Assembly (NCBI GenBank): GCA_905213725.1 | Contig: CAJMJM010000001.1 | Span: 577 to 64,576 of the forward strand | Length of the DNA stretch: 64,000 nt | Source: Collinsella aerofaciens | Lineage (GTDB): Bacteria; Actinomycetota; Coriobacteriia; Coriobacteriales; Coriobacteriaceae | Direction of reading: 5' to 3' | Part shown: positions 1 to 64,000 of the stretch, in pieces | Numbering within the stretch: position 1 is the stretch's first letter | How the letters are laid out: each line of letters starts with the position of its first letter | The notes under the pieces: generated by a model | The model's input: only the letters and a program-made list of their open reading frames with translations | Databases searched by the model: none | Told to the model about the DNA's origin: nothing | Translations under genes and position numbers: made by a program

Positions 1-213
1 GAGGGCCTGCTTAAGGTCATGCCCAAGGGCGGTTACTGCGATGCGTGCTTTACCGGCCGCTACCCCGTGGCGATTCCCGAGAGCTTTGGCCGCGACAAGT
101 TCATGGAGGGCTTTAAGCCCCGCAACCTGGACAAGCCGCTGCACTTTGATGACGACGCCGTGGTCGAGAAATACGACGATCGCAGCTGGGAAGAGGAACA
201 CGGCGAGGCCTAA
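1..213 (+). CDS. purF: amidophosphoribosyltransferase, C-terminal fragment (gene starts upstream of window)
   Basis: Frame-1 translation from nt 1 reads EGLLKVMPKGGYCDACFTGRYPVAIPESFGRDKF..., a conserved PurF C-terminal motif; followed by purM-purN in the same orientation. Confidence 0.65.
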   Translation, partial: EGLLKVMPKGGYCDACFTGRYPVAIPESFGRDKFMEGFKPRNLDKPLHFDDDAVVEKYDDRSWEEEHGEA

Positions 214-215
214 AA

Positions 216-260
216 CCTGCCAAAAAGGGACAGGTTTATTTTGGTAGGTTTTACCTGCTG
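216..260. repeat. 41-nt AT-rich near-perfect palindrome AAAACCTGCCAAAAAGGGACAGGTTTATTTTGGTAGGTTTT (copy 1 of 3)
   Basis: Read directly; arms CCAAAA(A/T)A/TATTTTGG around a GGGRCAGG core; related copies at 12812-12852 and 12976-13015. Confidence 0.5.
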
Positions 261-370
261 TTTTGTTGATATGACGGCGCGCGTTGTTATGGCGCGCGCC
301 GAAATGAACGCAACTATGAGCACCGTTTGGCGCCCGGGCGGCGCCACGGTAGTGGGAGAGGAAGGCTCAG

Positions 371-1474
371 ATGAGCGACAGCAAGCATGTGACGTATGAG
401 GATGCCGGCGTCGATACCGCCGAGGGCGGCCGCGCCGTTGACGCTATTAAGCAGATGGTTAAGGACACCAACCGTCCCGAGGTCATCGGCGGCATCGGTG
501 GCTTTGGTGGCCTGTTCTCGGCTGCCGCGCTTAAGGATATGGAAGACCCGATTCTGATTAGCGGTACCGACGGCGTGGGCACCAAGCTCGTGCTCGCCCA
601 GATCATGGACCGTCACGAGACGGTGGGCCAGGACCTGGTTGCTATGTGCGTCAACGACATTCTGGCTTCGGGTGCCGAGCCGCTGTTCTTCCTGGACTAC
701 GTTGCCATCGGCCACATCGAGGCCGAGCACATGGCAAAGATCATCAAGGGTGTGGCCGACGGCTGCAAGCTCGCGGGCTGCGCGCTCGTGGGCGGCGAGA
801 TGGCCGAGCACCCCGGCGTCATGGCTCCTGCCGACTACGACCTTGCCGGATTTACCGTGGGCGTCGTCGACCGTCCCAAGATGCTCGACCCCGCGAATGT
901 CCGTCCCGGCGACGTGATCCTGGGCCTGCCTTCCACCGGCGTGCACTCCAACGGCTACTCGCTCGTGCGTAAGGTCATTGGCGTCGACGGTATTAAGCCG
1001 GGCACGCCCGAGGCCGCCGCTAAGGCCGAGGAGCTGAGCCGTCCGCTCGAGGAACTCGGCGGCGCATCGCTGGCAGACGCCCTGTTGGCCCCCACGCGCA
1101 TCTATGTCAAGCCGATTCTGGAGCTGCTGCGCGGTGGCGCTCCGGTGCACGCCATCGCCCACATCACCGGCGGCGGCATCACCGAGAACCTCAACCGCGC
1201 GCTCGCCGACGACGTCGACGCCGTGGTCACCCGCAACGGCGCCGAGATGGGTTGGGACGTTCCGCCCGTCATCACCTACGTGTCGCGCCAGGCCGAGCTC
1301 GCGCCCAACGAGGCATGCAAGACCTTCAACATGGGCGTTGGCCTGTGCCTGATCGTCGCCCCCGAGGACGAGGCTGCCGTGACCGAGGCCCTGGTCGCGC
1401 TGGGCGAGAAGCCGTTCCGCGTGGGCGAGTGCGTCGAGGGCTCCGGTAAGGTCGTGTACTCCGATGAGCGCTAA
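371..1474 (+). CDS. purM: phosphoribosylformylglycinamidine cyclo-ligase (AIR synthetase)
   Basis: 367-aa ORF; PurM motifs (GGIGGFGGLF, DGVGTKL, AHITGGG); RBS GGAAGG upstream. Confidence 0.9.
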   Translation: MSDSKHVTYEDAGVDTAEGGRAVDAIKQMVKDTNRPEVIGGIGGFGGLFSAAALKDMEDPILISGTDGVGTKLVLAQIMDRHETVGQDLVAMCVNDILASGAEPLFFLDYVAIGHIEAEHMAKIIKGVADGCKLAGCALVGGEMAEHPGVMAPADYDLAGFTVGVVDRPKMLDPANVRPGDVILGLPSTGVHSNGYSLVRKVIGVDGIKPGTPEAAAKAEELSRPLEELGGASLADALLAPTRIYVKPILELLRGGAPVHAIAHITGGGITENLNRALADDVDAVVTRNGAEMGWDVPPVITYVSRQAELAPNEACKTFNMGVGLCLIVAPEDEAAVTEALVALGEKPFRVGECVEGSGKVVYSDER

Positions 1475-2162
1475 CGAGCAGATGGCTGCTGCCGCGAGCC
1501 TGGGCTTTGTGCCCTACACCCGTCCGACCGGCACCGATACGGCCGAGCCGCTCAAGATCGGTGTGCTCATCAGCGGTTCGGGTACCAACCTGCAGGCGCT
1601 GATCGATCTGATCGCCGCCGGCAAGCTCAACGCTTCGATTGAGCTTGTGGTGTCGAGCCGTCCTTCGGCTAAGGGTTTGCAGCGCGCTGCGCGCGCGGGC
1701 ATCCAGACGCTCACGCTGTCCAAGGATGTCTATGCCGACCCCATCGCCGCCGACGAGATCATCGCGCACGAGCTGCTCGAGCGCGGCTGCGAATATGTGG
1801 TCATGGCCGGTTACATGCGCATGGTGCACACGCCGCTGCTGGCGGCGTTTCCCAACCGCGTGGTCAACTTGCATCCGGCACTGCTGCCGAGCTTTACCGG
1901 CGCGCATGCGATCGACGATGCCTTTGCGCGCGGCGTCAAGGTAACCGGTGTGACCGTGCACTTTGCCAACGAGATCTACGACAACGGCCCCATCATCGCC
2001 CAGCGCGCGCTGGCTGTCGAGGAAGGTTGGGATGTCGACACGCTCGAGGAGCACATCCACGCGATTGAGCACGTGCTGTATCCCGAGGTCGTGCAAATGC
2101 TCGCCGACGGCCGCGTCCACGTGCTGGAGAGCGGCAAGGTCGCCGTGGATCCTGTGAAATAA
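1464..2162 (+). CDS. purN: phosphoribosylglycinamide formyltransferase
   Basis: 232-aa ORF overlapping purM stop; GAR-Tfase motifs (VLISGSGTNLQALID, HPALLPSF). Confidence 0.88.
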   Translation: MSANEQMAAAASLGFVPYTRPTGTDTAEPLKIGVLISGSGTNLQALIDLIAAGKLNASIELVVSSRPSAKGLQRAARAGIQTLTLSKDVYADPIAADEIIAHELLERGCEYVVMAGYMRMVHTPLLAAFPNRVVNLHPALLPSFTGAHAIDDAFARGVKVTGVTVHFANEIYDNGPIIAQRALAVEEGWDVDTLEEHIHAIEHVLYPEVVQMLADGRVHVLESGKVAVDPVK

Positions 2163-2174
2163 TTACCCGCTTGT

Positions 2175-2217
2175 AAAGGCGGTTAGGCATATCGTTGTCG
2201 CCTAACCGCCTTTTTTA
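2175..2217 (+). terminator. rho-independent terminator after purN
   Basis: AAAGGCGGTTAGGC-loop-GCCTAACCGCCTTTTTT: 14-bp stem plus T-tract. Confidence 0.55.
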
Positions 2218-2437
2218 TTGCGCTTTATGCTGCTTGATTTAGCTGGAATTGAATAGGCTGCTCTTCTTGCCTGTCAATTACAGTAGTCGACTCTCATGTG
2301 GAATGCCGAGCTTCCGGCATGAGATTATCTGGGAAAACGACCAGAAAACTTGGCATTCGGCTTCAAATTGCGCATAATTCTATTTATCATCTATTTAACA
2401 TTTTGTTATCAAAAATGAGCGCAAGGAGGCTGGCTCA

Positions 2438-3904
2438 ATGGGTGAAGCAGATGGCATGGAGCTGATTTATTCACTCGTCGGTTATCCTGATGAAACCGAG
2501 TGGCTTGAATTTAAAGAAGGCAATAGCGATCCCGTTAGAACGGGGCGTGACATCTCGGCGCTTGCCAATGCTGCCGCTTACTGCGGCCGCGCATATGCCT
2601 ATAAGATCTGGGGCGTGAGCGACGGTACGCATGAGCTTGTGGGCACCCAGTTCAACCCATATCACGCAAAGGGTAAGGGAAACCAAGAGCTTTTGATGTG
2701 GCTCAAGCTTGCGCTCTCAAACAATGCGAATTACGAGTTTGCGGTTATTGATCATGAGACAAAGCACTTTGTGGTGTTGAAAGTGCACGCCGCGAGCGCT
2801 CAGCCGGTCTATTTTGATAAGACAGCCTACATTCGAGAGGGCTCTTCGACGGCAGAACTGGTTCCCGGTAGTGCACGAGAGGCGGAGCTGTGGCGTCGCT
2901 TACAGTCAGGGAACGCGGAGCTCGCTGTAGTTGAGAGAGATCTGACATCTCGAGAGGTCGCCGAAATACTAGATGTTGATGCGTATTTTGAGTTGTGCAG
3001 ATTGAGAAGACCTGTCGATTTGGACGGAGTGATGCTTGCTCTTTGTGAACAAGAGCTGATTCGTCGTCAAGATAACGGCCGATATAGTGTGACGCGCTTG
3101 GGAATGCTTCTGGTGGGAAAAAAGCTCTCTCGCTACCCGGAGCTCAGGAAACGCATGCTGCGAATCGTGCGATATGCGGGAAAAGGCAGTTTTGACATTG
3201 TCGGGGATACTGAAATCGACAAGGGCTACGCTTTGGCGCTTCCACAGGCTGAACAGCTGGTCATGTCGATGATTCCGGCTGTTGAGGCACTGGATGGCGC
3301 ATTTCGACGTATTCAGACGGCTTATCCTCAAAGGGCGATTCGCGAGTTACTATCAAACGCCGTGATTCATCAAGACATTGCTGACAATACGGCGGGGCCT
3401 CTTGTTGCGATTTACGACAATCGCATTGAGTTCTCTAATCCCGGGACAACGCTTATTCCGGCAGAACGAGTGCTCAACGCCCAGCCGAAAACGCGAAATT
3501 CGATGATAGCGTCCCTCATGCGCCAAATGGATCTTTGCGAAGAAGGCGGTACAGGCTGGGATTTAATCGTAGATTCGCTCGAAAAAGCCGGCATGCCTTC
3601 ACCGGTTATCAAGAGTGAGGGCGGGCTGGGAACGCTCGTGACGCTCTATTGCGACTGTCCGTATACTCGAATGAAAAAAAGTGAGCGAAAAAACGCCGTG
3701 TACTGGCATGCCTGTCTTTTGTATGCCCAAGGTGAGTCGATGAGCAATCAGTCGCTGCGAGAGCGTTTTGGACTTTCCGATGAAAAGAAAAACACGGTGG
3801 CGATGTCTCGTCTAATCAAAGAGTGCCTGGAAGAGGCATTGATAAAGGAAGAGGACGAGGACGCGGGTTCCAAATACAAAAGGTATATTCCGTATTGGGC
3901 CTAA
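2438..3904 (+). CDS. AlbA_2 (Schlafen-like putative DNA-binding) + HATPase_c_4 domain ATP-binding protein, on a low-GC islet
   Basis: 488-aa ORF; N-terminal TEWLEFKEG...YIREGSST pattern of the AlbA_2/divergent-AAA family; C-terminal RAIRELLSNAVIHQD...IYDNRIEFSNPG resembles HATPase_c_4; gene and 270-bp upstream region visibly AT-richer than flanks; strong RBS AAGGAGG. Confidence 0.7.
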   Translation: MGEADGMELIYSLVGYPDETEWLEFKEGNSDPVRTGRDISALANAAAYCGRAYAYKIWGVSDGTHELVGTQFNPYHAKGKGNQELLMWLKLALSNNANYEFAVIDHETKHFVVLKVHAASAQPVYFDKTAYIREGSSTAELVPGSAREAELWRRLQSGNAELAVVERDLTSREVAEILDVDAYFELCRLRRPVDLDGVMLALCEQELIRRQDNGRYSVTRLGMLLVGKKLSRYPELRKRMLRIVRYAGKGSFDIVGDTEIDKGYALALPQAEQLVMSMIPAVEALDGAFRRIQTAYPQRAIRELLSNAVIHQDIADNTAGPLVAIYDNRIEFSNPGTTLIPAERVLNAQPKTRNSMIASLMRQMDLCEEGGTGWDLIVDSLEKAGMPSPVIKSEGGLGTLVTLYCDCPYTRMKKSERKNAVYWHACLLYAQGESMSNQSLRERFGLSDEKKNTVAMSRLIKECLEEALIKEEDEDAGSKYKRYIPYWA

Positions 3905-3913
3905 AGACAGGGA

Positions 3914-4402
3914 ATGAAAAGAAGGAGGCGGCTTATGTCTGGTAATAACGAAGCGCTGTTTACGCCTGAGTTGGTGTTTTTTGATTGGGAGTGTGCGACG
4001 CCGGATGAGGTGTTCGCGCGGCTTGAGGGCGAGCTTGCACCACATGGCTACATTGCATCCGGTTGGCTCGATGCCGTCCGCACGCGCGAGGATGCCTATC
4101 CCACGGGTCTCGCTATGCCGGCGGCAAACATTGCCATTCCGCATACCGATCCGGGGTTTGTGGCCAAGCCCTATATCGCGGTGGTGAAGCCCGCCGCGCC
4201 CGTGACATTTAACGCTATGGCTGGCATGGGCGCTCCGGTGCCGGCGCAGATCGTCATCAATCTGGGCATCGCCGAGCCGGGCGGCCAGGTCGAGGCCCTG
4301 CAGGCACTCATGAACATCTTTATGGGCGCCGATGCCGCAGCCGACGTGCTCGGCCAGACCACGCCCCAGGGCATGGTCGACGCCATCCGCCGCCACTTCT
4401 AA
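3914..4402 (+). CDS. PTS EIIA type-2 (Fru/Mtl/Ntr family) domain protein
   Basis: 162-aa ORF; GLAMPAANIAIPHTD matches the EIIA-2 active-site His region; RBS GAAGGAGG. Confidence 0.55.
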   Translation: MKRRRRLMSGNNEALFTPELVFFDWECATPDEVFARLEGELAPHGYIASGWLDAVRTREDAYPTGLAMPAANIAIPHTDPGFVAKPYIAVVKPAAPVTFNAMAGMGAPVPAQIVINLGIAEPGGQVEALQALMNIFMGADAAADVLGQTTPQGMVDAIRRHF

Positions 4403-4404
4403 GG

Positions 4405-4500
4405 TGGGGCTGAGTCGGCACTTGGGGACTGTCCCTAACTGCCGGCTGCCAGAGCTGTCCCCTTTGCACCAAAATGGTGCAGATTAATCTGTCCCCAATG
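4405..4500. repeat. GGGGACAG/CTGTCCCC hairpin repeat cluster (REP-like family)
   Basis: GGGGACTGTCCC, GCTGTCCCC and CTGTCCCCAATG motifs downstream of the EIIA gene; same family as 6362-6475 and 56418-56625. Confidence 0.4.
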
Positions 4501-4572
4501 CACCAAGCGTGCCGCGGGGGCTGCGTTGTGACACAATGGCGTTTGTTCGATTCGTTATGCGAAAGGCCAACT

Positions 4573-5793
4573 ATGGCAAATAAGAAAAAGAACTCCGAGG
4601 CCGCGCCGACGCCCGAGCAGCAGGCCCGCGCTGCCTCCAGCTCTCGCAAGAAGCAGCGCAAGACGTACGTGTCTAAGACCGTCAAGATCGTTCTGGTGGT
4701 CATCGGCGTGCTGGCGATGCTGCTTTCCGTCTCGGCGATGGCGTGCTCCGGCCTTATGTCGCAGGCTGAGGACACCTCGGGCTACAAGCTGACCGGCGGT
4801 GTTGCTGCCACTATCAACGGCACCAACCTTACCGAGGACACCGTGACCAAGCAGATCATGAGCATGCGCACGTCCTACGGCTACACCAAGGATGAGGATT
4901 GGGCGCAGTATCTGGTTGACAACGACCTCACGCCCAAGAAGTACCGCAAGCAACTCATCGACTCCTACACGCAGCAGATTCTGCTTCAACAGGCACAGAA
5001 GGAGAACGGCGTGACGGTGTCGGACGAGAAGGTCGAGAAGGCTTGGAAGGACGCGTGCAAGAGCGCGGGCGGAGCCAAGGCCTTTAAGAAGACCCTCAAG
5101 ACCTACGGCTATACCGAGGACACCTACAAGGACTCGCTCAAGGAGAGTCTGGCGCAACAGAAACTCAAGGATGCCGTCGCGCCCACGAGCAAGCCCAAGG
5201 ACAGCGAGATTGTCGATTACATCAACGAAAATCTGTCCAGCTACAACGACGCCCGCCGCTCGTCGAACATCCTGATCAAGGTTGATTCCGACGCTTCCGA
5301 CGAGGACAAGGCTGCCGCCAAGGCCAAGGCGCAGGAGTGCCTGGACAAGATCAACTCCGGTGAGCTGAGCTTTGAGGACGCCGTTGAGCAGTACTCCGAG
5401 GACACCGGTTCCAAGGAGAAGAAGGGCGATGTGGGCTGGGATAAGCTCACCACCTTTGTCGACAGCTACCAGACGGCGCTCGAGGGACTCAACAAGGGCG
5501 ACGTGAGCGAAGTCGTCGAGTCGACCTATGGCTACCACATCATCAAGTGCACCGACTACTTCCATGTCGATAATCAGGTTGATGACATCAACCAGGTGCC
5601 CAAGGACATCAAAAAGTACGTCTCCAACGTGGTGAAGACGCAAGCGGCCAGCACCGCGTACAGCGAGTGGCTGGAGCAGTACAAGAAGGATGCCGACATC
5701 ACCGTCAACCCCATGCCCAAAGACGTACCCTATAACGTGAGTCTGAAGGGTGTCACCAAGAGTTCGACCGACGATTCGTCGACGACTGAGTAA
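4573..5793 (+). CDS. membrane-anchored peptidyl-prolyl cis-trans isomerase, SurA-N plus parvulin (PpiC) domains (PrsA-like)
   Basis: Likely start MANKKKN at 4573 after RBS GAAAGG; K-rich N-term, one TM helix, parvulin motif near C-term (GELSFEDAVEQYSED...GYHIIK). Confidence 0.7.
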   Translation: MANKKKNSEAAPTPEQQARAASSSRKKQRKTYVSKTVKIVLVVIGVLAMLLSVSAMACSGLMSQAEDTSGYKLTGGVAATINGTNLTEDTVTKQIMSMRTSYGYTKDEDWAQYLVDNDLTPKKYRKQLIDSYTQQILLQQAQKENGVTVSDEKVEKAWKDACKSAGGAKAFKKTLKTYGYTEDTYKDSLKESLAQQKLKDAVAPTSKPKDSEIVDYINENLSSYNDARRSSNILIKVDSDASDEDKAAAKAKAQECLDKINSGELSFEDAVEQYSEDTGSKEKKGDVGWDKLTTFVDSYQTALEGLNKGDVSEVVESTYGYHIIKCTDYFHVDNQVDDINQVPKDIKKYVSNVVKTQAASTAYSEWLEQYKKDADITVNPMPKDVPYNVSLKGVTKSSTDDSSTTE

Positions 5794-5841
5794 TCATGGG
5801 GCGGTGCTCGCGCGAGTGCCGCCCACACTATTGAGGAGGAT

Positions 5842-6291
5842 TTGCAGATGACCAACGAAGAGCTGCAGAAGGAAATGATTGCGGCCATGAAGGCCAAGGA
5901 CAAGGTTCGCCTATCCATCATTCGCCAGGTTAAGGCCGAGGTGAAGAATATCGAGGTCAATGAGCGCCGCGATGTGACCGAGGAAGACGTCAACAGCATG
6001 ATCAAGCGTCTGATCAAGCAGACGAGCGAGACGCTGGAGATGTCCATCAAGGCCGGCACCGACCAGGAGCGTACCGACAACCTGACCGAGCAGGTCAAGA
6101 TTCTGGAGAGCCTGCTGCCCGCGCAGGTTTCGGGCGAGGAGCTCGAGGCCCTGATCGAGCAGGTTATCGCCGAGCTGGGCGCCACGTCCAAGAAGCAGAT
6201 GGGCCAGGTTATGGGCGCACTCGGCAAGGCCACCGGTGGCAACTTCGATAAGCCGGCCGCGGCAAAGATCGTCGGAGCCAAACTCGCGTAG
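5842..6291 (+). CDS. GatB/YqeY domain protein
   Basis: 149-aa ORF with typical YqeY sequence (IIRQVKAEVKN...QMGQVMGALGKATGGNFD). Confidence 0.85.
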   Translation: MQMTNEELQKEMIAAMKAKDKVRLSIIRQVKAEVKNIEVNERRDVTEEDVNSMIKRLIKQTSETLEMSIKAGTDQERTDNLTEQVKILESLLPAQVSGEELEALIEQVIAELGATSKKQMGQVMGALGKATGGNFDKPAAAKIVGAKLA

Positions 6292-6361
6292 GGGCCGAGC
6301 GGTACATAGTTGATGTTTAGGGGGGCGTGGCCGTCATGGTCGCGCCCCTTTTTGCTGGGCT

Positions 6362-6475
6362 GGGCACTCATTGGGGACAGGCTTAAATGAGTGCCCGGGC
6401 TACGCTCATTGGGGACGGGCTTAAATGAGTGCCCAATGAGCAGGTACTCATTTAAGTCTGTCCCCAATGACTAGG
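6362..6475. repeat. three tandem CATTGGGGACAG(G)CTTAAATGAGTGCC hairpin units (third inverted)
   Basis: Read directly; each unit forms a stem GGCACTCAT/ATGAGTGCC with GGGGACAGG in the loop. Confidence 0.55.
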
Positions 6476-6577
6476 TGGAAGGTTGCGGGTTCTTTACGGG
6501 AATGTAGTGTGGGCTGCGGAAACGTGATTCTTTCCGTACAATAGTTCAACTCGTGTAAACGCAGGGAAGGGACATTC

Positions 6578-7309
6578 ATGGCAGACATGATCGAGATCAA
6601 GCATCTCAACAAGTACTTTGGCGACCTGCATGTGCTCAAAGATATCAACCTCACCGTCAAACGCGGCGAGAAGCTCGTAATGATCGGGCCTTCCGGCTCG
6701 GGTAAATCGACGCTCATCCGTTGCGTCGATTATCTGGAGGAGCCCACGTCGGGCGAGGTTGTCATCGACGGTACGCCGCTCACCAAAAAGAATCACCTGG
6801 AGATGGCTCGCAAGTATAGTTCCATGGTGTTTCAGCAGTTCAACCTGTATCCCAACATGACGGTGCTGGGCAACCTGACGCTCGCGCCCATCAAACTGCA
6901 AAAGAAGAGCAAGGAGGAGGCGACCGAGATCGCCATCGCTGCGCTCAAGCGCGTCGGCATGGCACATAAGGCCGGCGAGTATCCGCAGAATCTCTCGGGT
7001 GGTCAGCAGCAGCGCATCGCCATCGCCCGTGCCCTGTGCACCAAGCAGCCTATCATCCTGTTTGACGAGCCGACCTCGGCACTCGACCCCGAGATGGTCC
7101 AGGAAGTCCTGGACGTTATGATTGAGCTCGCGCAGGAGGACATCACCATGATCTGCGTGACGCACGAGATGGGCTTTGCGCGCCAGGTGGCCGACCGCGT
7201 CATCTTTATGGAGGACGGCCGCATCCTGGAGGAGGGCACGCCCGAGCATTTCTTCGATAACCCCGAGAACCCGCGTTGCCGCGAGTTCCTGTCCAAGATT
7301 CTGCACTAG
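6578..7309 (+). CDS. polar amino-acid ABC transporter ATP-binding protein (GlnQ-like)
   Basis: Walker [10 protein letters not shown], signature LSGGQQQR, Walker [12 protein letters not shown]. Confidence 0.9.
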
Positions 7310-7317
7310 GCGCGGTG

Positions 7318-8193
7318 ATGGACATGACGGATATGACGAGGGCGGCCGTGTCGCGCCGTCACTTTTTGCAGCTGGCGGGCGCCGGTATGCTTACGCTGAC
7401 GGGGGCCGCGCTTACCGGTTGCGGCAACTCCACCAGCGGCGAGGGCTCCGACAAGGGGTCCAAGCTTGCGGCCATTAAGTCGCGCGGCCATCTGAATGCC
7501 GGCGTTAAGAAGGATGTTCCCGGCTATGGCTATTACGACACCGCCAAGGGCCGCTTTGAGGGCATGGAAGTCGATTTGTGCTATCAGATCGCCGCTGCTG
7601 TCTTTGACGTGAGCTACAAGGAGGCCCGCGCCCAGGAGCTTGTCGAGTTTACCGACGTAACGCCCAAGACGCGCGGCCCGCTGATCGATAACGGCCAGCT
7701 TGACGTGGTCGCGGCGACCTACACCATCACCGACGAGCGCAAGAAGAGCTGGGATTTCTCGACGCCGTACCGCACCGACTACGTGGGACTCATGGTTAAG
7801 AAGCGTTCGGGCTTTACCTCGATTGAGGACCTGGACGGCAAGGTCATTGGCGTGAGCCAGGGTGCCACCACGCAGAGCCTGATCGAGCAGATGATCAAGG
7901 ACAACGGCTTTAGCTGCGAGCCCGAGTTTAGGGCCTTTAGTGGCTACCCCATCATCAAGAGTTCGCTCGATGCCGGCAATATCGACGTCTTTGCCATGGA
8001 CCGCTCCACGCTGGCCGGTTACATGAACGAGACCGTTGAGCTGCTGCAGCCCGAGGTCAAGTTTGGCGAGCAGGGCTACGGCGTGGCGACCAAGAAGAGC
8101 TGCGACCTTTCGGCCGTGGTCGATCAGGTGATTTGCGATCGCCTGGCCGATGGCTGGCTCGACCAAGAGGTCAAGACCTGGGGTCTTGTATAG
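7318..8193 (+). CDS. amino-acid ABC transporter substrate-binding lipoprotein
   Basis: ATG at 7318; twin-arginine-like SRRHFLQ, lipobox LTGCG; SBP family-3 fold. Confidence 0.8.
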   Translation: MDMTDMTRAAVSRRHFLQLAGAGMLTLTGAALTGCGNSTSGEGSDKGSKLAAIKSRGHLNAGVKKDVPGYGYYDTAKGRFEGMEVDLCYQIAAAVFDVSYKEARAQELVEFTDVTPKTRGPLIDNGQLDVVAATYTITDERKKSWDFSTPYRTDYVGLMVKKRSGFTSIEDLDGKVIGVSQGATTQSLIEQMIKDNGFSCEPEFRAFSGYPIIKSSLDAGNIDVFAMDRSTLAGYMNETVELLQPEVKFGEQGYGVATKKSCDLSAVVDQVICDRLADGWLDQEVKTWGLV

Positions 8194-8218
8194 GCGCATC
8201 GTCCAAGGAAGGAATCAA

Positions 8219-8965
8219 ATGCTCGAAGGATTATTTGACGCCGACCGTTGGTCGACGACATTTCAAAATATGGGACCCTTCTGGGAGGGCTTTGGCGTGA
8301 CGCTGCAAGTGGTCGTTGCCGGTCTACTGCTGTCGCTGGTACTGGGCACGCTGCTGGGCGTGTTCTCTACCACTCGCTCGCGCGTGCTGCGCGCCATAAG
8401 CCGCGTGTACGTGGAGTTTTACCAGAACACCCCGTTGCCCGTGCAGGTGCTCTTTATGTACATGGCCGGTCCGCAGTTTTTGCAGGCCATAACCGGTGCC
8501 GATCAGCCGGTGCGCATCGCGCCGTTCGTGCTGGGCTTCTTGGGTGTGGGCCTGTATCACGCGGCCTACATTTCGGAGGTCATCCGCACTGGTATCGAGG
8601 CGGTTCCGCGCGGTCAGATGGAGGCGGCCCAGAGCCAGGGCTTCACCCGTGCGCAGGCGTACTGGTACATCGTGCTGCCCCAGACATTCAAGATCATTCT
8701 GCCGCCGCTGTGTAACCAGGCACTCAACCTGGTCAAGAACACGTCGGTGCTGGCGCTTGTGGCCGGCGGCGACCTTATGTACCGTTCCGACAACTTTGTG
8801 AGTCTGTACGGTTACCTGCAGGGATACATCGTCTGCTGCCTTATGTACTTCATCATCTGCTTTCCGCTCGCCATGCTGGTGCAGTGGCTCGAGCGCCGCT
8901 CCAAGGAGCGTCCGCGCGGCGTGAGCCTGGCCGAGCTGGGGCCCGACAACGTAGAGGAGGCCTAG
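8219..8965 (+). CDS. amino-acid ABC transporter permease
   Basis: ATG at 8219 after RBS AAGGAAGG; His/Glu permease motifs. Confidence 0.85.
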   Translation: MLEGLFDADRWSTTFQNMGPFWEGFGVTLQVVVAGLLLSLVLGTLLGVFSTTRSRVLRAISRVYVEFYQNTPLPVQVLFMYMAGPQFLQAITGADQPVRIAPFVLGFLGVGLYHAAYISEVIRTGIEAVPRGQMEAAQSQGFTRAQAYWYIVLPQTFKIILPPLCNQALNLVKNTSVLALVAGGDLMYRSDNFVSLYGYLQGYIVCCLMYFIICFPLAMLVQWLERRSKERPRGVSLAELGPDNVEEA

Positions 8966-8968
8966 CGC

Positions 8969-9607
8969 ATGGAAATCTTCAACGCGACCAACCTGCTCTA
9001 CATTTGGGGCGGCTTTGTTAAGACAATCGAGATCTCGGCGCTGTCGATCTTTTTCTCGCTCATCTTTGGCACGGTGCTGGCGCTCGTTAAGAGCTATGCG
9101 CCCCGCCCGTTCCGTATTTTGGTGAGCGCCTATATCGAACTGTTCCGTTGCACGCCAAACCTGCTGTGGATCCTGTTTATCTACTTTACGGTGCAGGGTT
9201 TGGACATTGTGATTTCGACCATCGCCTTTACGCTGTTTACCAGCGCTGTTATGGCCGAGATTGTGCGCGGCGGCCTCAACTCGATTCCGCGCGGCCAGTT
9301 TGAGGCAGCGCAGAGCCAGGGCTTCGGCTTCTTTGCCACCATGCGCTACATCATTTTGCCGCAGACGTTTAAGACGATCATTCCGGCGCTGTTTAGCCAG
9401 TGCACGACCGTCATTAAGGACAGCTCGTATCTTTCGGGCATTAACGTGGCCGAGCTCATGTACACGGCAAACGTGGTGATGGCCCACGCGATCGACCTGT
9501 CGCAGGTGCTTATGCTCTACGGCCTGGTGTTTGCGATGTACTTTGTGCTCAACTTTGGTATCTCGCTGCTGGTTCGCGCATATCAGAGGCGAATGGTGGC
9601 AGCGTAG
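8969..9607 (+). CDS. amino-acid ABC transporter permease (second)
   Basis: 212-aa ORF with the same permease EAA-like motif (EAAQSQGF). Confidence 0.85.
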   Translation: MEIFNATNLLYIWGGFVKTIEISALSIFFSLIFGTVLALVKSYAPRPFRILVSAYIELFRCTPNLLWILFIYFTVQGLDIVISTIAFTLFTSAVMAEIVRGGLNSIPRGQFEAAQSQGFGFFATMRYIILPQTFKTIIPALFSQCTTVIKDSSYLSGINVAELMYTANVVMAHAIDLSQVLMLYGLVFAMYFVLNFGISLLVRAYQRRMVAA

Positions 9608-9610
9608 AAT

Positions 9611-10279
9611 GTGGCAAAGGGACAGCCCCTTTGTCACATAGAGAAAGGAATCGCGATGAGCGATCTGGAGAATAAGAAGAATCCTGTGGTCATTACCATC
9701 GCGCGCGACTTTGGCGCCGAGGGCCACGAGATTGGCCGCATGCTTGCCGACGAGTTGGGGATTCCGCTGTACGATAACGAGCTGCTGGTACGTGCGTCGC
9801 TGCGCGCGGGCGAGTCGCTCGATAAGATGGCCGCCTATGATGAGCGTCTGGCCGTGGAGAACATGGCGTTTCTGCCCGACCGCTACGATGCGCGTTCGTA
9901 ATCGGATAAGTTGTTCCAAAAGATGCGCCAGGTGATTTTGGATCTGGGAGAGACCGAGAGATGCAATATCGAAGGCCGACTGTCCGATTACCTGCTGCGC
10001 AACAACCCCAGCCACATTGCCGTGTTGGTGACCGCTCCCTTTGAGGACCGCGTCGAGATCGTGCGCAAGAAGCGTGGTCTTAACAAGAAGAAGGGCGCCA
10101 AGCTGGTCAAGCAGCAGCAGAAGGCGCGCGAGGCGTTCTACAAGCGCTACAGCGCCGGCAAGTGGAAGATGACGAGCGGTAAGGACATCGTCGTCAACCG
10201 CGCCAAGCTGGGCCGCGAAGGCTGCAAGGACGTCATCGCCGCTGCCTACCGCTACAAAGTGGCGCAGCTCGAAGACTAG
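9611..10279 (+). pseudogene. cytidylate kinase-like family protein interrupted by in-frame TAA at 9899-9901
   Basis: ORFs 9611-9901 and 9911-10279 are in the same frame (both 2 mod 3), separated only by TAA plus 3 codons; together about 221 aa, the normal size of this family. Confidence 0.55.
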
Positions 10280-10405
10280 CCGACCAAAACCACCGCAAGG
10301 GGGACAGGCACCTTTGCGGTGGTAGGGCGATCGGCATAGAAAAAGTCCCCGCCGGGCGTGTGCTCGACGGGGACTTTGCCGTTTGATGGCTAACGCTGTA
10401 GGTGA

Positions 10406-11815
10406 TTACTCGCCCAGCAGGCTCTTGGTGATGGAAGCGGCGGCCTTCTTGCCGGCGCCCATCGCCAGAATGACCGTAGCGGCACCGGTGACGATGTCGC
10501 CGCCGGCCCAGATGCGGGGATCGGTGGTCTGGCCGGTCTCCTCGTCGGCGACGATGTAGCCCCACTTGTTGAGCTCCATCTTGCCGCCGATCTTCTTTGC
10601 GAAGGGGTTGGCGTTGGTACCGATAGCCGAGATTGCGACGTCGCAGGGAATCTCCTCGATGGCGCCCTCGATGGGCACCGGGCGACGACGGCCGGACTCA
10701 TCGGGCTCGCCGAGCTCCATCTTCTGGACCTTGACGGCGCACACGGAGCCGTCCTCGCCAGCGACAAACTCGAGCGGGGAAACGAGCGGCAGAACCTCGA
10801 CGCCCTCGGCCTTAGCATGATGCAGCTCGGCGCGACGGCAGGGCATCTCGTCCTCGGTACGACGATAGGCGATGATGGCGTGCTCGGCGCCCAGGCGCTT
10901 GGCGGTACGGACGGCATCCATAGCCACGTTGCCGCCACCAAAGACGACGACGTTCTTGCCGTGCTTGGTGGGGGTGTCGTACTCGGGGAACTTGTTGGCC
11001 TTCATCAGGTTCACGCGGGTGAGGTACTCGTTTGCGAAGAAGACGTTGGGCAGGTTCTCGCCGGGGACGTTGAGGAACTTGGGCAGGCCAGCGCCGGTCG
11101 CAACGTAGATGGCGTCGAAGCCCTGCTCGAACAGCTCCTCGGCCGTGGCCATGTTGCCCACGACGGAGTTGTACTCAAACTTGACGCCCATGTCCTCCAA
11201 GCCGTCAATCTCGCGCTTGACGACTGCCTTGGGCAGACGGAACTCGGGGATGCCGTAGACCAGCACGCCGCCGCCGGTGAAGAATGCCTCGAAGACGGTG
11301 ACGTCAAAGCCGTTGCGGGCGAGCTCGCCGGCGCAGGTGATGCCGGACGGGCCGGAGCCGACGACGGCGACCTTCTTGCCGTTCTTGGGGGCCATCTTGG
11401 GCGTGGAGGCGAGCTCGGGGCGGTCACCCAGGAAGCGCTCGAGCTGGCCGATGGCCACGGGCTCGGACTTCTTGCCACGGATGCACTTGCCCTCGCACTG
11501 GTTCTCCTGCGGGCAGACGCGGCCGCAGATGGCGGGAAGCATGGAGTCCTCGCGGATGGTATCGAGAGCGCCGCCAAAGTCCTTCTCGCGGATCTGCTCG
11601 ATAAAGCGGGGGATGTTGATGTTGACGGGGCAGCCCTCAACACAGAACGGCTTCTTGCAGTTGAGGCAGCGCTCGGCCTCGGCCAGTGCCATCTCCTCGG
11701 TGAAGCCCTTGTCGACGGGGCGGAAGTCGCAGGCGCGCTCGGCAGCCGGCTCCTCGTTATCGGGGGTGCGGGGCGACTTCATATCGGCAACGAAACGACC
11801 GTTAACTAGTGGCAT
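10406..11815 (-). CDS. GltD-like FAD/NAD(P)-binding oxidoreductase large subunit (NfnB / SudA / glutamate synthase beta-like)
   Basis: 469-aa ORF; N-terminal 2x[4Fe-4S]-type Cys clusters (CLNCKKPFCVEGCP, CGRVCP...CEGKC), dinucleotide-binding VAVVGSGPSG and AGGD motifs. Confidence 0.85.
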   Translation of the reverse strand: MPLVNGRFVADMKSPRTPDNEEPAAERACDFRPVDKGFTEEMALAEAERCLNCKKPFCVEGCPVNINIPRFIEQIREKDFGGALDTIREDSMLPAICGRVCPQENQCEGKCIRGKKSEPVAIGQLERFLGDRPELASTPKMAPKNGKKVAVVGSGPSGITCAGELARNGFDVTVFEAFFTGGGVLVYGIPEFRLPKAVVKREIDGLEDMGVKFEYNSVVGNMATAEELFEQGFDAIYVATGAGLPKFLNVPGENLPNVFFANEYLTRVNLMKANKFPEYDTPTKHGKNVVVFGGGNVAMDAVRTAKRLGAEHAIIAYRRTEDEMPCRRAELHHAKAEGVEVLPLVSPLEFVAGEDGSVCAVKVQKMELGEPDESGRRRPVPIEGAIEEIPCDVAISAIGTNANPFAKKIGGKMELNKWGYIVADEETGQTTDPRIWAGGDIVTGAATVILAMGAGKKAAASITKSLLGE

Positions 11816-12637
11816 GCGCAGCTCTTTTCCTCATAGGCCTTGAGGGACTCGCCCTCTTCGGAACGGTAAGCGGCCTGGCGGGCACGAAGGTCATCCCAGT
11901 CGACCAGGGTGGCATCGAAGTCGGGGCCGTCGACGCAAGCGAACTTGGTCACGCCGCCCACCTCGACGCGGCAGCAGCCGCACATGCCGGTGCCGTCAAC
12001 CATGATGGGGTTGAGCGACGCGGTGATGGGGGTGTCGTACTTCTGGGCGGTGAGGGTCGAGAACTTCATCATCGGAACGGGGCCGACGCAGAAGACCTGG
12101 CTCACGGCCTTGTCCTGCAGCAGGCGCTCCAGCGGAGCGGTGACAACGCCCTGCTCGCCGTAGGAACCGTCATCGGTAGTGATGTGGATGTGGTCCTCGT
12201 CGAGGAGCTCGCGGAACTGGTCCTCCATGAGCAGGAGGTCCTTGGTGCGGGCGCCCATGATGGCGTGCACCTCGTGGCCGGTCTCGACCAGGTGCTTGGC
12301 GACCGGGAAGGCAATTGCCAGGCCGACGCCGCCGCCAATGACGGCGCAGGGGCCCTCAGCCATCTCGGTGGGACCGCCCAGCGGGCCCACGCCGTCGCGC
12401 AGCGGCCGCGTAGGTGGACAGCAGCTCGGTGGTCGTGCCGAGCACCATGAAGATGAACTCGACCCAGCCCTCGTCACCGTTCCAGCCGGCCAGGGTAAAC
12501 GGGACGCGCTCGCCCGTCTCGTTGGCGCGAACCATGAGGAACTGTCCAGCGTGCGCATGCTTGGCGATTGCAGGCGCCTCGATGCGGAACTTGAACACCT
12601 TCTCCGAGAACTGCGTCTTCTCCAGGATCTTATACAT
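11806..12637 (-). pseudogene. NfnA/SudB/PyrK-like FAD-[2Fe-2S] small subunit, frameshifted near 12395-12410
   Basis: True N-terminus MYKILEKTQF...FTLAGWN (ORF 12637-12356) ends in frame A; the conserved continuation LRDGVGPLGGPTEMAEGPCAVIGGGVGLA... and C-terminal CGCCRVEVGG [2Fe-2S] motif is in the adjacent frame (ORF ending at 11806); switch is within a GC-rich run GCGGCCGCTGCGCGAC. Confidence 0.55.
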
Positions 12638-12811
12638 AGAACCCCTCTCTTGTTAGGGCCGCCGAACCGTGCCTCCACGGAAATGGACGGTAGCCCGAAT
12701 AAAACCGTACGCGCACAGGCGTTGTGCAGACATACGGTGCAAATTATACCCTCATGGCAATGTCGCTTACGTGTATCTTTGGCGGTTAGGAGCAGGGTTT
12801 ATCCACTTCGG

Positions 12812-12852
12812 CCTACCAAATAGGGGCAGGTTTATTTTGGTCAGTTTTATCG
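12812..12852. repeat. AT-rich palindrome copy 2 (CCTACCAAATAGGGGCAGGTTTATTTTGGTCAG)
   Basis: Same element as 216-260; located about 170 nt upstream of the nfnA start. Confidence 0.45.
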
Positions 12853-12975
12853 GGTAAAACGGCAAAGGGGGCCGGCCTCGCGCTTCGTTGAGGCCGGCCC
12901 CCTTTGGGGCGTTATGCATGTATGGTGGCAACGCGTTTATTGCGATGTGCCGACTGCAGCGTTTGCGCAGATATA

Positions 12976-13015
12976 ACCCGCCAAAATAAGCCTGCCCTTT
13001 TTTGGTAGGTTTTAG
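12976..13015. repeat. AT-rich palindrome copy 3 (reverse orientation, overlaps pth stop)
   Basis: AACCCGCCAAAATAAGCCTGCCCTTTTTTGGTAGGTTTTA is the reverse complement of the 216-260 consensus. Confidence 0.45.
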
Positions 13016-13641
13016 TGCTTGCCGTTGGCGGAAGCGGCGCCGTTTACGTGATCGCGGGCGTAGATTACGCCGTGGACGATGGCCAAACCGGCGACATCTG
13101 CGGCGCGGGCGCAGGTGTCCTGGAAGTCCTCGGCCTCGCGGGCGCGCAGCTGCTTGAGCACATAGTCTGCTACGGCCATCTTGCCGGGAGGGTTGCCGAT
13201 GCCGGTGCGGATGCGACTAAAGTCGCGGCTGCCCATCTTGTCGATGATGGAGCGCAGGCCGTTGTGGCCGGCGTGGCCACCGCCCACCTTAACGCGTACG
13301 TCGCCGGCGGGAATGTCGAGCTCATCATGGATCACGAGCAGCTCCTCGGCCTTGATCTTGTACTCGCGGCAGAGCTTGGAGATGGGGCCACCCGAGGTAT
13401 TCATATATGACTGCGGCTTGACCAGCACGATCTGGCGCTTGCCGCCCTCTTCCTCGGGATCGTTGATGTTGATGAGCGCGACCTCGGCGCCTGCCTGGTT
13501 TTTCCAGTACGTGACACCGGCCTGACGGGCCAACTCGTCGATTGCTTTGAAGCCAGCGTTGTGGCGGGTCTCGGCATATTCCTCGCCAGGGTTGCCAAGT
13601 CCGGCAACCATGCGAATCTTGAGCGGCTGTGCAGCTGCCAT
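13012..13641 (-). CDS. pth: peptidyl-tRNA hydrolase
   Basis: GLGNPGEEYAETRHNAGF motif; 209 aa. Confidence 0.9.
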   Translation of the reverse strand: MAAAQPLKIRMVAGLGNPGEEYAETRHNAGFKAIDELARQAGVTYWKNQAGAEVALININDPEEEGGKRQIVLVKPQSYMNTSGGPISKLCREYKIKAEELLVIHDELDIPAGDVRVKVGGGHAGHNGLRSIIDKMGSRDFSRIRTGIGNPPGKMAVADYVLKQLRAREAEDFQDTCARAADVAGLAIVHGVIYARDHVNGAASANGKH

Positions 13642-13863
13642 GTTTGTCCTCCGTTACGTAAATAGTTCAGTCAACGACAAAGGCTACCACGCCCGCCGAA
13701 GGCGAGACTTCGTTTCAGCGAAATCCCACCAGACAACAGCATGGCCGCAGCAGAGCGAGCCGTCGGAACAGAAGAAGCCCCCGCGCGACCTTTGCGAGCA
13801 AGGGGGAGCGCGGGGGCTTCTTCTGTTCCGACGGCGAAGCGCCGGGTTGCAAGGACGATGCGA

Positions 13864-14850
13864 CTACAGCGCGAAGTCGCCGCCGACGAGCGTGGAGACA
13901 GGCTCCTCGTGGTAAACGGCGGAGATGGCCTGAGCGAACTCCTCGGCGACCGAGATGGTCTTGATCTTGCCGCCGACCTCGACGGGAATGGCGTCGGTGA
14001 CGAGGCACTCGACGATCGGGGCGTCGTTCAGACGTTCGATGGCCGGACCGGAGAAGATGCCGTGGGTGGCGCAGACGTAGATGTCGCCAGCGCCCATAGC
14101 CTTGAGCTCCTTGACGTTGGCGCACAGGGTGCCAGCGGTGTCGATCATGTCGTCGTTGATGATGCAGGTCTTGCCCTTGATGTCACCGATGATGCCCATG
14201 ACCTCGGCGGCGTTGTGGCGCGGACGGCCCTTGTGGGCGATGGCCAGGTCGCAGCCGAGCATGTCGGACAGCTTCTTGGCGGCCTTGGCACGACCCACGT
14301 CGGGGGAGACGACAACCAGGTTGTCGGTGTCGAAGTGCATGTTGTTGTAGTACTGGCCAAACAGCGGCAGCGCGGACAGGTGGTTAACCGGGATATCAAA
14401 GAAGCCCTGGATCTGGCCCTGGTGCAGGTCGAGGGTGATGATGCGGTTGACGCCGGCGCGCTCGAGCAGGTTGGCGACGAGGCGGGCGGTGATGGGCTCG
14501 CGCGGGCCGGCCTTGCGGTCCTGGCGGGCATAGCCGTAGTGGGTGATAACGGCGGTGATGGAGCGGGCGGATGCGCGCTTGGCAGCGTCGGTGGCGATGA
14601 GCAGCTCCATGAGCATGTCGTTAACGTTGCCGCCGGCCACGGACTGAATCAGGAAGACGTCGGCGCCGCGGACGGTCTCGTCGTAGCGGGCGTAAATCTC
14701 ACCATTGGCGAACTGCTTTAGCGTAAGGCCCGAAAGCTCGACCCCAAGGTACTCAGCAATCTTCTGAGCGAGGGGACGGTTGGAGGAACCGGAATACACG
14801 CGGATGGACTTGCGCATATTCTCCGACTTCTCGGGATCATTAATCGGCAT
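13864..14850 (-). CDS. prs: ribose-phosphate pyrophosphokinase
   Basis: PRPP synthetase motifs (DLHQGQIQGFF, VVVSPDVG); start may be the internal MRKSIRVYSG at 14817. Confidence 0.9.
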   Translation of the reverse strand: MPINDPEKSENMRKSIRVYSGSSNRPLAQKIAEYLGVELSGLTLKQFANGEIYARYDETVRGADVFLIQSVAGGNVNDMLMELLIATDAAKRASARSITAVITHYGYARQDRKAGPREPITARLVANLLERAGVNRIITLDLHQGQIQGFFDIPVNHLSALPLFGQYYNNMHFDTDNLVVVSPDVGRAKAAKKLSDMLGCDLAIAHKGRPRHNAAEVMGIIGDIKGKTCIINDDMIDTAGTLCANVKELKAMGAGDIYVCATHGIFSGPAIERLNDAPIVECLVTDAIPVEVGGKIKTISVAEEFAQAISAVYHEEPVSTLVGGDFAL

Positions 14851-15041
14851 TACCCTTCTCCTTTATATCGAATGCCATATAGATGCCTTGTTGCATTGTA
14901 ACCGCGCGGCGGGGTTTATCGAGTCTTGATAACGTCTTTACCGTCAACGGACACGAACCGACCACTCATCCGGCCACGCAGGTCAGCATAGAAAAAGGAG
15001 CCGTCCCCATGGGAACAGCTCCTTAGGTGCTTGGTAAAACG

Positions 15042-16454
15042 TTATACCTCGTCGTCCTCGTGCAGACGGCGGCGATAATCGGCGGCCCAGCCCTCAATAT
15101 TTACCTGACGGGCGCGGCCCAGACCGAGCGCGTCTGCCGGGACCGGCTCGGTGATGACAGAGCCGGCGGCCACGAGCGCGCCGTCGCCAATCTGGGCGGG
15201 CGCGACCATCATGGTGTCGGAGCCGATGAAGGCATCCTTGCCGATGACGGTCTTGTGCTTGCGCACGCCGTCGTAGTTGCAGGTGATGGAGCCCGCGCCC
15301 ACGTTGACGCCGGAGCCCATGGTGGTATCGCCGATGTAGGACAGGTGCGGCACCTTGGAGCCCTCGCCGATCGTGGACTTCTTGATCTCCACGTGCGTGC
15401 CGGCCTTGGAGCCGTCGAGCATGTGGGTGCCCGGGCGCAGGTAGGCGCGCGGGCCGCAGTCGACGCCGTTCTCGATGATGGCCTCGATGGCGATGGTCTC
15501 ATCGAGGGGGCAGCCGCTGCCGACGGGGGTGTCGGTGTGGCGGCGGTGGGGACCGAGCGGGCACTCCTCGCCCACGGTGCCGTGGCCGATCAGATGCGTC
15601 TGCGGCCACACGACGGTGTCGCGGCCGATAACGGCATCGGGGCCGATCCAGGCCTGCGTGGGGTCGATGAAAGTAACGCCCTCGGCCATCCAGTGCTCGT
15701 TGATGCGGTCGCGCGCAATGGCGGTAAGCTGTGCGAGCTGGATGCGGCTGTTGACGCCCAGGCCGTCGCGGTAGTCATCGCAGTGGAAGATGGAGACTGC
15801 CTGGCCGTGGCCCTTGAGGATCTCGAGCATGTCGGGCAGGTAGTACTCGGACTGCGCGTTGTCGTTGCCGATCTCGTCAATGTGGGCGGCGAGCTGCGCG
15901 CCGTCGAAGGCGTAGCAGCCGGCGTTGCACTCGAGCAGCGCGGCGGCCTGCTCGGGCGTGCAGTCCTTCTGCTCGATGATGCGCTCGATCTGACCATCGG
16001 CGCCCAGCTTGATGCGGCCGTAGCCGAAAGGATCGGGCGGGGTCATGGTCATGACGGTGCAGGCGAGCTCGTCGGTAGCGACGGTCTGCGCGAACTTGGC
16101 GACGGTGTCGGCGGTGATGAGCGGCAAGTCGCCGTTGAGCACGACGACGGGGCCTTGCGTGATGCCGCAGGCCTCGAGCGCGACCTTCACGGCGTGACCG
16201 GTGCCCAGGCGCTCGGTCTGCTCGACGCACTCGACCTTGGTGGCGCTGCTGGCGTAGGCGCCGTCGATTAGGGCGCGCATCTCGTCGGCGTGGCTGCCGA
16301 TGACGACCACGACGCGGCTGCAGCCGGCCTTGATGGTAGCGTCGACGATCCACTGGACCATGGGCTTGCCCAGGATCTTGTGCGAGACCTTGCAGTGGTT
16401 CGACTTCATGCGGGTGCCCTCGCCGGCAGCGAGGATAATTGCGGTTGCGTCCAT
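15042..16454 (-). CDS. glmU: bifunctional UDP-N-acetylglucosamine pyrophosphorylase / GlcN-1-P acetyltransferase
   Basis: Start placed at MDATAIILAAGEGTRM (ATG complement at 16452-16454); the 546-aa track ORF is an upstream extension; left-handed beta-helix hexapeptide repeats at the C-term. Confidence 0.9.
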   Translation of the reverse strand: MDATAIILAAGEGTRMKSNHCKVSHKILGKPMVQWIVDATIKAGCSRVVVVIGSHADEMRALIDGAYASSATKVECVEQTERLGTGHAVKVALEACGITQGPVVVLNGDLPLITADTVAKFAQTVATDELACTVMTMTPPDPFGYGRIKLGADGQIERIIEQKDCTPEQAAALLECNAGCYAFDGAQLAAHIDEIGNDNAQSEYYLPDMLEILKGHGQAVSIFHCDDYRDGLGVNSRIQLAQLTAIARDRINEHWMAEGVTFIDPTQAWIGPDAVIGRDTVVWPQTHLIGHGTVGEECPLGPHRRHTDTPVGSGCPLDETIAIEAIIENGVDCGPRAYLRPGTHMLDGSKAGTHVEIKKSTIGEGSKVPHLSYIGDTTMGSGVNVGAGSITCNYDGVRKHKTVIGKDAFIGSDTMMVAPAQIGDGALVAAGSVITEPVPADALGLGRARQVNIEGWAADYRRRLHEDDEV

Positions 16455-16704
16455 GTGATCTCCTGTTACGTTATAGAGACGTGTGTTTGGAAACGATACA
16501 CGGCGCAATATGATACCGCAGGCATATGATGAGCGCGTAACGATTGACACGCGACGGCCGATGCCGCTGCCGCCGGCGTGGTGTTTGCGCTGGTTGTGTA
16601 TGGCGGCGGCGGTATTGCGGAGCTGCCGTTTGAGCGAGGGGACGGGGGTGCCCGTGGACAACATACGAGAGGAGTTTGGCAACGATCCCGTCGCGGCATT
16701 TTCG

Positions 16705-17541
16705 ATGTCGCATCCGGCGGTGCCGGCGCTCTACATGGTACTGACGTTGGGGCTCACCATGTTCTCGATGCAACCGGTGCTGATCGCGCTGTCGCTTGCG
16801 GGCGGGTTGGCGTACGGGCTTGCGACGCGCGGTGTTGCGCGCACGTTGGGGGCGCTTCGCTGGCAGCTGCCGGTGATTTTGATCATCGCGGTGCTCAATC
16901 CGCTGTTTAGCGCCTCGGGCTCGACGGAGCTGTTTCGTATTGGCATGCGTGCGGTGTATCTAGAGAGCATGGTTTACGGTCTGTGCATGGGCGGGCTGTT
17001 TGTGGCGAGCGTGCTGTGGTTTGAGGCCGCGGCGTCGATGCTCGAATACGACAAGGTGCTCGCGCTGTTGGGCAACGCCGCGCCGGTGATCGCGCTCATG
17101 ATTTCGATGTGTATGCGGCTTATCCCACAGTTTTTGCGCCGCGGCCGCACGGTACTGGCGGTGCAGGATGCGATTGATGTACCGGGGCGTGCGCCCACCG
17201 ATCCCGTGCGATCGCGCCTGCGGGCGTCGAGCGTGCTGATGGGCTGGAGCATGGAAGATTCACTTGAGCGCGCGGATGCCATGCGCTCGCGCGGGTGGGG
17301 TGCTGCGTCGCGCCGTACGACGTACGCGCGGTATCGACTGGGGCGCAGCGACGTTGCCGCGCTGGTCGAGCTCGCGCTGTTTGGTGCCGCCGCGGTGGCA
17401 GTGGCATGGACCGCGACAACGCAGTATTCGTTTTACCCGCAGCTTTTGGTGCCCGCGCCGTGGCTGGGCTATGTCGTGTACGCTGCTTGGATGGTGCTGC
17501 CCTGCGTGCTGCAGGCGATCGATGAGAAGAGGTTCGGCTGA
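16705..17541 (+). CDS. ecfT: ECF transporter transmembrane (T) component
   Basis: Start chosen at MSHPAVPALYMVL (ATG 16705); multi-TM CbiQ/EcfT-like sequence; followed by ECF ATPase. Confidence 0.7.
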   Translation: MSHPAVPALYMVLTLGLTMFSMQPVLIALSLAGGLAYGLATRGVARTLGALRWQLPVILIIAVLNPLFSASGSTELFRIGMRAVYLESMVYGLCMGGLFVASVLWFEAAASMLEYDKVLALLGNAAPVIALMISMCMRLIPQFLRRGRTVLAVQDAIDVPGRAPTDPVRSRLRASSVLMGWSMEDSLERADAMRSRGWGAASRRTTYARYRLGRSDVAALVELALFGAAAVAVAWTATTQYSFYPQLLVPAPWLGYVVYAAWMVLPCVLQAIDEKRFG

Positions 17542-19184
17542 TGTCTCGGTTGGATAGGGGCCCGGTGTCGGGCGCGGCGTGCGGCCCGGATGTGCCGGCA
17601 ATTGAGGTGCGGAGCCTGAGCTTTGCCTACCCCGGGGCTGATGCTACGGTGCTCGAGGGGCTCGACTGGTCTGTTCCCCAAGGTGCATTTGCGCTGCTTG
17701 TTGGCGGTACCGGATCGGGTAAGTCGACGCTGCTGTCGCTGCTCAAGCCCGAGATCGCTCCGGCGGGCGAGCGCGCTGGCGAAGTGCGCGTGCTGGGCGA
17801 GAACGTTGCCGACATGGACGTGCGCGCGTCTGCGGAGCGCGTGGGCTACGTGTTCCAGGATCCCGAGAACCAGATTGTGTGCGAGACCGTGTGGCACGAG
17901 ATGGCGTTTGGCCTAGAGAATCTGGGTGTGTCGCGCGACGAGATGCGCCGCCGTGTTGCCGAGACCAGCTATTTCTTTGGTCTGGAGGACTGGCTTCATC
18001 GCGATACCGATACGCTTTCGGGCGGCCGCAAGCAGCTGCTGTCGCTTGCCGCCGTCCTGGCGCTGCGTCCGCGTGTGCTGCTACTCGACGAGCCCACGTC
18101 TCAGCTTGATCCCGTTGCCGAGAAGAATTTTCTGCACGCGCTGTTTCGCGTGAACCGTGAGCTGGGCTGCACGGTTGTTGTAGCCACGCATCAACCGCGG
18201 CCGATGCTCGAGTATGCGACGTGTGCGTACCGGATTGAGAGCGGTCGCGTGCGCGAGGTGGCGGATATGGCTTCTTTGGGACGCCGAGAATCGCTGTTTT
18301 CCGACGACATGTTGGGGTGGGGTGCCATCCGATGTGCAAAAAACGGAGTATTCAGCAGGCGTGAGGACAATTTGGGCTCTCTGGAGCCGCCCGGGGACGT
18401 ATCGAGCGCGAAAAAAAGTTCGGAATTGGACAAATCGTCCGAATTTGTGGCGCAAACGTCGCTCGAGAACGGCTCGGAAGCCTTTCCGCGCACGGATGGA
18501 AGCAGAATACTCCAAAAAATGCACGGCGGGTCGGCTACCACCCTGTCGGAAGGCTGGTTTCGCTACGATCGCGCGAGCGGTTGGGTGCTGCGCGGGCTCG
18601 ATGTGACGTTTTCAGCCGGCGCGGTGCATGCGGTCGTGGGCGGAAACGGCTGTGGCAAGTCGACGATGCTCTCGGTGCTGGCCAAGACGGCTAAGCTGCA
18701 GCGTGGCCGCATGGTGCGTGGGACGGCCTCGGCGGCACTGCTGCCACAGAATCCCAAGGCATTGCTGGTCGCCGAAACGGTGCGCGACGAGCTGATGGAA
18801 TGGGCTTCGACCTGCGGATATGACGAGAACTTGGCGCGGGAGCGTGCGGCGCAACTGGGACTGGACGGCTTGGAGGCGCGTCACCCGTACGATCTTTCGG
18901 GCGGTCAGCGCCAGCTGCTTGCGTTGGCAAAGCTGCTGTTGATTGGTCCGGAGCTGCTGCTGCTTGATGAGCCCACCAAGGGCCTTGATCTGGCAAGTCG
19001 CTGCATTATCGCCCGAGCCCTGCGCGAGCATGCGCAGGCCGGCGGCACCGTCATCATGGCCACGCACGACTTGGACTTTGCCGAGCAGGTGTCCGACGAC
19101 GTCGCCATGATGTTCGACGGCGAGATCGCCTGCATGGAGCCTCCGGCAGATTTCTTTGCCGACAACGTGTTCTACAGGGCGTGA
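17541..19184 (+). CDS. ecfA: ECF transporter duplicated ATPase (fused EcfA1-EcfA2)
   Basis: 547 aa with two complete ABC cassettes (GGTGSGKST...LSGGRKQ...LLLDEPT and GGNGCGKST...LSGGQRQ...LLLDEPT); start overlaps ecfT stop (ATGA). Confidence 0.85.
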   Translation: MSRLDRGPVSGAACGPDVPAIEVRSLSFAYPGADATVLEGLDWSVPQGAFALLVGGTGSGKSTLLSLLKPEIAPAGERAGEVRVLGENVADMDVRASAERVGYVFQDPENQIVCETVWHEMAFGLENLGVSRDEMRRRVAETSYFFGLEDWLHRDTDTLSGGRKQLLSLAAVLALRPRVLLLDEPTSQLDPVAEKNFLHALFRVNRELGCTVVVATHQPRPMLEYATCAYRIESGRVREVADMASLGRRESLFSDDMLGWGAIRCAKNGVFSRREDNLGSLEPPGDVSSAKKSSELDKSSEFVAQTSLENGSEAFPRTDGSRILQKMHGGSATTLSEGWFRYDRASGWVLRGLDVTFSAGAVHAVVGGNGCGKSTMLSVLAKTAKLQRGRMVRGTASAALLPQNPKALLVAETVRDELMEWASTCGYDENLARERAAQLGLDGLEARHPYDLSGGQRQLLALAKLLLIGPELLLLDEPTKGLDLASRCIIARALREHAQAGGTVIMATHDLDFAEQVSDDVAMMFDGEIACMEPPADFFADNVFYRA

Positions 19185-19902
19185 TGGAATGACGGATCAT
19201 CGCGCTTCGCGCTTACTCACAAAAATGGAGATTCCGCTGCTCCTGGCGGTGCCGGCAGTGATGACTGCGGCGTTGCTGGCGGGCATTGAGCAGGCGGCGC
19301 TTGCCATGCTGGTTGTAGTGGCGCTCGTGCTCGCACTGTTCTTTGCGGGCTACGAGACATCACGTCCAGGCCTGCGCCAGATCATGCCCACGCTGGTGCT
19401 GGCGGCGCTGGCCGCGGCGGGGCGCATCCTGTTTGGGCCCATTCCCGATTTTAAGCCCGTGAGCGCTATCGCCATTATCGCGGGTGCGACACTTGGCCGT
19501 CGCAATGGTTTTATGGTCGGCGCGTTGGCAGCGCTGACCAGTAATTTCTTTTTTGGACAGGGCATGTGGACGCCGTGGCAGATGTATGCCTGGGGTCTGG
19601 TGGGCTATATCGGTGGCGCGCTGGCGCATGCGGGTGCGTTCGACCGCGCGGATGGAACCGTGCGATTGCCGGCGCTGTTGGCGTATGGCTTTGCGTCGGG
19701 CCTGCTGTATGGCGTCGTGATCAACGCGTATGACATCATCGGTTTTGTGCAGCCGCTCACCTGGGCAGGCGCCGTAGCGCGTCTTGCTACGGCGGTGCCG
19801 TTCGACATCATGCATAGCCTCGCGACCTGCGTGTTTTTGGCCGCTCTGTACAAGCCCTGGTGTCGCCGCATCAACCGCGTCGTCGTGAAGTACGGGCTGT
19901 AA
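19156..19902 (+). CDS. ECF transporter substrate-specific (S) component, substrate unknown
   Basis: 248-aa, about 6-TM small membrane protein directly downstream of and overlapping ecfA; typical S-component size and position; substrate cannot be assigned from sequence. Confidence 0.55.
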   Translation: MPTTCSTGRDGMTDHRASRLLTKMEIPLLLAVPAVMTAALLAGIEQAALAMLVVVALVLALFFAGYETSRPGLRQIMPTLVLAALAAAGRILFGPIPDFKPVSAIAIIAGATLGRRNGFMVGALAALTSNFFFGQGMWTPWQMYAWGLVGYIGGALAHAGAFDRADGTVRLPALLAYGFASGLLYGVVINAYDIIGFVQPLTWAGAVARLATAVPFDIMHSLATCVFLAALYKPWCRRINRVVVKYGL

Positions 19903-19948
19903 TAGCGGTTGCGCCGACGCGAGAATCAATACTGCCTTGGTGTCATAT

Positions 19949-20108
19949 CAAAACTATGCCGGTTTACGGGGCTGAATTGACGCAGACCGATCATACCGGC
20001 ATTTTTCGAAAATAGACAAGCCGTCTACCTGCGGCTTTATTTTGCTCGAATTGCGCGTGGTTGGAGGCTCGCGATTCGGCCCCGTAAACCGGCATAGTTT
20101 TGAAATGG
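19949..20108. repeat. structured repeat family A (terminal IR AAACTATGCCGGTTTACGGGGC / GCCCCGTAAACCGGCATAGTTT), locus 1, reverse orientation
   Basis: About 160-bp element with 22-nt terminal inverted repeats and an internal hairpin GCCGTCTACCTGCGGC; copies at 40056-40215 and 47380-47539. Confidence 0.65.
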
Positions 20109-20192
20109 CCGGCATATATTGCTGTCGTCACTGATCTCAGAGGGCCGAAAGGATCCGTTTCCCCGTCCCTAAGCGGTCGCTGGGGATGCCCG

Positions 20193-20352
20193 CCACGAAA
20201 CCAGCCCATCTACTACGTTTAACCCGATACCTCCAACCATACCCGCGTTTTATGAAAAACCGCAGGCTCTCTACCTGCGGTTTTCTTTTTGCGTTGTTCG
20301 CTGTGGTTGGGGGTAGTGGCTTAAACGTAGTAGATGGGCGCTTTTCGTGGCA
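20193..20352. repeat. structured repeat family B (terminal IR CCACGAAA...CCCATCTACTACGTTTA / AAACGTAGTAGATGGG...TTTCGTGG), locus 1
   Basis: About 160-bp element with about 30-nt terminal inverted repeats and a central AAAACCGCAGG...CCTGCGGTTTT hairpin; copies at 40294-40463 and 47129-47288; flanked by inverted GGGGACGG(A/G)GAAAACGGATC(A/C)TTTT motifs at 20147-20169 and 20383-20408. Confidence 0.65.
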
Positions 20353-20425
20353 GATGCATTACGCAGGTATCCTCGGAGAGCCAAAATGATCCGTTTTCCT
20401 CCGTCCCCGGGGGATCATTTGGGGG

Positions 20426-21244
20426 TTAGAGCTCCAGGGTGAGGGTGACGGGGCAGTGGTCACTGCCGAAGATGTCGCCGCGGATGCCGGTGTCGCGTAC
20501 GTTGTCGGCGATTGCGTCGCTTACCAGGAAGTAGTCGATGCGCCAGCCTGCGTTGTTCTTGCGGGCATTAAAGCGGTAGCTCCACCAGCTGTAGACGCCC
20601 TCGACGTCCGGATTGGCCGCGCGCCAGGTGTCGGTAAAACCGGCGTCGAGCAGCTCGGTAAACTTGCCGCGCTCCTCGTCCGAAAAGCCGGCGTTGCCGC
20701 GGTTGGACTTGGGGTTCTTAAGGTCGATCTCCTCGTGCGCCACGTTAAAGTCGCCGCAGGTTACGACGGGCTTGCCGGTTTCGCGCTCAAGCGCGCTCAA
20801 AAAGCCGCGATAGGCATCGTCCCAGGCCATGCGCACGTCGATGCGGGCGAGTTCGTTTTGGGCGTTGGGCGTATAGACGTCGACAAACCAGAACTTGTCG
20901 AACTCGAGCGCGCAGACGCGGCCCTCGGTTGCGGCTTGGGCGACGAGCTCGGCAGCCCCACCCTCGCCGGCGTAGGGCAGCAGTGCATTGGCGTGCAGTA
21001 CGCGCAGCGGTTCCTGGCGGCTAAAGACCGCGGTGCCCGAGTAGCCCTTGCGCTCGGCGTAGCTCCAGGTTTGGTGATAGCCGGGCAGGTCGATATCGAC
21101 CTGGCCTTCCTGCAGCTTGGTCTCTTGCAGCGCCAGGATATCGACATCGAGCTCCTGTGCGATCTGGATAAAGCTCGGGTCTTTTTTGAGCACGGCGCGC
21201 AGGCCGTTGACGTTCCACGAGGCGAAAGTGTAAGTCTGAGGCAT
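20426..21244 (-). CDS. xth: exodeoxyribonuclease III
   Basis: 272 aa; ExoIII/APE motifs (SWNVNGLRA, LQETK, GDFNVAHEEIDL, SDHCPV). Confidence 0.9.
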   Translation of the reverse strand: MPQTYTFASWNVNGLRAVLKKDPSFIQIAQELDVDILALQETKLQEGQVDIDLPGYHQTWSYAERKGYSGTAVFSRQEPLRVLHANALLPYAGEGGAAELVAQAATEGRVCALEFDKFWFVDVYTPNAQNELARIDVRMAWDDAYRGFLSALERETGKPVVTCGDFNVAHEEIDLKNPKSNRGNAGFSDEERGKFTELLDAGFTDTWRAANPDVEGVYSWWSYRFNARKNNAGWRIDYFLVSDAIADNVRDTGIRGDIFGSDHCPVTLTLEL

Positions 21245-21357
21245 GGTGTCCTTTCGACGGAGTTGGCAGGCTTAAGATTAACGCAACAAGAGCGGGGCGG
21301 GGTCCGCGAGTGATAGTGCGAACGCCGCCGTCCCGGAGACACGGACGGAGGACATAT

Positions 21358-22110
21358 ATGACGCGGACAATATCGGACCCCAAACAGGCCTCCGCCGCGC
21401 TGGCGGAGCTGTTCGAAACCCATGGCCACGTGGTCTTCTTTGGCGGCGCGGGCGTATCCACGGCAAGCGGCATTCCCGATTTCCGCAGCGTGGACGGTCT
21501 GTATCACCAGCGGTTTTCCTATCCGCCCGAAACTATGCTCTCGCACAGCTTCTACGAGGCGCATCCGGCGGAGTTTTTCGACTTCTACCGGACCAAGATG
21601 ATCGCCCTTAACGCCAAACCCAACCACTGCCACGCCAAGCTGGCGGAGCTGGAGCGCGCCGGCAAGCTCGACGCCGTGGTGACGCAAAATATCGACGGCC
21701 TGCATCAGATGGCCGGATCGCAGCGCGTGTTCGAGCTGCACGGCTCGGTTCACCGCAATATCTGCCAGACGTGCGGCGCGGTCTACAGCGCCGAATGGAT
21801 TTGCGCGCGCGAGCACGAGGATGCCGCGGGCGTGCCCGTGTGCCCCGCATGCGGCGGTCGCATCAAGCCCGACGTGGTGCTCTACGAAGAGCCGCTCGAC
21901 GAGCGCGTGCTCACCGGCGCCGTCACTGCCATCGCCGCGGCCGACGCCCTCGTCGTGGGCGGAACCTCGCTGGTGGTATATCCGGCGGCGGGCCTCACGC
22001 GCTACTTTACCGGCGATACGCTGGCCATTTGCAATTTGGCTCCCACCGATCAGGACGCAAATGCCGACCTGCTGATTTCTTGCGACATCGCGGCCGCGTT
22101 TGCGTTCTAG
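21358..22110 (+). CDS. cobB: NAD-dependent protein deacylase (Sir2 family)
   Basis: Start at MTRTISD (ATG 21358); GAGVSTASGIPDFRS, Zn-ribbon CxxC...CPxCGG. Confidence 0.85.
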   Translation: MTRTISDPKQASAALAELFETHGHVVFFGGAGVSTASGIPDFRSVDGLYHQRFSYPPETMLSHSFYEAHPAEFFDFYRTKMIALNAKPNHCHAKLAELERAGKLDAVVTQNIDGLHQMAGSQRVFELHGSVHRNICQTCGAVYSAEWICAREHEDAAGVPVCPACGGRIKPDVVLYEEPLDERVLTGAVTAIAAADALVVGGTSLVVYPAAGLTRYFTGDTLAICNLAPTDQDANADLLISCDIAAAFAF

Positions 22111-22204
22111 CCCGCGCGCGCGGATACAATAGAAAGACTGATTGCAAAGCGACCCCGCCGCCAGCGCCCGAGCGCGGCGGCGTGGGCATTTTAGGAGGAT
22201 GTTC

Positions 22205-23932
22205 ATGGCGAACGACAGCAAGACATGGCGGTGCGGAAAGTACGAGCTCAGCTTTGACCGTCCGCGCATCATGGGCGTCCTCAACGTGACGCCCGATTCG
22301 TTTAGCGACGGCGGTGAGCACTTTGACCAGGATGCCGCTATCGAGTACGGCCTGGCGATGCTCGATGCCGGCGCCGACATCATCGACGTGGGCGGCGAGT
22401 CCACGCGCCCCGGCTTTACCCCGGTCAACCCGGACGAGGAAGCGCGTCGCGTGCTGCCCGTCGTGCGCGCGCTCGCCAAAGAGGGCGCCATCGTCTCGAT
22501 CGATACACGTCATGTGGCGGTTGCCAAGGCGGCTGTGCGCTGCGGTGCTTCGATTGTCAACGACGTGACGGGCTTCACCGATCCCAAAATGGTTGAGTTC
22601 GTTAAGACGAGCACCTGCGGCGTCATCGTAATGCACGCCGGCGAGGTCGCCGCACCCGCACGCACGCACGCGACGGTGCAGCTTGATACCTCGGCTGCGG
22701 CGTTTGTTGCTGAGAAGGCACGCGAAGCGGCTGCCGAGGCCGCGCGCGAGGCCGAGAAGCCGGCCCGTCGCCGTCGCGGCAAGTTGCTGGGCGAGCCCAG
22801 GGTTGAGGCCAAGCTTCCGGGCGGTGTGGTACAGCCCTCGCTGCCGTTTGGCGAATCGGAGCCCGCGCCCGAGTCCGAGCCGGAGACGCCGCCTGCCGAG
22901 CAGGCTGCCCCTGCCGCCGCTGCGCCCGAGACCGTGCCTGCAGCTACCGAAGCCGCGCCGGAGCCCAGCGACCACCTGGCCGCTATGATGCGCCGCAGCG
23001 CCCGTCGTGAGGAAGCCTATGTGCCCACCTCGCAGCTCCGTCGCTTTACCCTGCCCGATTCTGCGCCCATCATGCGCCGCGTCATGGGCTTTCTGTCCGA
23101 CCAGGCCCGCACGCACAATCATGCCGGCGTGTCGCGCGACCGTATCTGCATCGATCCCGGCCCGGGCTTAGGCAAGACGGCCAACGAAGACATCGTCATC
23201 CAGCGCGAGACCGCCAAGATGGCGTCGCTGGGCTATCCGCTCATGTGCGCCGTGTCGCGCAAGCGCTTTGTGGGCGCCGTCTCGGGCGTGACCGATGCCG
23301 CCGCGCGCGATGCCGCCACGTTTGGTGTGTGCCTGGGCGCCATCCAGGCCGGCGCCAACATCGTGCGCGTGCATGACGTTGCGGGCTTTGCGCAGTTCCT
23401 GAACGGTTACTGGGCCGTTGCCAAGCCGCAGCCGCGCCGCGCGATTGTGGCCGTGGGTTCCAACCTGGGGCATCGCTGCGACAACATTCGCGCTGCGCGC
23501 GACATGATTGCCGAGATCCCGCTCACCTGCGTGTCCAACTGCTCGCGCATCTACGAGAGCGAGCCGGCCTACGAGACACGCCAGGACGCGTTTGCCAACG
23601 CCGTCATCGAGATCAAGACCGAACTGGCTCCGTTGGTGCTGCTTGACGAGCTCATGAAGATCGAGGCCGAGCTGGGGCGCGACCGCTCCAAAAAGGCCAA
23701 GGCCAATGGCCCACGCACCATCGACTTGGACCTGCTGTGGATGGACGGCGAGACCCACGGCGGCAAAAAGCTGCGCCTGCCGCATCCGCTCATTGGCGAG
23801 CGAGACTTTGTGCTGGTGCCGCTTGAGGACCTGATGCACGACCCGGCGCGGTTCTTCCGCTACAACGGCGTCGAGGTCAAGGAGCCCGAGGATCGCGTGG
23901 GCCATATCGTGGGCGAATTGGGGCGTATGTAG
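22205..23932 (+). CDS. folP: bifunctional dihydropteroate synthase / HPPK (FolP-FolK fusion) with about 100-aa low-complexity insertion inside the DHPS barrel
   Basis: Start MANDSKTW 8 nt after AGGAGG; N-terminal DHPS motifs (IMGVLNVTPDSFSDGG, DIIDVGGESTRPG, IVNDVTGF, DPGPGLGKT, RVHDV) split by an A/E/P-rich insert (about aa 160-270); C-terminal HPPK (AIVAVGSNLG...TIDLDLLW...RDFVLVPL). Confidence 0.85.
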   Translation: MANDSKTWRCGKYELSFDRPRIMGVLNVTPDSFSDGGEHFDQDAAIEYGLAMLDAGADIIDVGGESTRPGFTPVNPDEEARRVLPVVRALAKEGAIVSIDTRHVAVAKAAVRCGASIVNDVTGFTDPKMVEFVKTSTCGVIVMHAGEVAAPARTHATVQLDTSAAAFVAEKAREAAAEAAREAEKPARRRRGKLLGEPRVEAKLPGGVVQPSLPFGESEPAPESEPETPPAEQAAPAAAAPETVPAATEAAPEPSDHLAAMMRRSARREEAYVPTSQLRRFTLPDSAPIMRRVMGFLSDQARTHNHAGVSRDRICIDPGPGLGKTANEDIVIQRETAKMASLGYPLMCAVSRKRFVGAVSGVTDAAARDAATFGVCLGAIQAGANIVRVHDVAGFAQFLNGYWAVAKPQPRRAIVAVGSNLGHRCDNIRAARDMIAEIPLTCVSNCSRIYESEPAYETRQDAFANAVIEIKTELAPLVLLDELMKIEAELGRDRSKKAKANGPRTIDLDLLWMDGETHGGKKLRLPHPLIGERDFVLVPLEDLMHDPARFFRYNGVEVKEPEDRVGHIVGELGRM

Positions 23933-24634
23933 ATGATTGAGATGAATGCTGTTGCCGCCGGTACCGAGCTCGACGCGGCGCGTGACGCGGGCCGCGAGGG
24001 CATGTCCGCGGGCTGGTGCGCGTGGAGCGCGGGCGAGGCGTCGTTGACGTTTTCGCTGGTCGTGCGCCCCGATGTGAACATGCATGCCTTCCACGGCCTG
24101 CCGTTTGTGGCCGCAATGGGCATGATGGACGCGCTCGCGGGCACGGCCGCAACGCCGGGCCTGGGGCTTGCCGGCAAAGTGGGCATCCAGTGGCCGAGTG
24201 ACATCGTGTGCGGCGCTCCTGCGTTTGAGACGTCGCTCGCGCGCGTCGCCGTCAACGGTGGTGCCGGTGCTGCGGGCATGTTTGCCGCGGTGACGGTTGA
24301 TGTTGAGCGTGCGGCGCTAGGCGAGCTCGGCGTGGATATGGCCGACGAGGTGCTGGTCGAGGTACTGGCCGCGGCGGTGCTCGCTCGCATTGACACCTGG
24401 GCGGTTGTCGCCAACACGCCACAGGGTGCTGCTGGTCCGTTGGCTCCCGTGCTGGGCGAGTACTTCGACATGGTGCCGCTGCTCGGTCGCCAAGTTGCGG
24501 CGGTGTCGCCCAACGGCTTGCCGCTCGCGGTCGGCGTGTTTGCGGGTCTGGACATCTGGGGTCGCGCAACCATTAAGACCGACGCCGGCGAGCAAGAGTT
24601 TCCGCCCGAGGCCGTGCGCATTCGCGGGCTGTAG
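23933..24634 (+). CDS. biotin--protein ligase-like catalytic-domain protein (BirA-like, no HTH)
   Basis: 233 aa; GKVGIQWPSDI resembles the BirA KWPND motif; weakly conserved; directly downstream of folP-folK. Confidence 0.45.
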   Translation: MIEMNAVAAGTELDAARDAGREGMSAGWCAWSAGEASLTFSLVVRPDVNMHAFHGLPFVAAMGMMDALAGTAATPGLGLAGKVGIQWPSDIVCGAPAFETSLARVAVNGGAGAAGMFAAVTVDVERAALGELGVDMADEVLVEVLAAAVLARIDTWAVVANTPQGAAGPLAPVLGEYFDMVPLLGRQVAAVSPNGLPLAVGVFAGLDIWGRATIKTDAGEQEFPPEAVRIRGL

Positions 24635-24671
24635 CGCGAGGCGCCAGCGCTCAAAGACAACGATGACAAGC

Positions 24672-24706
24672 GAAGCCCTCCTCGGCTGTGCCGGGGAGGG
24701 CTTTCG
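24672..24706 (+). terminator. hairpin after BirA-like gene
   Basis: AAGCCCTCC-loop-GGAGGGCTT stem; weak T-tract. Confidence 0.35.
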
Positions 24707-24728
24707 CGTGACTGCAGGGCGGCATCTC

Positions 24729-24776
24729 GGCCCTATTCCTCAAAACTGACAAATTTTCGTTTTTGAGGAATAGGGC
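24729..24776. repeat. perfect 17-bp-arm palindrome GGCCCTATTCCTCAAAA-N14-TTTTGAGGAATAGGGCC
   Basis: Read directly; 54 nt downstream of coaX stop; no U-tract on either strand. Confidence 0.5.
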
Positions 24777-24829
24777 CGATGCGTTGCCTAGGTCGCCGCT
24801 CGCGCTCGTGCTCGACTTAGGCCCCTGTC

Positions 24830-25603
24830 CTACCCCAGCTCCTGCATGCGGCGGTAGATTTCGCAGATACCCTTGATGGTGAGCTGGCCGTCGACTATGT
24901 CGAAGGCGTCGGTCGAATCGGCGACGATGCTGGCGAGGCCGCCCGTGGCGATAACGGTGACGTCCTCGCGCCCCAGCTCGCGCTTCATGCGCGCGACCAG
25001 GCCCTCGGCCATGGCGGCAGCGCCCGTTACGGCGCCGACCTTGATGCACTCCTCGGTATCGCGGCCGATGGCGTGCTCGGGCGCCTCGAGCGGAACGCTA
25101 GCGAGCTTGGCGGCTCGGGCGGCGAGCGCGTCCATCGAAATGCGGATGCCCGGCGCAATCGCTCCGCCAATGTAATAGCCGTCCTCGTCGATGACGTCGA
25201 TATTGGTCGCGGTGCCAAAGTCCACCACGATCGCCGGCGCACCGTAGAAGGTCTCGGCAGCGACGGCGTTGGCTACACGGTCGGCGCCCACGGCCTGGGG
25301 ACGCGCCGCACGCAGCTTGGTCACGGCGGCCGTCTGTGGCCCGATGACGATGGCGTCCGCGGCAATGCGGTCGGCCACGGCGTGCCACTCGCGCGAGAGC
25401 TGTGGCACCACGCCGGCAAAGGCGATCGCGTCGACTGCGCCGAGCGAGAGGTCGTACATCTTAAAGAAGCCCATCAGGCGCACGTGGATCTCGTCGGCGG
25501 TATAGGAGCGGTCGGTGGGCATGCGCCACGACTGCACCAGCTCGTCTCCGTCAAACAGGCCCATGGCCGTCTGCGTGTTTCCCATATCGATAGCGAGCAG
25601 CAT
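24830..25603 (-). CDS. coaX: type III pantothenate kinase
   Basis: Start at MLLAIDMGNT (ATG complement 25601-25603); the 383-aa track ORF is a spurious extension running antisense through the tRNA; CoaX motifs (DFGTATNIDV, GGAIAPG). Confidence 0.85.
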   Translation of the reverse strand: MLLAIDMGNTQTAMGLFDGDELVQSWRMPTDRSYTADEIHVRLMGFFKMYDLSLGAVDAIAFAGVVPQLSREWHAVADRIAADAIVIGPQTAAVTKLRAARPQAVGADRVANAVAAETFYGAPAIVVDFGTATNIDVIDEDGYYIGGAIAPGIRISMDALAARAAKLASVPLEAPEHAIGRDTEECIKVGAVTGAAAMAEGLVARMKRELGREDVTVIATGGLASIVADSTDAFDIVDGQLTIKGICEIYRRMQELG

Positions 25604-25799
25604 GTCTACTCCAGGTGTCGGCGTAAAAGGACGCGCACCATTGTATACGCGCCGCCGACAGTGCTCGGCTGCGATTCGTTTACGGTGATATGGGCTGAGG
25701 GGTTTAAATATGAAGGAATTATGCTCTACGAGATTTTCCTTGCCGTTTACCGAACTCCCGCGTAATATTCTTTCTTGCGCACATGAGGCGCCCAGACAT

Positions 25800-25876
25800 T
25801 GCGGGGTGGAGCAGTCTGGTAGCTCGCCGGGCTCATAACCCGGAGGTCGTAGGTTCAAATCCTGCCCCCGCGACCA
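25800..25876 (+). tRNA. initiator tRNA-fMet (anticodon CAT)
   Basis: 77 nt, near-identical to E. coli tRNA-fMet (TGCGGGGTGGAGCAGTCTGGTAGCTCGCCGGGCTCATAACCCGGAGGTCGTAGGTTCAAATCCTGCCCCCGCGACCA); three G-C pairs closing the anticodon stem (GGG/CCC) typical of initiators; position 1:72 is U.G rather than a Watson-Crick pair; CCA encoded. Confidence 0.85.
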
Positions 25877-25964
25877 AGAACTTGCAGCTCGTCGGTCTAG
25901 CCGGCGAGCTTTTTTGTTATTCCGGGACTGTTTTCTCAGCCCAATTTCCAGCCTCTCAAACAAA

Positions 25965-26264
25965 ATCTCGATCTGTAACATCTAGACCCGATTTGGGCGG
26001 TTATCTGTTACAGATCGAGATATACCGGTGGGTTGGGTCCCATTTGTCTAAATCTGTAACACGAGGGACGGATTTTGCCGAGTTGTTGTTACAGATTGAG
26101 ATTTTCTAGCAGACGGGTTTGGATTGTCTCGATCTGTAACAGGTAGGGGCCAAAAGTGGGGCTAGGTGTTACAGATCTAGATTGTTGAGGATGGGTCGAG
26201 ATGAATATCTTGATCTGTAACAGTAAGATCCGGTTTTGCTGTGTAACTGTTACAGATCGAGACA
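25965..26264. repeat. array of four stacked hairpins (stem about 16 bp (A/T)TCTCGATCTGTAACA / TGTTACAGATCGAGA(T), loops 23-27 nt), block 1
   Basis: Units at 25965-26021, 26046-26104, 26126-26181, 26206-26264; block 2 at 30789-31090 is about 85-90% identical including unit-specific loops. Confidence 0.65.
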
Positions 26265-26338
26265 TTTGGACGGAGCAGGTCCGAATATTCGATTCGAAAC
26301 ATGTCAGCAAGGCAGATACTAGGGAACTCTACTAGGCC

Positions 26339-26379
26339 GCCTCCCATTTCTTGGACATTAGAAATGGGAGGCTTCTTTA
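26339..26379 (+). terminator. plus-strand rho-independent terminator downstream of tRNA-fMet and hairpin block 1
   Basis: GCCTCCCATTTCT-loop-AGAAATGGGAGGC followed by TTCTTTA on the + strand only. Confidence 0.45.
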
Positions 26380-26468
26380 TGGACGGGAGAGTCAGGCACG
26401 ACCGCTCTCGGCCTTCACCCACCTCAACTGCTCCTCAATTACATAGAGCTGGTCGAAAAGGGCGCAAG

Positions 26469-27917
26469 CTAGCGGGCGCCTTCCTCGTCGTCGTTGGGTC
26501 GGTAGGTGATGAACTCGATAACAAAGGCCAGAACGGCAGAGACGAGTGAGGCGATGATCGCGTAGATCATGTGGGAGATCCCGGCGCCACCAGGGGTCGC
26601 GTCGATGAAGTTGAGCAGGTTGAAGACGCCGAGGCCGCCCGAGATGTACATGAGGGCGCCCGTCATTCCCACGATGGCGCCGCCCACGGCGGAGCTCAGG
26701 CATGCCACGACGAACGCGCGCTTGTTGGGGAGGGCGATGCCGTAGATGCCCGGCTCGGTGACGCCGAAGAAGAAGGCGGAGATCATCGCGGGAAGGGCGA
26801 TGCCGCGGAAGCGCTCGTCCTTGTTTTTGAGGTACATGGCAAAGATGACCGCTCCGAGCGCGAACGCGTGGCCGATGGTGGCGGCGAGCACGCTGTCGTG
26901 GCCGAGGGTGTTCAGGTTCATGATGGAGATGGGGATGAGGCTCCAGTGGAAGCCAAAGATGACGAGGCACATCCACAGTCCGCCGACCAGGGCGCTGCCC
27001 AAGACGGAACCAACCACGGGAAGCTGGAAGATGAACGAGAACGCCGCGCTCAGCAGGTTGGTGATGAGGGTGGCCACCGGGCCGATGATGAGGTAGCCCA
27101 AGACGATGGAGACCGTCATCGTGGCGAGCGGGACGAGGAACATCTTGAGCGCAGCCGGCATCCAGCTCTTGAGCCAGCGCTCAAGGATAGAGCCGAACCA
27201 CACCATGAGAAGGACGGGGATCACCGAGCTCACGTAGCCGGACACGGGCATGATGATGGGGAGCCCGAGGGCGGTGGCGTACCACGAGAACGTGCCGGCC
27301 ACGCCGAGGTCGATGCTGCCGAGCGCCTCGCCCGAGGTCAGGGCGACCATCGTCGGGTAGAGGAGCGCCACGCCGATTGCCACACCGGTGAACTCGTTCA
27401 TGCGGAACTTGCGCGCGGCGCTGAACGCCAGGGCGACGGGAAGGAAGTAGAAGAAGCCGTCAGCCACGGTGTAGAGCAGCGTGTAGAGGCCGTCGTTTGC
27501 AAAGGCCGGGACGAAGTAGGTGATGAGGGCAAGCAGTCCCTTCATGATGCCTGCGGCGGCAAGCGGTCCCAGGATGGGCTGGAAGATACCGGAGATGAGG
27601 TCGATGATGACGGAGGTCACGGTCTTCTCGCCCTGGGGCTCGTCGCCGGCGCTTGCGCCGCCCGAGAAGTTGCCGGCCTCCAGGACCGCGTCGTAGACGT
27701 CCTCGACGATGTTGCCCACGACCACCTGGTACTGGCCGTTGGCCTGGATGACCTGGATGACGCCCTTGAGGGCCTCGATCTTGGCCGTGTTGGCGCGGGA
27801 CTCGTCCTTGAGCTTGAAGCGCACGCGCGTGATGCAGTGCGCGACGCTGGTGACGTTCTCGGCGCCGCCTACGTTCTCGAGTATGGATCTGGCCAGGTCG
27901 TCGTATTTTTCTGCCAT
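26469..27917 (-). CDS. PTS beta-glucoside-family EIIBC component
   Basis: 482 aa; N-terminal EIIB (CITRVRF region), then about 10-TM EIIC (Glc/Bgl family). Confidence 0.85.
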   Translation of the reverse strand: MAEKYDDLARSILENVGGAENVTSVAHCITRVRFKLKDESRANTAKIEALKGVIQVIQANGQYQVVVGNIVEDVYDAVLEAGNFSGGASAGDEPQGEKTVTSVIIDLISGIFQPILGPLAAAGIMKGLLALITYFVPAFANDGLYTLLYTVADGFFYFLPVALAFSAARKFRMNEFTGVAIGVALLYPTMVALTSGEALGSIDLGVAGTFSWYATALGLPIIMPVSGYVSSVIPVLLMVWFGSILERWLKSWMPAALKMFLVPLATMTVSIVLGYLIIGPVATLITNLLSAAFSFIFQLPVVGSVLGSALVGGLWMCLVIFGFHWSLIPISIMNLNTLGHDSVLAATIGHAFALGAVIFAMYLKNKDERFRGIALPAMISAFFFGVTEPGIYGIALPNKRAFVVACLSSAVGGAIVGMTGALMYISGGLGVFNLLNFIDATPGGAGISHMIYAIIASLVSAVLAFVIEFITYRPNDDEEGAR

Positions 27918-27948
27918 TATTATCTCCTTAGTGATATTGCCCGGGCGG

Positions 27949-29442
<1,494 letters not shown>

Positions 29443-29497
29443 TCACGCGCCGGGCCCGTGGCCCCCTGATGCGCGCGGGCCGCCTGTGAAGGGATGA

Positions 29498-30475
29498 CTA
29501 GCTGACGGCTTGTCCTGCGGCGCGACGTGCCTCCCGGCCTTCGACCAGGGAGGGAACCTGTGCCAGGCACACGCCGACGAGAATGATGGCGACGCCCAGC
29601 CACTCGACGACGCCGAGCGGCTCGCCGAGGACGATCATGGCGATGAGCAGGCCGGCGGGGAGTTCCGCGGCGGCCATGACGGTGGAGAGGCCTGCGGGCA
29701 GGTGCGGAGAGCCCATGCCGAAGAGCAGGACCGGGCAGAGCATGCCAAAGAAGCCGGCGATGACGGCAAAGGGCAGGATGCCCTGGGCGAGGACGCCCGA
29801 GACGACGTAGTCCGGGCACACCGTGAGTGACATGATCACGGAGCCCGCGCACACGATGACGCCGCGCTGCTCGGACGAGCAGGGGGCCTCGACCCTGCCG
29901 GAGAGGGTGACAAAGAGGGAGCAGGACACGGCCGCCCCCAGCGCGCAGAGCAGGGCCACGGGGTCGTACCCGGTGATGCCGGTCTTGTAGACGCCGCTGG
30001 CGAACACCGTCCCGAAGACGATGACCAGGGCGGAAACTACTTGGAGGGGCCTCGGCGGCCGGCGCGTCATGACGGTCTGCCACACGAGCCCCAGCCACGT
30101 GAACTGGAAGAGGAGCGTGAGCGCCACCGGGGCGGGCAGCACGCTCATGGCGTAGCAATAGAGGATTGAGGTGAGGCAGGTGAGGGCTCCCAGGCCCATG
30201 AGCTTAAGGGCGAGCTTCCAGCCCACGCGCTGCCAGCGGTGCCCGAGCGCGTGCCCTGCGAGCGTGGCGAGGGCGAAGAAGAGGCAGCCGAACCACGCCT
30301 GGCTCGCCACCACCTGTGCCGAGGTGAAGCCCGCGGCGTAGGCGAGCTTGTAGGTCGTGGCCATCGCGCCGTAGCAGGCGCCGCCCGCAAAGACCTGGAG
30401 CGCCGCCTTGACCTGTCCCGCGCCCGCGGCTCCCGCCTCGGCGGTCTGCTGCTTGATTGTGTTTGTTTCTGCCAT
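29498..30475 (-). CDS. multi-pass membrane transporter (DMT/EamA-like), third gene of the beta-glucoside cassette
   Basis: Start at MAETNTIKQQ (ATG complement 30473-30475); about 10 predicted TM segments; family assignment tentative. Confidence 0.45.
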   Translation of the reverse strand: MAETNTIKQQTAEAGAAGAGQVKAALQVFAGGACYGAMATTYKLAYAAGFTSAQVVASQAWFGCLFFALATLAGHALGHRWQRVGWKLALKLMGLGALTCLTSILYCYAMSVLPAPVALTLLFQFTWLGLVWQTVMTRRPPRPLQVVSALVIVFGTVFASGVYKTGITGYDPVALLCALGAAVSCSLFVTLSGRVEAPCSSEQRGVIVCAGSVIMSLTVCPDYVVSGVLAQGILPFAVIAGFFGMLCPVLLFGMGSPHLPAGLSTVMAAAELPAGLLIAMIVLGEPLGVVEWLGVAIILVGVCLAQVPSLVEGREARRAAGQAVS

Positions 30476-30788
30476 TAGGCTCCCTTCCGTCTGTTGTCTT
30501 GCAGACGCACATCTCGTGCGTCTGTTCCCTGCAGTCGGAAGGTGGGCTCGTGCGGTCCTCTGGCGGTGCATGTGGTACCTGCTGCCAAGACGAAAAAAGC
30601 CACGCAACCGACTGCTCGGTTGCGTGGCAAAAAGGTGGCTAGCGCCCAGAAAAGTCCACGCGTTTTTAGACGGAGACAAGGTACTACATCAGGTGAGATG
30701 CCGTCAAGAAAAGCCGAGGAAAAAAGTAGGTCTCTGCCCGCCGCACCTGTGGTGGTCGTTTCCCCGAACGGGGCGGTGCCGTTGGGGA

Positions 30789-31090
30789 CTGTCTCGATCT
30801 GTAACAGTTGGGGGCCAAAAGTGGGTCTAGATGTTACAGATTGAGATCTTTCCGCAGGCCGATTTCCGTTCATCTAAATCTGTAACACGAGGGACGGATT
30901 TTGCCGAGTAACTGTTACAGATTTAGATCTTTCGGCAGGCCAGATTGGTTTGTCTCGATCTGTAACAGGTGGAGGCCAAAAGTGGGTCTAGATGTTACAG
31001 ATCTAGATTGTTGGGGATGGGTCGAGAGGAATGTCTTGATCTGTAACAGTAAGACCCGGTTTTGCTGAGTAACTGTTACAGATCGAGACA
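30789..31090. repeat. array of four stacked hairpins, block 2 (direct repeat of block 1)
   Basis: Units at 30789-30848, 30870-30928, 30949-31007, 31031-31090 with the same TCTCGATCTGTAACA/TGTTACAGATCGAGA stems. Confidence 0.65.
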
Positions 31091-31230
31091 AACCGACGGG
31101 CCGCCCCGTCCCATCCACCTGCTGCTACCTGCTATCCGCCGATTTCCGTTGCGCTGTTGTATTCCCATGCCATATCCTCTAGACAACTACGCGGCATCAT
31201 CGCCGCCGCGCCTACAAGAGAGGAATGTCC

Positions 31231-33261
31231 ATGACCGCACCTGCCACTAAGCTGCTCCAGCCCATTACGGTTGGCCCCCTTGAGCTCAAGAACCGCATTA
31301 TGTTCCCGCCGCTTACCACCGGCTACGAGGAGCGCGACGGTTCCATTGGCGAGCGCAGCCTGGCTTTTTACGAGCGACTGGCCCGTGGCGGCGTGAGCTA
31401 CATCGTCATCGGCGACGTCGCTCCCGTTATGACCGCAAGCCCCACGCCCAAGCTGGCGACCGCCGCCCAGATCCCCACGTTTAAGGCGCTGGCCGACGCC
31501 GTCCACAAGCACGGTGCCAAGGTCGCGCTGCAGCTGTTCCACCCCGAGTACGACGTGCCCGGTGTCGGCCGCATGGTCATGGGTTCCATGGCTGCCGCCA
31601 AGGCCGCGCAGGAGGCCAAGGCCGCCGGCGACGAGGAGACCTTTGCCGCCAAGATGGCCGAGTCCAACGAGATTCGCAACCAGGCCTACGCCAAGCTGCA
31701 CCACGACATGCAGCACTTTGTGAACGAGGCCAGTGTGGAGCAGCTCACCCAGATCAAGGAGGCCATCGCCGCCTCGGCCGCTCGCGCGCAGCAGGCCGGG
31801 ATCGACGCCATCGAGGTCCACGGCGACCGTCTGGTGGGTTCGCTGTGCTCGGCCATCCTCAACCAGCGCACCGACGAGTACGGCGGTTCGTTCGAGAACC
31901 GCGTTCGCTATGCGCTCGAGGTCGTCGCTGCCATTAAGGAAGCCGCGCCGCAGCTGATGGTGGAGTACAAGCTTCCCGTGATCATGGAGAACCCCGACGG
32001 CACGCCGCGCGGCAAGGGCGGCCTGCAGCCCGACGAGGCCTGCGAGTTTGCCAAGCTGCTCGAGGGCGCGGGCATCGACATGATCCAGGTCGCGCAGGCC
32101 AACCACACCGGCAACATGGGCGACACCATTCCGCCCATGGGCGCCATGCCCTACAACTGGACGCTGCCCGTGGCCGAGCGCGTCAAGGCCCTGGTCTCCG
32201 TGCCGGTGGCAACCGTCGGCCGTGTTGTCTCGGTCGAGGCCGGCGAGAAGATTCTGGAAGACGGCGCGGCCGACATCATCGCCTATGGCCGCTCGCTCAT
32301 GTGCGACCCCGACATTGCGCTGAAGGCCGCCACGGGTGAGCCCATCCGCGAGTGCCTCAACTGCAACAAGGGCTGCGTCGACGCGATTCAAAACCGCAAG
32401 TACATCTCGTGCGTGCTCAATGCCGAGAACGGCGATGAGGCGACCATCGCCATTAAGCCGGGCGAGGGCGACAAGAAGATCGCCGTGGTGGGCGGCGGTA
32501 TTGCCGGCCTGGAGGCCGCGCGCGTGGCGGCCAAGCGCGGTTACGACGTGACCGTCTACGAGGCGAGCGATCATCTGGGCGGCCAGATTGTGCTGGCGGC
32601 CGCGCCTCCGCGCAAGGACGAGATCATGCGCTCGGTCGAGTACTACGAGAAGATTCTGCCCGGCCTGGGCGTGAAGGTTGAGCTCAGCCATGCCGCTACC
32701 GCTGAGGACCTCAACGCCGCCGACGCTGCGATTGTGGCCGTGGGTGCGCACGACGTGGTCATCCCCGTTCCGGGTGCCGATTCGGACAAGGTCGTCTCGA
32801 GCTGGGACGTGCTGGCCGGCAAGGTGGAGCTCCGCGGCCGCGTCGCCGTCATTGGCGGTGGCCTGGTGGGCACCGAGACTGCCGAGTACCTGCTGCAGCA
32901 CGGCTGCGAGGTGGCGATCGTGGAGATGCTCGACAAGATTGCCGCGGGCGAGTCCGAGACCATTCTGCCGTTGATTATGAGCGACTTTGCAGAGCATAAC
33001 GTGGAGCAGCACGTGAAGACCCGCCTGACCGCCATTACCGACGAGGGTGTGGAGGCTGTTCGCACCACCGAGGACGGCGCCGTGGAGCCTGTGATGATTG
33101 CCTGCGATTACGCGGGGAGGGCCGTGGGCGCCAAGGCCAACGCGTTGGATCTGGACGGCGTGACGGTGCCCGTGACCTTCGTGGGCGACTGCTCGGGCGA
33201 GCGCACCGCCGATATCGCGAGCGCCATCCGCACGGCATATCACGCGGCCAACGAGCTGTAG
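31231..33261 (+). CDS. NADH:flavin oxidoreductase, OYE-like TIM barrel + FAD/NAD(P)-binding domain (2,4-dienoyl-CoA/enoate reductase family)
   Basis: About 676 aa; N-terminal OYE motifs (NRIMFPPLTTGYEERDGS, HGAKVALQLFH), C-terminal VAVVGGGIAGLEAA and VIGGGLVGTETA Rossmann motifs; start ATG 31231 (7 nt after GGA) preferred over 31225. Confidence 0.85.
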   Translation: MTAPATKLLQPITVGPLELKNRIMFPPLTTGYEERDGSIGERSLAFYERLARGGVSYIVIGDVAPVMTASPTPKLATAAQIPTFKALADAVHKHGAKVALQLFHPEYDVPGVGRMVMGSMAAAKAAQEAKAAGDEETFAAKMAESNEIRNQAYAKLHHDMQHFVNEASVEQLTQIKEAIAASAARAQQAGIDAIEVHGDRLVGSLCSAILNQRTDEYGGSFENRVRYALEVVAAIKEAAPQLMVEYKLPVIMENPDGTPRGKGGLQPDEACEFAKLLEGAGIDMIQVAQANHTGNMGDTIPPMGAMPYNWTLPVAERVKALVSVPVATVGRVVSVEAGEKILEDGAADIIAYGRSLMCDPDIALKAATGEPIRECLNCNKGCVDAIQNRKYISCVLNAENGDEATIAIKPGEGDKKIAVVGGGIAGLEAARVAAKRGYDVTVYEASDHLGGQIVLAAAPPRKDEIMRSVEYYEKILPGLGVKVELSHAATAEDLNAADAAIVAVGAHDVVIPVPGADSDKVVSSWDVLAGKVELRGRVAVIGGGLVGTETAEYLLQHGCEVAIVEMLDKIAAGESETILPLIMSDFAEHNVEQHVKTRLTAITDEGVEAVRTTEDGAVEPVMIACDYAGRAVGAKANALDLDGVTVPVTFVGDCSGERTADIASAIRTAYHAANEL

Positions 33262-33327
33262 TTAACTTCGCGGCCAGGCGGGGCGGTAGCACGGATCCGC
33301 CTCGCCCGACTGCGTCCCATCGGGTGT

Positions 33328-33372
33328 CAACCGGGGCGGGGTCTGCAAGCGCAGCAGGTCCCGCCCTTTTTG
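33328..33372 (+). terminator. GC-rich hairpin plus T-tract after oxidoreductase gene
   Basis: GGGCGGGGTCTGC...GCAGGTCCCGCCC followed by TTTTTGTTTT. Confidence 0.4.
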
Positions 33373-33706
33373 TTTTGCTCCGGTGGATGGCTATGCGCGC
33401 TAATCACGAGGAGCGAGGGCGTCTACTGCCTTGCGGACCGCTCAGAATTGTTGAGGGAGGGGTTAATACTTATATCCTCTATACCAAAGGACATAAAGAG
33501 ATGCCAATTTTGTTGGCAAGCGAATGACGATTGGCTGCGAGCTAGCTACCAGCGTAAATAATCGATAAAGAAATGTCGTAAATTGGTGTCAAATGCCCAG
33601 ATAACGCCGCGTCTATTTTAATTAACTGCTTTGAACAAACAGTAAAATGCTACTATCTAACTCGCACGTAAGAAAGCAATTTAACGTTTAAGGCTAAGAA
33701 GTAGAA

Positions 33707-34111
33707 GTGGCAGGTATGTCGGAAGCAACTAGGACTCGTACGCATGCGCCCGAGGTTAGGCAGCACGCCGTCGAGATCCTCCAAGAGGGGGTCGGTCACC
33801 GCGCCCTCGCCGCAAAGCTTGGCATTCCCCAGGCCACGGCTCGCCAGTGGGCCCGCGCATATGCCGTGGGCGGTGCCGACGCCGTTCTCAACGCCGGTTC
33901 GCACCATCACACCTATTCGTACGACGTAAAGCTCGCCGTGGTTAAGGACCGTCTGGAAAACGGCTTGACGGTTCGCGATGCCATGATCAAGTACAAGATT
34001 CCCAGCGAGTCTTCGGTCAAGGCTTGGTGCCGCCAGTATCGCGAGAGCGGTGAGTCCGCGCTGGTCGATAAGCCGCGCGGTCGCAAGCCGCGCGTTAAAA
34101 AGGCGGAATAG
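33707..34111 (+). CDS. IS3-family transposase OrfA-like HTH protein (no OrfB; IS remnant)
   Basis: 134 aa, HTH pattern (GVGHRALAAKLGIPQATARQWARAY) typical of IS3/IS150 OrfA; preceded by about 340 bp of strongly AT-rich sequence (33373-33706) unlike the rest of the window. Confidence 0.55.
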   Translation: MAGMSEATRTRTHAPEVRQHAVEILQEGVGHRALAAKLGIPQATARQWARAYAVGGADAVLNAGSHHHTYSYDVKLAVVKDRLENGLTVRDAMIKYKIPSESSVKAWCRQYRESGESALVDKPRGRKPRVKKAE

Positions 34112-34291
34112 CAAACGGGATGGTGCGCCCACAGGGGCGCATTTTTCTTGCCGCCCCTCTGCTCCAAAGCGGACGTGCCCTTGCCCCGTACGCCTAAAAC
34201 TCCCCAGTTGACCGAAAACCCGCCGCCGCTACTCCTCAATTGAGCTATAACGTTAAACAATTGCAGCGTTTTTGCATGGGGGAGTGATGGT

Positions 34292-35155
34292 ATGACGCTA
34301 CTGTATTTCCTTACCCTGTTTCCGCTGGTACCGGCGCTGGGCATGCTGTTCGCGCGCGGCGACCGCGCCCGCGATGCGGTGGGGCTCATAGGTTCCGGCA
34401 TTATTATGGCGGTGACAGTTGTAGTCGCCGTCATGTTTTTTGGCATGGGTCCGCAGAGCTTTGAGGTTGCCTCCGGCACCTCGCATGTGCTCTCGATCAT
34501 CAGCTCCGTCATCGACGTCATCCTGTGCGCCGTAATCCTGTACAACGCGTACAAATATAGGAGCGCGCTCACCACGGTGCTCGGCATAGTCCAGCTGGTG
34601 GGCTCGCTCGCCTTTGCAGCCATGACGCTGCCCGCGGCCGAAGCCGTCACGGCAACGCCGCTCTACCTGGACTACATGAGCGTGATCATGGTGCTCGCCG
34701 TCGGCATCGTCGGCAGCCTAATCTGCGTGTATGCCCTGGGCTACATGAAGGACTTCCAAGCGCACGATGAGCACGAGGCAGCGCTGCGCGGGCAGACCGC
34801 GCCCGATCGACGTCCGCAGTTCCTGGCACTTATGTTCCTGTTCCTCTCGGCCATGTTCGTCATCGTGACGAGCGACAACCTTGAGTGGCTGTTCTGCGGC
34901 TGGGAAATTACCACCGTGTGCTCGTTCCTTATGATTGGCTACACGCGCACGCCCGAGGCCATCAAGAACGCCTTTACCCAGATCATCCTCAACATGCTGG
35001 GCGGTATCGCGTTTTTGGCCGGACTCATGTATCTGCACGTTAACGGCATGCCGCTGACCATCTCGGGCATGATCGAGCTTTCCAGCGCCGGAACCGCGCA
35101 GTCCGCACTGCTGGTGATGCCGGTCATCCTGTTGTCGCTCGCCGCACTCACCTAG
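34292..35155 (+). CDS. echA: Ech hydrogenase membrane subunit EchA (NuoL/MrpA-like antiporter module), N-terminal 287 aa up to TM7, ending at in-frame TAG
   Basis: NuoL-like N-terminus and GWEITTVCSF (TM5 Glu); ORF stops at TAG 35153-35155 exactly where the conserved TKSAQ lysine is expected. Confidence 0.7.
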   Translation: MTLLYFLTLFPLVPALGMLFARGDRARDAVGLIGSGIIMAVTVVVAVMFFGMGPQSFEVASGTSHVLSIISSVIDVILCAVILYNAYKYRSALTTVLGIVQLVGSLAFAAMTLPAAEAVTATPLYLDYMSVIMVLAVGIVGSLICVYALGYMKDFQAHDEHEAALRGQTAPDRRPQFLALMFLFLSAMFVIVTSDNLEWLFCGWEITTVCSFLMIGYTRTPEAIKNAFTQIILNMLGGIAFLAGLMYLHVNGMPLTISGMIELSSAGTAQSALLVMPVILLSLAALT

Positions 35156-35164
35156 GCCGCACAG

Positions 35165-37174
35165 ATGCCGTTCCTCACTTGGCTGTTGGGTGGCAGGGTT
35201 GCCCCCACGCCCACGAGCGCCCTGCTGCACTCGTCAACCATGGTCAAAGCCGGCGTGTTCCTGATGGTCAAGCTGAGCCCGCTCTATGCCATCTATCCCG
35301 TGACCGGCTTTATGGTCACGAGCGTGGGCGCCATCACGTTTTTGCTCGCTGCCCTTATGGCCATCTCGCAGAGCAATGCCAAGCGCGTGCTCGCGTACTC
35401 CACCATTTCCAACTTGGGCCTCATCAGTGCTTGCTTGGGTGTCGGCGCGCCCGAGGCCGTATGGGCGGCCATCTTCCTGATCCTGTTCCACACGGTGGCA
35501 AAGTCGTTGCTGTTCCTGTGCGTGGGCACGGCCGAGCATCATATCGGCAGCCGCAATATCGAGGACATGGACGGTATGTTCAGCCGCATGCCGCACCTGA
35601 CGCGCCTGATGATGCTGGGCATCATGGGCATGTTTGTGGCGCCGTTTGGCATGCTCGTGTCCAAGTGGGGCGCCCTGGTGGCGTTCGCGCAGACCGGCAA
35701 CGTGCTCATGATTATGGTGCTGGCCTTTGGCTCGGCCGCGACGTTTTTCTTCTGGGGCAAGTGGCTTGCCAAGCTTTCGGGCGTCGACCCCACGGCTCAA
35801 AACGTTGAGGTCAATGTCCATAAGACCGAATGGATGGCCCTCAACACCATCGCCGCGCTGCTGATTCTGTGCTGCGTGGCGTTCCCGGTTATCTCGAGCG
35901 GTCTGGTGTCGCCTTACTTGGCCATGGTGTTTGGCCGCGTGCCGTACGTTATTGGCAAGGACGCCATGTACCTGATGGTGGTTATCGTGGCGTTTATCGC
36001 CGTGGTGCTGCTGACTTCATTCCGAGTGAGCAACAAACCGCATGTAAACGTATATCTTTCGGGCGTGGGAACCGACAAATATCGCCATTTCCGCGGCTCG
36101 ATGGGGCACGAGGTGAAGGCCGAAAAGCGCAATTGGTACTCGGAGGACGCCCTTGGCGAGAAGCGTATTGGCCCCGCGGGTAGCGTCGTGTGCTGCAGCA
36201 TTATCTTGTTTGCGCTGCTGTGTTGCGCGTGGATTGGGCCCGAGCGGCTTGCCATGAGCGCGCCCTCGGTGCTGCGCGGCAAGTATTTCGAGGGTTCGGG
36301 CGTCGTGGGCATTTTTATTGGCACCGTGGCGTTTGCCTTGCTGGCGCCTTTGGTTGGTGGCCTGATCGACGGCGTTGACCGCAAACTTTCGGCCCGTATG
36401 CAGGGCCGCGTGGGCCCGCGCCTGCTCCAGCCTTTCTACGACGTTGCCAAGCTGCTGCGCAAAGCCCCTGCCAGCGTAAACACCATGGACGATACCTATA
36501 TGGCGTGCGCGCTCATCTTTACCGTCGTGGGCGGCGGCATCTTTGTGTCGGGCTCTAACACGCTACTGTGCGCTTTTATGGTGACGCTCGCCGCGATCTT
36601 TGTGGTGTTGGCGTCCGCCTCGACGCAAAGCCCGTTTGCCCAGGTTGGCGCCGATCGTGAGTTACTGCAGGTTATGAGTTACGAGCCCGCCGTTTTGCTG
36701 ATGAGCGTGGGCCTGTACCTTGCCACCGACAGCTTTGATTCCATCGCCGTGACGGGGCAGTCGGCCCCCATCATCGTGTACAGCGCGCCCATTTTCCTGG
36801 CGCTGCTCGCGGTGCTTACCATCAAGCTGCGCAAGTCGCCGTTTGACCTTTCGTACTCGCATCACGCGCATCAGGAGATCGTCCAGGGCGTCGCCACCGA
36901 GATGAGCGGCGGCACGCTGGCCAAGATGACCCTTATGCACTGGTGCGAGACCGTGCTGTTTTTGATGTGGGTGGGCATGTTCTTTGTTTGGGACAACCCC
37001 GTGAGCTGGGTTGTAGCCCTGGTCGTGATGGCCGCGACGTATTTTGTCGAGGTCCTGATCGACAACACCTTCGCACGCAGCACCTGGCGCAGCTGCTTTA
37101 GGCTCGGATGGGGCGTGGCGCTGGTGTTTGGCCTGCTCAACCTTATGCCCATCCTCGTTGACGTGTTTATTTAG
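35165..37174 (+). CDS. EchA C-terminal part (from TM7b) fused to EchB (NuoH-like)
   Basis: Begins AAQMPFLTWLLGGRVAPTPTSALLHSSTMVKAG (NuoL/MrpA TM7 motif minus the Lys), same frame as 34292-35155; C-terminal third carries the NuoH/EchB signature GLIDGVDRKLSARMQGRVGPRLLQPFYDVAKLL. Confidence 0.7.
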   Translation: MPFLTWLLGGRVAPTPTSALLHSSTMVKAGVFLMVKLSPLYAIYPVTGFMVTSVGAITFLLAALMAISQSNAKRVLAYSTISNLGLISACLGVGAPEAVWAAIFLILFHTVAKSLLFLCVGTAEHHIGSRNIEDMDGMFSRMPHLTRLMMLGIMGMFVAPFGMLVSKWGALVAFAQTGNVLMIMVLAFGSAATFFFWGKWLAKLSGVDPTAQNVEVNVHKTEWMALNTIAALLILCCVAFPVISSGLVSPYLAMVFGRVPYVIGKDAMYLMVVIVAFIAVVLLTSFRVSNKPHVNVYLSGVGTDKYRHFRGSMGHEVKAEKRNWYSEDALGEKRIGPAGSVVCCSIILFALLCCAWIGPERLAMSAPSVLRGKYFEGSGVVGIFIGTVAFALLAPLVGGLIDGVDRKLSARMQGRVGPRLLQPFYDVAKLLRKAPASVNTMDDTYMACALIFTVVGGGIFVSGSNTLLCAFMVTLAAIFVVLASASTQSPFAQVGADRELLQVMSYEPAVLLMSVGLYLATDSFDSIAVTGQSAPIIVYSAPIFLALLAVLTIKLRKSPFDLSYSHHAHQEIVQGVATEMSGGTLAKMTLMHWCETVLFLMWVGMFFVWDNPVSWVVALVVMAATYFVEVLIDNTFARSTWRSCFRLGWGVALVFGLLNLMPILVDVFI

Positions 37175-37186
37175 GAGGCGGCATCC

Positions 37187-37807
37187 ATGGATCATAAAAT
37201 GTCGCGCTCGCCGTGGGTCATTCATTACGACGGCTCGAGCTGCAACGGATGCGATATCGAGGTGCTGGCCTCGCTCACGCCGCTGTTCGATGCGGAGCGC
37301 TTTGGCGTGGTCAACACCGGCAACCCCAAGCATGCGGACATCTTTTTGGTGACGGGGTCGGTCAATGCCCAGAACCTGCCCGTCGTGCGCCAGATCTACA
37401 GCCAGATGCTCGAGCCCAAGTGCGTGGTGGCGTGCGGCATTTGCGCGTGTTCGGGCGGCGTATTCCGCGATGCCTATAACGTGATCGGCGGCGTGGACCG
37501 CGCGATTCCCGTGGACGTGTATGCGCCCGGGTGCGCCATTCGTCCCGAGACCGTGATCGATGCCATCGTGGAGGCGTGCGGCATCCTTGATCAGAAGGAG
37601 GCCGTGATGCGCGCCGGCGGTGACCCGCTTACCGTGGGCGGCGCTGCTACCTGGGATGGCGGCGTCGAGTTGGGCGAGGACGGGTTCGTGGCTGCAGCTG
37701 GGGCCGGGGCTGACGGTGCCGGTGACGCGCCTGCCGAGAAACCCGCAGCGCCTGCCGCTGGTGACGCACCTGCTGAGACGCCCGTCGCTGCAAAGGAGGC
37801 CGAGTAA
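37187..37807 (+). CDS. echC: Ech hydrogenase small subunit (NuoB-like, [4Fe-4S]) with Ala/Glu/Pro-rich C-terminal tail
   Basis: GSSCNGCDIE...CVVACGICACSGG...YAPGCAIRPE cysteine pattern of NuoB/EchC. Confidence 0.85.
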   Translation: MDHKMSRSPWVIHYDGSSCNGCDIEVLASLTPLFDAERFGVVNTGNPKHADIFLVTGSVNAQNLPVVRQIYSQMLEPKCVVACGICACSGGVFRDAYNVIGGVDRAIPVDVYAPGCAIRPETVIDAIVEACGILDQKEAVMRAGGDPLTVGGAATWDGGVELGEDGFVAAAGAGADGAGDAPAEKPAAPAAGDAPAETPVAAKEAE

Positions 37808-38526
37808 TGCAAAAGGCTATCTATACCACCGTCGGGCTCGACGAGCTCCTGCCGCATGTGCAGGCGCTCAAGGGCGTCGGCGCGCGCTTTGTGCAAATGC
37901 ACGCCGAGCGCTGTGTGGACGACGGATCGTATCGCCTGGTCTATACGTTTATCAACGTCCGTGCTGCTCAGGAGCAGATTGCGCAGGACGGCAGCTATGC
38001 GATCGAGAACCTGGTGGTTGAGGGAATTAATCAGTACCAGGAGATTCCGTCCATCAGCTCGTACTATCCGGCAGTATTCCCGTTTGAAAACGAAGCGCAC
38101 GACCTGTTTGGTTTTGCCATTACCGATATGCAGATTGACTTTAAGGGCTTTTTCTACCAGGTCTCGACTGCCGAGCCCATGAGCGTTATCACGCCCGAGG
38201 TGAAGGCCGCGCGCGAGAAAGCCATGAAGGTCCGTGCCGCTGCCGAGGCCAAGGCGCGCAAGGCCGCGGCCGAGAAGGCTGCTACTGCCACGGCCGCTGC
38301 GGGGGAGGGCACTGCGGGCGCTGGCGATGCTGCGGGCGCTGCCGTCGCTCAGCCCGCTGCGGCTGCCGGCTCCGATGCTCAGCACGATGAAACTGCTGCG
38401 AAGGCCGCGCTCAAGGCTGCCGAGATGGAGGCAAAGCTCGCCGCCATGGATCCCGAGAAAGCGGCCAAGGTCCGCGCGGCGCTTGCCGCCAAGGCCGCCC
38501 GCGACAAGCAGAAAAAGGAGGCGTAA
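37807..38526 (+). CDS. echD: Ech hydrogenase subunit EchD (NuoC-like) with about 110-aa Ala/Lys/Glu-rich tail
   Basis: N-terminal about 130 aa NuoC-like (RFVQMHAER...RLVYTF...FENEAHDLFG); start overlaps echC stop (TAATG). Confidence 0.7.
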   Translation: MQKAIYTTVGLDELLPHVQALKGVGARFVQMHAERCVDDGSYRLVYTFINVRAAQEQIAQDGSYAIENLVVEGINQYQEIPSISSYYPAVFPFENEAHDLFGFAITDMQIDFKGFFYQVSTAEPMSVITPEVKAAREKAMKVRAAAEAKARKAAAEKAATATAAAGEGTAGAGDAAGAAVAQPAAAAGSDAQHDETAAKAALKAAEMEAKLAAMDPEKAAKVRAALAAKAARDKQKKEA

Positions 38527-38531
38527 GGTCC

Positions 38532-39620
38532 ATGGCACATCGCTCCGTTATTCCGTTTGGCCCGCAGCACCCGGTGCTGCCCGAGCCGCTTCATCTGGAC
38601 CTGGTAATCGAGGACGACCGCGTCATCGAGGCAATTCCGCAGATCGGCTTTGTGCACCGCGGGCTCGAGAAGCTCACCGAGAAGCGCGACATGCACCAGT
38701 TTGGCTACATCGCCGAGCGCATCTGTGGCATCTGCGCCGTGGGCCACAGCTACGGTTATGCCAGCGCCTGCGAGCGCATGCTCGACATCGAGGTGCCCGG
38801 CCGCGTGCAGTATATCCGCACCATTTTGCACGAGCTTTCGCGTATTCATTCGCACCTGTTGTGGCTGGGTCTGCTCGCCGACGCCTTTGGCTTCGAGGCA
38901 CTGTTCTATCGGTCGTGGACCCTGCGCGAGCAGATTCTCAAGATCTTCGAGAGCACGTGCGGTGGCCGCGTGATTCTGTCGATTAACGAGATCGGCGGCC
39001 TTAAGCACGATATCGAGGACTCCGAGCTGGCCGGAATTGTCCAGACGCTCGATGCCATGCGTCCCGACTACGAGGCCCTGGTGCATACGTTTTTGGACGA
39101 TGACAGCTGCGGCGAGCGCTTGCATGGCGTGGGTGTGATCAGCAAGAAAGATGCGCTGGATCTGTCGATGGTCGGCCCGTTTGGGCGCGCCTCGGGCGTG
39201 GATTACGACGTGCGCATGTTTGGCGACGGTGCCTATGCGGATCTGGTTGCGTTTGAGCCCATCGTTGCTACCGATGGCGATTGCTATGCCCGCTGCCAGG
39301 TGCGCTGTGCCGAGGTCACGCAGGCCATGGACATCATTAAGGAGCTTGTGGGCAAGATTCCGCACGACGGGATAGGCGGGCGCACCAAGCTTACACCGGC
39401 CGACGGCGCACGCGGCGAGGTTGTGATTGAGCAGCCGCGCGGCGAGGCGTATTACTATGTGCGCGGTAACGGCACCAAGAACCTGGACCGCTTCCGCGTG
39501 CGCACGCCGACGTCGCAGAACCTGGCGGGTCTGACACATGCGCTGCAGGGCGTGCTCCTTGCCAACGTGCCCATGATTATCCTGACCATCGACCCCTGCA
39601 TTAGCTGCACGGAAAGGTAG
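38532..39620 (+). CDS. echE: group-4 [NiFe] hydrogenase large subunit (EchE/NuoD-like)
   Basis: 362 aa; N-terminal Ni-binding RICGICAVGH and C-terminal DPCISCTER motifs; size typical of Ech-type (group 4) large subunits. Confidence 0.9.
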   Translation: MAHRSVIPFGPQHPVLPEPLHLDLVIEDDRVIEAIPQIGFVHRGLEKLTEKRDMHQFGYIAERICGICAVGHSYGYASACERMLDIEVPGRVQYIRTILHELSRIHSHLLWLGLLADAFGFEALFYRSWTLREQILKIFESTCGGRVILSINEIGGLKHDIEDSELAGIVQTLDAMRPDYEALVHTFLDDDSCGERLHGVGVISKKDALDLSMVGPFGRASGVDYDVRMFGDGAYADLVAFEPIVATDGDCYARCQVRCAEVTQAMDIIKELVGKIPHDGIGGRTKLTPADGARGEVVIEQPRGEAYYYVRGNGTKNLDRFRVRTPTSQNLAGLTHALQGVLLANVPMIILTIDPCISCTER

Positions 39621-39627
39621 GCGCGGC

Positions 39628-39969
39628 ATGAGTTTACTGACATTTGCCAAGACGGCCTTAGGTTCTATGGTCAAGCAGCCGGTCACGGTGCGCTATCCGC
39701 AGGAGAAGCTGACGGCACCCGAGCGCTTGCGCGGGCATATCGTCAACGACATGGACGTGTGCATCTGCTGCGGCATGTGCGCGCGCCGCTGCCCGGCGGG
39801 CGCGCTCGCGGTCGATCGCAAGGGCGGTACCTGGTCGATCGACCCGTACGCTTGCGTGGTGTGCGGTGAGTGCATCGAGAGCTGCCCCAAGCACTGCCTG
39901 ACTATGGACACCGCCCGCACCCCAGTCGCAGCGGACAAGACTCCCACAGTAGAAACCAAACCGGAATAG
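39628..39969 (+). CDS. echF: Ech hydrogenase 2x[4Fe-4S] ferredoxin subunit (EchF/NuoI-like)
   Basis: CICCGMCARRCP and CVVCGECIESCP cluster motifs. Confidence 0.8.
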   Translation: MSLLTFAKTALGSMVKQPVTVRYPQEKLTAPERLRGHIVNDMDVCICCGMCARRCPAGALAVDRKGGTWSIDPYACVVCGECIESCPKHCLTMDTARTPVAADKTPTVETKPE

Positions 39970-40055
39970 CGCCGGAATAGAGCTGGAATAGGGGCCGGTG
40001 GGGCAAAAATGCCCCACCGGCCCCGCGCTTAAACGCGCGGCTGGGCCGCCGCAAA

Positions 40056-40215
40056 CAAAACTATGCCGGTTTACGGGGCTGGATGGCGAACCTCCGACCA
40101 TACGGAAAAACACAAAAACAAAACCGCAGGTAGATAGCCTGCCGTTTTTCAAAAAATGAGGGTATGGATGAGGGTCCCGACTTTTGCCCCGTAATCCGGC
40201 ATAGTTTTGAAATAG
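40056..40215. repeat. structured repeat family A, locus 2
   Basis: Same terminal IRs as 19949-20108; internal AAAACCGCAGGTAGATAGCCTGCCGTTTTT hairpin. Confidence 0.65.
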
Positions 40216-40293
40216 CACCATATCCGTAGAAGCCCTTGATCTCCCGTGGACAGAGGGAAACGGATCATTTTTGCCTTGCGAGGGCTGCCGCGT

Positions 40294-40463
40294 GACCCGT
40301 CTGCCACGAAATGGGCCTATCTACTACGTTTAGGCGGCAGCCCTCGACCACGTCAAGTAATGCGAAATGAAAACCGCAGGTAGAACGCTTGCAGTTTTTC
40401 ATGAAAAGCGGCTATGGTCGGGGGTATCGAGTCAAACGTAGTAGATGGCCCGATTTCGTGGCG
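40294..40463. repeat. structured repeat family B, locus 2
   Basis: Same terminal IRs as 20193-20352; flanked by GGGAAACGGATCATTTTT (40256-40273) and GGGGACGGAGGAAAACGGGTCATTTTT (40485-40511). Confidence 0.65.
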
Positions 40464-40687
40464 AGCGTTACCAACTGATTCCCCGGGGACGGAGGAAAAC
40501 GGGTCATTTTTGCCTGATGGCTCCGAGTCGCACCCGTTTTCCTGCGAAAACGCCGTGTCTCAACTTTGGTGAGACATTTGTCTCACGCCCAAAACCGAAT
40601 CTGGAACATGTGTCACCTGCCCTAATTGTATCTCATTCCGTAACTTTAGGCTGATGCAAGGTCTGAGCCTGCGAGAAGGGAGACACG

Positions 40688-42796
40688 ATGGGTAAGTACA
40701 CGAGGGGTCTCTTGGCGGTGATACTGGCCGTAGTGCTGGTGTTGCCAGCCGCAGCATTCGCCATGCTGCCCGAGGCCAACGCCAGGTCCAGCACAGGAAT
40801 GGACGGACCGATAATGACCGGAAAGGTCGCCGACCCCGACACCAGCGGTCGCTGGGAAATCTGGGCGGCAGGCCACGGTGGCAATAAGGTAACGACCCAA
40901 AACGTCGGTCGAATCTGGACCGACAAGACGGTCAAGGCAACCGAGGAAAACGAAGAGTCGGACTTTTTGACCACGCTTTCGGCGATGTCCTCGACGTCTA
41001 ATTCAACCGTGACGGTCACCACGCCGCTTGACATCGTGATGGTGCTGGATGCCTCTGGCTCGATGGATGATCCTATGGGTGGCGGAGATTCCACCAAGCG
41101 TATCGATGCACTGAAGAGCGCTGCGAACAGCTTTATCAATACCATTGCCAAGCAAAACGAGGGTATCGAGGGTGTCGATAGGCAGCACAGGGTTGCCATT
41201 GTTAAGTTTGCGGGTGATAAGACCAATAAGGTCGGCAATGACCAGTACAAGAAAGGGCAATTTTGGTACAACAACTCGCAGGTGATGAAGGGTTTGACCG
41301 ATTGCTCTGGCGGCAACGTGAAAGTTCTTGAGGATACAGTTGCTGGAATCAAACCAAGCGGTGCCACGCGTGCCGACTATGGTCTGGAACTGGCCGGGGA
41401 TATCACTTTTGGCCGCGCAGATGCCAAGAAGATCGTTGTGTTCTTTACCGACGGCAAGCCAACGAGCTTCAGCGAGTTTGATTCTGACGTCGCCAAGGGT
41501 GCCGTGACGGCTGCCAAGAAGATGAAGGATGGCAAAGCCACCGTTTATACCATCGGCATCTTTAGTGGAGCGGACCCCGCTGACGATCCCTCGAAAGAGG
41601 GGACAAGCGACGTCAACAAGTTTATGCACGCCGTGTCGAGTAATTATCCCGATGCCACGTCGTATGCGAGCGCCAAGCTTGGCACACGCGCGGAAAACTC
41701 CGACTACTACAAGTCGGCGACCAACGCCGAAGAGCTCAAGAAGGTCTTCGACGACATCTCACAGGCCATCACATCGGAGGCGCCTTATCCGACCGAAATC
41801 CATAAGGGCTACGACGAGACCAAGTCCGGCTACATTACGTTTACCGACGAGCTGGGCGACTTTATGCAGGTCGACGGATTTACCGAAGTCGTCATCAACG
41901 GCACGCCGTTTACCGAGGCGAGCAAGACGTTCAACAAAGAAACCAATACCGACACATACGAGTTCACCGGCAAGGCAAAAGACCTGCTCATCACCGTGCA
42001 GCGTGCTGGCGCTGACAATCCCCAGAAGGGCGATATCGTAACGGTTAACATTCCTGCGTCGTTGATTCCGCTGAGCCACTTTAAGACCGTAGACGGCAAG
42101 CTTTCGGTCGACAACGCTAAGCCCATTCAGGTGAAGTATGCCTCGAGCGTGAAGAGCGCCGCACTTGACAACCTGTTTACGCCCGAGAAGGTCACGGGGC
42201 TCAAGGACTACATCGAGCATAATACGACTGTCGTTGACGGCACCAAGACCGTGAGCTTCTACGCGAACAAGTGGAGCGGTGGTGCGTTGGGTGATACGGT
42301 TGCGACCTTTGAGCCGGCCGACACCAACCGCTACTACTACTTCCAGAAGCAGACTCCCATTTACACGGACAAGGACTGCACACAGCCTGCAAAGAATTCG
42401 CTGACAGATACTGGCACCTATTACTACAAGGATGAGTTTGAGGAGCAGGGCGAGAACGGCGAGGCCAAGCCCGCCACTGCCGTCATCGAGTTTATCGGCG
42501 GCGACGCTGCCAAGTTTGACGGCGCTATTGTTGCCGACAAGGACGGCAACCTTTCGTTTAGCGTGGGAACCGCGCGTCTGGCCTTTATCGACGAGCTCCA
42601 CACCACCAAGGGCAGCGTGGGCGGCAACAGCACTGGTACCGCGACCGACGTTCTCAACCCCAAATGGAACAACGTGTCCGCCAAGGCGGCTGCGACGCAT
42701 GTCAATTCCTATCTGGGCAACAACGGCAAGATCAGCTTTGCGTATGACATGACGCCGGCAATGGTGAACACCAAGGCCAGCTTTGGTCTAACCTAG
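40688..42796 (+). CDS. surface adhesin, N-terminal part: signal peptide, VWA domain with MIDAS motif, Ig-like region; ends at in-frame TAG
   Basis: Signal peptide MGKYTRGLLAVILAVVLVLPAAAFA; DASGSMDD MIDAS; ORF ends FGLT-TAG exactly at the isopeptide-Lys position of a SpaA-type domain; no cell-wall anchor in this ORF. Confidence 0.75.
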   Translation: MGKYTRGLLAVILAVVLVLPAAAFAMLPEANARSSTGMDGPIMTGKVADPDTSGRWEIWAAGHGGNKVTTQNVGRIWTDKTVKATEENEESDFLTTLSAMSSTSNSTVTVTTPLDIVMVLDASGSMDDPMGGGDSTKRIDALKSAANSFINTIAKQNEGIEGVDRQHRVAIVKFAGDKTNKVGNDQYKKGQFWYNNSQVMKGLTDCSGGNVKVLEDTVAGIKPSGATRADYGLELAGDITFGRADAKKIVVFFTDGKPTSFSEFDSDVAKGAVTAAKKMKDGKATVYTIGIFSGADPADDPSKEGTSDVNKFMHAVSSNYPDATSYASAKLGTRAENSDYYKSATNAEELKKVFDDISQAITSEAPYPTEIHKGYDETKSGYITFTDELGDFMQVDGFTEVVINGTPFTEASKTFNKETNTDTYEFTGKAKDLLITVQRAGADNPQKGDIVTVNIPASLIPLSHFKTVDGKLSVDNAKPIQVKYASSVKSAALDNLFTPEKVTGLKDYIEHNTTVVDGTKTVSFYANKWSGGALGDTVATFEPADTNRYYYFQKQTPIYTDKDCTQPAKNSLTDTGTYYYKDEFEEQGENGEAKPATAVIEFIGGDAAKFDGAIVADKDGNLSFSVGTARLAFIDELHTTKGSVGGNSTGTATDVLNPKWNNVSAKAAATHVNSYLGNNGKISFAYDMTPAMVNTKASFGLT

Positions 42797-45700
42797 GTGC
42801 TCGAGGGGCGCGACTGGACGAATGCTGACGCGTTTGAGTTTGGCCTGACATCCGAGAGCGGCGCCCCGATGCCTGCGGCTAGGACTGCGACCGTGCGCAA
42901 GGCTGACCTGGACCAGGGCAAGGCTGCCATCGACTTCGGCACGATCGAATACACCGAACCTGGCACGTACGTCTACAAGGTCAGTGAAAAGCATGCCGGG
43001 ACCACGAATGACGGCATCGCCTACAGCAAAAACGTCGCGGAGAACACCGTGACGGTAACGCCCGACAAGGAGGGCGAGCTCAGCGCCGCTGTGAAGGTGG
43101 CCTGGAGTGAAGCCGAAGTGACCGAGTTCAAGAACGTCTACGCTGCGGATCCTGTTGAGTCCAGCGTTACCGACCAGATTACCGTGGCCAAGTCCCTGAC
43201 CGGGCGCGACTTGACGGAAGGCGAGTTCAGTTTTGAGCTGCGCGAGGTTAAGGGCGAGGACTCTGAGCTTATCGAGACCGTTGCGAACGCCGCCGACGGC
43301 AAGGTGACGTTCAGCACCATCAAGTACACCGAGATCGGCCAGCACACCTACATGCTGCGTGAGGTCAAGGGCGACGCCGGTGGCATTACCTATGACGATA
43401 CGATCTACACTGTCGTGACGACCATTGCCGATAACGGCAAGGGCCAGCTGGCCGCTACGCACGAGCTGAAGGGCGCCAAGGACGTCAAGAGCATCGAGTT
43501 CAAGAACGCCTACACCACAAATGCTGCCGAGGCATCGCTTACGGGCATCAAGAACCTGCAGGTCGCCGACGGCTTGACCCCGGCTGACATTGCCGGCAAG
43601 TTCACCTTTACCGTGACCGGTGAAGAGGGCGCACCCATGCCCGCGAACGCGAGTGTGACCAATGATGCCAAGGGCAAGGTCGACTTTGGCAAGATTACCT
43701 TTACGCTCGACGACCTTAACAAGGCTCTGGGCGAGAAGCCCGAGAAGCGCGAGCACACCTTTACCTACACCGTGACCGAGTCCGGCGAGGTCGCTGGCGT
43801 GACCAACGACGCCAAGCTGTCGCGCGAGGTTTCCTTCACCGTGACTGATGACGGCAAGGGCAATCTGAGCGTATCCCACAAGCCGGACGGCGATGTGGCA
43901 TTTACGTTCACCAATACCTATAACGTGACGCCTGTCGAGACGAGCGTCACCGACCAGATTACCGCGACCAAGGTCCTGACCGGGCGCGAGCTTGCTGCCG
44001 GCGAGTTCTCCTTCGAGCTCGTCGAGGGCGAGGGCGAGGACGCCAAGGTTATCGCCACCGGCACTAACGCCGCCGATGGCAAGATCACGATGAGCGCCGT
44101 GAAGTACACCAAGGCCGGAACGCACGCCTACACGCTGCGCGAGGTCAAGGGCGGAACCATCAGCAAGGGCGTCACCTACAGCGATGCCGAGTACACCATC
44201 GAGACCACCATCACGGACAACGGCGACGGTACGCTCAGCGCCACGCATGTTCTGAAGGACGACGTCAAGGCTGCAACTTTCGAGAACGCTTACAGCGTGA
44301 CCCCGCTCGACGCAGAGTTCGACTTTGGCCTGGGCAAGGCCATCGACGGTCGCGACTGGACGGACTCCGACAAGTTCAGCTTTACCATTACCGCTTCCGA
44401 GGGCACCCCGCTGCCCGATCCCGCAACCGTAACCGTGAGTAAGAAGGACGCGAAGGACGGCATCGCCGCCATCAAGTTCGGCAAGATCCACTACACGGCT
44501 GCCGGAACCTACAAGTATGAGATCCGCGAGAACGCGGGTAATACGGTCGGCATGACGTATGACTCCCACGTCGCGACCGCCGAAGTAACCGTGACCGAGG
44601 ACGGCGATGGCAACCTGACCGCCAACGTCACCAAGAAGGAAAACGGACGCTTTACCAACACGTACCGCACTGAGCTTAACTACACCGCGGCCGGCGGTCT
44701 GTGGCTCAGCAAGTATCTGGACGGCCGCCCCATGACCGAGGGCCAGTTCACCTTTACCGTGACACCTGCTGACGACGCTTCGGCTCGCGCGCTCGGTCTG
44801 CTGCCCGGGGCCAACAGCTTCAAGTCTCCCGAAGCGGCAGAGGCAACGGTCGGACTGATCGACATTCTGGCTGGTCATGAGGTTAAATTTACGCAGGCTG
44901 ACGCCGGCAAGACCTTCAAGTACACCGTGGCCGAAAAGAACGACGGCCAGCCCGGTTACACCTACGATGACGCCGTACGCACGGTGACGATCGCCATCGC
45001 CGACGACACCGCCGGTACGCTCACTGCTACGACGACCGTTTCCGGTGGTCCCGAGGGCACGCATGAGACGGTCCACAAGAGTGGCGAGAACAAGGTCGAG
45101 AAGGCCCTGGTGCCGTTCCACAACAGTTACAGCGCTACGACCAACACGCCTGGCGGCACCGCCGCTCAGGTCGTTGCCACCAAGACTCTGACCGGCCGCC
45201 CGATGGCCGACGGCGAGTTCTGGTTCGGCATCGCCTATCAGGGTGAGCTTGTGGCATACGAAAACCTCAAGCCCAATATCGGCGGGCACGTGAGCTTTGA
45301 TACGCTGCACTACGACACTAAGATGCTTGCTAATCTTGAGGCTGCTGGGCTTGCCCATCGTACCGACAAGGACGGTAAGCTTGCCTGGACCATTAACTAC
45401 ACGGCCTACGAAGATTTATTCGGGCTGCCGAATGGCGTTTCCGCTACAACGTGGAGCTTTGGCTTTAAGGTTATCGTCGTCGACAACGGTGACGGTACCC
45501 TGACGGCGACGGTCGACTACGGCGGCGTCGAGCCCTTGTTCGAGAACGTCTACGGCGCCGACGCCGTGGATGCCGCGCTCACCGGTACTAAGAAGCTCCA
45601 GGTTGCCGAGGGCCTGACCCCGGCCGACATCACGGGTAAGTTCACCTTTACCGTGACCGCCGACGAGGCAGGTGCCCCGATGCCCGAGCGCACGACCGTA

Positions 45701-46987
45701 ACCAACGACGCAGCCGGTAACGTGGACTTTGGCAAGATCCACTTTACGCTCGAGGACCTCAACCGCGCTCTGGGCGTGACGGACGATGCGACCGATAAGG
45801 CCGAGGCGGACGAAGCTGACGAGGCCGAGGCCGACGAGGCAGAGGCTGAAGAGGCCGACCCCGCCGCTGACGCCAATGTCGACGAGTCCGAGCCTGCGGC
45901 CCCCACCGCTCCGCGCTCGCACACCTTTGCCTATACGGTGACCGAGACCGGCAGCGCCCCTGGCGTGACCAACGATGCCAACGCCACGCGCAAGGTTTCC
46001 TATACCGTGACTGACGACGGCGCCGGACATCTGAGCGTCGTGCGCAACGGCGACGACGGTGCGGCCTTCACATTCATCAACACCTACAGCGTAACGCCCA
46101 CCGACTCTGTCGTGACCGATCAGGTCAAGACGGTCAAGCGTCTGACCGGACGCGACCTTGCAGCCGGCGAGTTCACGTTTGATCTGCTCGAGGACGGCGT
46201 GGTTGTCGCTAGCGGCACCAACGACGCCAACGGCACTGTGACACTGAGCCCGATCCGCTACGAGGCGCCCGGCACGCACACGTACACGCTGCGCGAGGCT
46301 TGCCCCAATGCGCTCGGCCTGTACAAGGGCGTCACCTATGCCGGTACGACCTACACCGTCGTGGCCACCGTCTCTGACAACGGCGATGGCACACTGGCCG
46401 TGACGCACAAGCTCGAGGGAACCACCGAGTCGGCTGGTTTTACCAACAAGTATCACGCCATGCCCACCCAAGTCTCCATCGGCGCCATCAAGGTGCTCGA
46501 GGGACGCGAGCTCAAGAAGGACGAGTTCAGCTTTAAGCTCGTTGGCGAGGGCATCGAGTCCACCGTCACCAACGATGCCGACGGTAAGATCAGCTTCGAC
46601 AAGTTTGAGTACGACGAGCCCGGTACGCACGTCTACACCATCAGCGAAGTCAAGGGCGACGAGGCCGGTATGACCTACGACAAGTCCGTCTTTACCGCGA
46701 CCGTCAACGTGGTCGATGACGGCGAGGGCAACCTCAAGGCGAACGTCGCCTTTACCAAGGGCGACAGGAGCGTCGAGGGTATCGTGTTCAACAACACGTA
46801 CAAGAAGCCCGAGACTCCTACGCCGACACCCGATCCCGGCACGCCCAAGACCGTGACGAACATCGTCAAGACGGTCAAGGGTTTCCTGCCCACCACGGGC
46901 GACCAGCAGGCTGCCGCTCTGCTTATGGCATTTGTCATCGCCATGGCCGGCGTCGGAGCCCTGGTCTGGGGTATCCGTAAGCGCTAG
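42797..46987 (+). CDS. surface adhesin, C-terminal part: about 9 SpaA/Spy0128-type isopeptide (CnaB-like) domains, acidic linker, LPXTG anchor
   Basis: Same frame as 40688-42796; repeated (A/V/I)xK(V/S)L(T/E)GR(D/E)L...EFSF(E/K)L...NxxDGK(V/I)xF..IxYxxxGTHxYxxxE domains; LPTTG at 46886-46900 followed by hydrophobic helix and RKR; no signal peptide of its own. Confidence 0.8.
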   Translation: MLEGRDWTNADAFEFGLTSESGAPMPAARTATVRKADLDQGKAAIDFGTIEYTEPGTYVYKVSEKHAGTTNDGIAYSKNVAENTVTVTPDKEGELSAAVKVAWSEAEVTEFKNVYAADPVESSVTDQITVAKSLTGRDLTEGEFSFELREVKGEDSELIETVANAADGKVTFSTIKYTEIGQHTYMLREVKGDAGGITYDDTIYTVVTTIADNGKGQLAATHELKGAKDVKSIEFKNAYTTNAAEASLTGIKNLQVADGLTPADIAGKFTFTVTGEEGAPMPANASVTNDAKGKVDFGKITFTLDDLNKALGEKPEKREHTFTYTVTESGEVAGVTNDAKLSREVSFTVTDDGKGNLSVSHKPDGDVAFTFTNTYNVTPVETSVTDQITATKVLTGRELAAGEFSFELVEGEGEDAKVIATGTNAADGKITMSAVKYTKAGTHAYTLREVKGGTISKGVTYSDAEYTIETTITDNGDGTLSATHVLKDDVKAATFENAYSVTPLDAEFDFGLGKAIDGRDWTDSDKFSFTITASEGTPLPDPATVTVSKKDAKDGIAAIKFGKIHYTAAGTYKYEIRENAGNTVGMTYDSHVATAEVTVTEDGDGNLTANVTKKENGRFTNTYRTELNYTAAGGLWLSKYLDGRPMTEGQFTFTVTPADDASARALGLLPGANSFKSPEAAEATVGLIDILAGHEVKFTQADAGKTFKYTVAEKNDGQPGYTYDDAVRTVTIAIADDTAGTLTATTTVSGGPEGTHETVHKSGENKVEKALVPFHNSYSATTNTPGGTAAQVVATKTLTGRPMADGEFWFGIAYQGELVAYENLKPNIGGHVSFDTLHYDTKMLANLEAAGLAHRTDKDGKLAWTINYTAYEDLFGLPNGVSATTWSFGFKVIVVDNGDGTLTATVDYGGVEPLFENVYGADAVDAALTGTKKLQVAEGLTPADITGKFTFTVTADEAGAPMPERTTVTNDAAGNVDFGKIHFTLEDLNRALGVTDDATDKAEADEADEAEADEAEAEEADPAADANVDESEPAAPTAPRSHTFAYTVTETGSAPGVTNDANATRKVSYTVTDDGAGHLSVVRNGDDGAAFTFINTYSVTPTDSVVTDQVKTVKRLTGRDLAAGEFTFDLLEDGVVVASGTNDANGTVTLSPIRYEAPGTHTYTLREACPNALGLYKGVTYAGTTYTVVATVSDNGDGTLAVTHKLEGTTESAGFTNKYHAMPTQVSIGAIKVLEGRELKKDEFSFKLVGEGIESTVTNDADGKISFDKFEYDEPGTHVYTISEVKGDEAGMTYDKSVFTATVNVVDDGEGNLKANVAFTKGDRSVEGIVFNNTYKKPETPTPTPDPGTPKTVTNIVKTVKGFLPTTGDQQAAALLMAFVIAMAGVGALVWGIRKR

Positions 46988-47065
46988 GCACGCTGGCAGC
47001 GCCCGGGGCCAGAAGGCCCCGGGCGGCCGGCGGGGAGCCAGAACATAGCCCCACCCCCAGCCCCA

Positions 47066-47106
47066 GCCGCCACGGAGGTATCTCCCTCCTCCGTGGCGGC
47101 GCTTTT
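47066..47106 (+). terminator. rho-independent terminator after adhesin gene
   Basis: GCCGCCACGGAGG-loop-CCTCCGTGGCGGC followed by GCTTTTGTG. Confidence 0.55.
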
Positions 47107-47128
47107 GTGCGTAGGCGAGAAGGGTTCG

Positions 47129-47288
47129 CCACGAAACCGGCCCATCTACTACGTTTAGCCCCTTACCCCCAACCATGCCGAAAAGCGCAAAAACAAAACC
47201 GCAGGTAGAACGCCTGCGGTTTTGTTCAAAACGAAGGTATGGTCAGGGGTATCGAGTCAAACGTAGTAGATGGGCCGATTTCGTGGCG
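47129..47288. repeat. structured repeat family B, locus 3
   Basis: Near-identical right end to locus 2 copy (GGGGTATCGAGTCAAACGTAGTAGATGGGCCGATTTCGTGGCG); followed by GGGGACGGAGGAAAACGGCTCATTTT at 47310-47335. Confidence 0.65.
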
Positions 47289-47379
47289 GGCGGTTTCGGC
47301 TGATCCATTGGGGACGGAGGAAAACGGCTCATTTTGGTCCCGCGAGGCTGGCGGAGACACTCGTGCAGGGCCGCCCGAA

Positions 47380-47539
47380 CAAAACTATGCCGGTTTACGG
47401 GGCTAAGTCACGCGCTCCCAACCATGCCGATATCCGTGAAAATAAAACCGCAGGTAGACAAGCCGTCATTTTACGGAAAACGCGGGTATGGATGGGGGCC
47501 CTGAGCTTAGCCCCGTAAACCGGCATAGTTTTGAAATGG
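47380..47539. repeat. structured repeat family A, locus 3
   Basis: Same terminal IRs; internal AAAACCGCAGGTAGACAAGCCGTC. Confidence 0.65.
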
Positions 47540-47593
47540 CATTAAATCGATAACAGCTATTTTGCTCTGTCGGAGCGGTTGGCCGTTGGGTAA

Positions 47594-48223
47594 TTACCCT
47601 CGCAGGTAGGCGATGGCGATCTGCGTGCGGTTGCGTAGGCCCATTTTGGCAAGGATCGAGCTGATGTGGTTGCGTACGGTGCCTTCGCCCATATAGGCGG
47701 TGGCGGCAATCTCCTTGTTATCGAGGCCGCGGGCGATGAGCTCGGCGACTTCGAACTCGCGGTCGGTCAGACCGGCAAAGGCGGCGGGCCGGCGGGTCGC
47801 GCCGGCCTCGACGTCCGCCCCATCAAAGTTGATATCTTCGATCGCCTTGCCCTCGAGCACGCGTTTGCCGTCCATGACCTGCGCCAACGCCGGCGGAATG
47901 GCAGCGACATCGGTCTTGATCAGGTAGCCGCGGGCGCCCAGCTTGAGCGCCGACACAATGTACTCGTCATCCGAGAACGTCGTCAGAAACACCACGCGCG
48001 CCGCAGGGTCGTGCTCAAGGATCTCGCGCGCGGCCGAAAGGCCGTCGCGTCCCGGCATCTGGATGTCGAGCAGCGCAATATCGGGTGCGTGCTCGGCGTA
48101 GAGCGCCACCGCATCGTTGCCGTTGGCACCGGTGCCCACCACTTCGATCTGCGGCTGGGCGCCCAAGATAATCTTGAGCGAATCGACCACCAAGCGGTCG
48201 TCGTCGACAACGATGAGCCTCAT
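47594..48223 (-). CDS. LuxR/NarL-family response regulator
   Basis: 209 aa; receiver (DDDRLV...D), C-terminal LuxR HTH (LTDREFEVAELIARGLDNKEIAATAYMGEGTVRNH). Confidence 0.85.
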   Translation of the reverse strand: MRLIVVDDDRLVVDSLKIILGAQPQIEVVGTGANGNDAVALYAEHAPDIALLDIQMPGRDGLSAAREILEHDPAARVVFLTTFSDDEYIVSALKLGARGYLIKTDVAAIPPALAQVMDGKRVLEGKAIEDINFDGADVEAGATRRPAAFAGLTDREFEVAELIARGLDNKEIAATAYMGEGTVRNHISSILAKMGLRNRTQIAIAYLRG

Positions 48224-49365
48224 CGGCCCTCATCTCCTTGCTGTTTGGGAACGGTGGCAAACACACGCCAGCCGCCGGCGCCGGCACGCGGGCCGGCGGT
48301 GAAGGTGCCGCCAAGCGCCTCGATGCGCTCGCGCATGGAGGCGAGCCCCATGCCCTCCGCGGTGCCGCGGCCGCTTGCTTGGACCTCACCCACGCCATCG
48401 TCGGTAACAATGAGCTGGTAAAACGACGGATGCTCCATGCACCGTACGGTGACGGTCTGGGCGCAAGCGTGGCGTATGGTATTGGAGAGCGCTTCGCGCA
48501 GGACCGCTGCAAAGCAGTTGGCGACGTTTGCGGGCGCATGTTCGGCCATAACTTCAAGCTCAATCTGCGGGCCGCCGTCCGAGCGTGTGCCTTCGACAAT
48601 GCGTTCGAGCTGCACGGAAAGGTCGACGGCGTTGTCGTTGAGCGCGTGGACGCTGGCGCGCACAAGCTGGAGCGCCTCGTCAACCGTGCGTTTAACGTCG
48701 GCGAAATCGGCGGCGACGCCAGGCTCGTCGGCGTGGACCACGCGTAGGGCTTCGGCCTGCAGTGAGGCGCGCGTGAGCTGGTGCCCGACGTTATCGTGGA
48801 TCTCGCGCGCGATGCGGGCGCGTTCGGCGAGCGTCGCGAGCTCGACTTCGTAGTCCTGGCGATCGGCAAGATCGCGGTTGCGCGCCTCGAGCGCGAGGGC
48901 TCGTTCCTGCAGCTCGTCGCGGGTGCGGCGCATGCGCCGCTGCTCGCGCTCCAACTGGGCGGTGCGTAGCGATAGCAAGGTGGCGGCAACCGAAAGGATG
49001 GCGGTCAGCAGGAGCGTTCGTGCGGTAAGCGCATCGGCGCGAAGGTCCGCGACGAGCGCAAAGGCAAAGACGGAGCCAATGCCCAACGCGACCCAGGCGT
49101 GCTCGCGGCGCACGCGTCGCGCGATGTCATAGAGGGCGAGAGGCGCAAACGGCACAAACGGCGGCACGAAGACAGCCGCGATGATGCAGGCGTAGCTCGC
49201 TGCCTCGCTTGCGCGTCGGGTGCGTTTCCCCTGTGCGACCTCGGCCAGCGAGGTGGCAATAATGCCAAGGCAAAACGCCACAACCAGACGAGCGTCCACG
49301 GCAAGACCCATGGCGGCCGCAATACAGCACGCCAGCACGATCGATTTGTCGAAAAGCCTGTTCAT
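48220..49365 (-). CDS. HisKA_3-type sensor histidine kinase with membrane-only N-terminal domain (intramembrane-sensing type)
   Basis: Start at MNRLFDKS (ATG complement 49363-49365); 4-5 TM helices without a sizeable extracellular loop; H-box EIHDNVGHQLT; HATPase C-terminal. Confidence 0.8.
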   Translation of the reverse strand: MNRLFDKSIVLACCIAAAMGLAVDARLVVAFCLGIIATSLAEVAQGKRTRRASEAASYACIIAAVFVPPFVPFAPLALYDIARRVRREHAWVALGIGSVFAFALVADLRADALTARTLLLTAILSVAATLLSLRTAQLEREQRRMRRTRDELQERALALEARNRDLADRQDYEVELATLAERARIAREIHDNVGHQLTRASLQAEALRVVHADEPGVAADFADVKRTVDEALQLVRASVHALNDNAVDLSVQLERIVEGTRSDGGPQIELEVMAEHAPANVANCFAAVLREALSNTIRHACAQTVTVRCMEHPSFYQLIVTDDGVGEVQASGRGTAEGMGLASMRERIEALGGTFTAGPRAGAGGWRVFATVPKQQGDEGR

Positions 49366-49564
49366 ACGGGTATTGTACGCGAAGCTACGCGTGGTGGAGG
49401 GGCCGCCTAGCGCAACCGTGACATTCCTCCCGCACGGTGGGGCGGTCGCGTCAGCGGGCCACGCGACCGAGCCCCCGCACTCGTGACAAAGCTCACTGGT
49501 GCGCGCCGTCCGCTCCTGCGATGATGCAATCGTACCGGGCCGCAATCAACAGAAGGGCCGCCTC

Positions 49565-50503
49565 ATGACAGACATCGTCCACGTCGAAAACCTCGTCAAG
49601 CGCTACGACGATCTTATCGCGCTCGACCACTTTAACCTGAGCATTGCCCCCGGCGAGATCTTTGGCCTGCTGGGCCCCAACGGCTCGGGCAAGACTACGT
49701 CCATCAACTGTATTCTGCAGCTGCTTGCCTACGACAAAGGCGCCATCGAGCTGTTCGGCGAACCCATGACGCCCGCCCGCTACGACCTCAAGCGCCGCAT
49801 CGGCGTGGTGCCGCAGCAGGTGGCGGTGTTTGACGAGCTCACGGTGCGCGAGAACATCGACTATTTCTGCAGCCTTTACGTCAACGACCGCAAGCGCCGC
49901 CGCGCGCTGGTGGACGAGGCCATCGACTTTGTCGGGCTGGGCGACTTTACCAAGTTCCGCCCCGGTAAGCTCTCGGGCGGCCTAGCGCGACGCCTCAACA
50001 TCGCCTGCGGTATCGCGCACAAGCCCGAGCTCATCTTCTTTGACGAGCCCACGGTGGCGGTCGACCCGCAGAGCCGCAACGCCATCCTGGAGGGCATCTG
50101 CCGCCTGCGCGACGAGGGCGCCACAGTGGTGTATACCAGCCATTACATGGAGGAAGTCGAGCAGATTTGCAGCCGCATCATGATCATGGACGGCGGGCGC
50201 GTGCTGGCGCAGGGCACCAACGACGAGCTCAAGCGCATGATTCAGATGGGCGAGCGCGTGACCGTCGAGGTCGGCGCCGTCGAGGCCGCCACGGTCGAGC
50301 GGCTGCGCGCCCTCGAGCATGTGCTTTCGGTTGAGCTGTCCGGCGGCGAGCTCGTCTGCACCTGCGAGGCGAGTCCGCACAATCTGGTCGACATCCTCGA
50401 CACGCTGCGCACCGCCGACGTTGCGCTCGGCCGCGTGTGGAGCGAGCCGCCGACCCTCAACGACGTGTTCCTCGAGATCACCGGCCGCGAGCTGCGCGAC
50501 TAG
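49565..50503 (+). CDS. ABC transporter ATP-binding protein (ABC-2 exporter type)
   Basis: Start MTDIVHVENL (ATG 49565); GPNGSGKTT, LSGGLARR, IFFDEPT. Confidence 0.85.
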   Translation: MTDIVHVENLVKRYDDLIALDHFNLSIAPGEIFGLLGPNGSGKTTSINCILQLLAYDKGAIELFGEPMTPARYDLKRRIGVVPQQVAVFDELTVRENIDYFCSLYVNDRKRRRALVDEAIDFVGLGDFTKFRPGKLSGGLARRLNIACGIAHKPELIFFDEPTVAVDPQSRNAILEGICRLRDEGATVVYTSHYMEEVEQICSRIMIMDGGRVLAQGTNDELKRMIQMGERVTVEVGAVEAATVERLRALEHVLSVELSGGELVCTCEASPHNLVDILDTLRTADVALGRVWSEPPTLNDVFLEITGRELRD

Positions 50504-50512
50504 GGGGCGGCC

Positions 50513-51700
50513 ATGTTCAACACTATCATCACCACGGTCAAGACGCTGCTGCGTCGGCCGAGCACATTGGTCTGGGGCGCGGTCTTTCCCATCGCGCTTT
50601 CCACGATGTTCATGTTTATGTTTGCGAATCTGAGCTCCGACGGCACGGTCGACCCGGTGCCGGTGGCCGTTGTCGCTGACGAAGCCTGGGACGCCTCGAC
50701 CTTTAAGGATGTGGCGACGTCGCTTGCCAAGGAGGGCGACGACCAGCTGCTCGAGATCCACGAGTGCGACGATGCAGCCGACGCGAACCGTGCGCTTAAG
50801 GCCGGCGAGGTCGCGGGCATCTATACGGTCGACGACGCGGGCACGCCCAAGCTCACGCTGCTTTCGAGCTATGACAACTCGCGCGCCTCGTCGGTGCTCA
50901 CCGACCGCAGCATTCTGGAGACGGTGGCAAGCTCGTATACGCAAAATGCCGAGCTCATGTCCCAGATTGCCCAGGACAACCCGGCGGCGCTCGCCGACCC
51001 GGAGGCGGTTGCGCGCGCCCTGTCGCTCGAGGGCGGCACCCGCCGCGTTAGCCTGACGCGCACCACGCCCGATGGCACGGTCATCTACTACTACGCGCTC
51101 TTTGGCCTGGTTGCGATGATGTCTGCCGAGTTTGCTGCCTTGAGCGTCGTCGATTTGCAGCCCAATCTGTCGGGCCTTGGCGCGCGCCGCTGCGTGGGCG
51201 GCCTTTCCAAGACGGCGTCGCTGGCCGGCATCTTTGTCGGCTCGTGGCTGGTCTCCTTCGCCTCGATGACGATCGCGATTGGCTATGTGCGCCTGGTCGT
51301 GGGCGTCGACTTTGGCGGGCGCGAGGGACTGTGTCTGGTGGGCGGCGCCGCTTCCGCGCTTGCCGCCACGGGCCTGGGGCTCTTTGTGGGCACGCTTCCC
51401 GTTAAGGGCGGCAAGGCGTCCAAGTCCGGCATCCTTACGGGCTTTGCTACCACGTGCGCCCTGTTCGCCGGCCTCTACGGCGAGCCGGCGATGGCGCTTG
51501 CCGACGACGTCGCCCGCGCCTGCCCTGCCGAGTGCTGGCTCAACCCCGTCAAGCTTATCTGCGACATGTTCAACCGCCTGTATTTCTTTGAGGACCTGGG
51601 CCCCTTTGCCGTTCGCGCCGGCGCACTGGTCCTTATGGCGCTGCTGTTCGTTGCCGCCGCCACGCTGATCTTTGGAAGGAGCCGCTATGAGCACCTTTAA
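50513..51700 (+). CDS. ABC-2 family permease
   Basis: 395 aa, 6 TM with large first extracytoplasmic loop. Confidence 0.7.
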   Translation: MFNTIITTVKTLLRRPSTLVWGAVFPIALSTMFMFMFANLSSDGTVDPVPVAVVADEAWDASTFKDVATSLAKEGDDQLLEIHECDDAADANRALKAGEVAGIYTVDDAGTPKLTLLSSYDNSRASSVLTDRSILETVASSYTQNAELMSQIAQDNPAALADPEAVARALSLEGGTRRVSLTRTTPDGTVIYYYALFGLVAMMSAEFAALSVVDLQPNLSGLGARRCVGGLSKTASLAGIFVGSWLVSFASMTIAIGYVRLVVGVDFGGREGLCLVGGAASALAATGLGLFVGTLPVKGGKASKSGILTGFATTCALFAGLYGEPAMALADDVARACPAECWLNPVKLICDMFNRLYFFEDLGPFAVRAGALVLMALLFVAAATLIFGRSRYEHL

Positions 51701-52892
51701 GACCGCGCTTCGCATGGCGCTGGCGCACCCGTTCTACCTGCTCATCTATACGGTGTTCATCTCGCTCATGGGCGTATTCATCGCGGCATCGGTGAGCTGG
51801 AACTCGTCGCAGTTCACCGAGTACAAGCCCTACGATGCCAACGTGATTGTGGTCGACCGCGACGACAGCGACCTTTCGCGTGCGCTTACCAAGCATCTGG
51901 GTTCGCGCTTTGAGCTGGTCACGGGCGTCGGCGACGATGCGTACAATCTTGCGGACGCGCTCTCCAAGAGCAACAGTGCCAAGGGCAGCGCCGACTGCGT
52001 GTTCTTTATCCCGGAGGGGTTTGAGGGCGACCTCGTTGCGGCCGCTTGCGCGGGGGAGTCCCTGCCCAAACTCGACGTGACGTACGGCTCCGGCACCATG
52101 GCGGCGGCGCTTTCGTCTGCCGAGGCCTCGCGCTGGATCTCGCTCGCGGGCGCTGCGGCGGCACTTGAGCCCACTGCCTCCAACGGTGACGTCGCCAAGG
52201 CGGCCGAGCATGCGGCCGCGAAGCGTGCGGAGGTCGAGATCGATCAGGTCAAGGTCGACTCGACGGCCGCCGCCACGCTCGAGTCGTATTTCAACTTTGG
52301 TGCGTACGCGATTATCTCGTCGGTCATCGTGTCGGTGGGTCTGGTGTTCTCGGGCATGAACGAGCCCGAGCGCGTGCGTCGTATGGATGCCGGTCCAATC
52401 TCCGAGCGCCGGCGCTCGCTTGCCGTGTTTGCGGCCGCCGCCGTGATCACCGTCTGCATCTGGTTTGTGTCGAGCATGATGGGCGTCGTGGGCTTTGCCG
52501 GTGCGGTCGCTGAGGTTGGCGTGGACCGTGTGTGCTTGGCGCTGGCAGCGACGTTTGCCCTGGCGTGCACGCCGCTGGCCGTTGGCTTTGCGCTGTCGAG
52601 CCTGGGTGCGCGCGAGGAGCTGCTCAACGGCGTGGGCAACTTACTCGGCATGCTCATGACGTTTTTGGGCGGCGCCTGGATGCCGCTGTCGCTCATGGGC
52701 TCGGCCGTGCAGACCGTGGCGCATTTTGTGCCGACATATTGGGTGAACGACGCGATCAGCAAGGCACTCGCCTCGGATTTAACGTCCACCGTGCTGGGCG
52801 ACATCGCCTGCGACCTGGGCGTCACGGCACTCTTCGCCGTGGCCATCGCCGCCGCAGGCCTCGCCCTCGCACGCACCAAATCCCACGCCTAG
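51687..52892 (+). CDS. ABC-2 family permease (second)
   Basis: Start MSTFKTAL at 51687 after GGAAGGA. Confidence 0.7.
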   Translation: MSTFKTALRMALAHPFYLLIYTVFISLMGVFIAASVSWNSSQFTEYKPYDANVIVVDRDDSDLSRALTKHLGSRFELVTGVGDDAYNLADALSKSNSAKGSADCVFFIPEGFEGDLVAAACAGESLPKLDVTYGSGTMAAALSSAEASRWISLAGAAAALEPTASNGDVAKAAEHAAAKRAEVEIDQVKVDSTAAATLESYFNFGAYAIISSVIVSVGLVFSGMNEPERVRRMDAGPISERRRSLAVFAAAAVITVCIWFVSSMMGVVGFAGAVAEVGVDRVCLALAATFALACTPLAVGFALSSLGAREELLNGVGNLLGMLMTFLGGAWMPLSLMGSAVQTVAHFVPTYWVNDAISKALASDLTSTVLGDIACDLGVTALFAVAIAAAGLALARTKSHA

Positions 52893-53020
52893 CCACCTAG
52901 TCATTTAAGAACGTCCCCAATGACTGGTCTGAAATAAATCCCAAGCCTCGCTCCAAAATAGTTCGCCAAGGTTTACTATTACGCTCATAAAGTAGTATGA
53001 GGCTAACAATGGGGGATACC

Positions 53021-53734
53021 ATGGCAACGCAGGAAGCCTATGTCCAGGTTAAGGATCTCAAAAAGCATTACGGCGACGGTGATGCACGCCTGACGGTACT
53101 CGATGGCATCGACGCGTCCATCAACCGCGGCGAGATCTGCGTCATGCTGGGGCCCTCGGGCTCGGGCAAGTCGACCTTTCTCAACCTGATCGGCGGCCTG
53201 GAGGATGCCGACGGCGGTTCTATCATGGTGGACGGCTGCGACCTCACGGTGCTCAAGCCTACCGACCTGGGCGAGTATCGCCGCCGTGAGCTGGGCTTTG
53301 TCTTTCAGTTCTACAACCTGGTGCCCGACCTCACCATCAAGGAAAACATCGAGGTCACGGCACACCTGTCCAAAAAGCCGCTCAACATTGACGGCCTGCT
53401 ACGCTCGCTGGGCCTCTACGAGCACCGCAACAAGTTCCCGCGCCAGGTTTCGGGCGGCCAGCAGCAGCGCTGCGCCATCGGCCGTGCGCTCGTCAAAAAC
53501 CCGGGCCTGCTGCTGTGCGACGAGCCCACCGGTGCGCTCGACTATAAGACGTCCAAGGAAATCTTGCAGCTCATGGAGGATGTCAACCGCACCTACGGCT
53601 GCACCATCATCATTGTCACCCACAATGCCGCCATCGCGCGCATGGCCAATCGCGTGCTGCGCCTGCGCGACGGGCGCATCGTCGAGGATGAGCTCAACGA
53701 GTCGCCCGTCTCGGCCGCCGAGCTCGATTGGTAG
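53021..53734 (+). CDS. MacB/FtsE-type ABC transporter ATP-binding protein
   Basis: [28 protein letters not shown]. Confidence 0.85.
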
Positions 53735-53742
53735 GCGGCGCC

Positions 53743-56409
53743 ATGACACCTCTCGCAAAACGTCTTCCACGCGAGCTGCGCCGCAATATCGGCAAGTACC
53801 TGGGCATCTTTTTGCTTATGTGTGGAAGTATCGCTCTCACCTCGGGCTTTTTGCTCGCGGCGCATTCCATCGGCTGCCTTATCGATGACATGCGCGATGC
53901 GTACACGATTGAGGACGGCCGCGTGACCACCTCCTTCGAGGCGACCGAGGAACAACTCAAGGCAGCCGAGGACGCGGCCGACGACGTCGGCGGCGTCACG
54001 CTCTACAAGAATTTCTCCATCGACGCCATCATCAAAAAGGCGTCCGGCGACGACGGCACCAAGCGCACGCTGCGCACCTATGCGCACCGCACCAAGGTCG
54101 ATATCGCGTCCTACTGCGAAGGTAGGCGGCCTAAGGCGGACGACGAGGTGGCAATCGACCGTGTCTTCGCCACCAATAACAACCTGTCCGTGGGCGATAA
54201 AGTCGAGCTCGAGGGTCGCACCTACACCATCTGCGGCATCATGACCCAGCCCGATAGCCAGGCGCTGTTCCTCAACAATTCGGACTTTACGGTGAACACC
54301 ATCACGTACGGTGTGGCCGAGGTCACCGACGCCGGCTTTGCCGCGCTTAAGGACGCCGGCGGCGCGCCTGCCTACACCTACTCCTTTACCTTTACCGATC
54401 GCGATCTCTCCACCGCGGATCGCGTCGATGCGGAGCAGGATATGGTGGAGGCGCTCACCGATGCCGATGCACGCGTGGATGACCTCATCGACGCCGATTC
54501 CAACCAGGGTATTGGCTACGCGCGCGACGACGTGGACGGCGACTCCACGATGTGGATGACGCTGCTCGACATCATCATCGTGATCATGGCGTTTGTCTTT
54601 GTGGTGCTCACCGACGCCACCATCGAGGAGGAGAGCGCCATCATCGGCACGCTGCTCGCCAGCGGCTACCGCCGCCGCGAGATCATGCTGCACTACCTGG
54701 CACTTCCCGCCATCGTGGGCGTGGTCGCGGCGCTTTTGGGCACTGCGCTCGGCGTTGTGTTCTTTACCGAGCCCATGCGCAGCCTCTATTACGGTTCGTA
54801 CAGCCTGCCGCCCTTCCAGGTGTACTGGAGCTGGGAGATCTTTGTGAAGTGCGCCGTGGTTCCCGCCGCCGCGCTCATCCTCATCACGCTGGTGGGCCTG
54901 TTTCGCAAAATGGGCAAGACGCCGTTGCAGTTCCTTCGTCACGAGGCGGGCGGCAAGTCGGGCACCAAGCGCGGCCTGCAGCTGCCGGAGCGCATGGGCT
55001 TTGTCTCGCGCTTCCGCCTGCGCATCTTCCTGCGTAATCTGGGCAACTTCGCCACGCTTTTCGTGGGCATTGCGTTTGCCTCGCTGCTACTGCTCTTTGG
55101 CCTGGCGATTCTGCCCACGATGACGCACTACGCCGACAACCTCGAGACAAGCCTGGTCGCCGAGCACCAGTACACGCTCAAGGCGCCGCTGGAGCTCGAG
55201 GGTACTGCCGAGGAGCGCGAGCAGTGGTCGGCACTCGAGCGCTTACAATCGGTTGACGGCGCGCTGCTTTCCGCCGCCCAGGATGCCGATGACGAGCTTG
55301 ACGACGTGGCCGATGCGGCGCAGGCGGCAGCCGATGCCGCGACCGCATCCCCGTCTGCCGAGAGCCTGGCCGCAGCGCAGGGTGCGCTTGCCAAGGTCCA
55401 GGACAAGAAGGATGCGCTCTACGCGCGCCTTGACGATCTTGCCGATGCCCTCGGCTGCGACCGCGACGAGGCTATCGACCTGATCGACAAGGCCTCTAAG
55501 ATCGACGCCGACAACGACGACATTCACCCGGTCAACACGATCGACAACGGTGCAGGCGCAATCGCGCAGGCCGAGAAATACGCCGTCTACCAGCTGCAAT
55601 ACGATCGCGGCGACGGAAATGGCGAGGAGACGATTTCCGTTTACGGCATTTCATCCGATTCGCGCTATTGGAAAGACCTCAACGTCGGCGACGGACGCGT
55701 CGTCTTTGGCGGCGGCCTGCTCGACAAGTTTGGCTGGAGCGAGGGGCAGAAGGTCACGCTCCACGATAAGTATGAGGGCGAGAATTATTCTTTTGAGTTC
55801 GTGGGCAAGGACTGCGTTTGGGGCTCTAAATCGGATATGAATGTCTATATGAGTATCGATGACTTTAACAAGCTGTTCGACAACGATGCCGCCTACTTTA
55901 ACGGCTATGTGAGCGACGAGAAGCTCGACCTCGATGCTCGTTACTTTGCCGGCGACACCACGCCCGACGACATGCGCGCCGTAGGCGACCAGTTCATCGG
56001 CATGATGAGCAAAATGATCGGAATGATGATCGGGCTCGCGGTGTTTATCTTCTTGCTGTTTATGTACCTGCTGACCAAGGCTGTGATCGACCGCAGCGCC
56101 CGTTCGATCAGCTACATGAAAGTCTTTGGCTATCGCGATAGCGAGATCTCGCATCTGTACATCCGCTCGATCACGCTGTGCGTGGCGGCGTCGCTCGTGC
56201 TGAGCCTGCCGGTCATTATTGGCTCGCTCACGGCCATCTTCCGCTCGATGCTGCTCGCCTACAACGGCAATATCGAGATCTATGTGCCCGCTTGGTCCAT
56301 GGCTGCGTGCACAGGAATCGGCTTTGTGACCTACCTGGTCGTGGCGCTGCTGCACACGCGCTCCATCAAGCGCGTGAGCCTGGCCGAGGCCCTCAAGGTG
56401 CAGGAGTAG
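53743..56409 (+). CDS. duplicated FtsX-family ABC permease (8 TM, two large extracytoplasmic domains, acidic low-complexity insert)
   Basis: About 888 aa; two FtsX 4-TM modules; D/A-rich segment around aa 520-590. Confidence 0.8.
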   Translation: MTPLAKRLPRELRRNIGKYLGIFLLMCGSIALTSGFLLAAHSIGCLIDDMRDAYTIEDGRVTTSFEATEEQLKAAEDAADDVGGVTLYKNFSIDAIIKKASGDDGTKRTLRTYAHRTKVDIASYCEGRRPKADDEVAIDRVFATNNNLSVGDKVELEGRTYTICGIMTQPDSQALFLNNSDFTVNTITYGVAEVTDAGFAALKDAGGAPAYTYSFTFTDRDLSTADRVDAEQDMVEALTDADARVDDLIDADSNQGIGYARDDVDGDSTMWMTLLDIIIVIMAFVFVVLTDATIEEESAIIGTLLASGYRRREIMLHYLALPAIVGVVAALLGTALGVVFFTEPMRSLYYGSYSLPPFQVYWSWEIFVKCAVVPAAALILITLVGLFRKMGKTPLQFLRHEAGGKSGTKRGLQLPERMGFVSRFRLRIFLRNLGNFATLFVGIAFASLLLLFGLAILPTMTHYADNLETSLVAEHQYTLKAPLELEGTAEEREQWSALERLQSVDGALLSAAQDADDELDDVADAAQAAADAATASPSAESLAAAQGALAKVQDKKDALYARLDDLADALGCDRDEAIDLIDKASKIDADNDDIHPVNTIDNGAGAIAQAEKYAVYQLQYDRGDGNGEETISVYGISSDSRYWKDLNVGDGRVVFGGGLLDKFGWSEGQKVTLHDKYEGENYSFEFVGKDCVWGSKSDMNVYMSIDDFNKLFDNDAAYFNGYVSDEKLDLDARYFAGDTTPDDMRAVGDQFIGMMSKMIGMMIGLAVFIFLLFMYLLTKAVIDRSARSISYMKVFGYRDSEISHLYIRSITLCVAASLVLSLPVIIGSLTAIFRSMLLAYNGNIEIYVPAWSMAACTGIGFVTYLVVALLHTRSIKRVSLAEALKVQE

Positions 56410-56417
56410 TCCCTTAT

Positions 56418-56625
56418 TGGTCATTGGGGACGCTCTTAAACGACTAGTCGTCGGGGACAGTCTTTGCTGACTTGCCGGCTCGTCGGCCGTGCTGGCAAGG
56501 ACTGTCCCCAACTGCCGGCAGGAAAGGAACGTCCCTAGCTGCCAGGTGGCGAGGCACTCATTTAAGTCCGTCCCCAATGAGTGGTTTCAGCCATTTAAGT
56601 CTGTCCCCAATGAGTACCCAATGAC
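56418..56625. repeat. GGGGACAG/CTGTCCCC hairpin repeat cluster (REP-like family)
   Basis: CATTGGGGACG..., GGGGACAGTC, GACTGTCCCC, two ACTCATTTAAGTC(T/C)GTCCCCAATGA units; a short copy also at 52893-52925. Confidence 0.5.
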
Positions 56626-56710
56626 TAGGTGCCATACTTGACTTTAACTCTGCTTTAACTGGTACCATCCTCTATGTCTGTAACGCCATATAGACCGAGG
56701 GGATATATCT

Positions 56711-57916
56711 ATGACCGCAACTGCACCCGCAGCACCCGCTAAGGTGTACTTCACCAACCTGCGCACGCATGCTCGCGAGAGCCAGCTCGACAAACTCAAG
56801 CGCCTCATCCGTCACGCCGGTATTGAGCAGATCGACTTTGAGAACAAGTTCGTCGCCATTAAGATTCACTTTGGCGAGCTGGGCAACCTGAGCTTTTTGC
56901 GCCCCAACTACGCCCGCGCCGTCGCAGACGTCGTGAAAGAGCTGGGCGGCAAGCCCTTCCTCACCGACTGCAATACGCTCTATGTCGGTAGCCGCAAAAA
57001 CGCGCTCGAGCACATTGACACCGCCTACCAGAACGGCTTTACCCCGTATGCCACGGGTTGCCAGATCATCATCGCCGACGGCCTCAAGGGCACCGACGAG
57101 GCGCTTGTCCCGGTCGAGGGCGGCGAGTACGTGCACGAGGCCAAGATCGGTCAGGCGCTCATGGATGCCGATATCGTGATCAGCCTCACCCACTTTAAGG
57201 GCCATGAGCAGGCCGGTTTTGGCGGCGCCATGAAGAACCTGGGCATGGGAGGCGGCAGCCGTGCCGGCAAGATGGAGCAGCATGCCGCCGGCAAGCCGAA
57301 CGTCGCGACCGAGCACTGCGTTGGCTGCCATGCCTGCGAAAAGATCTGCGCGCACAACGCTATCTCGTTCGACGGCACCCGCGAGCGCGAGCTTGCCAGC
57401 GGCGCCACTCGCACGGTGCACGTGGCTGCCATCGACCACGATCGCTGCGTGGGCTGCGGACGCTGCATTGCGGCATGCAACCAGGACTGCATCAAGCCCG
57501 GTTATGAGGCCGCGGCCGACGTGCTCAACTGCAAGATCGCCGAGTACACCAAGGCCGTTGTCCAGGATCGTCCCAGCTTCCACATTTCGCTGGCTATGGA
57601 TATCAGCCCCAACTGCGACTGCCATCCCGAAAACGATACGCCTATCGTCAGCGACATCGGCATGTTCGCGAGCTTCGACCCGGTCGCCATCGACCAGGCC
57701 TGCGCCGACGCCGTCATGGCGTCCGAGCCGCTGCCCAACACCGAGCTCACCGACAGCGCGGCCAAGATGGAGCACAACCACGAGCATCTGGAGGGCGAGC
57801 AGGCCAAGGATCCCTTCTGCATCACGCATCCCGACACCGACTGGCGCGTGTGCATCGCGCACGCCGAGAAGATCGGCCTGGGCACGAGCAAGTACGAGCT
57901 CATCGAGGTCAAGTAG
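56711..57916 (+). CDS. DUF362 domain protein with 2x[4Fe-4S] ferredoxin insertion
   Basis: 401 aa; CVGCHACEKICAHNAI and CVGCGRCIAACNQDCI motifs inside a DUF362-like scaffold. Confidence 0.75.
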   Translation: MTATAPAAPAKVYFTNLRTHARESQLDKLKRLIRHAGIEQIDFENKFVAIKIHFGELGNLSFLRPNYARAVADVVKELGGKPFLTDCNTLYVGSRKNALEHIDTAYQNGFTPYATGCQIIIADGLKGTDEALVPVEGGEYVHEAKIGQALMDADIVISLTHFKGHEQAGFGGAMKNLGMGGGSRAGKMEQHAAGKPNVATEHCVGCHACEKICAHNAISFDGTRERELASGATRTVHVAAIDHDRCVGCGRCIAACNQDCIKPGYEAAADVLNCKIAEYTKAVVQDRPSFHISLAMDISPNCDCHPENDTPIVSDIGMFASFDPVAIDQACADAVMASEPLPNTELTDSAAKMEHNHEHLEGEQAKDPFCITHPDTDWRVCIAHAEKIGLGTSKYELIEVK

Positions 57917-57965
57917 CACCTAGCTATTGGACAAAATAAGCGCCTTTGTAGCGTAAGTTGAGCAA

Positions 57966-58003
57966 AAGCCGCCCACGAGCACAACGCTCGCGGGCGGCTT
58001 TTC
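57966..58003. terminator. bidirectional terminator between DUF362 gene and hydrolase gene
   Basis: AAGCCGCCCACGAGC-loop-GCTCGCGGGCGGCTT plus TT. Confidence 0.4.
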
Positions 58004-58080
58004 AGAAGTGTGGTGAAAAATCGAATACCGCCGACCACAAACCGATTTTTGGCAACAAAACCCCAGACGTTGCTTTTTGC

Positions 58081-59046
58081 CTAAAAATACTCGTCGAGGA
58101 AGTCGTCGACCGTGTTCCAGTAGAGTTCGGGGTCGACCTGCGCGCTCTTGGCGTGGGTGGCGCCATGGACGGTGAGCTTTTGCTTGACCTTGCTGGCGCA
58201 CGCGTCGTAGTTTTGGTCGAGCATGCTGTACGGCACAAAGGTGTCTTGGTCACCGTGGATAAACAGCATGGGAACCGTCGCGCGCTTGAGCTGTTCCACG
58301 CTGCTCGCCTTATGAAAGTCGTAGCCCGCGCGCACGTTGCACACCAAGTTTGCTACATCAAGCAAGGGAAAGCTGGGCAGGCCGAACACGTCCTTGAGCT
58401 GCAGGGAAAACTCGTCCCAAACACTCGTATAACCGCAGTCCTCGATAATGCATTTCACGTTTGCGGGCAGAGATTCCCCCGCGACGTTCATGGCGGTTGC
58501 CGCACCCATCGACTCGCCAAAGACCAGGATACGTGCCTCGGGGTCAGCCTGAACGATTCGCTCGATCCATGCGACGATGTCAAGGCGCTCGGGCCAGCCC
58601 ATGCCGATATAGTTGCCGCCGGAGCGCTCGTGGGCGCGGGCGGCGGGTGCGAGTACGTTCATGCCGCGGTCGTGGAATCGCTTGACGTATCGGGCCATAC
58701 CGATGGGCTCGTTGGTATATCCATGCAGGCAGACGGCGTAGTCGTGCGTGCTCTCCGACGCAGCAAAATACCAGGCGGCAAGCTCGGTCCCGTCGTCCGC
58801 GGTGAGGCTGCTGCTCTCGCGGTTCTCTTTAAACCATGCCCGCGCCTCGGTATCCTCGGCATCCGGCTGCTCACCTTCTTTGTCGTTCTTGCTATCCTGC
58901 ATCATCTTCATGGTGTATGGCGCGCGGGGATTCAGCGCGAAGTCAAACAGAAAGTTGCCGGCAAATCCGAGCAGCGCAACGACAACCACCAGTGCAATGA
59001 TGCCGGCTATCTTGAGCTTTCGATGGGAACGTGCGTTTTGAGCCAT
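58081..59046 (-). CDS. membrane-anchored alpha/beta hydrolase
   Basis: 321 aa; N-terminal TM helix; GxSxG (FGESMGAA) nucleophile elbow. Confidence 0.75.
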   Translation of the reverse strand: MAQNARSHRKLKIAGIIALVVVVALLGFAGNFLFDFALNPRAPYTMKMMQDSKNDKEGEQPDAEDTEARAWFKENRESSSLTADDGTELAAWYFAASESTHDYAVCLHGYTNEPIGMARYVKRFHDRGMNVLAPAARAHERSGGNYIGMGWPERLDIVAWIERIVQADPEARILVFGESMGAATAMNVAGESLPANVKCIIEDCGYTSVWDEFSLQLKDVFGLPSFPLLDVANLVCNVRAGYDFHKASSVEQLKRATVPMLFIHGDQDTFVPYSMLDQNYDACASKVKQKLTVHGATHAKSAQVDPELYWNTVDDFLDEYF

Positions 59047-59232
59047 GCGGTATTCTCCTATAAGATGTTAATACATCAACATTTAATGCAAGCGCATTAT
59101 GGACGTTCGCCGTTGATGCGTCAACAGGCAAAGAATGGGTAAACAAAGGGTCACGTATGGTGCAAATTTCGCACGTACCTAGACGCTTTGATATAGTGTT
59201 GAGAACTCTTTACGTTGGAGGATGTAACCGGC

Positions 59233-59916
59233 ATGTCCGATTCGAGCGACAGTTCTAAGCCGCGACCCAAGACCGCGGCCGTTCCACACTACACAGTGGG
59301 CGAGGAGATCATGAACTCCGTCACCCATGGTGTCGGCTGCCTGCTGGGTATCGCGGGCCTGGTGCTCCTGATCGTATTCGCCGCCCTGCGCGGCGGAGGC
59401 CCGGCCCATATGGCCGCGGCGATTGTCTATGGCGTCAGCATTATCCTCGAATACCTAGCCTCCACGCTCTACCACGCGATTCAGCCCGCGCGCGCCAAGC
59501 ACGTGTTTCGCATCATCGACCACAGCTGCATCTACCTGCTCATTGCGGGCAGCTATACGCCGTTTTGCCTTATCACGCTCGCAAACGACGGCGGCCCTGC
59601 GCTGTTCTTTGCCGTATGGGCCATCGCCATTATCGGCATCGCTCTCGAGTGCTTCCTACGCGAGCGTCAACCGCACTGGGTAAGCGGCCTGGTCTACCTG
59701 CTGATGGGCTGGCTCGTTGTCTTTAAGCTGCCCGAACTTGTTGCGCTGCTCAACCCCGTGGCACTTGCCCTGCTCGCCGTCGGCGGCGTGTGCTACACCG
59801 CGGGCGTGCCGTTCTATATCGCCAAAAACGTGCGCTATCTGCACAGCGTGTTTCACCTGTGGGTGCTCGCCGGCAGCATCTTCCAGTTCATGGCGGTGAT
59901 CCTCTTCGTAATCTAG
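59233..59916 (+). CDS. hemolysin III / PAQR family 7-TM protein
   Basis: ATG 59233 ten nt after GGAGGA; 7 TM; conserved HxxxH-like motifs of the HlyIII family. Confidence 0.8.
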   Translation: MSDSSDSSKPRPKTAAVPHYTVGEEIMNSVTHGVGCLLGIAGLVLLIVFAALRGGGPAHMAAAIVYGVSIILEYLASTLYHAIQPARAKHVFRIIDHSCIYLLIAGSYTPFCLITLANDGGPALFFAVWAIAIIGIALECFLRERQPHWVSGLVYLLMGWLVVFKLPELVALLNPVALALLAVGGVCYTAGVPFYIAKNVRYLHSVFHLWVLAGSIFQFMAVILFVI

Positions 59917-60026
59917 CGACCATGCCTGCGCGCCCGCGTTCTCGTTTGGGCGCCGGTGCAATTGCCGTATCCGCCATCAACGTTTTAACCTGACGTCCCG
60001 AATCTTGGAGGTTCGAGAAACTCCCG

Positions 60027-61400
60027 ATGGACATAACCATCTCCCTTATCACCACCCTCGTTTTGACCCTCATCAACGGCTACTTCTCTATGTCCGAGAT
60101 GGCGCTCACCACGGCCAAGCGCGCCGTGTTGGAGCACGAGGCCGAGGAAGGCGACAAGCGCGCCGAGCGCGCCATTAAGCTGGCTGCCGACTCCGACCAG
60201 CTGCTCGCCACCATCCAGGTTGCCATTACGCTCGTGGGCTTCGCCTCGTCCGCCGTCGCCTCGACGAGTCTGTCCGACCCGCTCGCCACGTGGCTCATGA
60301 GCTTTGGCATCGCGCCGCTCTCCGCCATCGCGCGCGGCCTGGCGCCGGTCATCATCACCGTCGCGGTCGCCTTCGTGTCCATCGTGATCGGCGAGCTCGT
60401 CCCCAAGCGCATCGGCCTGGCCAATGCCGAGGGCGTGTCCAAGCAGGTCGTGGGACCGTTGTCGTTTTTCCAAAAGATCGCCCGTCCGCTCGTGTGGCTG
60501 ACCGGCGCCTGCTCCGATGGCCTGGCCCGCATCCTGCGCATCAAGAGCGCCGACGACCGCCAAAACGTCTCGGAAGAAGAGATCAAGTACATGGTCTCGG
60601 AGCAGGACGACCTGCTCGACGAGGAAAAGCGTATGATCCACGAGATCTTTGACTTGGGCGATACCGTTGCCCGCGAGGTCATGGTGCCGCGCGTGGACAC
60701 CACCATGTGCGAGGACGACGAGACGGTCGCCGACGTGCTGTCCACCATGCGCCAGACCGGCTTCAGCCGCATCCCCGTCTATCACGAGGATCCCGACAAC
60801 GTCGCCGGCATTGCGCACATCAAGGACCTGATCCAACCCGCGCTCGACGGCAAGGGTGACCAGCCCATCGCCGGCTTTTTGCGCGACGCCACCTTTGTGC
60901 CCGACACCAAGGACATCCTGCCGCTACTGTCCGAGATGCAGACCTCGCACGACCAGATCGTGGTGGTCGTGGACGAGTACGGCGGCACGGCCGGCATTAT
61001 CACCATCGAGGATATCGTCGAGGAGATCGTCGGCGAGATCGAGGACGAGTTCGACCCCGACAACAAGTATCTCACGCGCCTTTCGCGCCGCGAGTGGCTC
61101 GTTGATGGGCGTTTTTCGTGCGATGACGCGATTGAGCTTGGTTGGCCGCTCGAGGAAAGCGATGATTATGAGACCATCGCCGGCTGGATTTTGGAGCTTT
61201 GCGACTCGGTGCCCGACATCGGAGAGGTGTTTGAGGTCGCGGGGTACAAGTTTAAAGTTCAGTCGATGCGTGGCCAGCGCATCTCGCTCATTCGCGTGAT
61301 CGCTCCGGCCGAAACCGATAAGAAGGATTCCGAGTCTTCGGTAGAGAAGCCGGCGGCGTCGGGTGCGGGCTCTGTGGATCCGCACGATGGCGACGAGTAG
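60027..61400 (+). CDS. CNNM/TlyC-family protein (DUF21 + CBS pair + CorC_HlyC)
   Basis: 457 aa; 4-TM DUF21 N-term, CBS pair, C-terminal transporter-associated domain. Confidence 0.85.
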   Translation: MDITISLITTLVLTLINGYFSMSEMALTTAKRAVLEHEAEEGDKRAERAIKLAADSDQLLATIQVAITLVGFASSAVASTSLSDPLATWLMSFGIAPLSAIARGLAPVIITVAVAFVSIVIGELVPKRIGLANAEGVSKQVVGPLSFFQKIARPLVWLTGACSDGLARILRIKSADDRQNVSEEEIKYMVSEQDDLLDEEKRMIHEIFDLGDTVAREVMVPRVDTTMCEDDETVADVLSTMRQTGFSRIPVYHEDPDNVAGIAHIKDLIQPALDGKGDQPIAGFLRDATFVPDTKDILPLLSEMQTSHDQIVVVVDEYGGTAGIITIEDIVEEIVGEIEDEFDPDNKYLTRLSRREWLVDGRFSCDDAIELGWPLEESDDYETIAGWILELCDSVPDIGEVFEVAGYKFKVQSMRGQRISLIRVIAPAETDKKDSESSVEKPAASGAGSVDPHDGDE

Positions 61401-61424
61401 GGCAAGGAAGAGTAGGGGAGAGTT

Positions 61425-62258
61425 ATGGCAGGCCTGTTCAACATCCTTAAGGTCACCGTCAGCGAGGACAAGATCTGCGCGCATGTGCTGGTGAACCCCG
61501 GCATGCCGCTCATGACCTCGGAGGATATCGAGGCCACGGCGCGCGTGTATTACCTGGTGCCGGCGATTGCCAAGCACCTGTGCCTGGGTGATTCCGGTCG
61601 CGAGTTCCAGGACTGCATGGGCCAGACCGAGCTCTGCCACCTGCTGGAGCACGTGACGGTTGAGCTCATGAACGAGACCGGGCTTGCCGGCAGCATCTCG
61701 TGCGGCCGCACGCGCGTAAGCGAGCACGACGAGCGCGTTTTTGAGGTTGAGCTTTCGTGCCCCGACGACGCGCTGGCCATCGGCGCGCTGTCTTCGGCCA
61801 CCTTTATGATGGACTGGGCGTACCTGCACGCCGACCAGCCTGCCCCTGACGTGGAAGGCACGGTCGCGGGCCTGCGCAACCTGGTGCTGGGCATGCGCGC
61901 CGAGGCCGAGGGCAAGGATCCTCACGAGGCCGTCGCCGCTGCGAGCGGCGAAGATGCTGCCGAGGCCGAGGGCGCTGACGAGGGCGATGTGCCGGTCGAC
62001 GCCGAGCCCGTTGCCGATGCGACCGCCGAGCCCGTTCCCACCGAGCCCCAGGGCGTCCCCAACTTTGACGACGAGCCCCAGGTGGCGATTGATACCGAGG
62101 GCGCGGTTGCCGAGAACCACGAGGCCTCCGCTGCCGTCTTTGGCGGTGCGGCGACGGTTCCGGCAGGATCTGCGCATGAGGGCGGCCTGCCGCTCGTGGA
62201 CGGCGCCGGCGAGGACCCGGGTGCCACGGTGGCCATGCCGGCTATGCCTCAGGAGTAG
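61425..62258 (+). CDS. hypothetical protein, Cys/His-rich N-terminal domain and acidic disordered C-terminus
   Basis: 277-aa ORF with good codon usage immediately after the CNNM gene; no recognisable family. Confidence 0.45.
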   Translation: MAGLFNILKVTVSEDKICAHVLVNPGMPLMTSEDIEATARVYYLVPAIAKHLCLGDSGREFQDCMGQTELCHLLEHVTVELMNETGLAGSISCGRTRVSEHDERVFEVELSCPDDALAIGALSSATFMMDWAYLHADQPAPDVEGTVAGLRNLVLGMRAEAEGKDPHEAVAAASGEDAAEAEGADEGDVPVDAEPVADATAEPVPTEPQGVPNFDDEPQVAIDTEGAVAENHEASAAVFGGAATVPAGSAHEGGLPLVDGAGEDPGATVAMPAMPQE

Positions 62259-62394
62259 GCCTACGCGTTTATCACCATCACGTACCTGCGCCTTTGCCGT
62301 ACGCAGATGAGCGGAGCGGCAAGTGATGCGCTGCGGGTATAATGGACAGCATTCAAACGGTGGGCACCGACGTGCCCGCAGGAGAGGAATGATC

Positions 62395-62784
62395 ATGGGT
62401 AAGACTTTCAGCTTTGTCTCCGGCGCACTTTTTGGTGCCGCTGCCGGCGCTATTGTCGGCGTTGCTCTGGCCCCGCGCTCGGGCGCCGAGACCCGCGCCA
62501 TGGCTGCCGATATCGCCAACGACGCCTGGGACAATATGCGCGACACCTACGAGCACAGCGCCGAGGAGGCCCGTGCTGCGGTGAATGACTTTGGCCCGAT
62601 GGTCGACGCCAAGACCGACGACCTGCGCGCCAAGGTCGACCTGGCCCGCGAGCGCATGGACCAGCTGCGCGAGCAGCTCAACGACGCCATTTCGGGCGGC
62701 AACGTGACGCCTGCCGCCGACGTCGTGGTCGAGAACGCCGTCGAGGCTGATACCGAGGCTGCGGAGCCCTCGACCGAGGCATAA
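62395..62784 (+). CDS. YtxH (DUF948)-like small membrane-anchored protein
   Basis: MGKTFSFVSGALFGAAAGAIVGVALAPRSGAETR N-terminal helix typical of YtxH; start ambiguous (62389 or 62395). Confidence 0.55.
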   Translation: MGKTFSFVSGALFGAAAGAIVGVALAPRSGAETRAMAADIANDAWDNMRDTYEHSAEEARAAVNDFGPMVDAKTDDLRAKVDLARERMDQLREQLNDAISGGNVTPAADVVVENAVEADTEAAEPSTEA

Positions 62785-63539
62785 TGCGCGCCGGGGATTT
62801 TGTCGGCGCCAAGATCTATCGCAAGCCTACCGAGGACAAGCGTACCAAAAAGGACGGCACACCGCGCAGCCCTAAAAAGCTCGGAAAGATTCACTTTCCG
62901 GTCTTTACCCCGGGCGGTACGCGCGTGGTCGGCTTTATGGTCCGCCAGTCCGATATCGCGGGTATGATCGAGCGTCCCGACCGATTCGTAGCGCTCGACG
63001 CCATTGGTGTCTACGAGGGCGCCATCGCGGTTGACGACGTCAAGGGCACCTACGATACCGCTGCGGCCAAGCGCCTCGACATCAACCTGGACGATTGCAT
63101 CATCTGGGTCGGTATGGACGTGCGCACGGAATCGGGCGACGTCGTGGGCTATTGCTCGGACGTTGAGTTCAAGCCGCGCTCGGGCATCGTGCAGGCATTC
63201 TATGTGACCGCCGGTGCTGCTTCGAGTGTTTTGGTTGGTGACACGCAGGTGCCGCCGACGATGCTGCGCGGCTACGAGAACGGCGCGATGGTCGTCTCGG
63301 ACGAGGTCAAGTCGCTTGGGTATTCGGGCGGTGCCGCCGCAAAGGCTGCCGAGGCAAGCGTCGTGGTGGGCGATAAGGTCAAGAAGGGCGCCAAGGTGCT
63401 CGATGACAAGGGATCGGTTGCCGTGGACAAGGGCAGTCGCGCACTGGGCAAGCAGCTCGGCAAGACGCGCGGCATGTTCAAGGCCTTTAAGGACGAATAC
63501 CAAAAGGCGAGCGGAGGCTCGTCAAAAGCTACAAAATAG
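62784..63539 (+). CDS. PRC-barrel domain protein
   Basis: 251 aa; two PRC-barrel-like halves; K-rich C-terminus. Confidence 0.55.
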   Translation: MRAGDFVGAKIYRKPTEDKRTKKDGTPRSPKKLGKIHFPVFTPGGTRVVGFMVRQSDIAGMIERPDRFVALDAIGVYEGAIAVDDVKGTYDTAAAKRLDINLDDCIIWVGMDVRTESGDVVGYCSDVEFKPRSGIVQAFYVTAGAASSVLVGDTQVPPTMLRGYENGAMVVSDEVKSLGYSGGAAAKAAEASVVVGDKVKKGAKVLDDKGSVAVDKGSRALGKQLGKTRGMFKAFKDEYQKASGGSSKATK

Positions 63540-63611
63540 CGACGTACCAAATGATGGGAGGCAAGCCGGAGACCTGTTGCTCCGGCTTGCTGTGTTTATG
63601 GGGGAGGGCAC

Positions 63612-64000
63612 ATGCGCCAAAACGGATCCAACTTAAACGGGCGTTCGGGTGCGCGTCCGACGGCGCGCCGCGACCTGGGGCAGCTGCCCAGCGGTCAGCG
63701 CAAGCGTCACCGTAAGCCCGGCGCGATGTATCTCAACCATAGCCGCGGCTTTAGCGACCGCAGTGCGCGCATCGGCAACAGCCGTACGCCCCGTCGTTCG
63801 TCTCGCCTGCCCTACGCGCTCATCGCCGTGGGTTGCGCGCTCGTGCTGTTTATCGCTGCCGTCGTGGGCTACGTCAACCGCAGTGTGGACGTGGAGCTCA
63901 ACGGCCAGAAGACCGCGGTGCGTGTGGGCTCTACGCTGCAGAATCTCATCGACGACCAGGATTTGACTGGCACCTACGACGCAGGCGACCTGCTGGCCGT
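63612..64000 (+). CDS. membrane-anchored DUF348-domain protein (YabE/RpfB-like), N-terminal fragment continuing past window end
   Basis: ATG 63612 after GGGGGAGGG; basic N-term, TM helix (YALIAVGCALVLFIAAVV), then VDVELNGQKTAVRVGSTLQNLIDDQDL DUF348-like repeat; no stop before 64000. Confidence 0.5.
   Translation, partial: MRQNGSNLNGRSGARPTARRDLGQLPSGQRKRHRKPGAMYLNHSRGFSDRSARIGNSRTPRRSSRLPYALIAVGCALVLFIAAVVGYVNRSVDVELNGQKTAVRVGSTLQNLIDDQDLTGTYDAGDLLA

Follow-up and report, generated by a model that had tools for sequence, protein, structure and literature searches.

Palindromic mosaic repeats of Collinsella and the variable adhesin operon that they flank

ERIC elements (also called IRUs), which occur in Enterobacteriaceae and Vibrio, are imperfect palindromes of ~127 bp present in tens of copies per genome. 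To our knowledge, neither a transposase nor a target duplication is known for them, and the question of what maintains such enterobacterial palindromes is still unanswered. Other short repeats form mosaics. The BIMEs of E. coli combine REP (or PU) palindromes of 20-40 nt, whose copy numbers reach hundreds, with specific linker motifs, and the REPIN, an inverted doublet of ~70-110 nt, has a cognate RAYT (Y1 transposase) gene flanked by the repeats. The neisserial NIMEs consist of RS units bounded by dRS3, a short inverted repeat that is also an integration target of phages and IS110-type elements; they flank variable surface-protein genes and have been proposed to promote the exchange of the intervening genes. 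Correia elements (~100-155 bp, with 26-bp terminal repeats) carry a duplicated TA target and lack full-length palindromy, and the pneumococcal BOX elements are built from boxA, boxB and boxC modules. In integrons, each cassette carries one attC site with R''/L''...L'/R' boxes (GTTRRRY), and the intI integrase gene lies nearby.

The genus Collinsella is abundant and very diverse in the human gut, and differences among its strains have been linked to host phenotypes. Here, we followed up a sequence-only reading of 64,000 nt of Collinsella aerofaciens DNA (the window), which had proposed two families of structured repeats, A and B, at three loci, two of them flanking an adhesin cassette. Both kinds were found at these loci in three copies each, A with a length of 154 nt and B with 162 nt (the terminal YG...CR counted in), every copy being a palindrome over nearly its full length. 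The six elements and their surroundings are as follows.

19156-19902, plus strand: ECF S-component gene, whose 3' end flanks A1 on one side
19949-20102, minus strand: A1, palindromic element of 154 nt whose asymmetric core is on this strand
20146-20172, minus strand: C', a degenerate C motif (GGGACGGGGAAACGGATCCTTT) in the B1-A1 spacer
20191-20352, minus strand: B1, palindromic element of 162 nt with its core on the minus strand
20383-20408, minus strand: C motif (GGGGACGGAGGAAAACGGATCATTTT), directly 3' of the xth stop codon
20426-21244, minus strand: xth, whose 3' end flanks the A1/B1 locus on the other side
39628-39969: ferredoxin gene, upstream of A2
40056-40209, plus strand: A2, palindromic element of 154 nt, 3' of the ferredoxin terminator hairpin
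40246-40271, plus strand: C' motif with 3 mismatches, left copy of the C duplication around B2
40302-40463, plus strand: B2, palindromic element of 162 nt
40485-40510, plus strand: C motif, right copy bracketing B2, with the adhesin promoter region next
40688-46987, plus strand: variable cargo, one surface adhesin gene (VWA + 10x FctA, isopeptide-domain)
47068-47110: terminator hairpin of the adhesin gene, immediately before B3
47127-47288, plus strand: B3, palindromic element of 162 nt, 78% identical to B2
47310-47335, plus strand: C motif in the interval between B3 and A3
47380-47533, plus strand: A3, palindromic element of 154 nt, facing the 3' end of the response regulator gene
47594-48223, minus strand: LuxR-type response regulator gene
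19951/20079, 40058/40186 and 47382/47510: paired terminal repeats of A1, A2 and A3
20205/20322, 40316/40433 and 47141/47258: paired terminal repeats of B1, B2 and B3

In the window, six occurrences of the A terminal repeat AAACTATGCCGGTTTACGGGGC form three inverted pairs (chance expectation 0.00), and the B terminal repeat CCCATCTACTACGTTTA is likewise present six times (0.02 expected). The core AAACCGCAGGTAGA is common to all six elements, and nine matches to it were counted in the window at no more than 2 mismatches, against 0.27 expected. The third short motif that had been noticed five times beside B, here called C, measures 26 nt and is present in four good copies and a fifth, degenerate one (20146-20172); the copy next to xth is also found at the same site in strains without A and B. 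The A, B and C repeats of the window are not attributable to chance. The first locus had been described as a reversed A followed by B. A does lie on the minus strand, but so does the core of B, and read on that strand the order is C-B-C'-A. The direct repeats expected around the adhesin from the A-B...B-A arrangement are present, with 77% identity over 221 nt for B plus C (40290-40510 and 47115-47335) and 75% over 180 nt for A (40054-40233 and 47378-47557).

Alignments reveal that A, B and a hybrid form, A', have one inner core in common, CRACCA...AAAACCGCAGGTAGA; their basal stems differ, and all of them pair. From its foot to its tip, an element consists of a basal stem, a variable zone that pairs poorly, a conserved ACCAY/RTGGT helix, an A/T-rich internal loop and an apical hairpin. 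The basal stem, which corresponds to the terminal inverted repeat, is perfectly paired over 20-31 bp and has at least three sequence types (A, A' and B); the inverted termini measure 22 nt in A and 31 nt in B. The apical hairpin resembles a bidirectional terminator, and its 5' half, AAAACCGCAGGTAGA, is conserved in sequence on one strand only. It should be noted that core conservation in B is circular, since the B sample was gathered with a pattern containing the core; the evidence for conservation beyond the search pattern is that of 25 unselected A copies only, missed by the pattern, in which the apex keeps ~95-100% conservation in its 5' half and has eroded in its 3' half. Elsewhere, roughly one copy in two has a degraded 3' arm. 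In B3, the stem comprises 11 bp (AAAACCGCAGG/CCTGCGGTTTT), and a terminator scan detected the apical hairpins of A2, on both strands, and of B2. With a G+C-rich stem-loop and a T-run on both strands, the apex is a predicted bidirectional intrinsic terminator.

Length is strictly kept, at 154 nt in 50 of 53 distinct A copies and 161-162 nt in all 91 distinct B copies, and copies at different sites share 69% (A) and 73.5% (B) identity. Neither a 3-base periodicity nor a frame that stays open was found, and A and B are non-coding. A small reading frame in B and the C motif (M-x-RFPPSP...) was considered and rejected, as its ATG is not conserved, periodicity is absent and the frames are mostly closed.

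As the sequence-only reading had suggested, each of the six elements folds as a single long hairpin, on either strand. The RNA folds have free energies between -70 and -113 kcal/mol (z-scores between -8 and -16), and the single-stranded DNA folds have z-scores of -12.7 (B3) and -6.3 (A2). RNAalifold at default settings returned almost no consensus on large alignments, and we therefore counted pairs explicitly; simple mirror pairing runs out of register at the element centre. In A, 85.6% of the cells are paired, compared to 33-43% when the partners are slid, and in B the values are 80% and ~40%. The covariation check proposed for the copies was also positive: double-sided changes in A number 117 against 68+-9 in shuffles, none of the 500 shuffles attaining the observed value, and the compensatory switches include U-A/A-U at 27:17, with five pairs differing between A and A'. 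Such covariation is not proof of selection on the hairpin, since template switching that corrects quasipalindromes can produce compensatory change mechanically.

From the window alone, the three loci can also be read as a purely local duplication without a wider family. This explanation has next to no chance and is refuted by the distribution of the repeats, which proved to be a dispersed family: the core pattern was found in at least 120 genome stretches with ~20 distinct flanking contexts, all but two of them labelled Collinsella or Coriobacteriaceae, and the remaining two carry Collinsella flanks. Using nhmmer, we obtained ~200 elements (124 B, 57 A and ~20 hybrid A'), counts that are not independent since many loci are orthologous. 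The comparison genomes are mostly metagenome assemblies. The density is estimated at roughly one cluster per 100 kb. Viral contigs had host-flank copies only, beside tRNA genes or prophage ends, and 78 single B-end matches are due to chance. In the literature on repeats of Collinsella and Coriobacteriia, we came across no repeat family described for this genus. A catalogue of structured RNAs from microbiomes (PMC8040213) names Collinsella for other motifs only, and the core sequence is absent from the supplements searched. The palindromic repeat family is probably specific to the genus Collinsella.

A and B had been thought to occur always as a pair; this holds in the window, but across the Collinsella sample roughly every second B copy stands alone, and solitary A, A-B-A' triplets and hybrid A' also occur. 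The arrays seen are A, A-B, B-A, A-B-A' and B+D, where D is an unrelated 70-nt palindrome present in the linkers of other genomes. The composite, REP/BIME-like build that had been suspected is visible in the spacers between units, which are fixed at 89-103 bp and contain the C motif. The distance from C to B is ~30 nt where C is on the left and 20-30 nt where it is on the right, C shares the orientation of the core in every case, and only 3 of 88 C copies are more than 150 nt away from any A or B. B-A gaps of ~1.3-1.45 kb were taken up as candidate transposase loci and rejected, the gene inside being that of an M24 peptidase. The arrays are mainly located beyond gene terminators, most of the elements flank ordinary housekeeping genes, and a Pfam screen of 90 distinct neighbouring proteins returned transporters and metabolic enzymes. 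No clear bias in orientation relative to the flanking genes was observed with the crude gene calls (GC3 filter) made in the comparison loci; at tandem sites, the B core is sense to the upstream gene in 14 cases and antisense in 9.

Compared with the described systems, ERIC and the Collinsella elements are both palindromic over nearly their full length, non-coding, intergenic and 120-160 bp long, with a conserved central region. The likeness is architectural only. No sequence relationship is apparent, the host belongs to another phylum (Actinomycetota, Coriobacteriia), and unlike ERIC, the Collinsella elements have at least three basal-stem types around one core and form arrays with a linker motif. 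In BIMEs and REPINs, as in Collinsella, arrays of extragenic palindromes and linkers form regular mosaics that expand and contract, hairpin units evolve as wholes and no target duplication is known. The unit itself differs from REP and REPIN in size, being a single palindrome of 154-162 nt, and in the position of GTAG, which is the 5' foot of the hairpin in REP, whereas the sole conserved GTAG of the Collinsella elements lies in the apical loop. Modular arrays whose units have short inverted repeats at their ends, a position beside variable surface-protein genes and a proposed role in exchanging the genes in between are shared with NIMEs. The fixed spacers, the fixed position and orientation of C and the variable number of modules thus place the arrays with mosaics of the BIME/NIME type, a likeness of kind and not of shared ancestry. 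The TA duplication of Correia elements, which are of similar size, and the phage and IS110-type integration at dRS3 were not found for the Collinsella elements. BOX elements are likewise modular, non-coding intergenic composites with a stable predicted fold, a variable number of modules and Gram-positive commensal hosts of gut or airway, but their sequences and module logic are different and their modules are not each complete palindromes.

Module content differs between close strains. In ten strains with an identical response regulator protein, one site carries A'-B, A-B or A' alone, while the other carries B-A, A alone or B alone. B2 and one C copy are absent from the same site in four genomes (L077, L110, L027 and L041); the 239-nt difference between filled and empty sites corresponds to linker, B, linker and one of the two C copies. 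At the other site, the B-less allele retains the last 10 nt of B. Presence/absence is common; one site has its breakpoints in the 40-nt duplicated C motif, another inside the B end. At the A3 site, near-identical strains have an inverted A' variant within the same terminal repeats. Near-identical copies at unrelated sites were considered as signs of recent movement and mostly proved to be orthologues with small indels in their flanks. Only L105 was a genuine case, for which conversion between the two arrays flanking the adhesin is the better explanation, and mosaic B2/B3 patterns such as that of L105 indicate gene conversion.

Direct B-C repeats bound the 6.6-kb adhesin block, whose adhesin gene is interrupted in this window by an in-frame TAG (42794-42796). 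That these repeats delimit a variable segment is shown by six Collinsella genomes that have the same two neighbouring genes, no adhesin operon and one B only, in the order ferredoxin gene - A - C' - B - C - A' - response regulator gene. In these genomes, the single B follows B2 until its last columns, and B3-type flanks come next; the left flank is that of B2 and the right flank that of B3. The endpoints of the deletion or insertion of the operon fall inside the directly repeated B-C module. The event may be old or may have taken another route, since the 78% identity of B2 and B3 is low for efficient RecA-mediated crossover.

Given their short length, absence of coding signal, inverted termini of 22-31 nt, uniform size, many dispersed sites and presence/absence among close strains, A and B could be classic MITEs, i.e., non-autonomous elements derived from an insertion sequence by deletion, with a DDE transposase acting in trans by binding their termini. 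This reading, offered earlier, was not borne out on closer inspection and is decidedly unlikely. No direct repeat of 2-9 nt was found outside the element ends in 44 (A) and 76 (B) distinct flank combinations, whatever the offset or length, and the highest scores for 2 and 3 nt stem from offsets that reach into the conserved termini. In 1.1 Mb of Collinsella DNA, all terminal repeats belong to complete short elements, with neither solitary or widely spaced termini nor a longer parent, and no transposase family recurs among the 90 neighbouring proteins. Moreover, the termini of A, A' and B differ while the interior core is common, the opposite of the pattern expected if a transposase recognised the ends; the divergence of 26-31% between copies at separate sites speaks against a recent burst; and the indel endpoints sit in repeats and vary by site. 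A dedicated recombinase, for which the elements would be recognition sites (site- or hairpin-specific, in the manner of integron attC or IS110, with crossover in C or B), would account for the movement of cassettes, for the C copies on both sides of B and the single C at empty sites, for the B-C on both sides of the adhesin operon and the single B-C in operon-less genomes, for the conserved, asymmetric apex, and for a second cassette of the window with the same geometry and another repeat. We nevertheless hold it to be very improbable: no recombinase gene recurs beside the elements, the lone serine recombinase (L011) is a prophage gene by a tRNA gene, and no tyrosine integrase is among the matches listed (the best 25 of 133 families, for 90 neighbouring proteins). 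The endpoints also vary, from C-C at one site to the inside of the B end at another, most elements lie beside housekeeping genes, and neither attC-type R/L boxes nor a GTTRRRY core could be seen by eye.

A family of structured RNAs had also been suggested, and transcription of the elements, as mRNA 3' ends or as independent small RNAs acting as terminator, 3'-exonuclease barrier or regulatory RNA (roles reported for ERIC, REP and BOX), would agree with the very stable fold and its compensatory changes, the terminator-like apical stem and T-run on both strands, the one-strand conservation of the apex and the strict length. Positive support was not obtained, and we consider this unlikely. Rfam returned a tRNA as the sole match at the gathering threshold over the whole window and nothing at E<=5 over 39900-47700, and a scan of the two adhesin loci found no promoter-like site in the elements. 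The arms contain 334 G-U and 316 A-C cells, so that neither strand is favoured, and the orientation of the core to the upstream gene is mixed at tandem sites. Close strains lack individual modules, and the elements of loci 2 and 3 follow the upstream genes' own strong terminator hairpins, whereas ERICs have been described inside transcribed regions.

We favour, with moderate confidence, the explanation that A and B are old, constrained palindromic mosaic repeats resembling ERIC, BIME and NIME, which at present change by recombination between modules. The selected form would be a single-stranded or extruded hairpin whose apex is recognised by a protein, and the family may have had a mobile origin and spread in the past by hairpin-dependent copying without target duplication. 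Today, the arrays would be altered by homologous exchange, gene conversion or slippage between direct repeats, short or long, across the hairpin, which would add or remove modules and cargo such as the adhesin operon. There is a slim chance that the elements are instead working hairpin sites, in which the apex AAAACCGCAGGTAGA, mounted on an interchangeable basal stem, is read by a Collinsella protein in single-stranded DNA or RNA and cassettes are exchanged through C. The candidate reader would be an HUH/Y1-type or IS110-type recombinase, or a factor for priming or termination like those of plasmid single-strand origins; specificity would come from the two internal loops, which are variable and lie between conserved helices, and C-linked modules would swap surface adhesin and sugar-uptake blocks between strains. 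Under the favoured explanation of old mosaic repeats, elements that are length-stable, have interchangeable stems and a one-strand apex and lack a transposase offer a clean case of what maintains ERIC-like palindromes.

The Collinsella elements lie exactly at the breakpoints where a pilus-like adhesin operon varies between strains, and a second, unrelated repeat does likewise for a sugar-uptake block. Repeats at such breakpoints are handles in strain typing, in the search for accessory cassettes in metagenomes and in making sense of misassemblies. The second repeat is a four-unit palindromic array that flanks a PTS/GH1/EamA block in the same window. Strains without this block have a single copy of the flanking array, and the arrays are an independent parallel to the adhesin flanks.

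The six elements of the window belong to two palindromic repeat types, A and B, whose refined lengths are 154 and 162 nt, respectively. They occupy three loci and share terminal and direct repeats as follows.

19949-20352: locus 1, A1 and B1, by the ECF S-component gene and xth
40056-40463: locus 2, A2 and B2, after a ferredoxin gene
47127-47533: locus 3, B3 and A3, before a response regulator gene
22-nt A end: six occurrences, forming three inverted pairs; chance expectation 0.00
17-nt B end: six occurrences, forming three inverted pairs; chance expectation 0.02
40290-40510 versus 47115-47335: direct repeat of B plus the 26-nt linker motif C, 221 nt, 77%, flanking the adhesin block (repeat detection)
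40054-40233 versus 47378-47557: direct repeat of A, 180 nt, 75%, flanking the adhesin block (repeat detection)

The core AAACCGCAGGTAGA is present in all six elements. RNA folding gave one long hairpin per element on either strand, with free energies between -70 and -113 kcal/mol, 8 to 16 SD below shuffled sequences (z -8 to -16), and folding as single-stranded DNA gave z-scores of -12.7 for B3 and -6.3 for A2. The terminal inverted repeats at three loci and the single long stem-loop proposed by the sequence-only reading were both recovered. Motif C, said to accompany B five times, has four good copies and one degenerate copy. At locus 1, described as A reversed and then B, both elements are indeed present, and one detail needed correcting: orientation can be read from the asymmetric core only, and the cores of both, not of A alone, lie on the minus strand, where the order is C-B-C'-A (C' being a weaker copy of C). 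The C motif itself is a small hairpin (20371-20422; 40471-40513): its stem is (A)TGATCC...GGATCA(T), its 19-nt loop contains GGACGGAGGAAAAC, and TTTT follows.

One genome per species was scanned with the pattern CRACCA-N14-AAANNAAARCCGCAGGTAGA, which is matched by all six window copies. At least 120 genome stretches matched, and all but two of the matches listed carry a Collinsella or Coriobacteriaceae label. In the two exceptions, labelled 'Alloprevotella' sp. (L023) and 'Bulleidia' sp. (L050; L-numbers denote other loci, mostly on Collinsella contigs, fetched for comparison), the flanks of B are common with Collinsella loci (L127 for the former; L124, L097 and L107 for the latter), and both contigs are probably mis-binned Collinsella DNA rather than cases of transfer. 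Moreover, a profile search of 1.1 Mb of fetched DNA recovered about 200 elements: B was the commonest type with 124 copies, A followed with 57, and about 20 copies belonged to a hybrid, A', in which the outer 18 nt of A are joined to a B-like inner stem, TACTACGATGAA. Two of the fetched loci lie on large contigs, in GCA_046116875.1 and GCA_964261755.1. The repeats therefore form a dispersed, genus-wide family in Collinsella rather than a duplication confined to the window. The flanks of ascertained matches contain a further cluster roughly every 100 kb, which suggests some tens of copies per genome, although this estimate is rough and biased.

Adjacent elements are always 89-103 bp apart. The claim that A and B always occur as a pair holds within the window but not outside it, where roughly one B in two stands alone, A can also be solitary, and A-B-A' triplets occur. 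Solitary B in other species is flanked by a C variant, CAGTCTTTTTGGGACGGGGCTTTTTTGGCTGC, which has only GGGACGG(A/G)G in common with the C motif of the window. Copies on contigs labelled viral lie in host flanks adjoining tRNA genes. For example, in L011 (205-860) B lies between two tRNA genes, and a gene for a large serine recombinase comes directly after (minus strand, 828-2312), a setting that places B on the host side of a prophage integration site. It should be noted that identical copies of the xth protein (20426-21244) are encoded on many human-gut metagenome contigs.

A, A' and B can be aligned without gaps across their full length. They have in common the ACCAY and RTGGT boxes, two A/T-rich internal loops and an apical hairpin, AAAACCGCAGG-TAGANNG-CCTGCGGTTTT; the basal 20-31 bp differ in sequence between types and are completely paired in each. 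By pair counting, 85.6% of cells are paired in A, compared to 33-43% when partners are slid, and double-sided changes number 117 against 68 ± 9 in shuffles, the observed value being reached in none of 500. Among the clear compensatory switches are U-A/A-U at 27:17 and, between A and A', changes in five consecutive pairs. In B the corresponding figures are 80% of cells paired and about 40% when partners are slid, and the excess over shuffles is smaller. Pairing is only 40-50% in the zone from the basal stem to the ACCAY box. Given that palindromes can self-correct by template switching, covariation is weaker evidence here than for an ordinary RNA.

Identity between copies at different sites is 69% for A and 73.5% for B, and rises to 88% and 93%, respectively, between orthologous copies. 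Length is nearly constant, with exactly 154 nt in 50 of 53 distinct A copies and 161 or 162 nt in all 91 distinct B copies, and sequences this diverged would hardly be so free of indels if they were decaying junk. Neither 3-base periodicity nor a frame open in most copies was found, which marks the elements as non-coding. In the 25 A copies that fall outside the search pattern, the 5' half of the apex, AAAACCGCAGGTAGA, is ~95-100% conserved and the 3' half often decayed; this asymmetry is stated for A alone, the B sample having been selected on that same motif. Overall, three features point to selection for a hairpin form whose tip may be recognised: basal stems that are exchangeable yet always paired, the scarcity of indels and an apex motif conserved on one strand.

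The arrays vary between strains. Upstream of the adhesin gene (40688-46987, plus strand), L077, L110, L027 and L041 carry A or A' followed by a single C, whereas the window, L051 and L103 carry A-C'-B-C. The filled and B-less alleles differ by 239 nt, consisting of linker, B, linker and one C, so B is bracketed by a duplicated motif of ~40 nt; the crossover point lies directly after TCATTTTTGCC. Downstream of the adhesin gene, L139 and L141 lack B except for its last 10 nt, TTTCGTGGCA, and their breakpoints fall in the short similarity TTTTGTG/TTTCGTG. In ten strains whose response regulators are identical, the downstream array is A'-B, A-B or A' alone, and the upstream array is B-A, A alone or B alone. 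L140 matches the window exactly through B3 and 19 nt into A; an inverted A' then replaces the interior of A, and the two sequences rejoin at the opposite terminal repeat. In L001 and L005, the xth/ECF site carries C and then an unrelated palindrome of 70 nt, D (GTTGCGGTGGAATAGTTC...), in place of B and A.

L001, 10875-10945: D element (AAGTTGCGGTGGAATAGTTC...GAACTATTCCACCGCAAGTT, ~70 nt), at the site equivalent to window 19903-20425

D is absent from the window and was found next to solitary B in 25 fetched loci.

These observations are best accounted for by a new family of interspersed repeats, specific to the genus, which are palindromic along their whole length and combine into mosaic arrays; no earlier description of it was found in the literature. 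The family is broader and more modular than could be seen from the window. ERIC elements are the nearest known system in architecture, and BIME and NIME arrays in modular organisation and behaviour. The likeness to MITE/REP composites noted earlier stands as far as mosaic arrays are concerned. Classic MITEs are quite improbable, as no target-site duplication was found, no longer parent turned up in the 1.1 Mb (all terminal repeats there lie in complete short elements) and, above all, the types share their interior and differ at their ends. A functional RNA or RNA gene, suggested by apical hairpins that score terminator-like in a scan of the two adhesin loci, is unlikely: Rfam gave no family at the gathering threshold or at E<=5, and G-U and A-C are equally frequent among arm cells of B (334 and 316), so neither strand is favoured as RNA. 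Moreover, no promoter-like site was found within the elements of the two adhesin loci, and at loci 2 and 3 they are positioned past strong terminator hairpins of the upstream genes.

The geometry of the duplications might also be ascribed to a dedicated recombination system acting at the elements. However, indel endpoints vary from site to site, which argues against a single precise excision reaction, and no transposase or recombinase recurred among the families listed (the first 25 of 133) for the 90 distinct proteins whose genes lie within 3 kb of an element (transporters, metabolic enzymes and similar), so we regard such a system as very improbable. The varying endpoints favour recombination or slippage between the direct repeats flanking the hairpin. 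A gene enclosed by B and A at gaps of ~1.3-1.45 kb was considered and rejected; it encodes an M24 peptidase.

The cargo between loci 2 and 3 codes for a surface protein in which a VWA domain is combined with ten FctA (isopeptide) domains. In the window, an in-frame TAG (42794-42796) interrupts the gene, leaving ORFs of 702 and 1396 residues; the stop could be a sequencing error, strain variation or the mark of a pseudogene. Ten related strains have the gene uninterrupted, as one ORF of 1945-2455 residues, its length tracking the number of FctA domains. In L079, L089, L064, L111, L100 and L087, the ferredoxin and response regulator genes face each other across A-B-A' or B-A' alone. B was aligned from these adhesin-less genomes apart from L087. 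The single B of L079, L089, L064 and L111 is 90-94% identical to B2 and B3-like only in the last diagnostic columns; in three of these four, as aligned, the left flank is that of B2, and the C motif and right flank are B3-type. In L100, and in L055 with the same array, B mixes B2-like and B3-like columns. A B2-like B with a B3-type right flank indicates, as judged from these alignments, that the adhesin indel is bounded by the directly repeated B-C module, and these single-B genomes lend support to the repeat-flanked cassette put forward by the sequence-only reading. Deletion through a crossover between B2-C and B3-C would yield the single-B arrangement, as would the integration, at a B already present, of a segment that itself carries B; either direction fits. 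B2/B3 mosaics occur elsewhere too: in L105 (1555-1962), downstream of the adhesin gene, B is B3-like in its left part and B2-like in its right part, and the next A is 92% identical to upstream-site (A2-type) copies, which suggests gene conversion between the two adhesin-flanking arrays.

A second repeat array, unrelated to A and B, lies on both sides of a 4.5-kb PTS EIIBC / GH1 / EamA block.

25800-25873: tRNA gene (Rfam score 63 bits), directly upstream of the second array
25960-26273 and 30786-31099: second array, four palindromic units (TCGATCTGTAACA...TGTTACAGATCGA) with an 81-bp period

With the same geometry, it is an independent parallel to the adhesin block. The array is single in L001 and L005, both without the PTS/GH1/EamA block, and has six units in L003 and L006.

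What the first reader, a model, noticed from the sequence alone, without database searches (positions are those of the whole stretch)
34292..39969. Compact Ech-type group-4 [NiFe] hydrogenase operon with unusual membrane-arm architecture: EchA split at the TM7 lysine and its C-terminal part fused to EchB
Gene order and motifs (NuoL-like, NuoH-like, NuoB-like, NuoC-like, large subunit with RICGIC...DPCISC, 2x[4Fe-4S]) match echABCDEF. The NuoL-like subunit is encoded as 34292-35155 plus 35165-37174. The break falls at the conserved discontinuous helix TM7, and an ATG lies 3 codons after the TAG, so termination-reinitiation could make two polypeptides. The downstream part continues without a stop into a full NuoH/EchB-like domain (GLIDGVDRKLSARMQGRVGPRLLQPFYDVAKLL). 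EchA-EchB fusion is not the canonical arrangement. The canonical LHTW histidine is Leu here. EchC and EchD carry long Ala/Lys/Glu/Pro-rich tails. No hyp maturation genes are adjacent. The operon sits between an IS remnant and a repeat locus, consistent with an accessory acquisition.
Basis: partly seen in the sequence, partly recalled or inferred. Interest (0 to 1): 0.6.

Follow-up and report, generated by a model that had tools for sequence, protein, structure and literature searches.

The report
Collinsella Ech hydrogenase; split is spurious
This is the ordinary membrane-bound Ech-type nickel-iron hydrogenase operon of the gut bacterium Collinsella aerofaciens, in which the two membrane subunits are normally one fused protein; the stop codon that seems to split it exists only in this record and is most likely a sequence error.

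Summary
An echABCDEF-like operon lies at 34292-39969. The NuoL-like gene is cut by an in-frame TAG at 35153-35155, and its downstream part runs without a stop into a NuoH-like domain.

The two halves of the claim fare differently. The EchA-EchB fusion is real and typical of the lineage. A single gene of about 950-960 codons is found in all 80 Collinsella genomes retrieved, in Slackia, and in a Kiritimatiellales genome.

The split is private to this record. All relatives examined have Lys (AAG/AAA) at that codon: 80 genomes, 120 metagenome contigs and more than 110 protein clusters.

A 99.9 % identical strain (L007) has the intact gene. It differs from the window at 21 sites in 21 kb. At all 21 the window carries the odd base. 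Nineteen are transversions, 18 change the protein, and most sit in patches of 66 bp or less. One patch holds K288*, H295L, A301G and M302R. Similar patches put premature stops into the adhesin gene (42794) and a kinase-like gene (9901).

TAG is the commonest stop codon in the window, so recoding is not plausible. The synteny is conserved, so this is not an accessory acquisition.

Verdict: an ordinary, already annotated operon. The split is most likely a sequence artefact, otherwise a very recent inactivating mutation. Interest is low.

The parts
33707..34111 (+). Small HTH protein (134 aa here, called as 131 aa in relatives), always directly upstream of the operon. Possibly its regulator (inference); not an IS remnant in the sense of a recent insertion.
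   Evidence: Pfam HTH_28/HTH_23/HTH_Tnp_1 in the gene tables of L001-L015. NCBIfam gives only weak matches to transposase N-termini, far below cut-off.
34292..37174 (+). echAB: a single 960-codon gene for a fused NuoL-like (EchA) and NuoH-like (EchB) membrane protein, interrupted in this record by one in-frame TAG.
   Evidence: Translation. Pfam. Full-length 950-960-aa homologues. Zero internal stops in 80/80 Collinsella genomes.
34292..36226 (+). EchA-like (NuoL/MrpA-class antiporter-like) module, codons 1-~645.
   Evidence: Unfused EchA homologues of 630-660 aa cover query residues 1-643. PDB matches to NuoL/Nqo12/MrpA.
35153..35155 (+). In-frame TAG at codon 288, the codon that aligns with Lys216 of Thermus Nqo12. 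It reads AAG or AAA in every relative.
35153..35196 (+). 44-bp patch of four transversions private to this record: A>T (K288*), A>T (H295L), C>G (A301G), T>G (M302R).
   Evidence: K288, A301 and M302 are invariant in 32 diverse homologues; H295 is at least 90 % conserved.
36227..36307 (+). Fusion linker (codons ~646-672) between the last helix of the EchA module and TM1 of the EchB module. It replaces the stop codon, ribosome-binding site and start codon seen in unfused lineages.
   Evidence: Comparison with the unfused loci L014 and L015. Low pLDDT at 648-670 in the model.
36308..37174 (+). EchB-like (NuoH/MbhM/HycD-class) module, codons ~673-960.
   Evidence: Pfam NADHdh 2e-38. PDB MbhM 6cfw_M and HycD 7z0s_D. 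Unfused EchB of about 295-300 aa covers query 674-952.
37187..37807 (+). echC: NuoB-like small subunit with a variable Ala/Pro/Gly/Glu-rich C-terminal tail.
   Evidence: Pfam Oxidored_q6. NCBIfam NuoB subfamily 135.8 bits against a cut-off of 116. Length 184-211 aa in nearly all of the 80 Collinsella genomes retrieved (one call of 269 aa).
37807..38526 (+). echD: NuoC-like subunit with a long Ala/Lys/Glu-rich C-terminal tail.
   Evidence: Pfam Complex1_30kDa 26.6 bits against a cut-off of 22.5. Tail present, total length 228-245 aa, in nearly all of the 80 Collinsella genomes retrieved (single calls of 130 and 261 aa).
38532..39620 (+). echE: [NiFe] large subunit of 362 aa, with RICGIC...H and DPCISCTER motifs. 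It ends at the motif, so there is no C-terminal extension.
   Evidence: Pfam. Residue-by-residue alignment to MbhL and HycE. The identical protein occurs on 246 contigs and carries the names 'ech hydrogenase subunit E' and 'nickel-dependent hydrogenase large subunit [Collinsella aerofaciens]'.
39628..39969 (+). echF: NuoI-like 2x[4Fe-4S] subunit. 113 aa from this ATG; gene callers often start it 13 codons later, giving 100 aa.
   Evidence: Pfam Fer4 families. NCBIfam NuoI-like matches below cut-off. Gene tables.

Best explanation
The locus is the chromosomal, species-typical Ech-type (energy-converting, group-4) [NiFe]-hydrogenase operon of Collinsella aerofaciens.

Its membrane arm is normally one 960-residue polypeptide. 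An EchA (NuoL-like, antiporter-type) module is joined by a linker of about 25 residues to an EchB (NuoH-like) module. EchC, EchD, EchE and EchF form the cytoplasmic electron-input and catalytic module.

By homology (inferred, not shown here), reduced ferredoxin from fermentation is oxidised and protons are reduced to H2 at the NiFe site. The reaction drives ion translocation through the fused membrane protein, using the Glu(TM5)-Lys(TM7)-His(TM8) chain that the intact relatives keep.

The 'split' is not part of the design. In this one record the Lys288 codon reads TAG, inside a 44-bp patch of four transversions. That patch is one of several such patches scattered over the window. It is most likely a base-calling or assembly error in a low-quality stretch. 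If it is real, it is a very recent inactivating mutation of one strain.
For: Identity of the operon:
- Pfam domains.
- NiFe Cys motifs align with MbhL and HycE.
- Gene order and source names 'ech hydrogenase subunit E/A'.

Fusion conserved:
- More than 100 clusters of 945-965 aa, named as Collinsella, Coriobacteriaceae or Slackia where a name exists. The cluster at 90 % identity that holds the window's 669-aa ORF has 33,584 members.
- 80/80 Collinsella genomes have a 960-codon ORF with no internal stop.
- A Kiritimatiellales homologue is also fused.

Split private:
- Lys at the site in every listed homologue in which the motif was found, 115 of 120.
- AAG/AAA in 80/80 genomes.
- AAG + CAC in 120/120 metagenome contigs, searched with a pattern that allowed either allele.
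- The 287-aa and 669-aa ORFs are each on record from a single contig.
- Against 12 conspecific alleles the window has exactly four private residues, all in codons 288-302.

Error-like signature:
- L007 is 99.90 % identical over 21,089 bp, with no gaps and 21 mismatches.
- At all 21 the window base is absent from every other aligned locus.
- Transitions:transversions are 2:19, against 785:251 for natural polymorphism in the same gene (Fisher p = 4e-10).
- 3 synonymous, 16 missense and 2 nonsense, against a natural synonymous:non-synonymous ratio of 867:135.
- 13 of 20 neighbour distances are 70 bp or less; no simulation out of 100,000 reached this.
- Two more premature stops lie in similar patches: the adhesin at 42794 and the Cytidylate_kin2-like gene at 9901. 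Both genes are intact in relatives.
- EchE is identical to a protein seen on 246 contigs, so the operon is not decayed.
Against: - I cannot see the reads, so a real but very recent cluster of mutations cannot be excluded from sequence alone.
- The intact reference L007 is itself a low-coverage assembly (about 8x by its name).
- About 100 other truncated or frameshifted N-terminal fragments of this gene exist in public Collinsella assemblies. Occasional true loss of function in this species is therefore conceivable.
- The physiological role and the direction of the enzyme in Collinsella are inferred from homology only.
- Placement in subgroup 4e was not tested phylogenetically.
Confidence: 0.85

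Rival explanations
1. The TAG is a real, recent loss-of-function mutation. This strain carries a pseudogenised echAB and so has no functional Ech, following a burst of clustered, unselected mutations such as error-prone repair or a mutator episode in culture.
For: - The changes are derived and hit invariant residues, as expected for unselected mutations.
- Other truncated echAB fragments occur in public Collinsella assemblies.
- The rest of the operon is intact, consistent with a very recent event.
Against: - The spectrum is 19 transversions to 2 transitions, packed into patches of 66 bp or less, with no isolated transition in 21 kb. This is unlike natural polymorphism in the same gene (785:251).
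- Three unrelated genes in 64 kb each carry a premature stop inside such a patch. That would mean an implausible load of simultaneous knock-outs.
Confidence: 0.11
2. One reading: a functional split. Translation terminates at the TAG and re-initiates at the ATG three codons later. This would give a 287-aa N-terminal piece and a 669-aa piece made of the EchA C-terminal part plus EchB, which assemble into a working membrane arm.
For: - An ATG lies three codons after the TAG, in frame.
- The break falls in the loop of the discontinuous TM7, a place where a chain break might be tolerated sterically.
Against: - No relative has this arrangement: 0 of 80 genomes, 0 of 120 metagenome contigs, and none of the listed homologues.
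- The lysine aligned with Nqo12 Lys216 would be missing. Three further strongly conserved residues are changed in the same 15 codons: A301 and M302 are invariant, H295 is at least 90 % conserved.
- No Shine-Dalgarno-like sequence precedes the ATG (sequence).
- The same kind of stop disrupts two unrelated genes in the window.
Confidence: 0.02
3. The TAG is decoded rather than read as a stop, through pyrrolysine, a suppressor tRNA or programmed read-through. The full-length fused protein would then still be made.
For: The TAG replaces a lysine codon. The second in-frame TAG, in the adhesin, also replaces AAG, in the same ACC-TAG-G context.
Against: - TAG is the commonest stop codon in the window, ending 34 of 51 predicted genes.
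- The third premature stop is TAA.
- Conspecific strains have AAG.
- No pyl-type gene appeared among the roughly 50 window genes scanned.
- The neighbouring missense changes are not explained by recoding.
Confidence: 0.01

Closest known systems
Ech hydrogenase of Methanosarcina barkeri and Thermoanaerobacter kivui (EchABCDEF; group 4e energy-converting [NiFe]-hydrogenase)
   Same: - Same subunit set and gene order: a NuoL-like and a NuoH-like membrane subunit, then NuoB-, NuoC-, NuoD- and NuoI-like subunits.
- Short large subunit of 362 aa that ends at the DPCxSCxxR motif.
- No Mrp-type extra subunits, formate dehydrogenase or CO dehydrogenase genes attached.
- JGI names the homologues 'ech hydrogenase subunit A/E'.
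- T. kivui Ech1A and Ech1B are described as separate genes for membrane proteins in PMC4320612.
   Different: - EchA and EchB are one polypeptide here and in most Coriobacteriia; they are separate in the canonical enzymes.
- EchC and EchD carry long low-complexity tails.
- Subgroup placement was not tested by phylogeny.
- No biochemical data exist for the Collinsella enzyme.
Pyrococcus furiosus membrane-bound hydrogenase MBH (PDB 6CFW)
   Same: - It gives the best solved-structure match for the large subunit: MbhL, E = 6e-65, with all four Ni-Fe cysteines aligned.
- The NuoH-like module matches MbhM and the antiporter-like module matches MbhH.
   Different: MBH has 14 subunits, including an Mrp-type sodium module. 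Its MbhH and MbhM are separate chains. The present operon has five genes.
Escherichia coli formate hydrogenlyase FHL-1 (PDB 7Z0S; group 4a)
   Same: HycE, HycD and HycC match EchE, the EchB module and the EchA module. FHL-1 also has a compact membrane arm with one antiporter-like and one NuoH-like subunit.
   Different: No formate dehydrogenase or HycB-type polyferredoxin genes are present here. HycE has a fused NuoC-like N-terminal domain and a C-terminal extension. HycC and HycD are separate chains.
Respiratory complex I subunits NuoL/Nqo12 and NuoH/Nqo8
   Same: The fold and channel residues of the intact relatives match. E205, K288 and H313 align with Nqo12 E132, K216 and H241. The best Foldseek matches are NuoL chains, with target-normalised TM-scores of about 0.65-0.70.
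   Different: In complex I, NuoL and NuoH lie at opposite ends of the membrane arm and are never fused (from memory of the complex I structures). There is no long lateral helix here. The electron acceptor is H+ rather than quinone.

Membership tests
Ech-type / group-4 membrane-bound [NiFe]-hydrogenase | Large subunit with an N-terminal RxCGxCxxxH motif and a C-terminal DPCxSCxxR motif, both aligning with the Ni-Fe ligands of group-4 enzymes | tested here: met
   ERICGICAVGHS aligns with MbhL ERMCGICSFSH. DPCISCTER aligns with DPCLSCTDR (MbhL) and DPCYSCTDR (HycE). Pfam Complex1_49kDa + NiFeSe_Hases.
Ech-type / group-4 membrane-bound [NiFe]-hydrogenase | NuoB-like small subunit, NuoC-like subunit and NuoI-like 2x[4Fe-4S] subunit | tested here: met
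   Pfam Oxidored_q6 97.7 bits, Complex1_30kDa 26.6 bits (cut-off 22.5), and Fer4 families. The two CxxCxxCxxxCP motifs are visible in the translation of 39628-39969. NCBIfam NuoB subfamily is above its cut-off.
Ech-type / group-4 membrane-bound [NiFe]-hydrogenase | One NuoL-like and one NuoH-like integral membrane subunit, encoded as two genes (echA, echB) | tested here: inconclusive
   Both modules are present but as one gene, in this lineage generally. In this record alone a stop also interrupts the gene. The domain content is met; the 'two separate genes' part is not.
Ech-type / group-4 membrane-bound [NiFe]-hydrogenase | Compact six-subunit organisation without Mrp-type, formate dehydrogenase or CODH partner genes | tested here: met
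   The neighbours are a bilirubin-reductase-like flavoenzyme, an HTH gene, an adhesin and a two-component system, in the window and in 13 conspecific loci.
Ech-type / group-4 membrane-bound [NiFe]-hydrogenase | Phylogenetic placement of the large subunit in subgroup 4e (HydDB classification) | not testable with these tools
   Indirect only: source names 'ech hydrogenase subunit E/A'. No NCBIfam Ech-specific model reached its cut-off.
Ech-type / group-4 membrane-bound [NiFe]-hydrogenase | Ferredoxin-dependent H2 evolution or uptake coupled to ion translocation | not testable with these tools
   This needs biochemistry. PMC12578642 describes gut group 4e enzymes as needing further characterisation.
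Complex-I-type antiporter-like subunit (NuoL/M/N, MrpA/D) | Conserved charged chain Glu(TM5) - Lys(TM7) - His/Lys(TM8) with a discontinuous TM7 | tested here: not met
   The intact relatives meet it: E205, K288 and H313 align with Nqo12 E132, K216 and H241, and TM7 is broken at 288/295 in the model. The copy in this record does not, because Lys288 is a stop codon.
Programmed split gene or stop-codon recoding | The same interruption conserved in relatives, and the stop codon rare or reassigned in the genome | tested here: not met
   0/80 genomes and 0/120 metagenome contigs carry the TAG. TAG ends 34 of 51 predicted genes in the window.

The most novel reading that the evidence does not exclude
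The single-polypeptide EchA-EchB membrane arm is real. It is conserved in Collinsella and Slackia and is also present in a Kiritimatiellales genome. It may be an architectural variant of Ech hydrogenases that has not yet been described.

A covalent link between the antiporter-like and the NuoH-like module would fix their 1:1 stoichiometry and their interface. Some Collinsella lineages carry the same genes unfused, which would allow a natural comparison.
Probability: 0.5. Interest if true: 0.3.

Novelty: already known. Interest (0 to 1): 0.15.

Why it matters
It matters mainly as a caution. An in-frame stop at a famous catalytic lysine looks like an exciting split-gene architecture. Here it is one of several patches of private transversions in a single record.

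Group 4e hydrogenases are moderately abundant and transcribed in the human gut, and are still uncharacterised (PMC12578642). The Collinsella enzyme is a reasonable model for them.

Its naturally fused EchAB subunit could simplify expression and structural work. The conserved position next to a bilirubin-reductase-like gene may be worth a look. Neither point depends on the split.

Tried and rejected
1. Pyrrolysine or read-through at the TAG. Rejected: TAG is the main stop codon in the window, and a third premature stop is TAA.
2. DGR-like targeted mutagenesis of the TM7 motif. Rejected: the changes are not adenine-specific (A>T, A>T, C>G, T>G), and similar patches occur in unrelated genes.
3. 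Relaxed selection after pseudogenisation. Rejected: outside the 15-codon patch, every residue of the 960 is shared with at least one of 12 conspecific alleles.
4. Accessory island between an IS and a repeat. Rejected: synteny is conserved.
5. Looking up the source record through the 287-aa and 669-aa ORFs with the look-up of encoding contigs. Both returned nothing on record, so the coverage of the source assembly stays unknown.
6. Literature searches for Ech in Collinsella or Coriobacteriia and for EchA-EchB fusions. No paper describing the fusion was found.
7. NCBIfam. No Ech-specific model reached its cut-off.
8. Foldseek of the model against the PDB. It returned only single-chain NuoL/MrpA matches and cannot test the relative placement of the two modules.
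Full report
**1. Observation**

The ORFs are exactly as described.
- 34292-35155: 287 codons, ending in TAG at 35153-35155.
- Three codons follow (GCC GCA CAG), then an in-frame ATG at 35165 opens a 669-codon ORF that runs to 37174.
- Four further ORFs follow, ending at 39969.

Pfam gives these assignments.
- Proton_antipo_N on the first ORF.
- Proton_antipo_M on the second ORF. The match starts only at profile position 99, so the N-terminal third of the domain is missing. NADHdh (NuoH family) lies on the same ORF.
- Oxidored_q6 (NuoB), Complex1_30kDa (NuoC), Complex1_49kDa + NiFeSe_Hases, and a 2x[4Fe-4S] ferredoxin on the other four.

The large subunit aligns end to end with MbhL of the Pyrococcus membrane-bound hydrogenase (6cfw_L, E = 6e-65) and with HycE of E. 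coli formate hydrogenlyase (7z0s_E). Both CxxC motifs align cysteine to cysteine. The operon identification is therefore sound.

**2. Organism and context**

The EchE protein is identical to one found on 246 contigs. Its sources name it 'nickel-dependent hydrogenase large subunit [Collinsella aerofaciens]' and 'ech hydrogenase subunit E'.

Thirteen conspecific loci show one gene order: a flavoenzyme, a 131-aa HTH gene, a 960-aa membrane protein, EchC, EchD, EchE, EchF, a VWA/FctA adhesin, and a two-component system.
- The operon is a syntenic part of the species' chromosome, not an accessory insertion.
- The 'IS remnant' is a conserved small HTH gene. It is also present upstream of the operon in the unfused lineages.
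- The 'repeat locus' is a large surface adhesin gene.
- No hyp or nickel-transporter gene was found among the roughly 50 predicted genes of the window.

**3. The fusion is real and typical of the lineage**

I searched with the read-through protein, putting Lys at the stop.
- More than 100 clusters of 945-965 aa carry all three Pfam domains. Where a source name exists it is Collinsella, Coriobacteriaceae or Slackia.
- The cluster at 90 % identity that holds the window's 669-aa ORF has 33,584 members.
- The scan of species-representative genomes returned its best 80 loci, nearly all labelled Collinsella. All 80 have a 960-codon ORF with no internal stop.

In a library clustered at 50 % identity:
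- only four or five representatives are fused;
- one of them is a Kiritimatiellales MAG that JGI calls 'ech hydrogenase subunit A';
- the next-best hits are ordinary unfused EchA proteins of 630-660 aa covering residues 1-643, and EchB proteins of about 295-300 aa covering 674-952.

This fixes the module boundaries. It also shows the fusion is a clade-restricted derivative of the canonical two-gene state.

A minority Collinsella lineage has separate genes: a stop, a ribosome-binding site and an ATG sit where the fused form has a linker of about 25 residues (L014, L015).

An AlphaFold2 model of the intact relative P0001, built with a 32-sequence alignment, has mean pLDDT 78.4 and pTM 0.85. It predicts one compact all-helical membrane protein with a low-confidence linker at 648-670. 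Its best structural matches are NuoL and MrpA chains.

**4. The split is private to this record**
- The TAG codon aligns with Lys216 of Thermus Nqo12. E205 and H313 align with Nqo12 E132 and H241. From memory of the complex I literature, these three are the TM5 glutamate, TM7 lysine and TM8 histidine.
- The model breaks TM7 exactly there, with helices 275-288 and 295-302.
- Lys is present at this position in every one of the 120 listed homologues in which the motif was found, which is 115 of them.
- The codon is AAG or AAA in 80/80 genomes.
- A degenerate DNA pattern that accepted either A or T at both variable sites found 120 metagenome contigs. All carry AAG and CAC.
- The 287-aa and 669-aa ORFs are each on record from a single contig.
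- Against 12 conspecific full-length alleles the window has exactly four private residues among 960, all within 15 codons: K288*, H295L, A301G and M302R.
- K288, A301 and M302 are invariant in 32 homologues that go down to 52 % identity. H295 is at least 90 % conserved.
- The His is not universal in the superfamily. It aligns with Met223 of Nqo12.

**5. What the private changes look like**

Locus L007, from another assembly, is 99.90 % identical to the window over 21,089 bp. There are no gaps and 21 mismatches. It has the intact 960-aa gene and an intact 2,099-aa adhesin gene.
- At all 21 sites L007 has the base found in every other aligned Collinsella locus, and the window has a base found in none.
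- Nineteen of the 21 are transversions. Three are synonymous, 16 missense and 2 nonsense.
- Most lie in tight patches:

| Window position | Changes | Gene |
|---|---|---|
| 33083-33147 | 8 | flavoenzyme |
| 35153-35196 | 4 | echAB |
| 42794-42808 | 2 | adhesin |
| 43008-43044 | 3 | adhesin |
| scattered | 4 isolated A>C | flavoenzyme, adhesin |

Natural polymorphism in the same gene between strains looks quite different: 785 transitions to 251 transversions, and 867 synonymous to 135 non-synonymous codon differences. The difference in spectrum gives Fisher p = 4e-10. None of 100,000 random placements reproduced the clustering.

The second nonsense change, at 42794, is again AAG>TAG. It splits the adhesin gene into 702 and 1,396 codons.

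Outside the stretch covered by L007, a further patch of four transversions (9901-9966) puts a TAA into a Cytidylate_kin2-like gene. That gene is a single 207-213-aa ORF in 10/10 conspecific loci.

Taken together there is:
- no isolated transition in 21 kb;
- a strong excess of transversions;
- patches shorter than a sequencing read;
- three unrelated genes knocked out;
- an operon that is otherwise pristine.

This is what poor read ends in a thinly covered assembly would produce. It is not what evolution produces. I cannot see the reads, so a very recent real burst of mutations remains a minority possibility.

**6. Recoding is excluded**

TAG terminates 34 of 51 predicted genes in the window. 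One of the three premature stops is TAA. Conspecific strains encode Lys.

**7. Mechanism of the real thing**

This is inferred from homology to Ech, MBH and FHL. Reduced ferredoxin would deliver electrons through the EchF and EchC iron-sulfur clusters to the NiFe site of EchE, where protons are reduced to H2. Conformational and electrostatic coupling at the interface with the EchB module, and the charged chain of the EchA module, would move ions across the membrane. The reaction could also run in reverse.

Shown here: the domains, the metal-binding motifs, the channel residues in intact relatives, and the conservation of the fusion. Not shown: activity, direction and ion specificity.

**8. The tails**

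The Ala/Pro/Gly/Glu-rich tail of EchC and the Ala/Lys/Glu-rich tail of EchD are genuine and species-wide. Their length varies, giving totals of 184-211 aa for EchC and 228-245 aa for EchD in nearly all of the 80 Collinsella genomes retrieved, and their ends are conserved. Their function is unknown.

**9. Comparison and novelty**

By subunit content and order the operon is an Ech-type, group-4 (probably 4e) hydrogenase. Subgroup placement could not be tested here.

Gut group 4e genes are reported at about 0.06 copies per genome and described as needing characterisation (PMC12578642).

The fused EchAB gene is present and annotated in thousands of public assemblies. None of the literature searches turned up a paper describing the fusion. 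It is a modest variant of a known kind, one already visible in the databases. The headline feature, the split at the TM7 lysine, is not a real architectural feature.

Noticed in passing
window 31225-33261 (+): The gene two positions upstream of the ech operon scores as 'bilirubin reductase, long form' (NCBIfam NF045599.1, 1026.6 bits against a cut-off of 750). The order BilR-like gene, HTH gene, ech operon is kept in 12 of the 13 conspecific loci; in the thirteenth, L001, a very large gene lies upstream of the HTH gene instead. A 2026 preprint reports BilR and BilV in about 88 % of Collinsella genomes but does not mention the hydrogenase. A redox link between the two is pure speculation.
   Followed up: partly
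window 40688-46987 (+), stop at 42794-42796: The VWA/FctA LPXTG adhesin gene is split into 702 and 1,396 codons by an in-frame TAG (AAG>TAG, same ACC-TAG-G context as in echAB). It is one 2,099-aa gene in the 99.9 % identical locus L007 and 1,945-2,478 aa in other strains.
   Followed up: yes
window 9611-10279 (+), stop at 9899-9901: A Cytidylate_kin2-like gene is interrupted by an in-frame TAA (TAC>TAA) inside a patch of four private transversions (9901, 9926, 9961, 9966). It is a single 207-213-aa gene in 10/10 conspecific loci.
   Followed up: yes
window 223-225, 23115-23170, 24373-24382, 33083-33147: Further small patches of transversions private to this record. The patch at 33083-33147 puts seven amino-acid changes and one silent change into the C-terminal part of the BilR-like gene. 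This suggests a general quality problem in the record rather than anything specific to the hydrogenase.
   Followed up: partly
L014 6001-8025; L015 6001-8202: A minority Collinsella lineage (75-82 % identical in EchA) has echA (654-658 aa) and echB as separate genes. A stop, a ribosome-binding site and a start codon sit where the fused form has its linker. Fusion and fission have therefore both occurred within the genus.
   Followed up: partly
protein P0166: A fused 945-aa EchAB homologue (43 % identity) comes from a Kiritimatiellales MAG. The fusion is therefore not confined to Coriobacteriia, through either independent origin or gene transfer.
   Followed up: no
window 37600-37807 and 38200-38526: The low-complexity C-terminal tails of EchC and EchD are present in nearly all of the 80 Collinsella genomes retrieved. 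Their length varies between strains and their ends are conserved (...AAKEAE; ...AAKAARDKQKKEA). Function unknown.
   Followed up: partly
window 2163-3913 (gene 2438-3904, +): A low-GC stretch (0.51 against about 0.62 for the window) carries a Schlafen AlbA_2 / HATPase_c_4 gene between purN and a PTS EIIA gene. Those two genes are adjacent in most conspecific loci, so this looks like a strain-variable insertion.
   Followed up: no
protein cluster 1 (P0122-P0135): About 100 other truncated or frameshifted N-terminal fragments of echAB exist in public Collinsella assemblies, against 33,584 members in the cluster built around the full-length protein. Whether these are assembly errors or occasional real gene loss was not resolved.
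   Followed up: no
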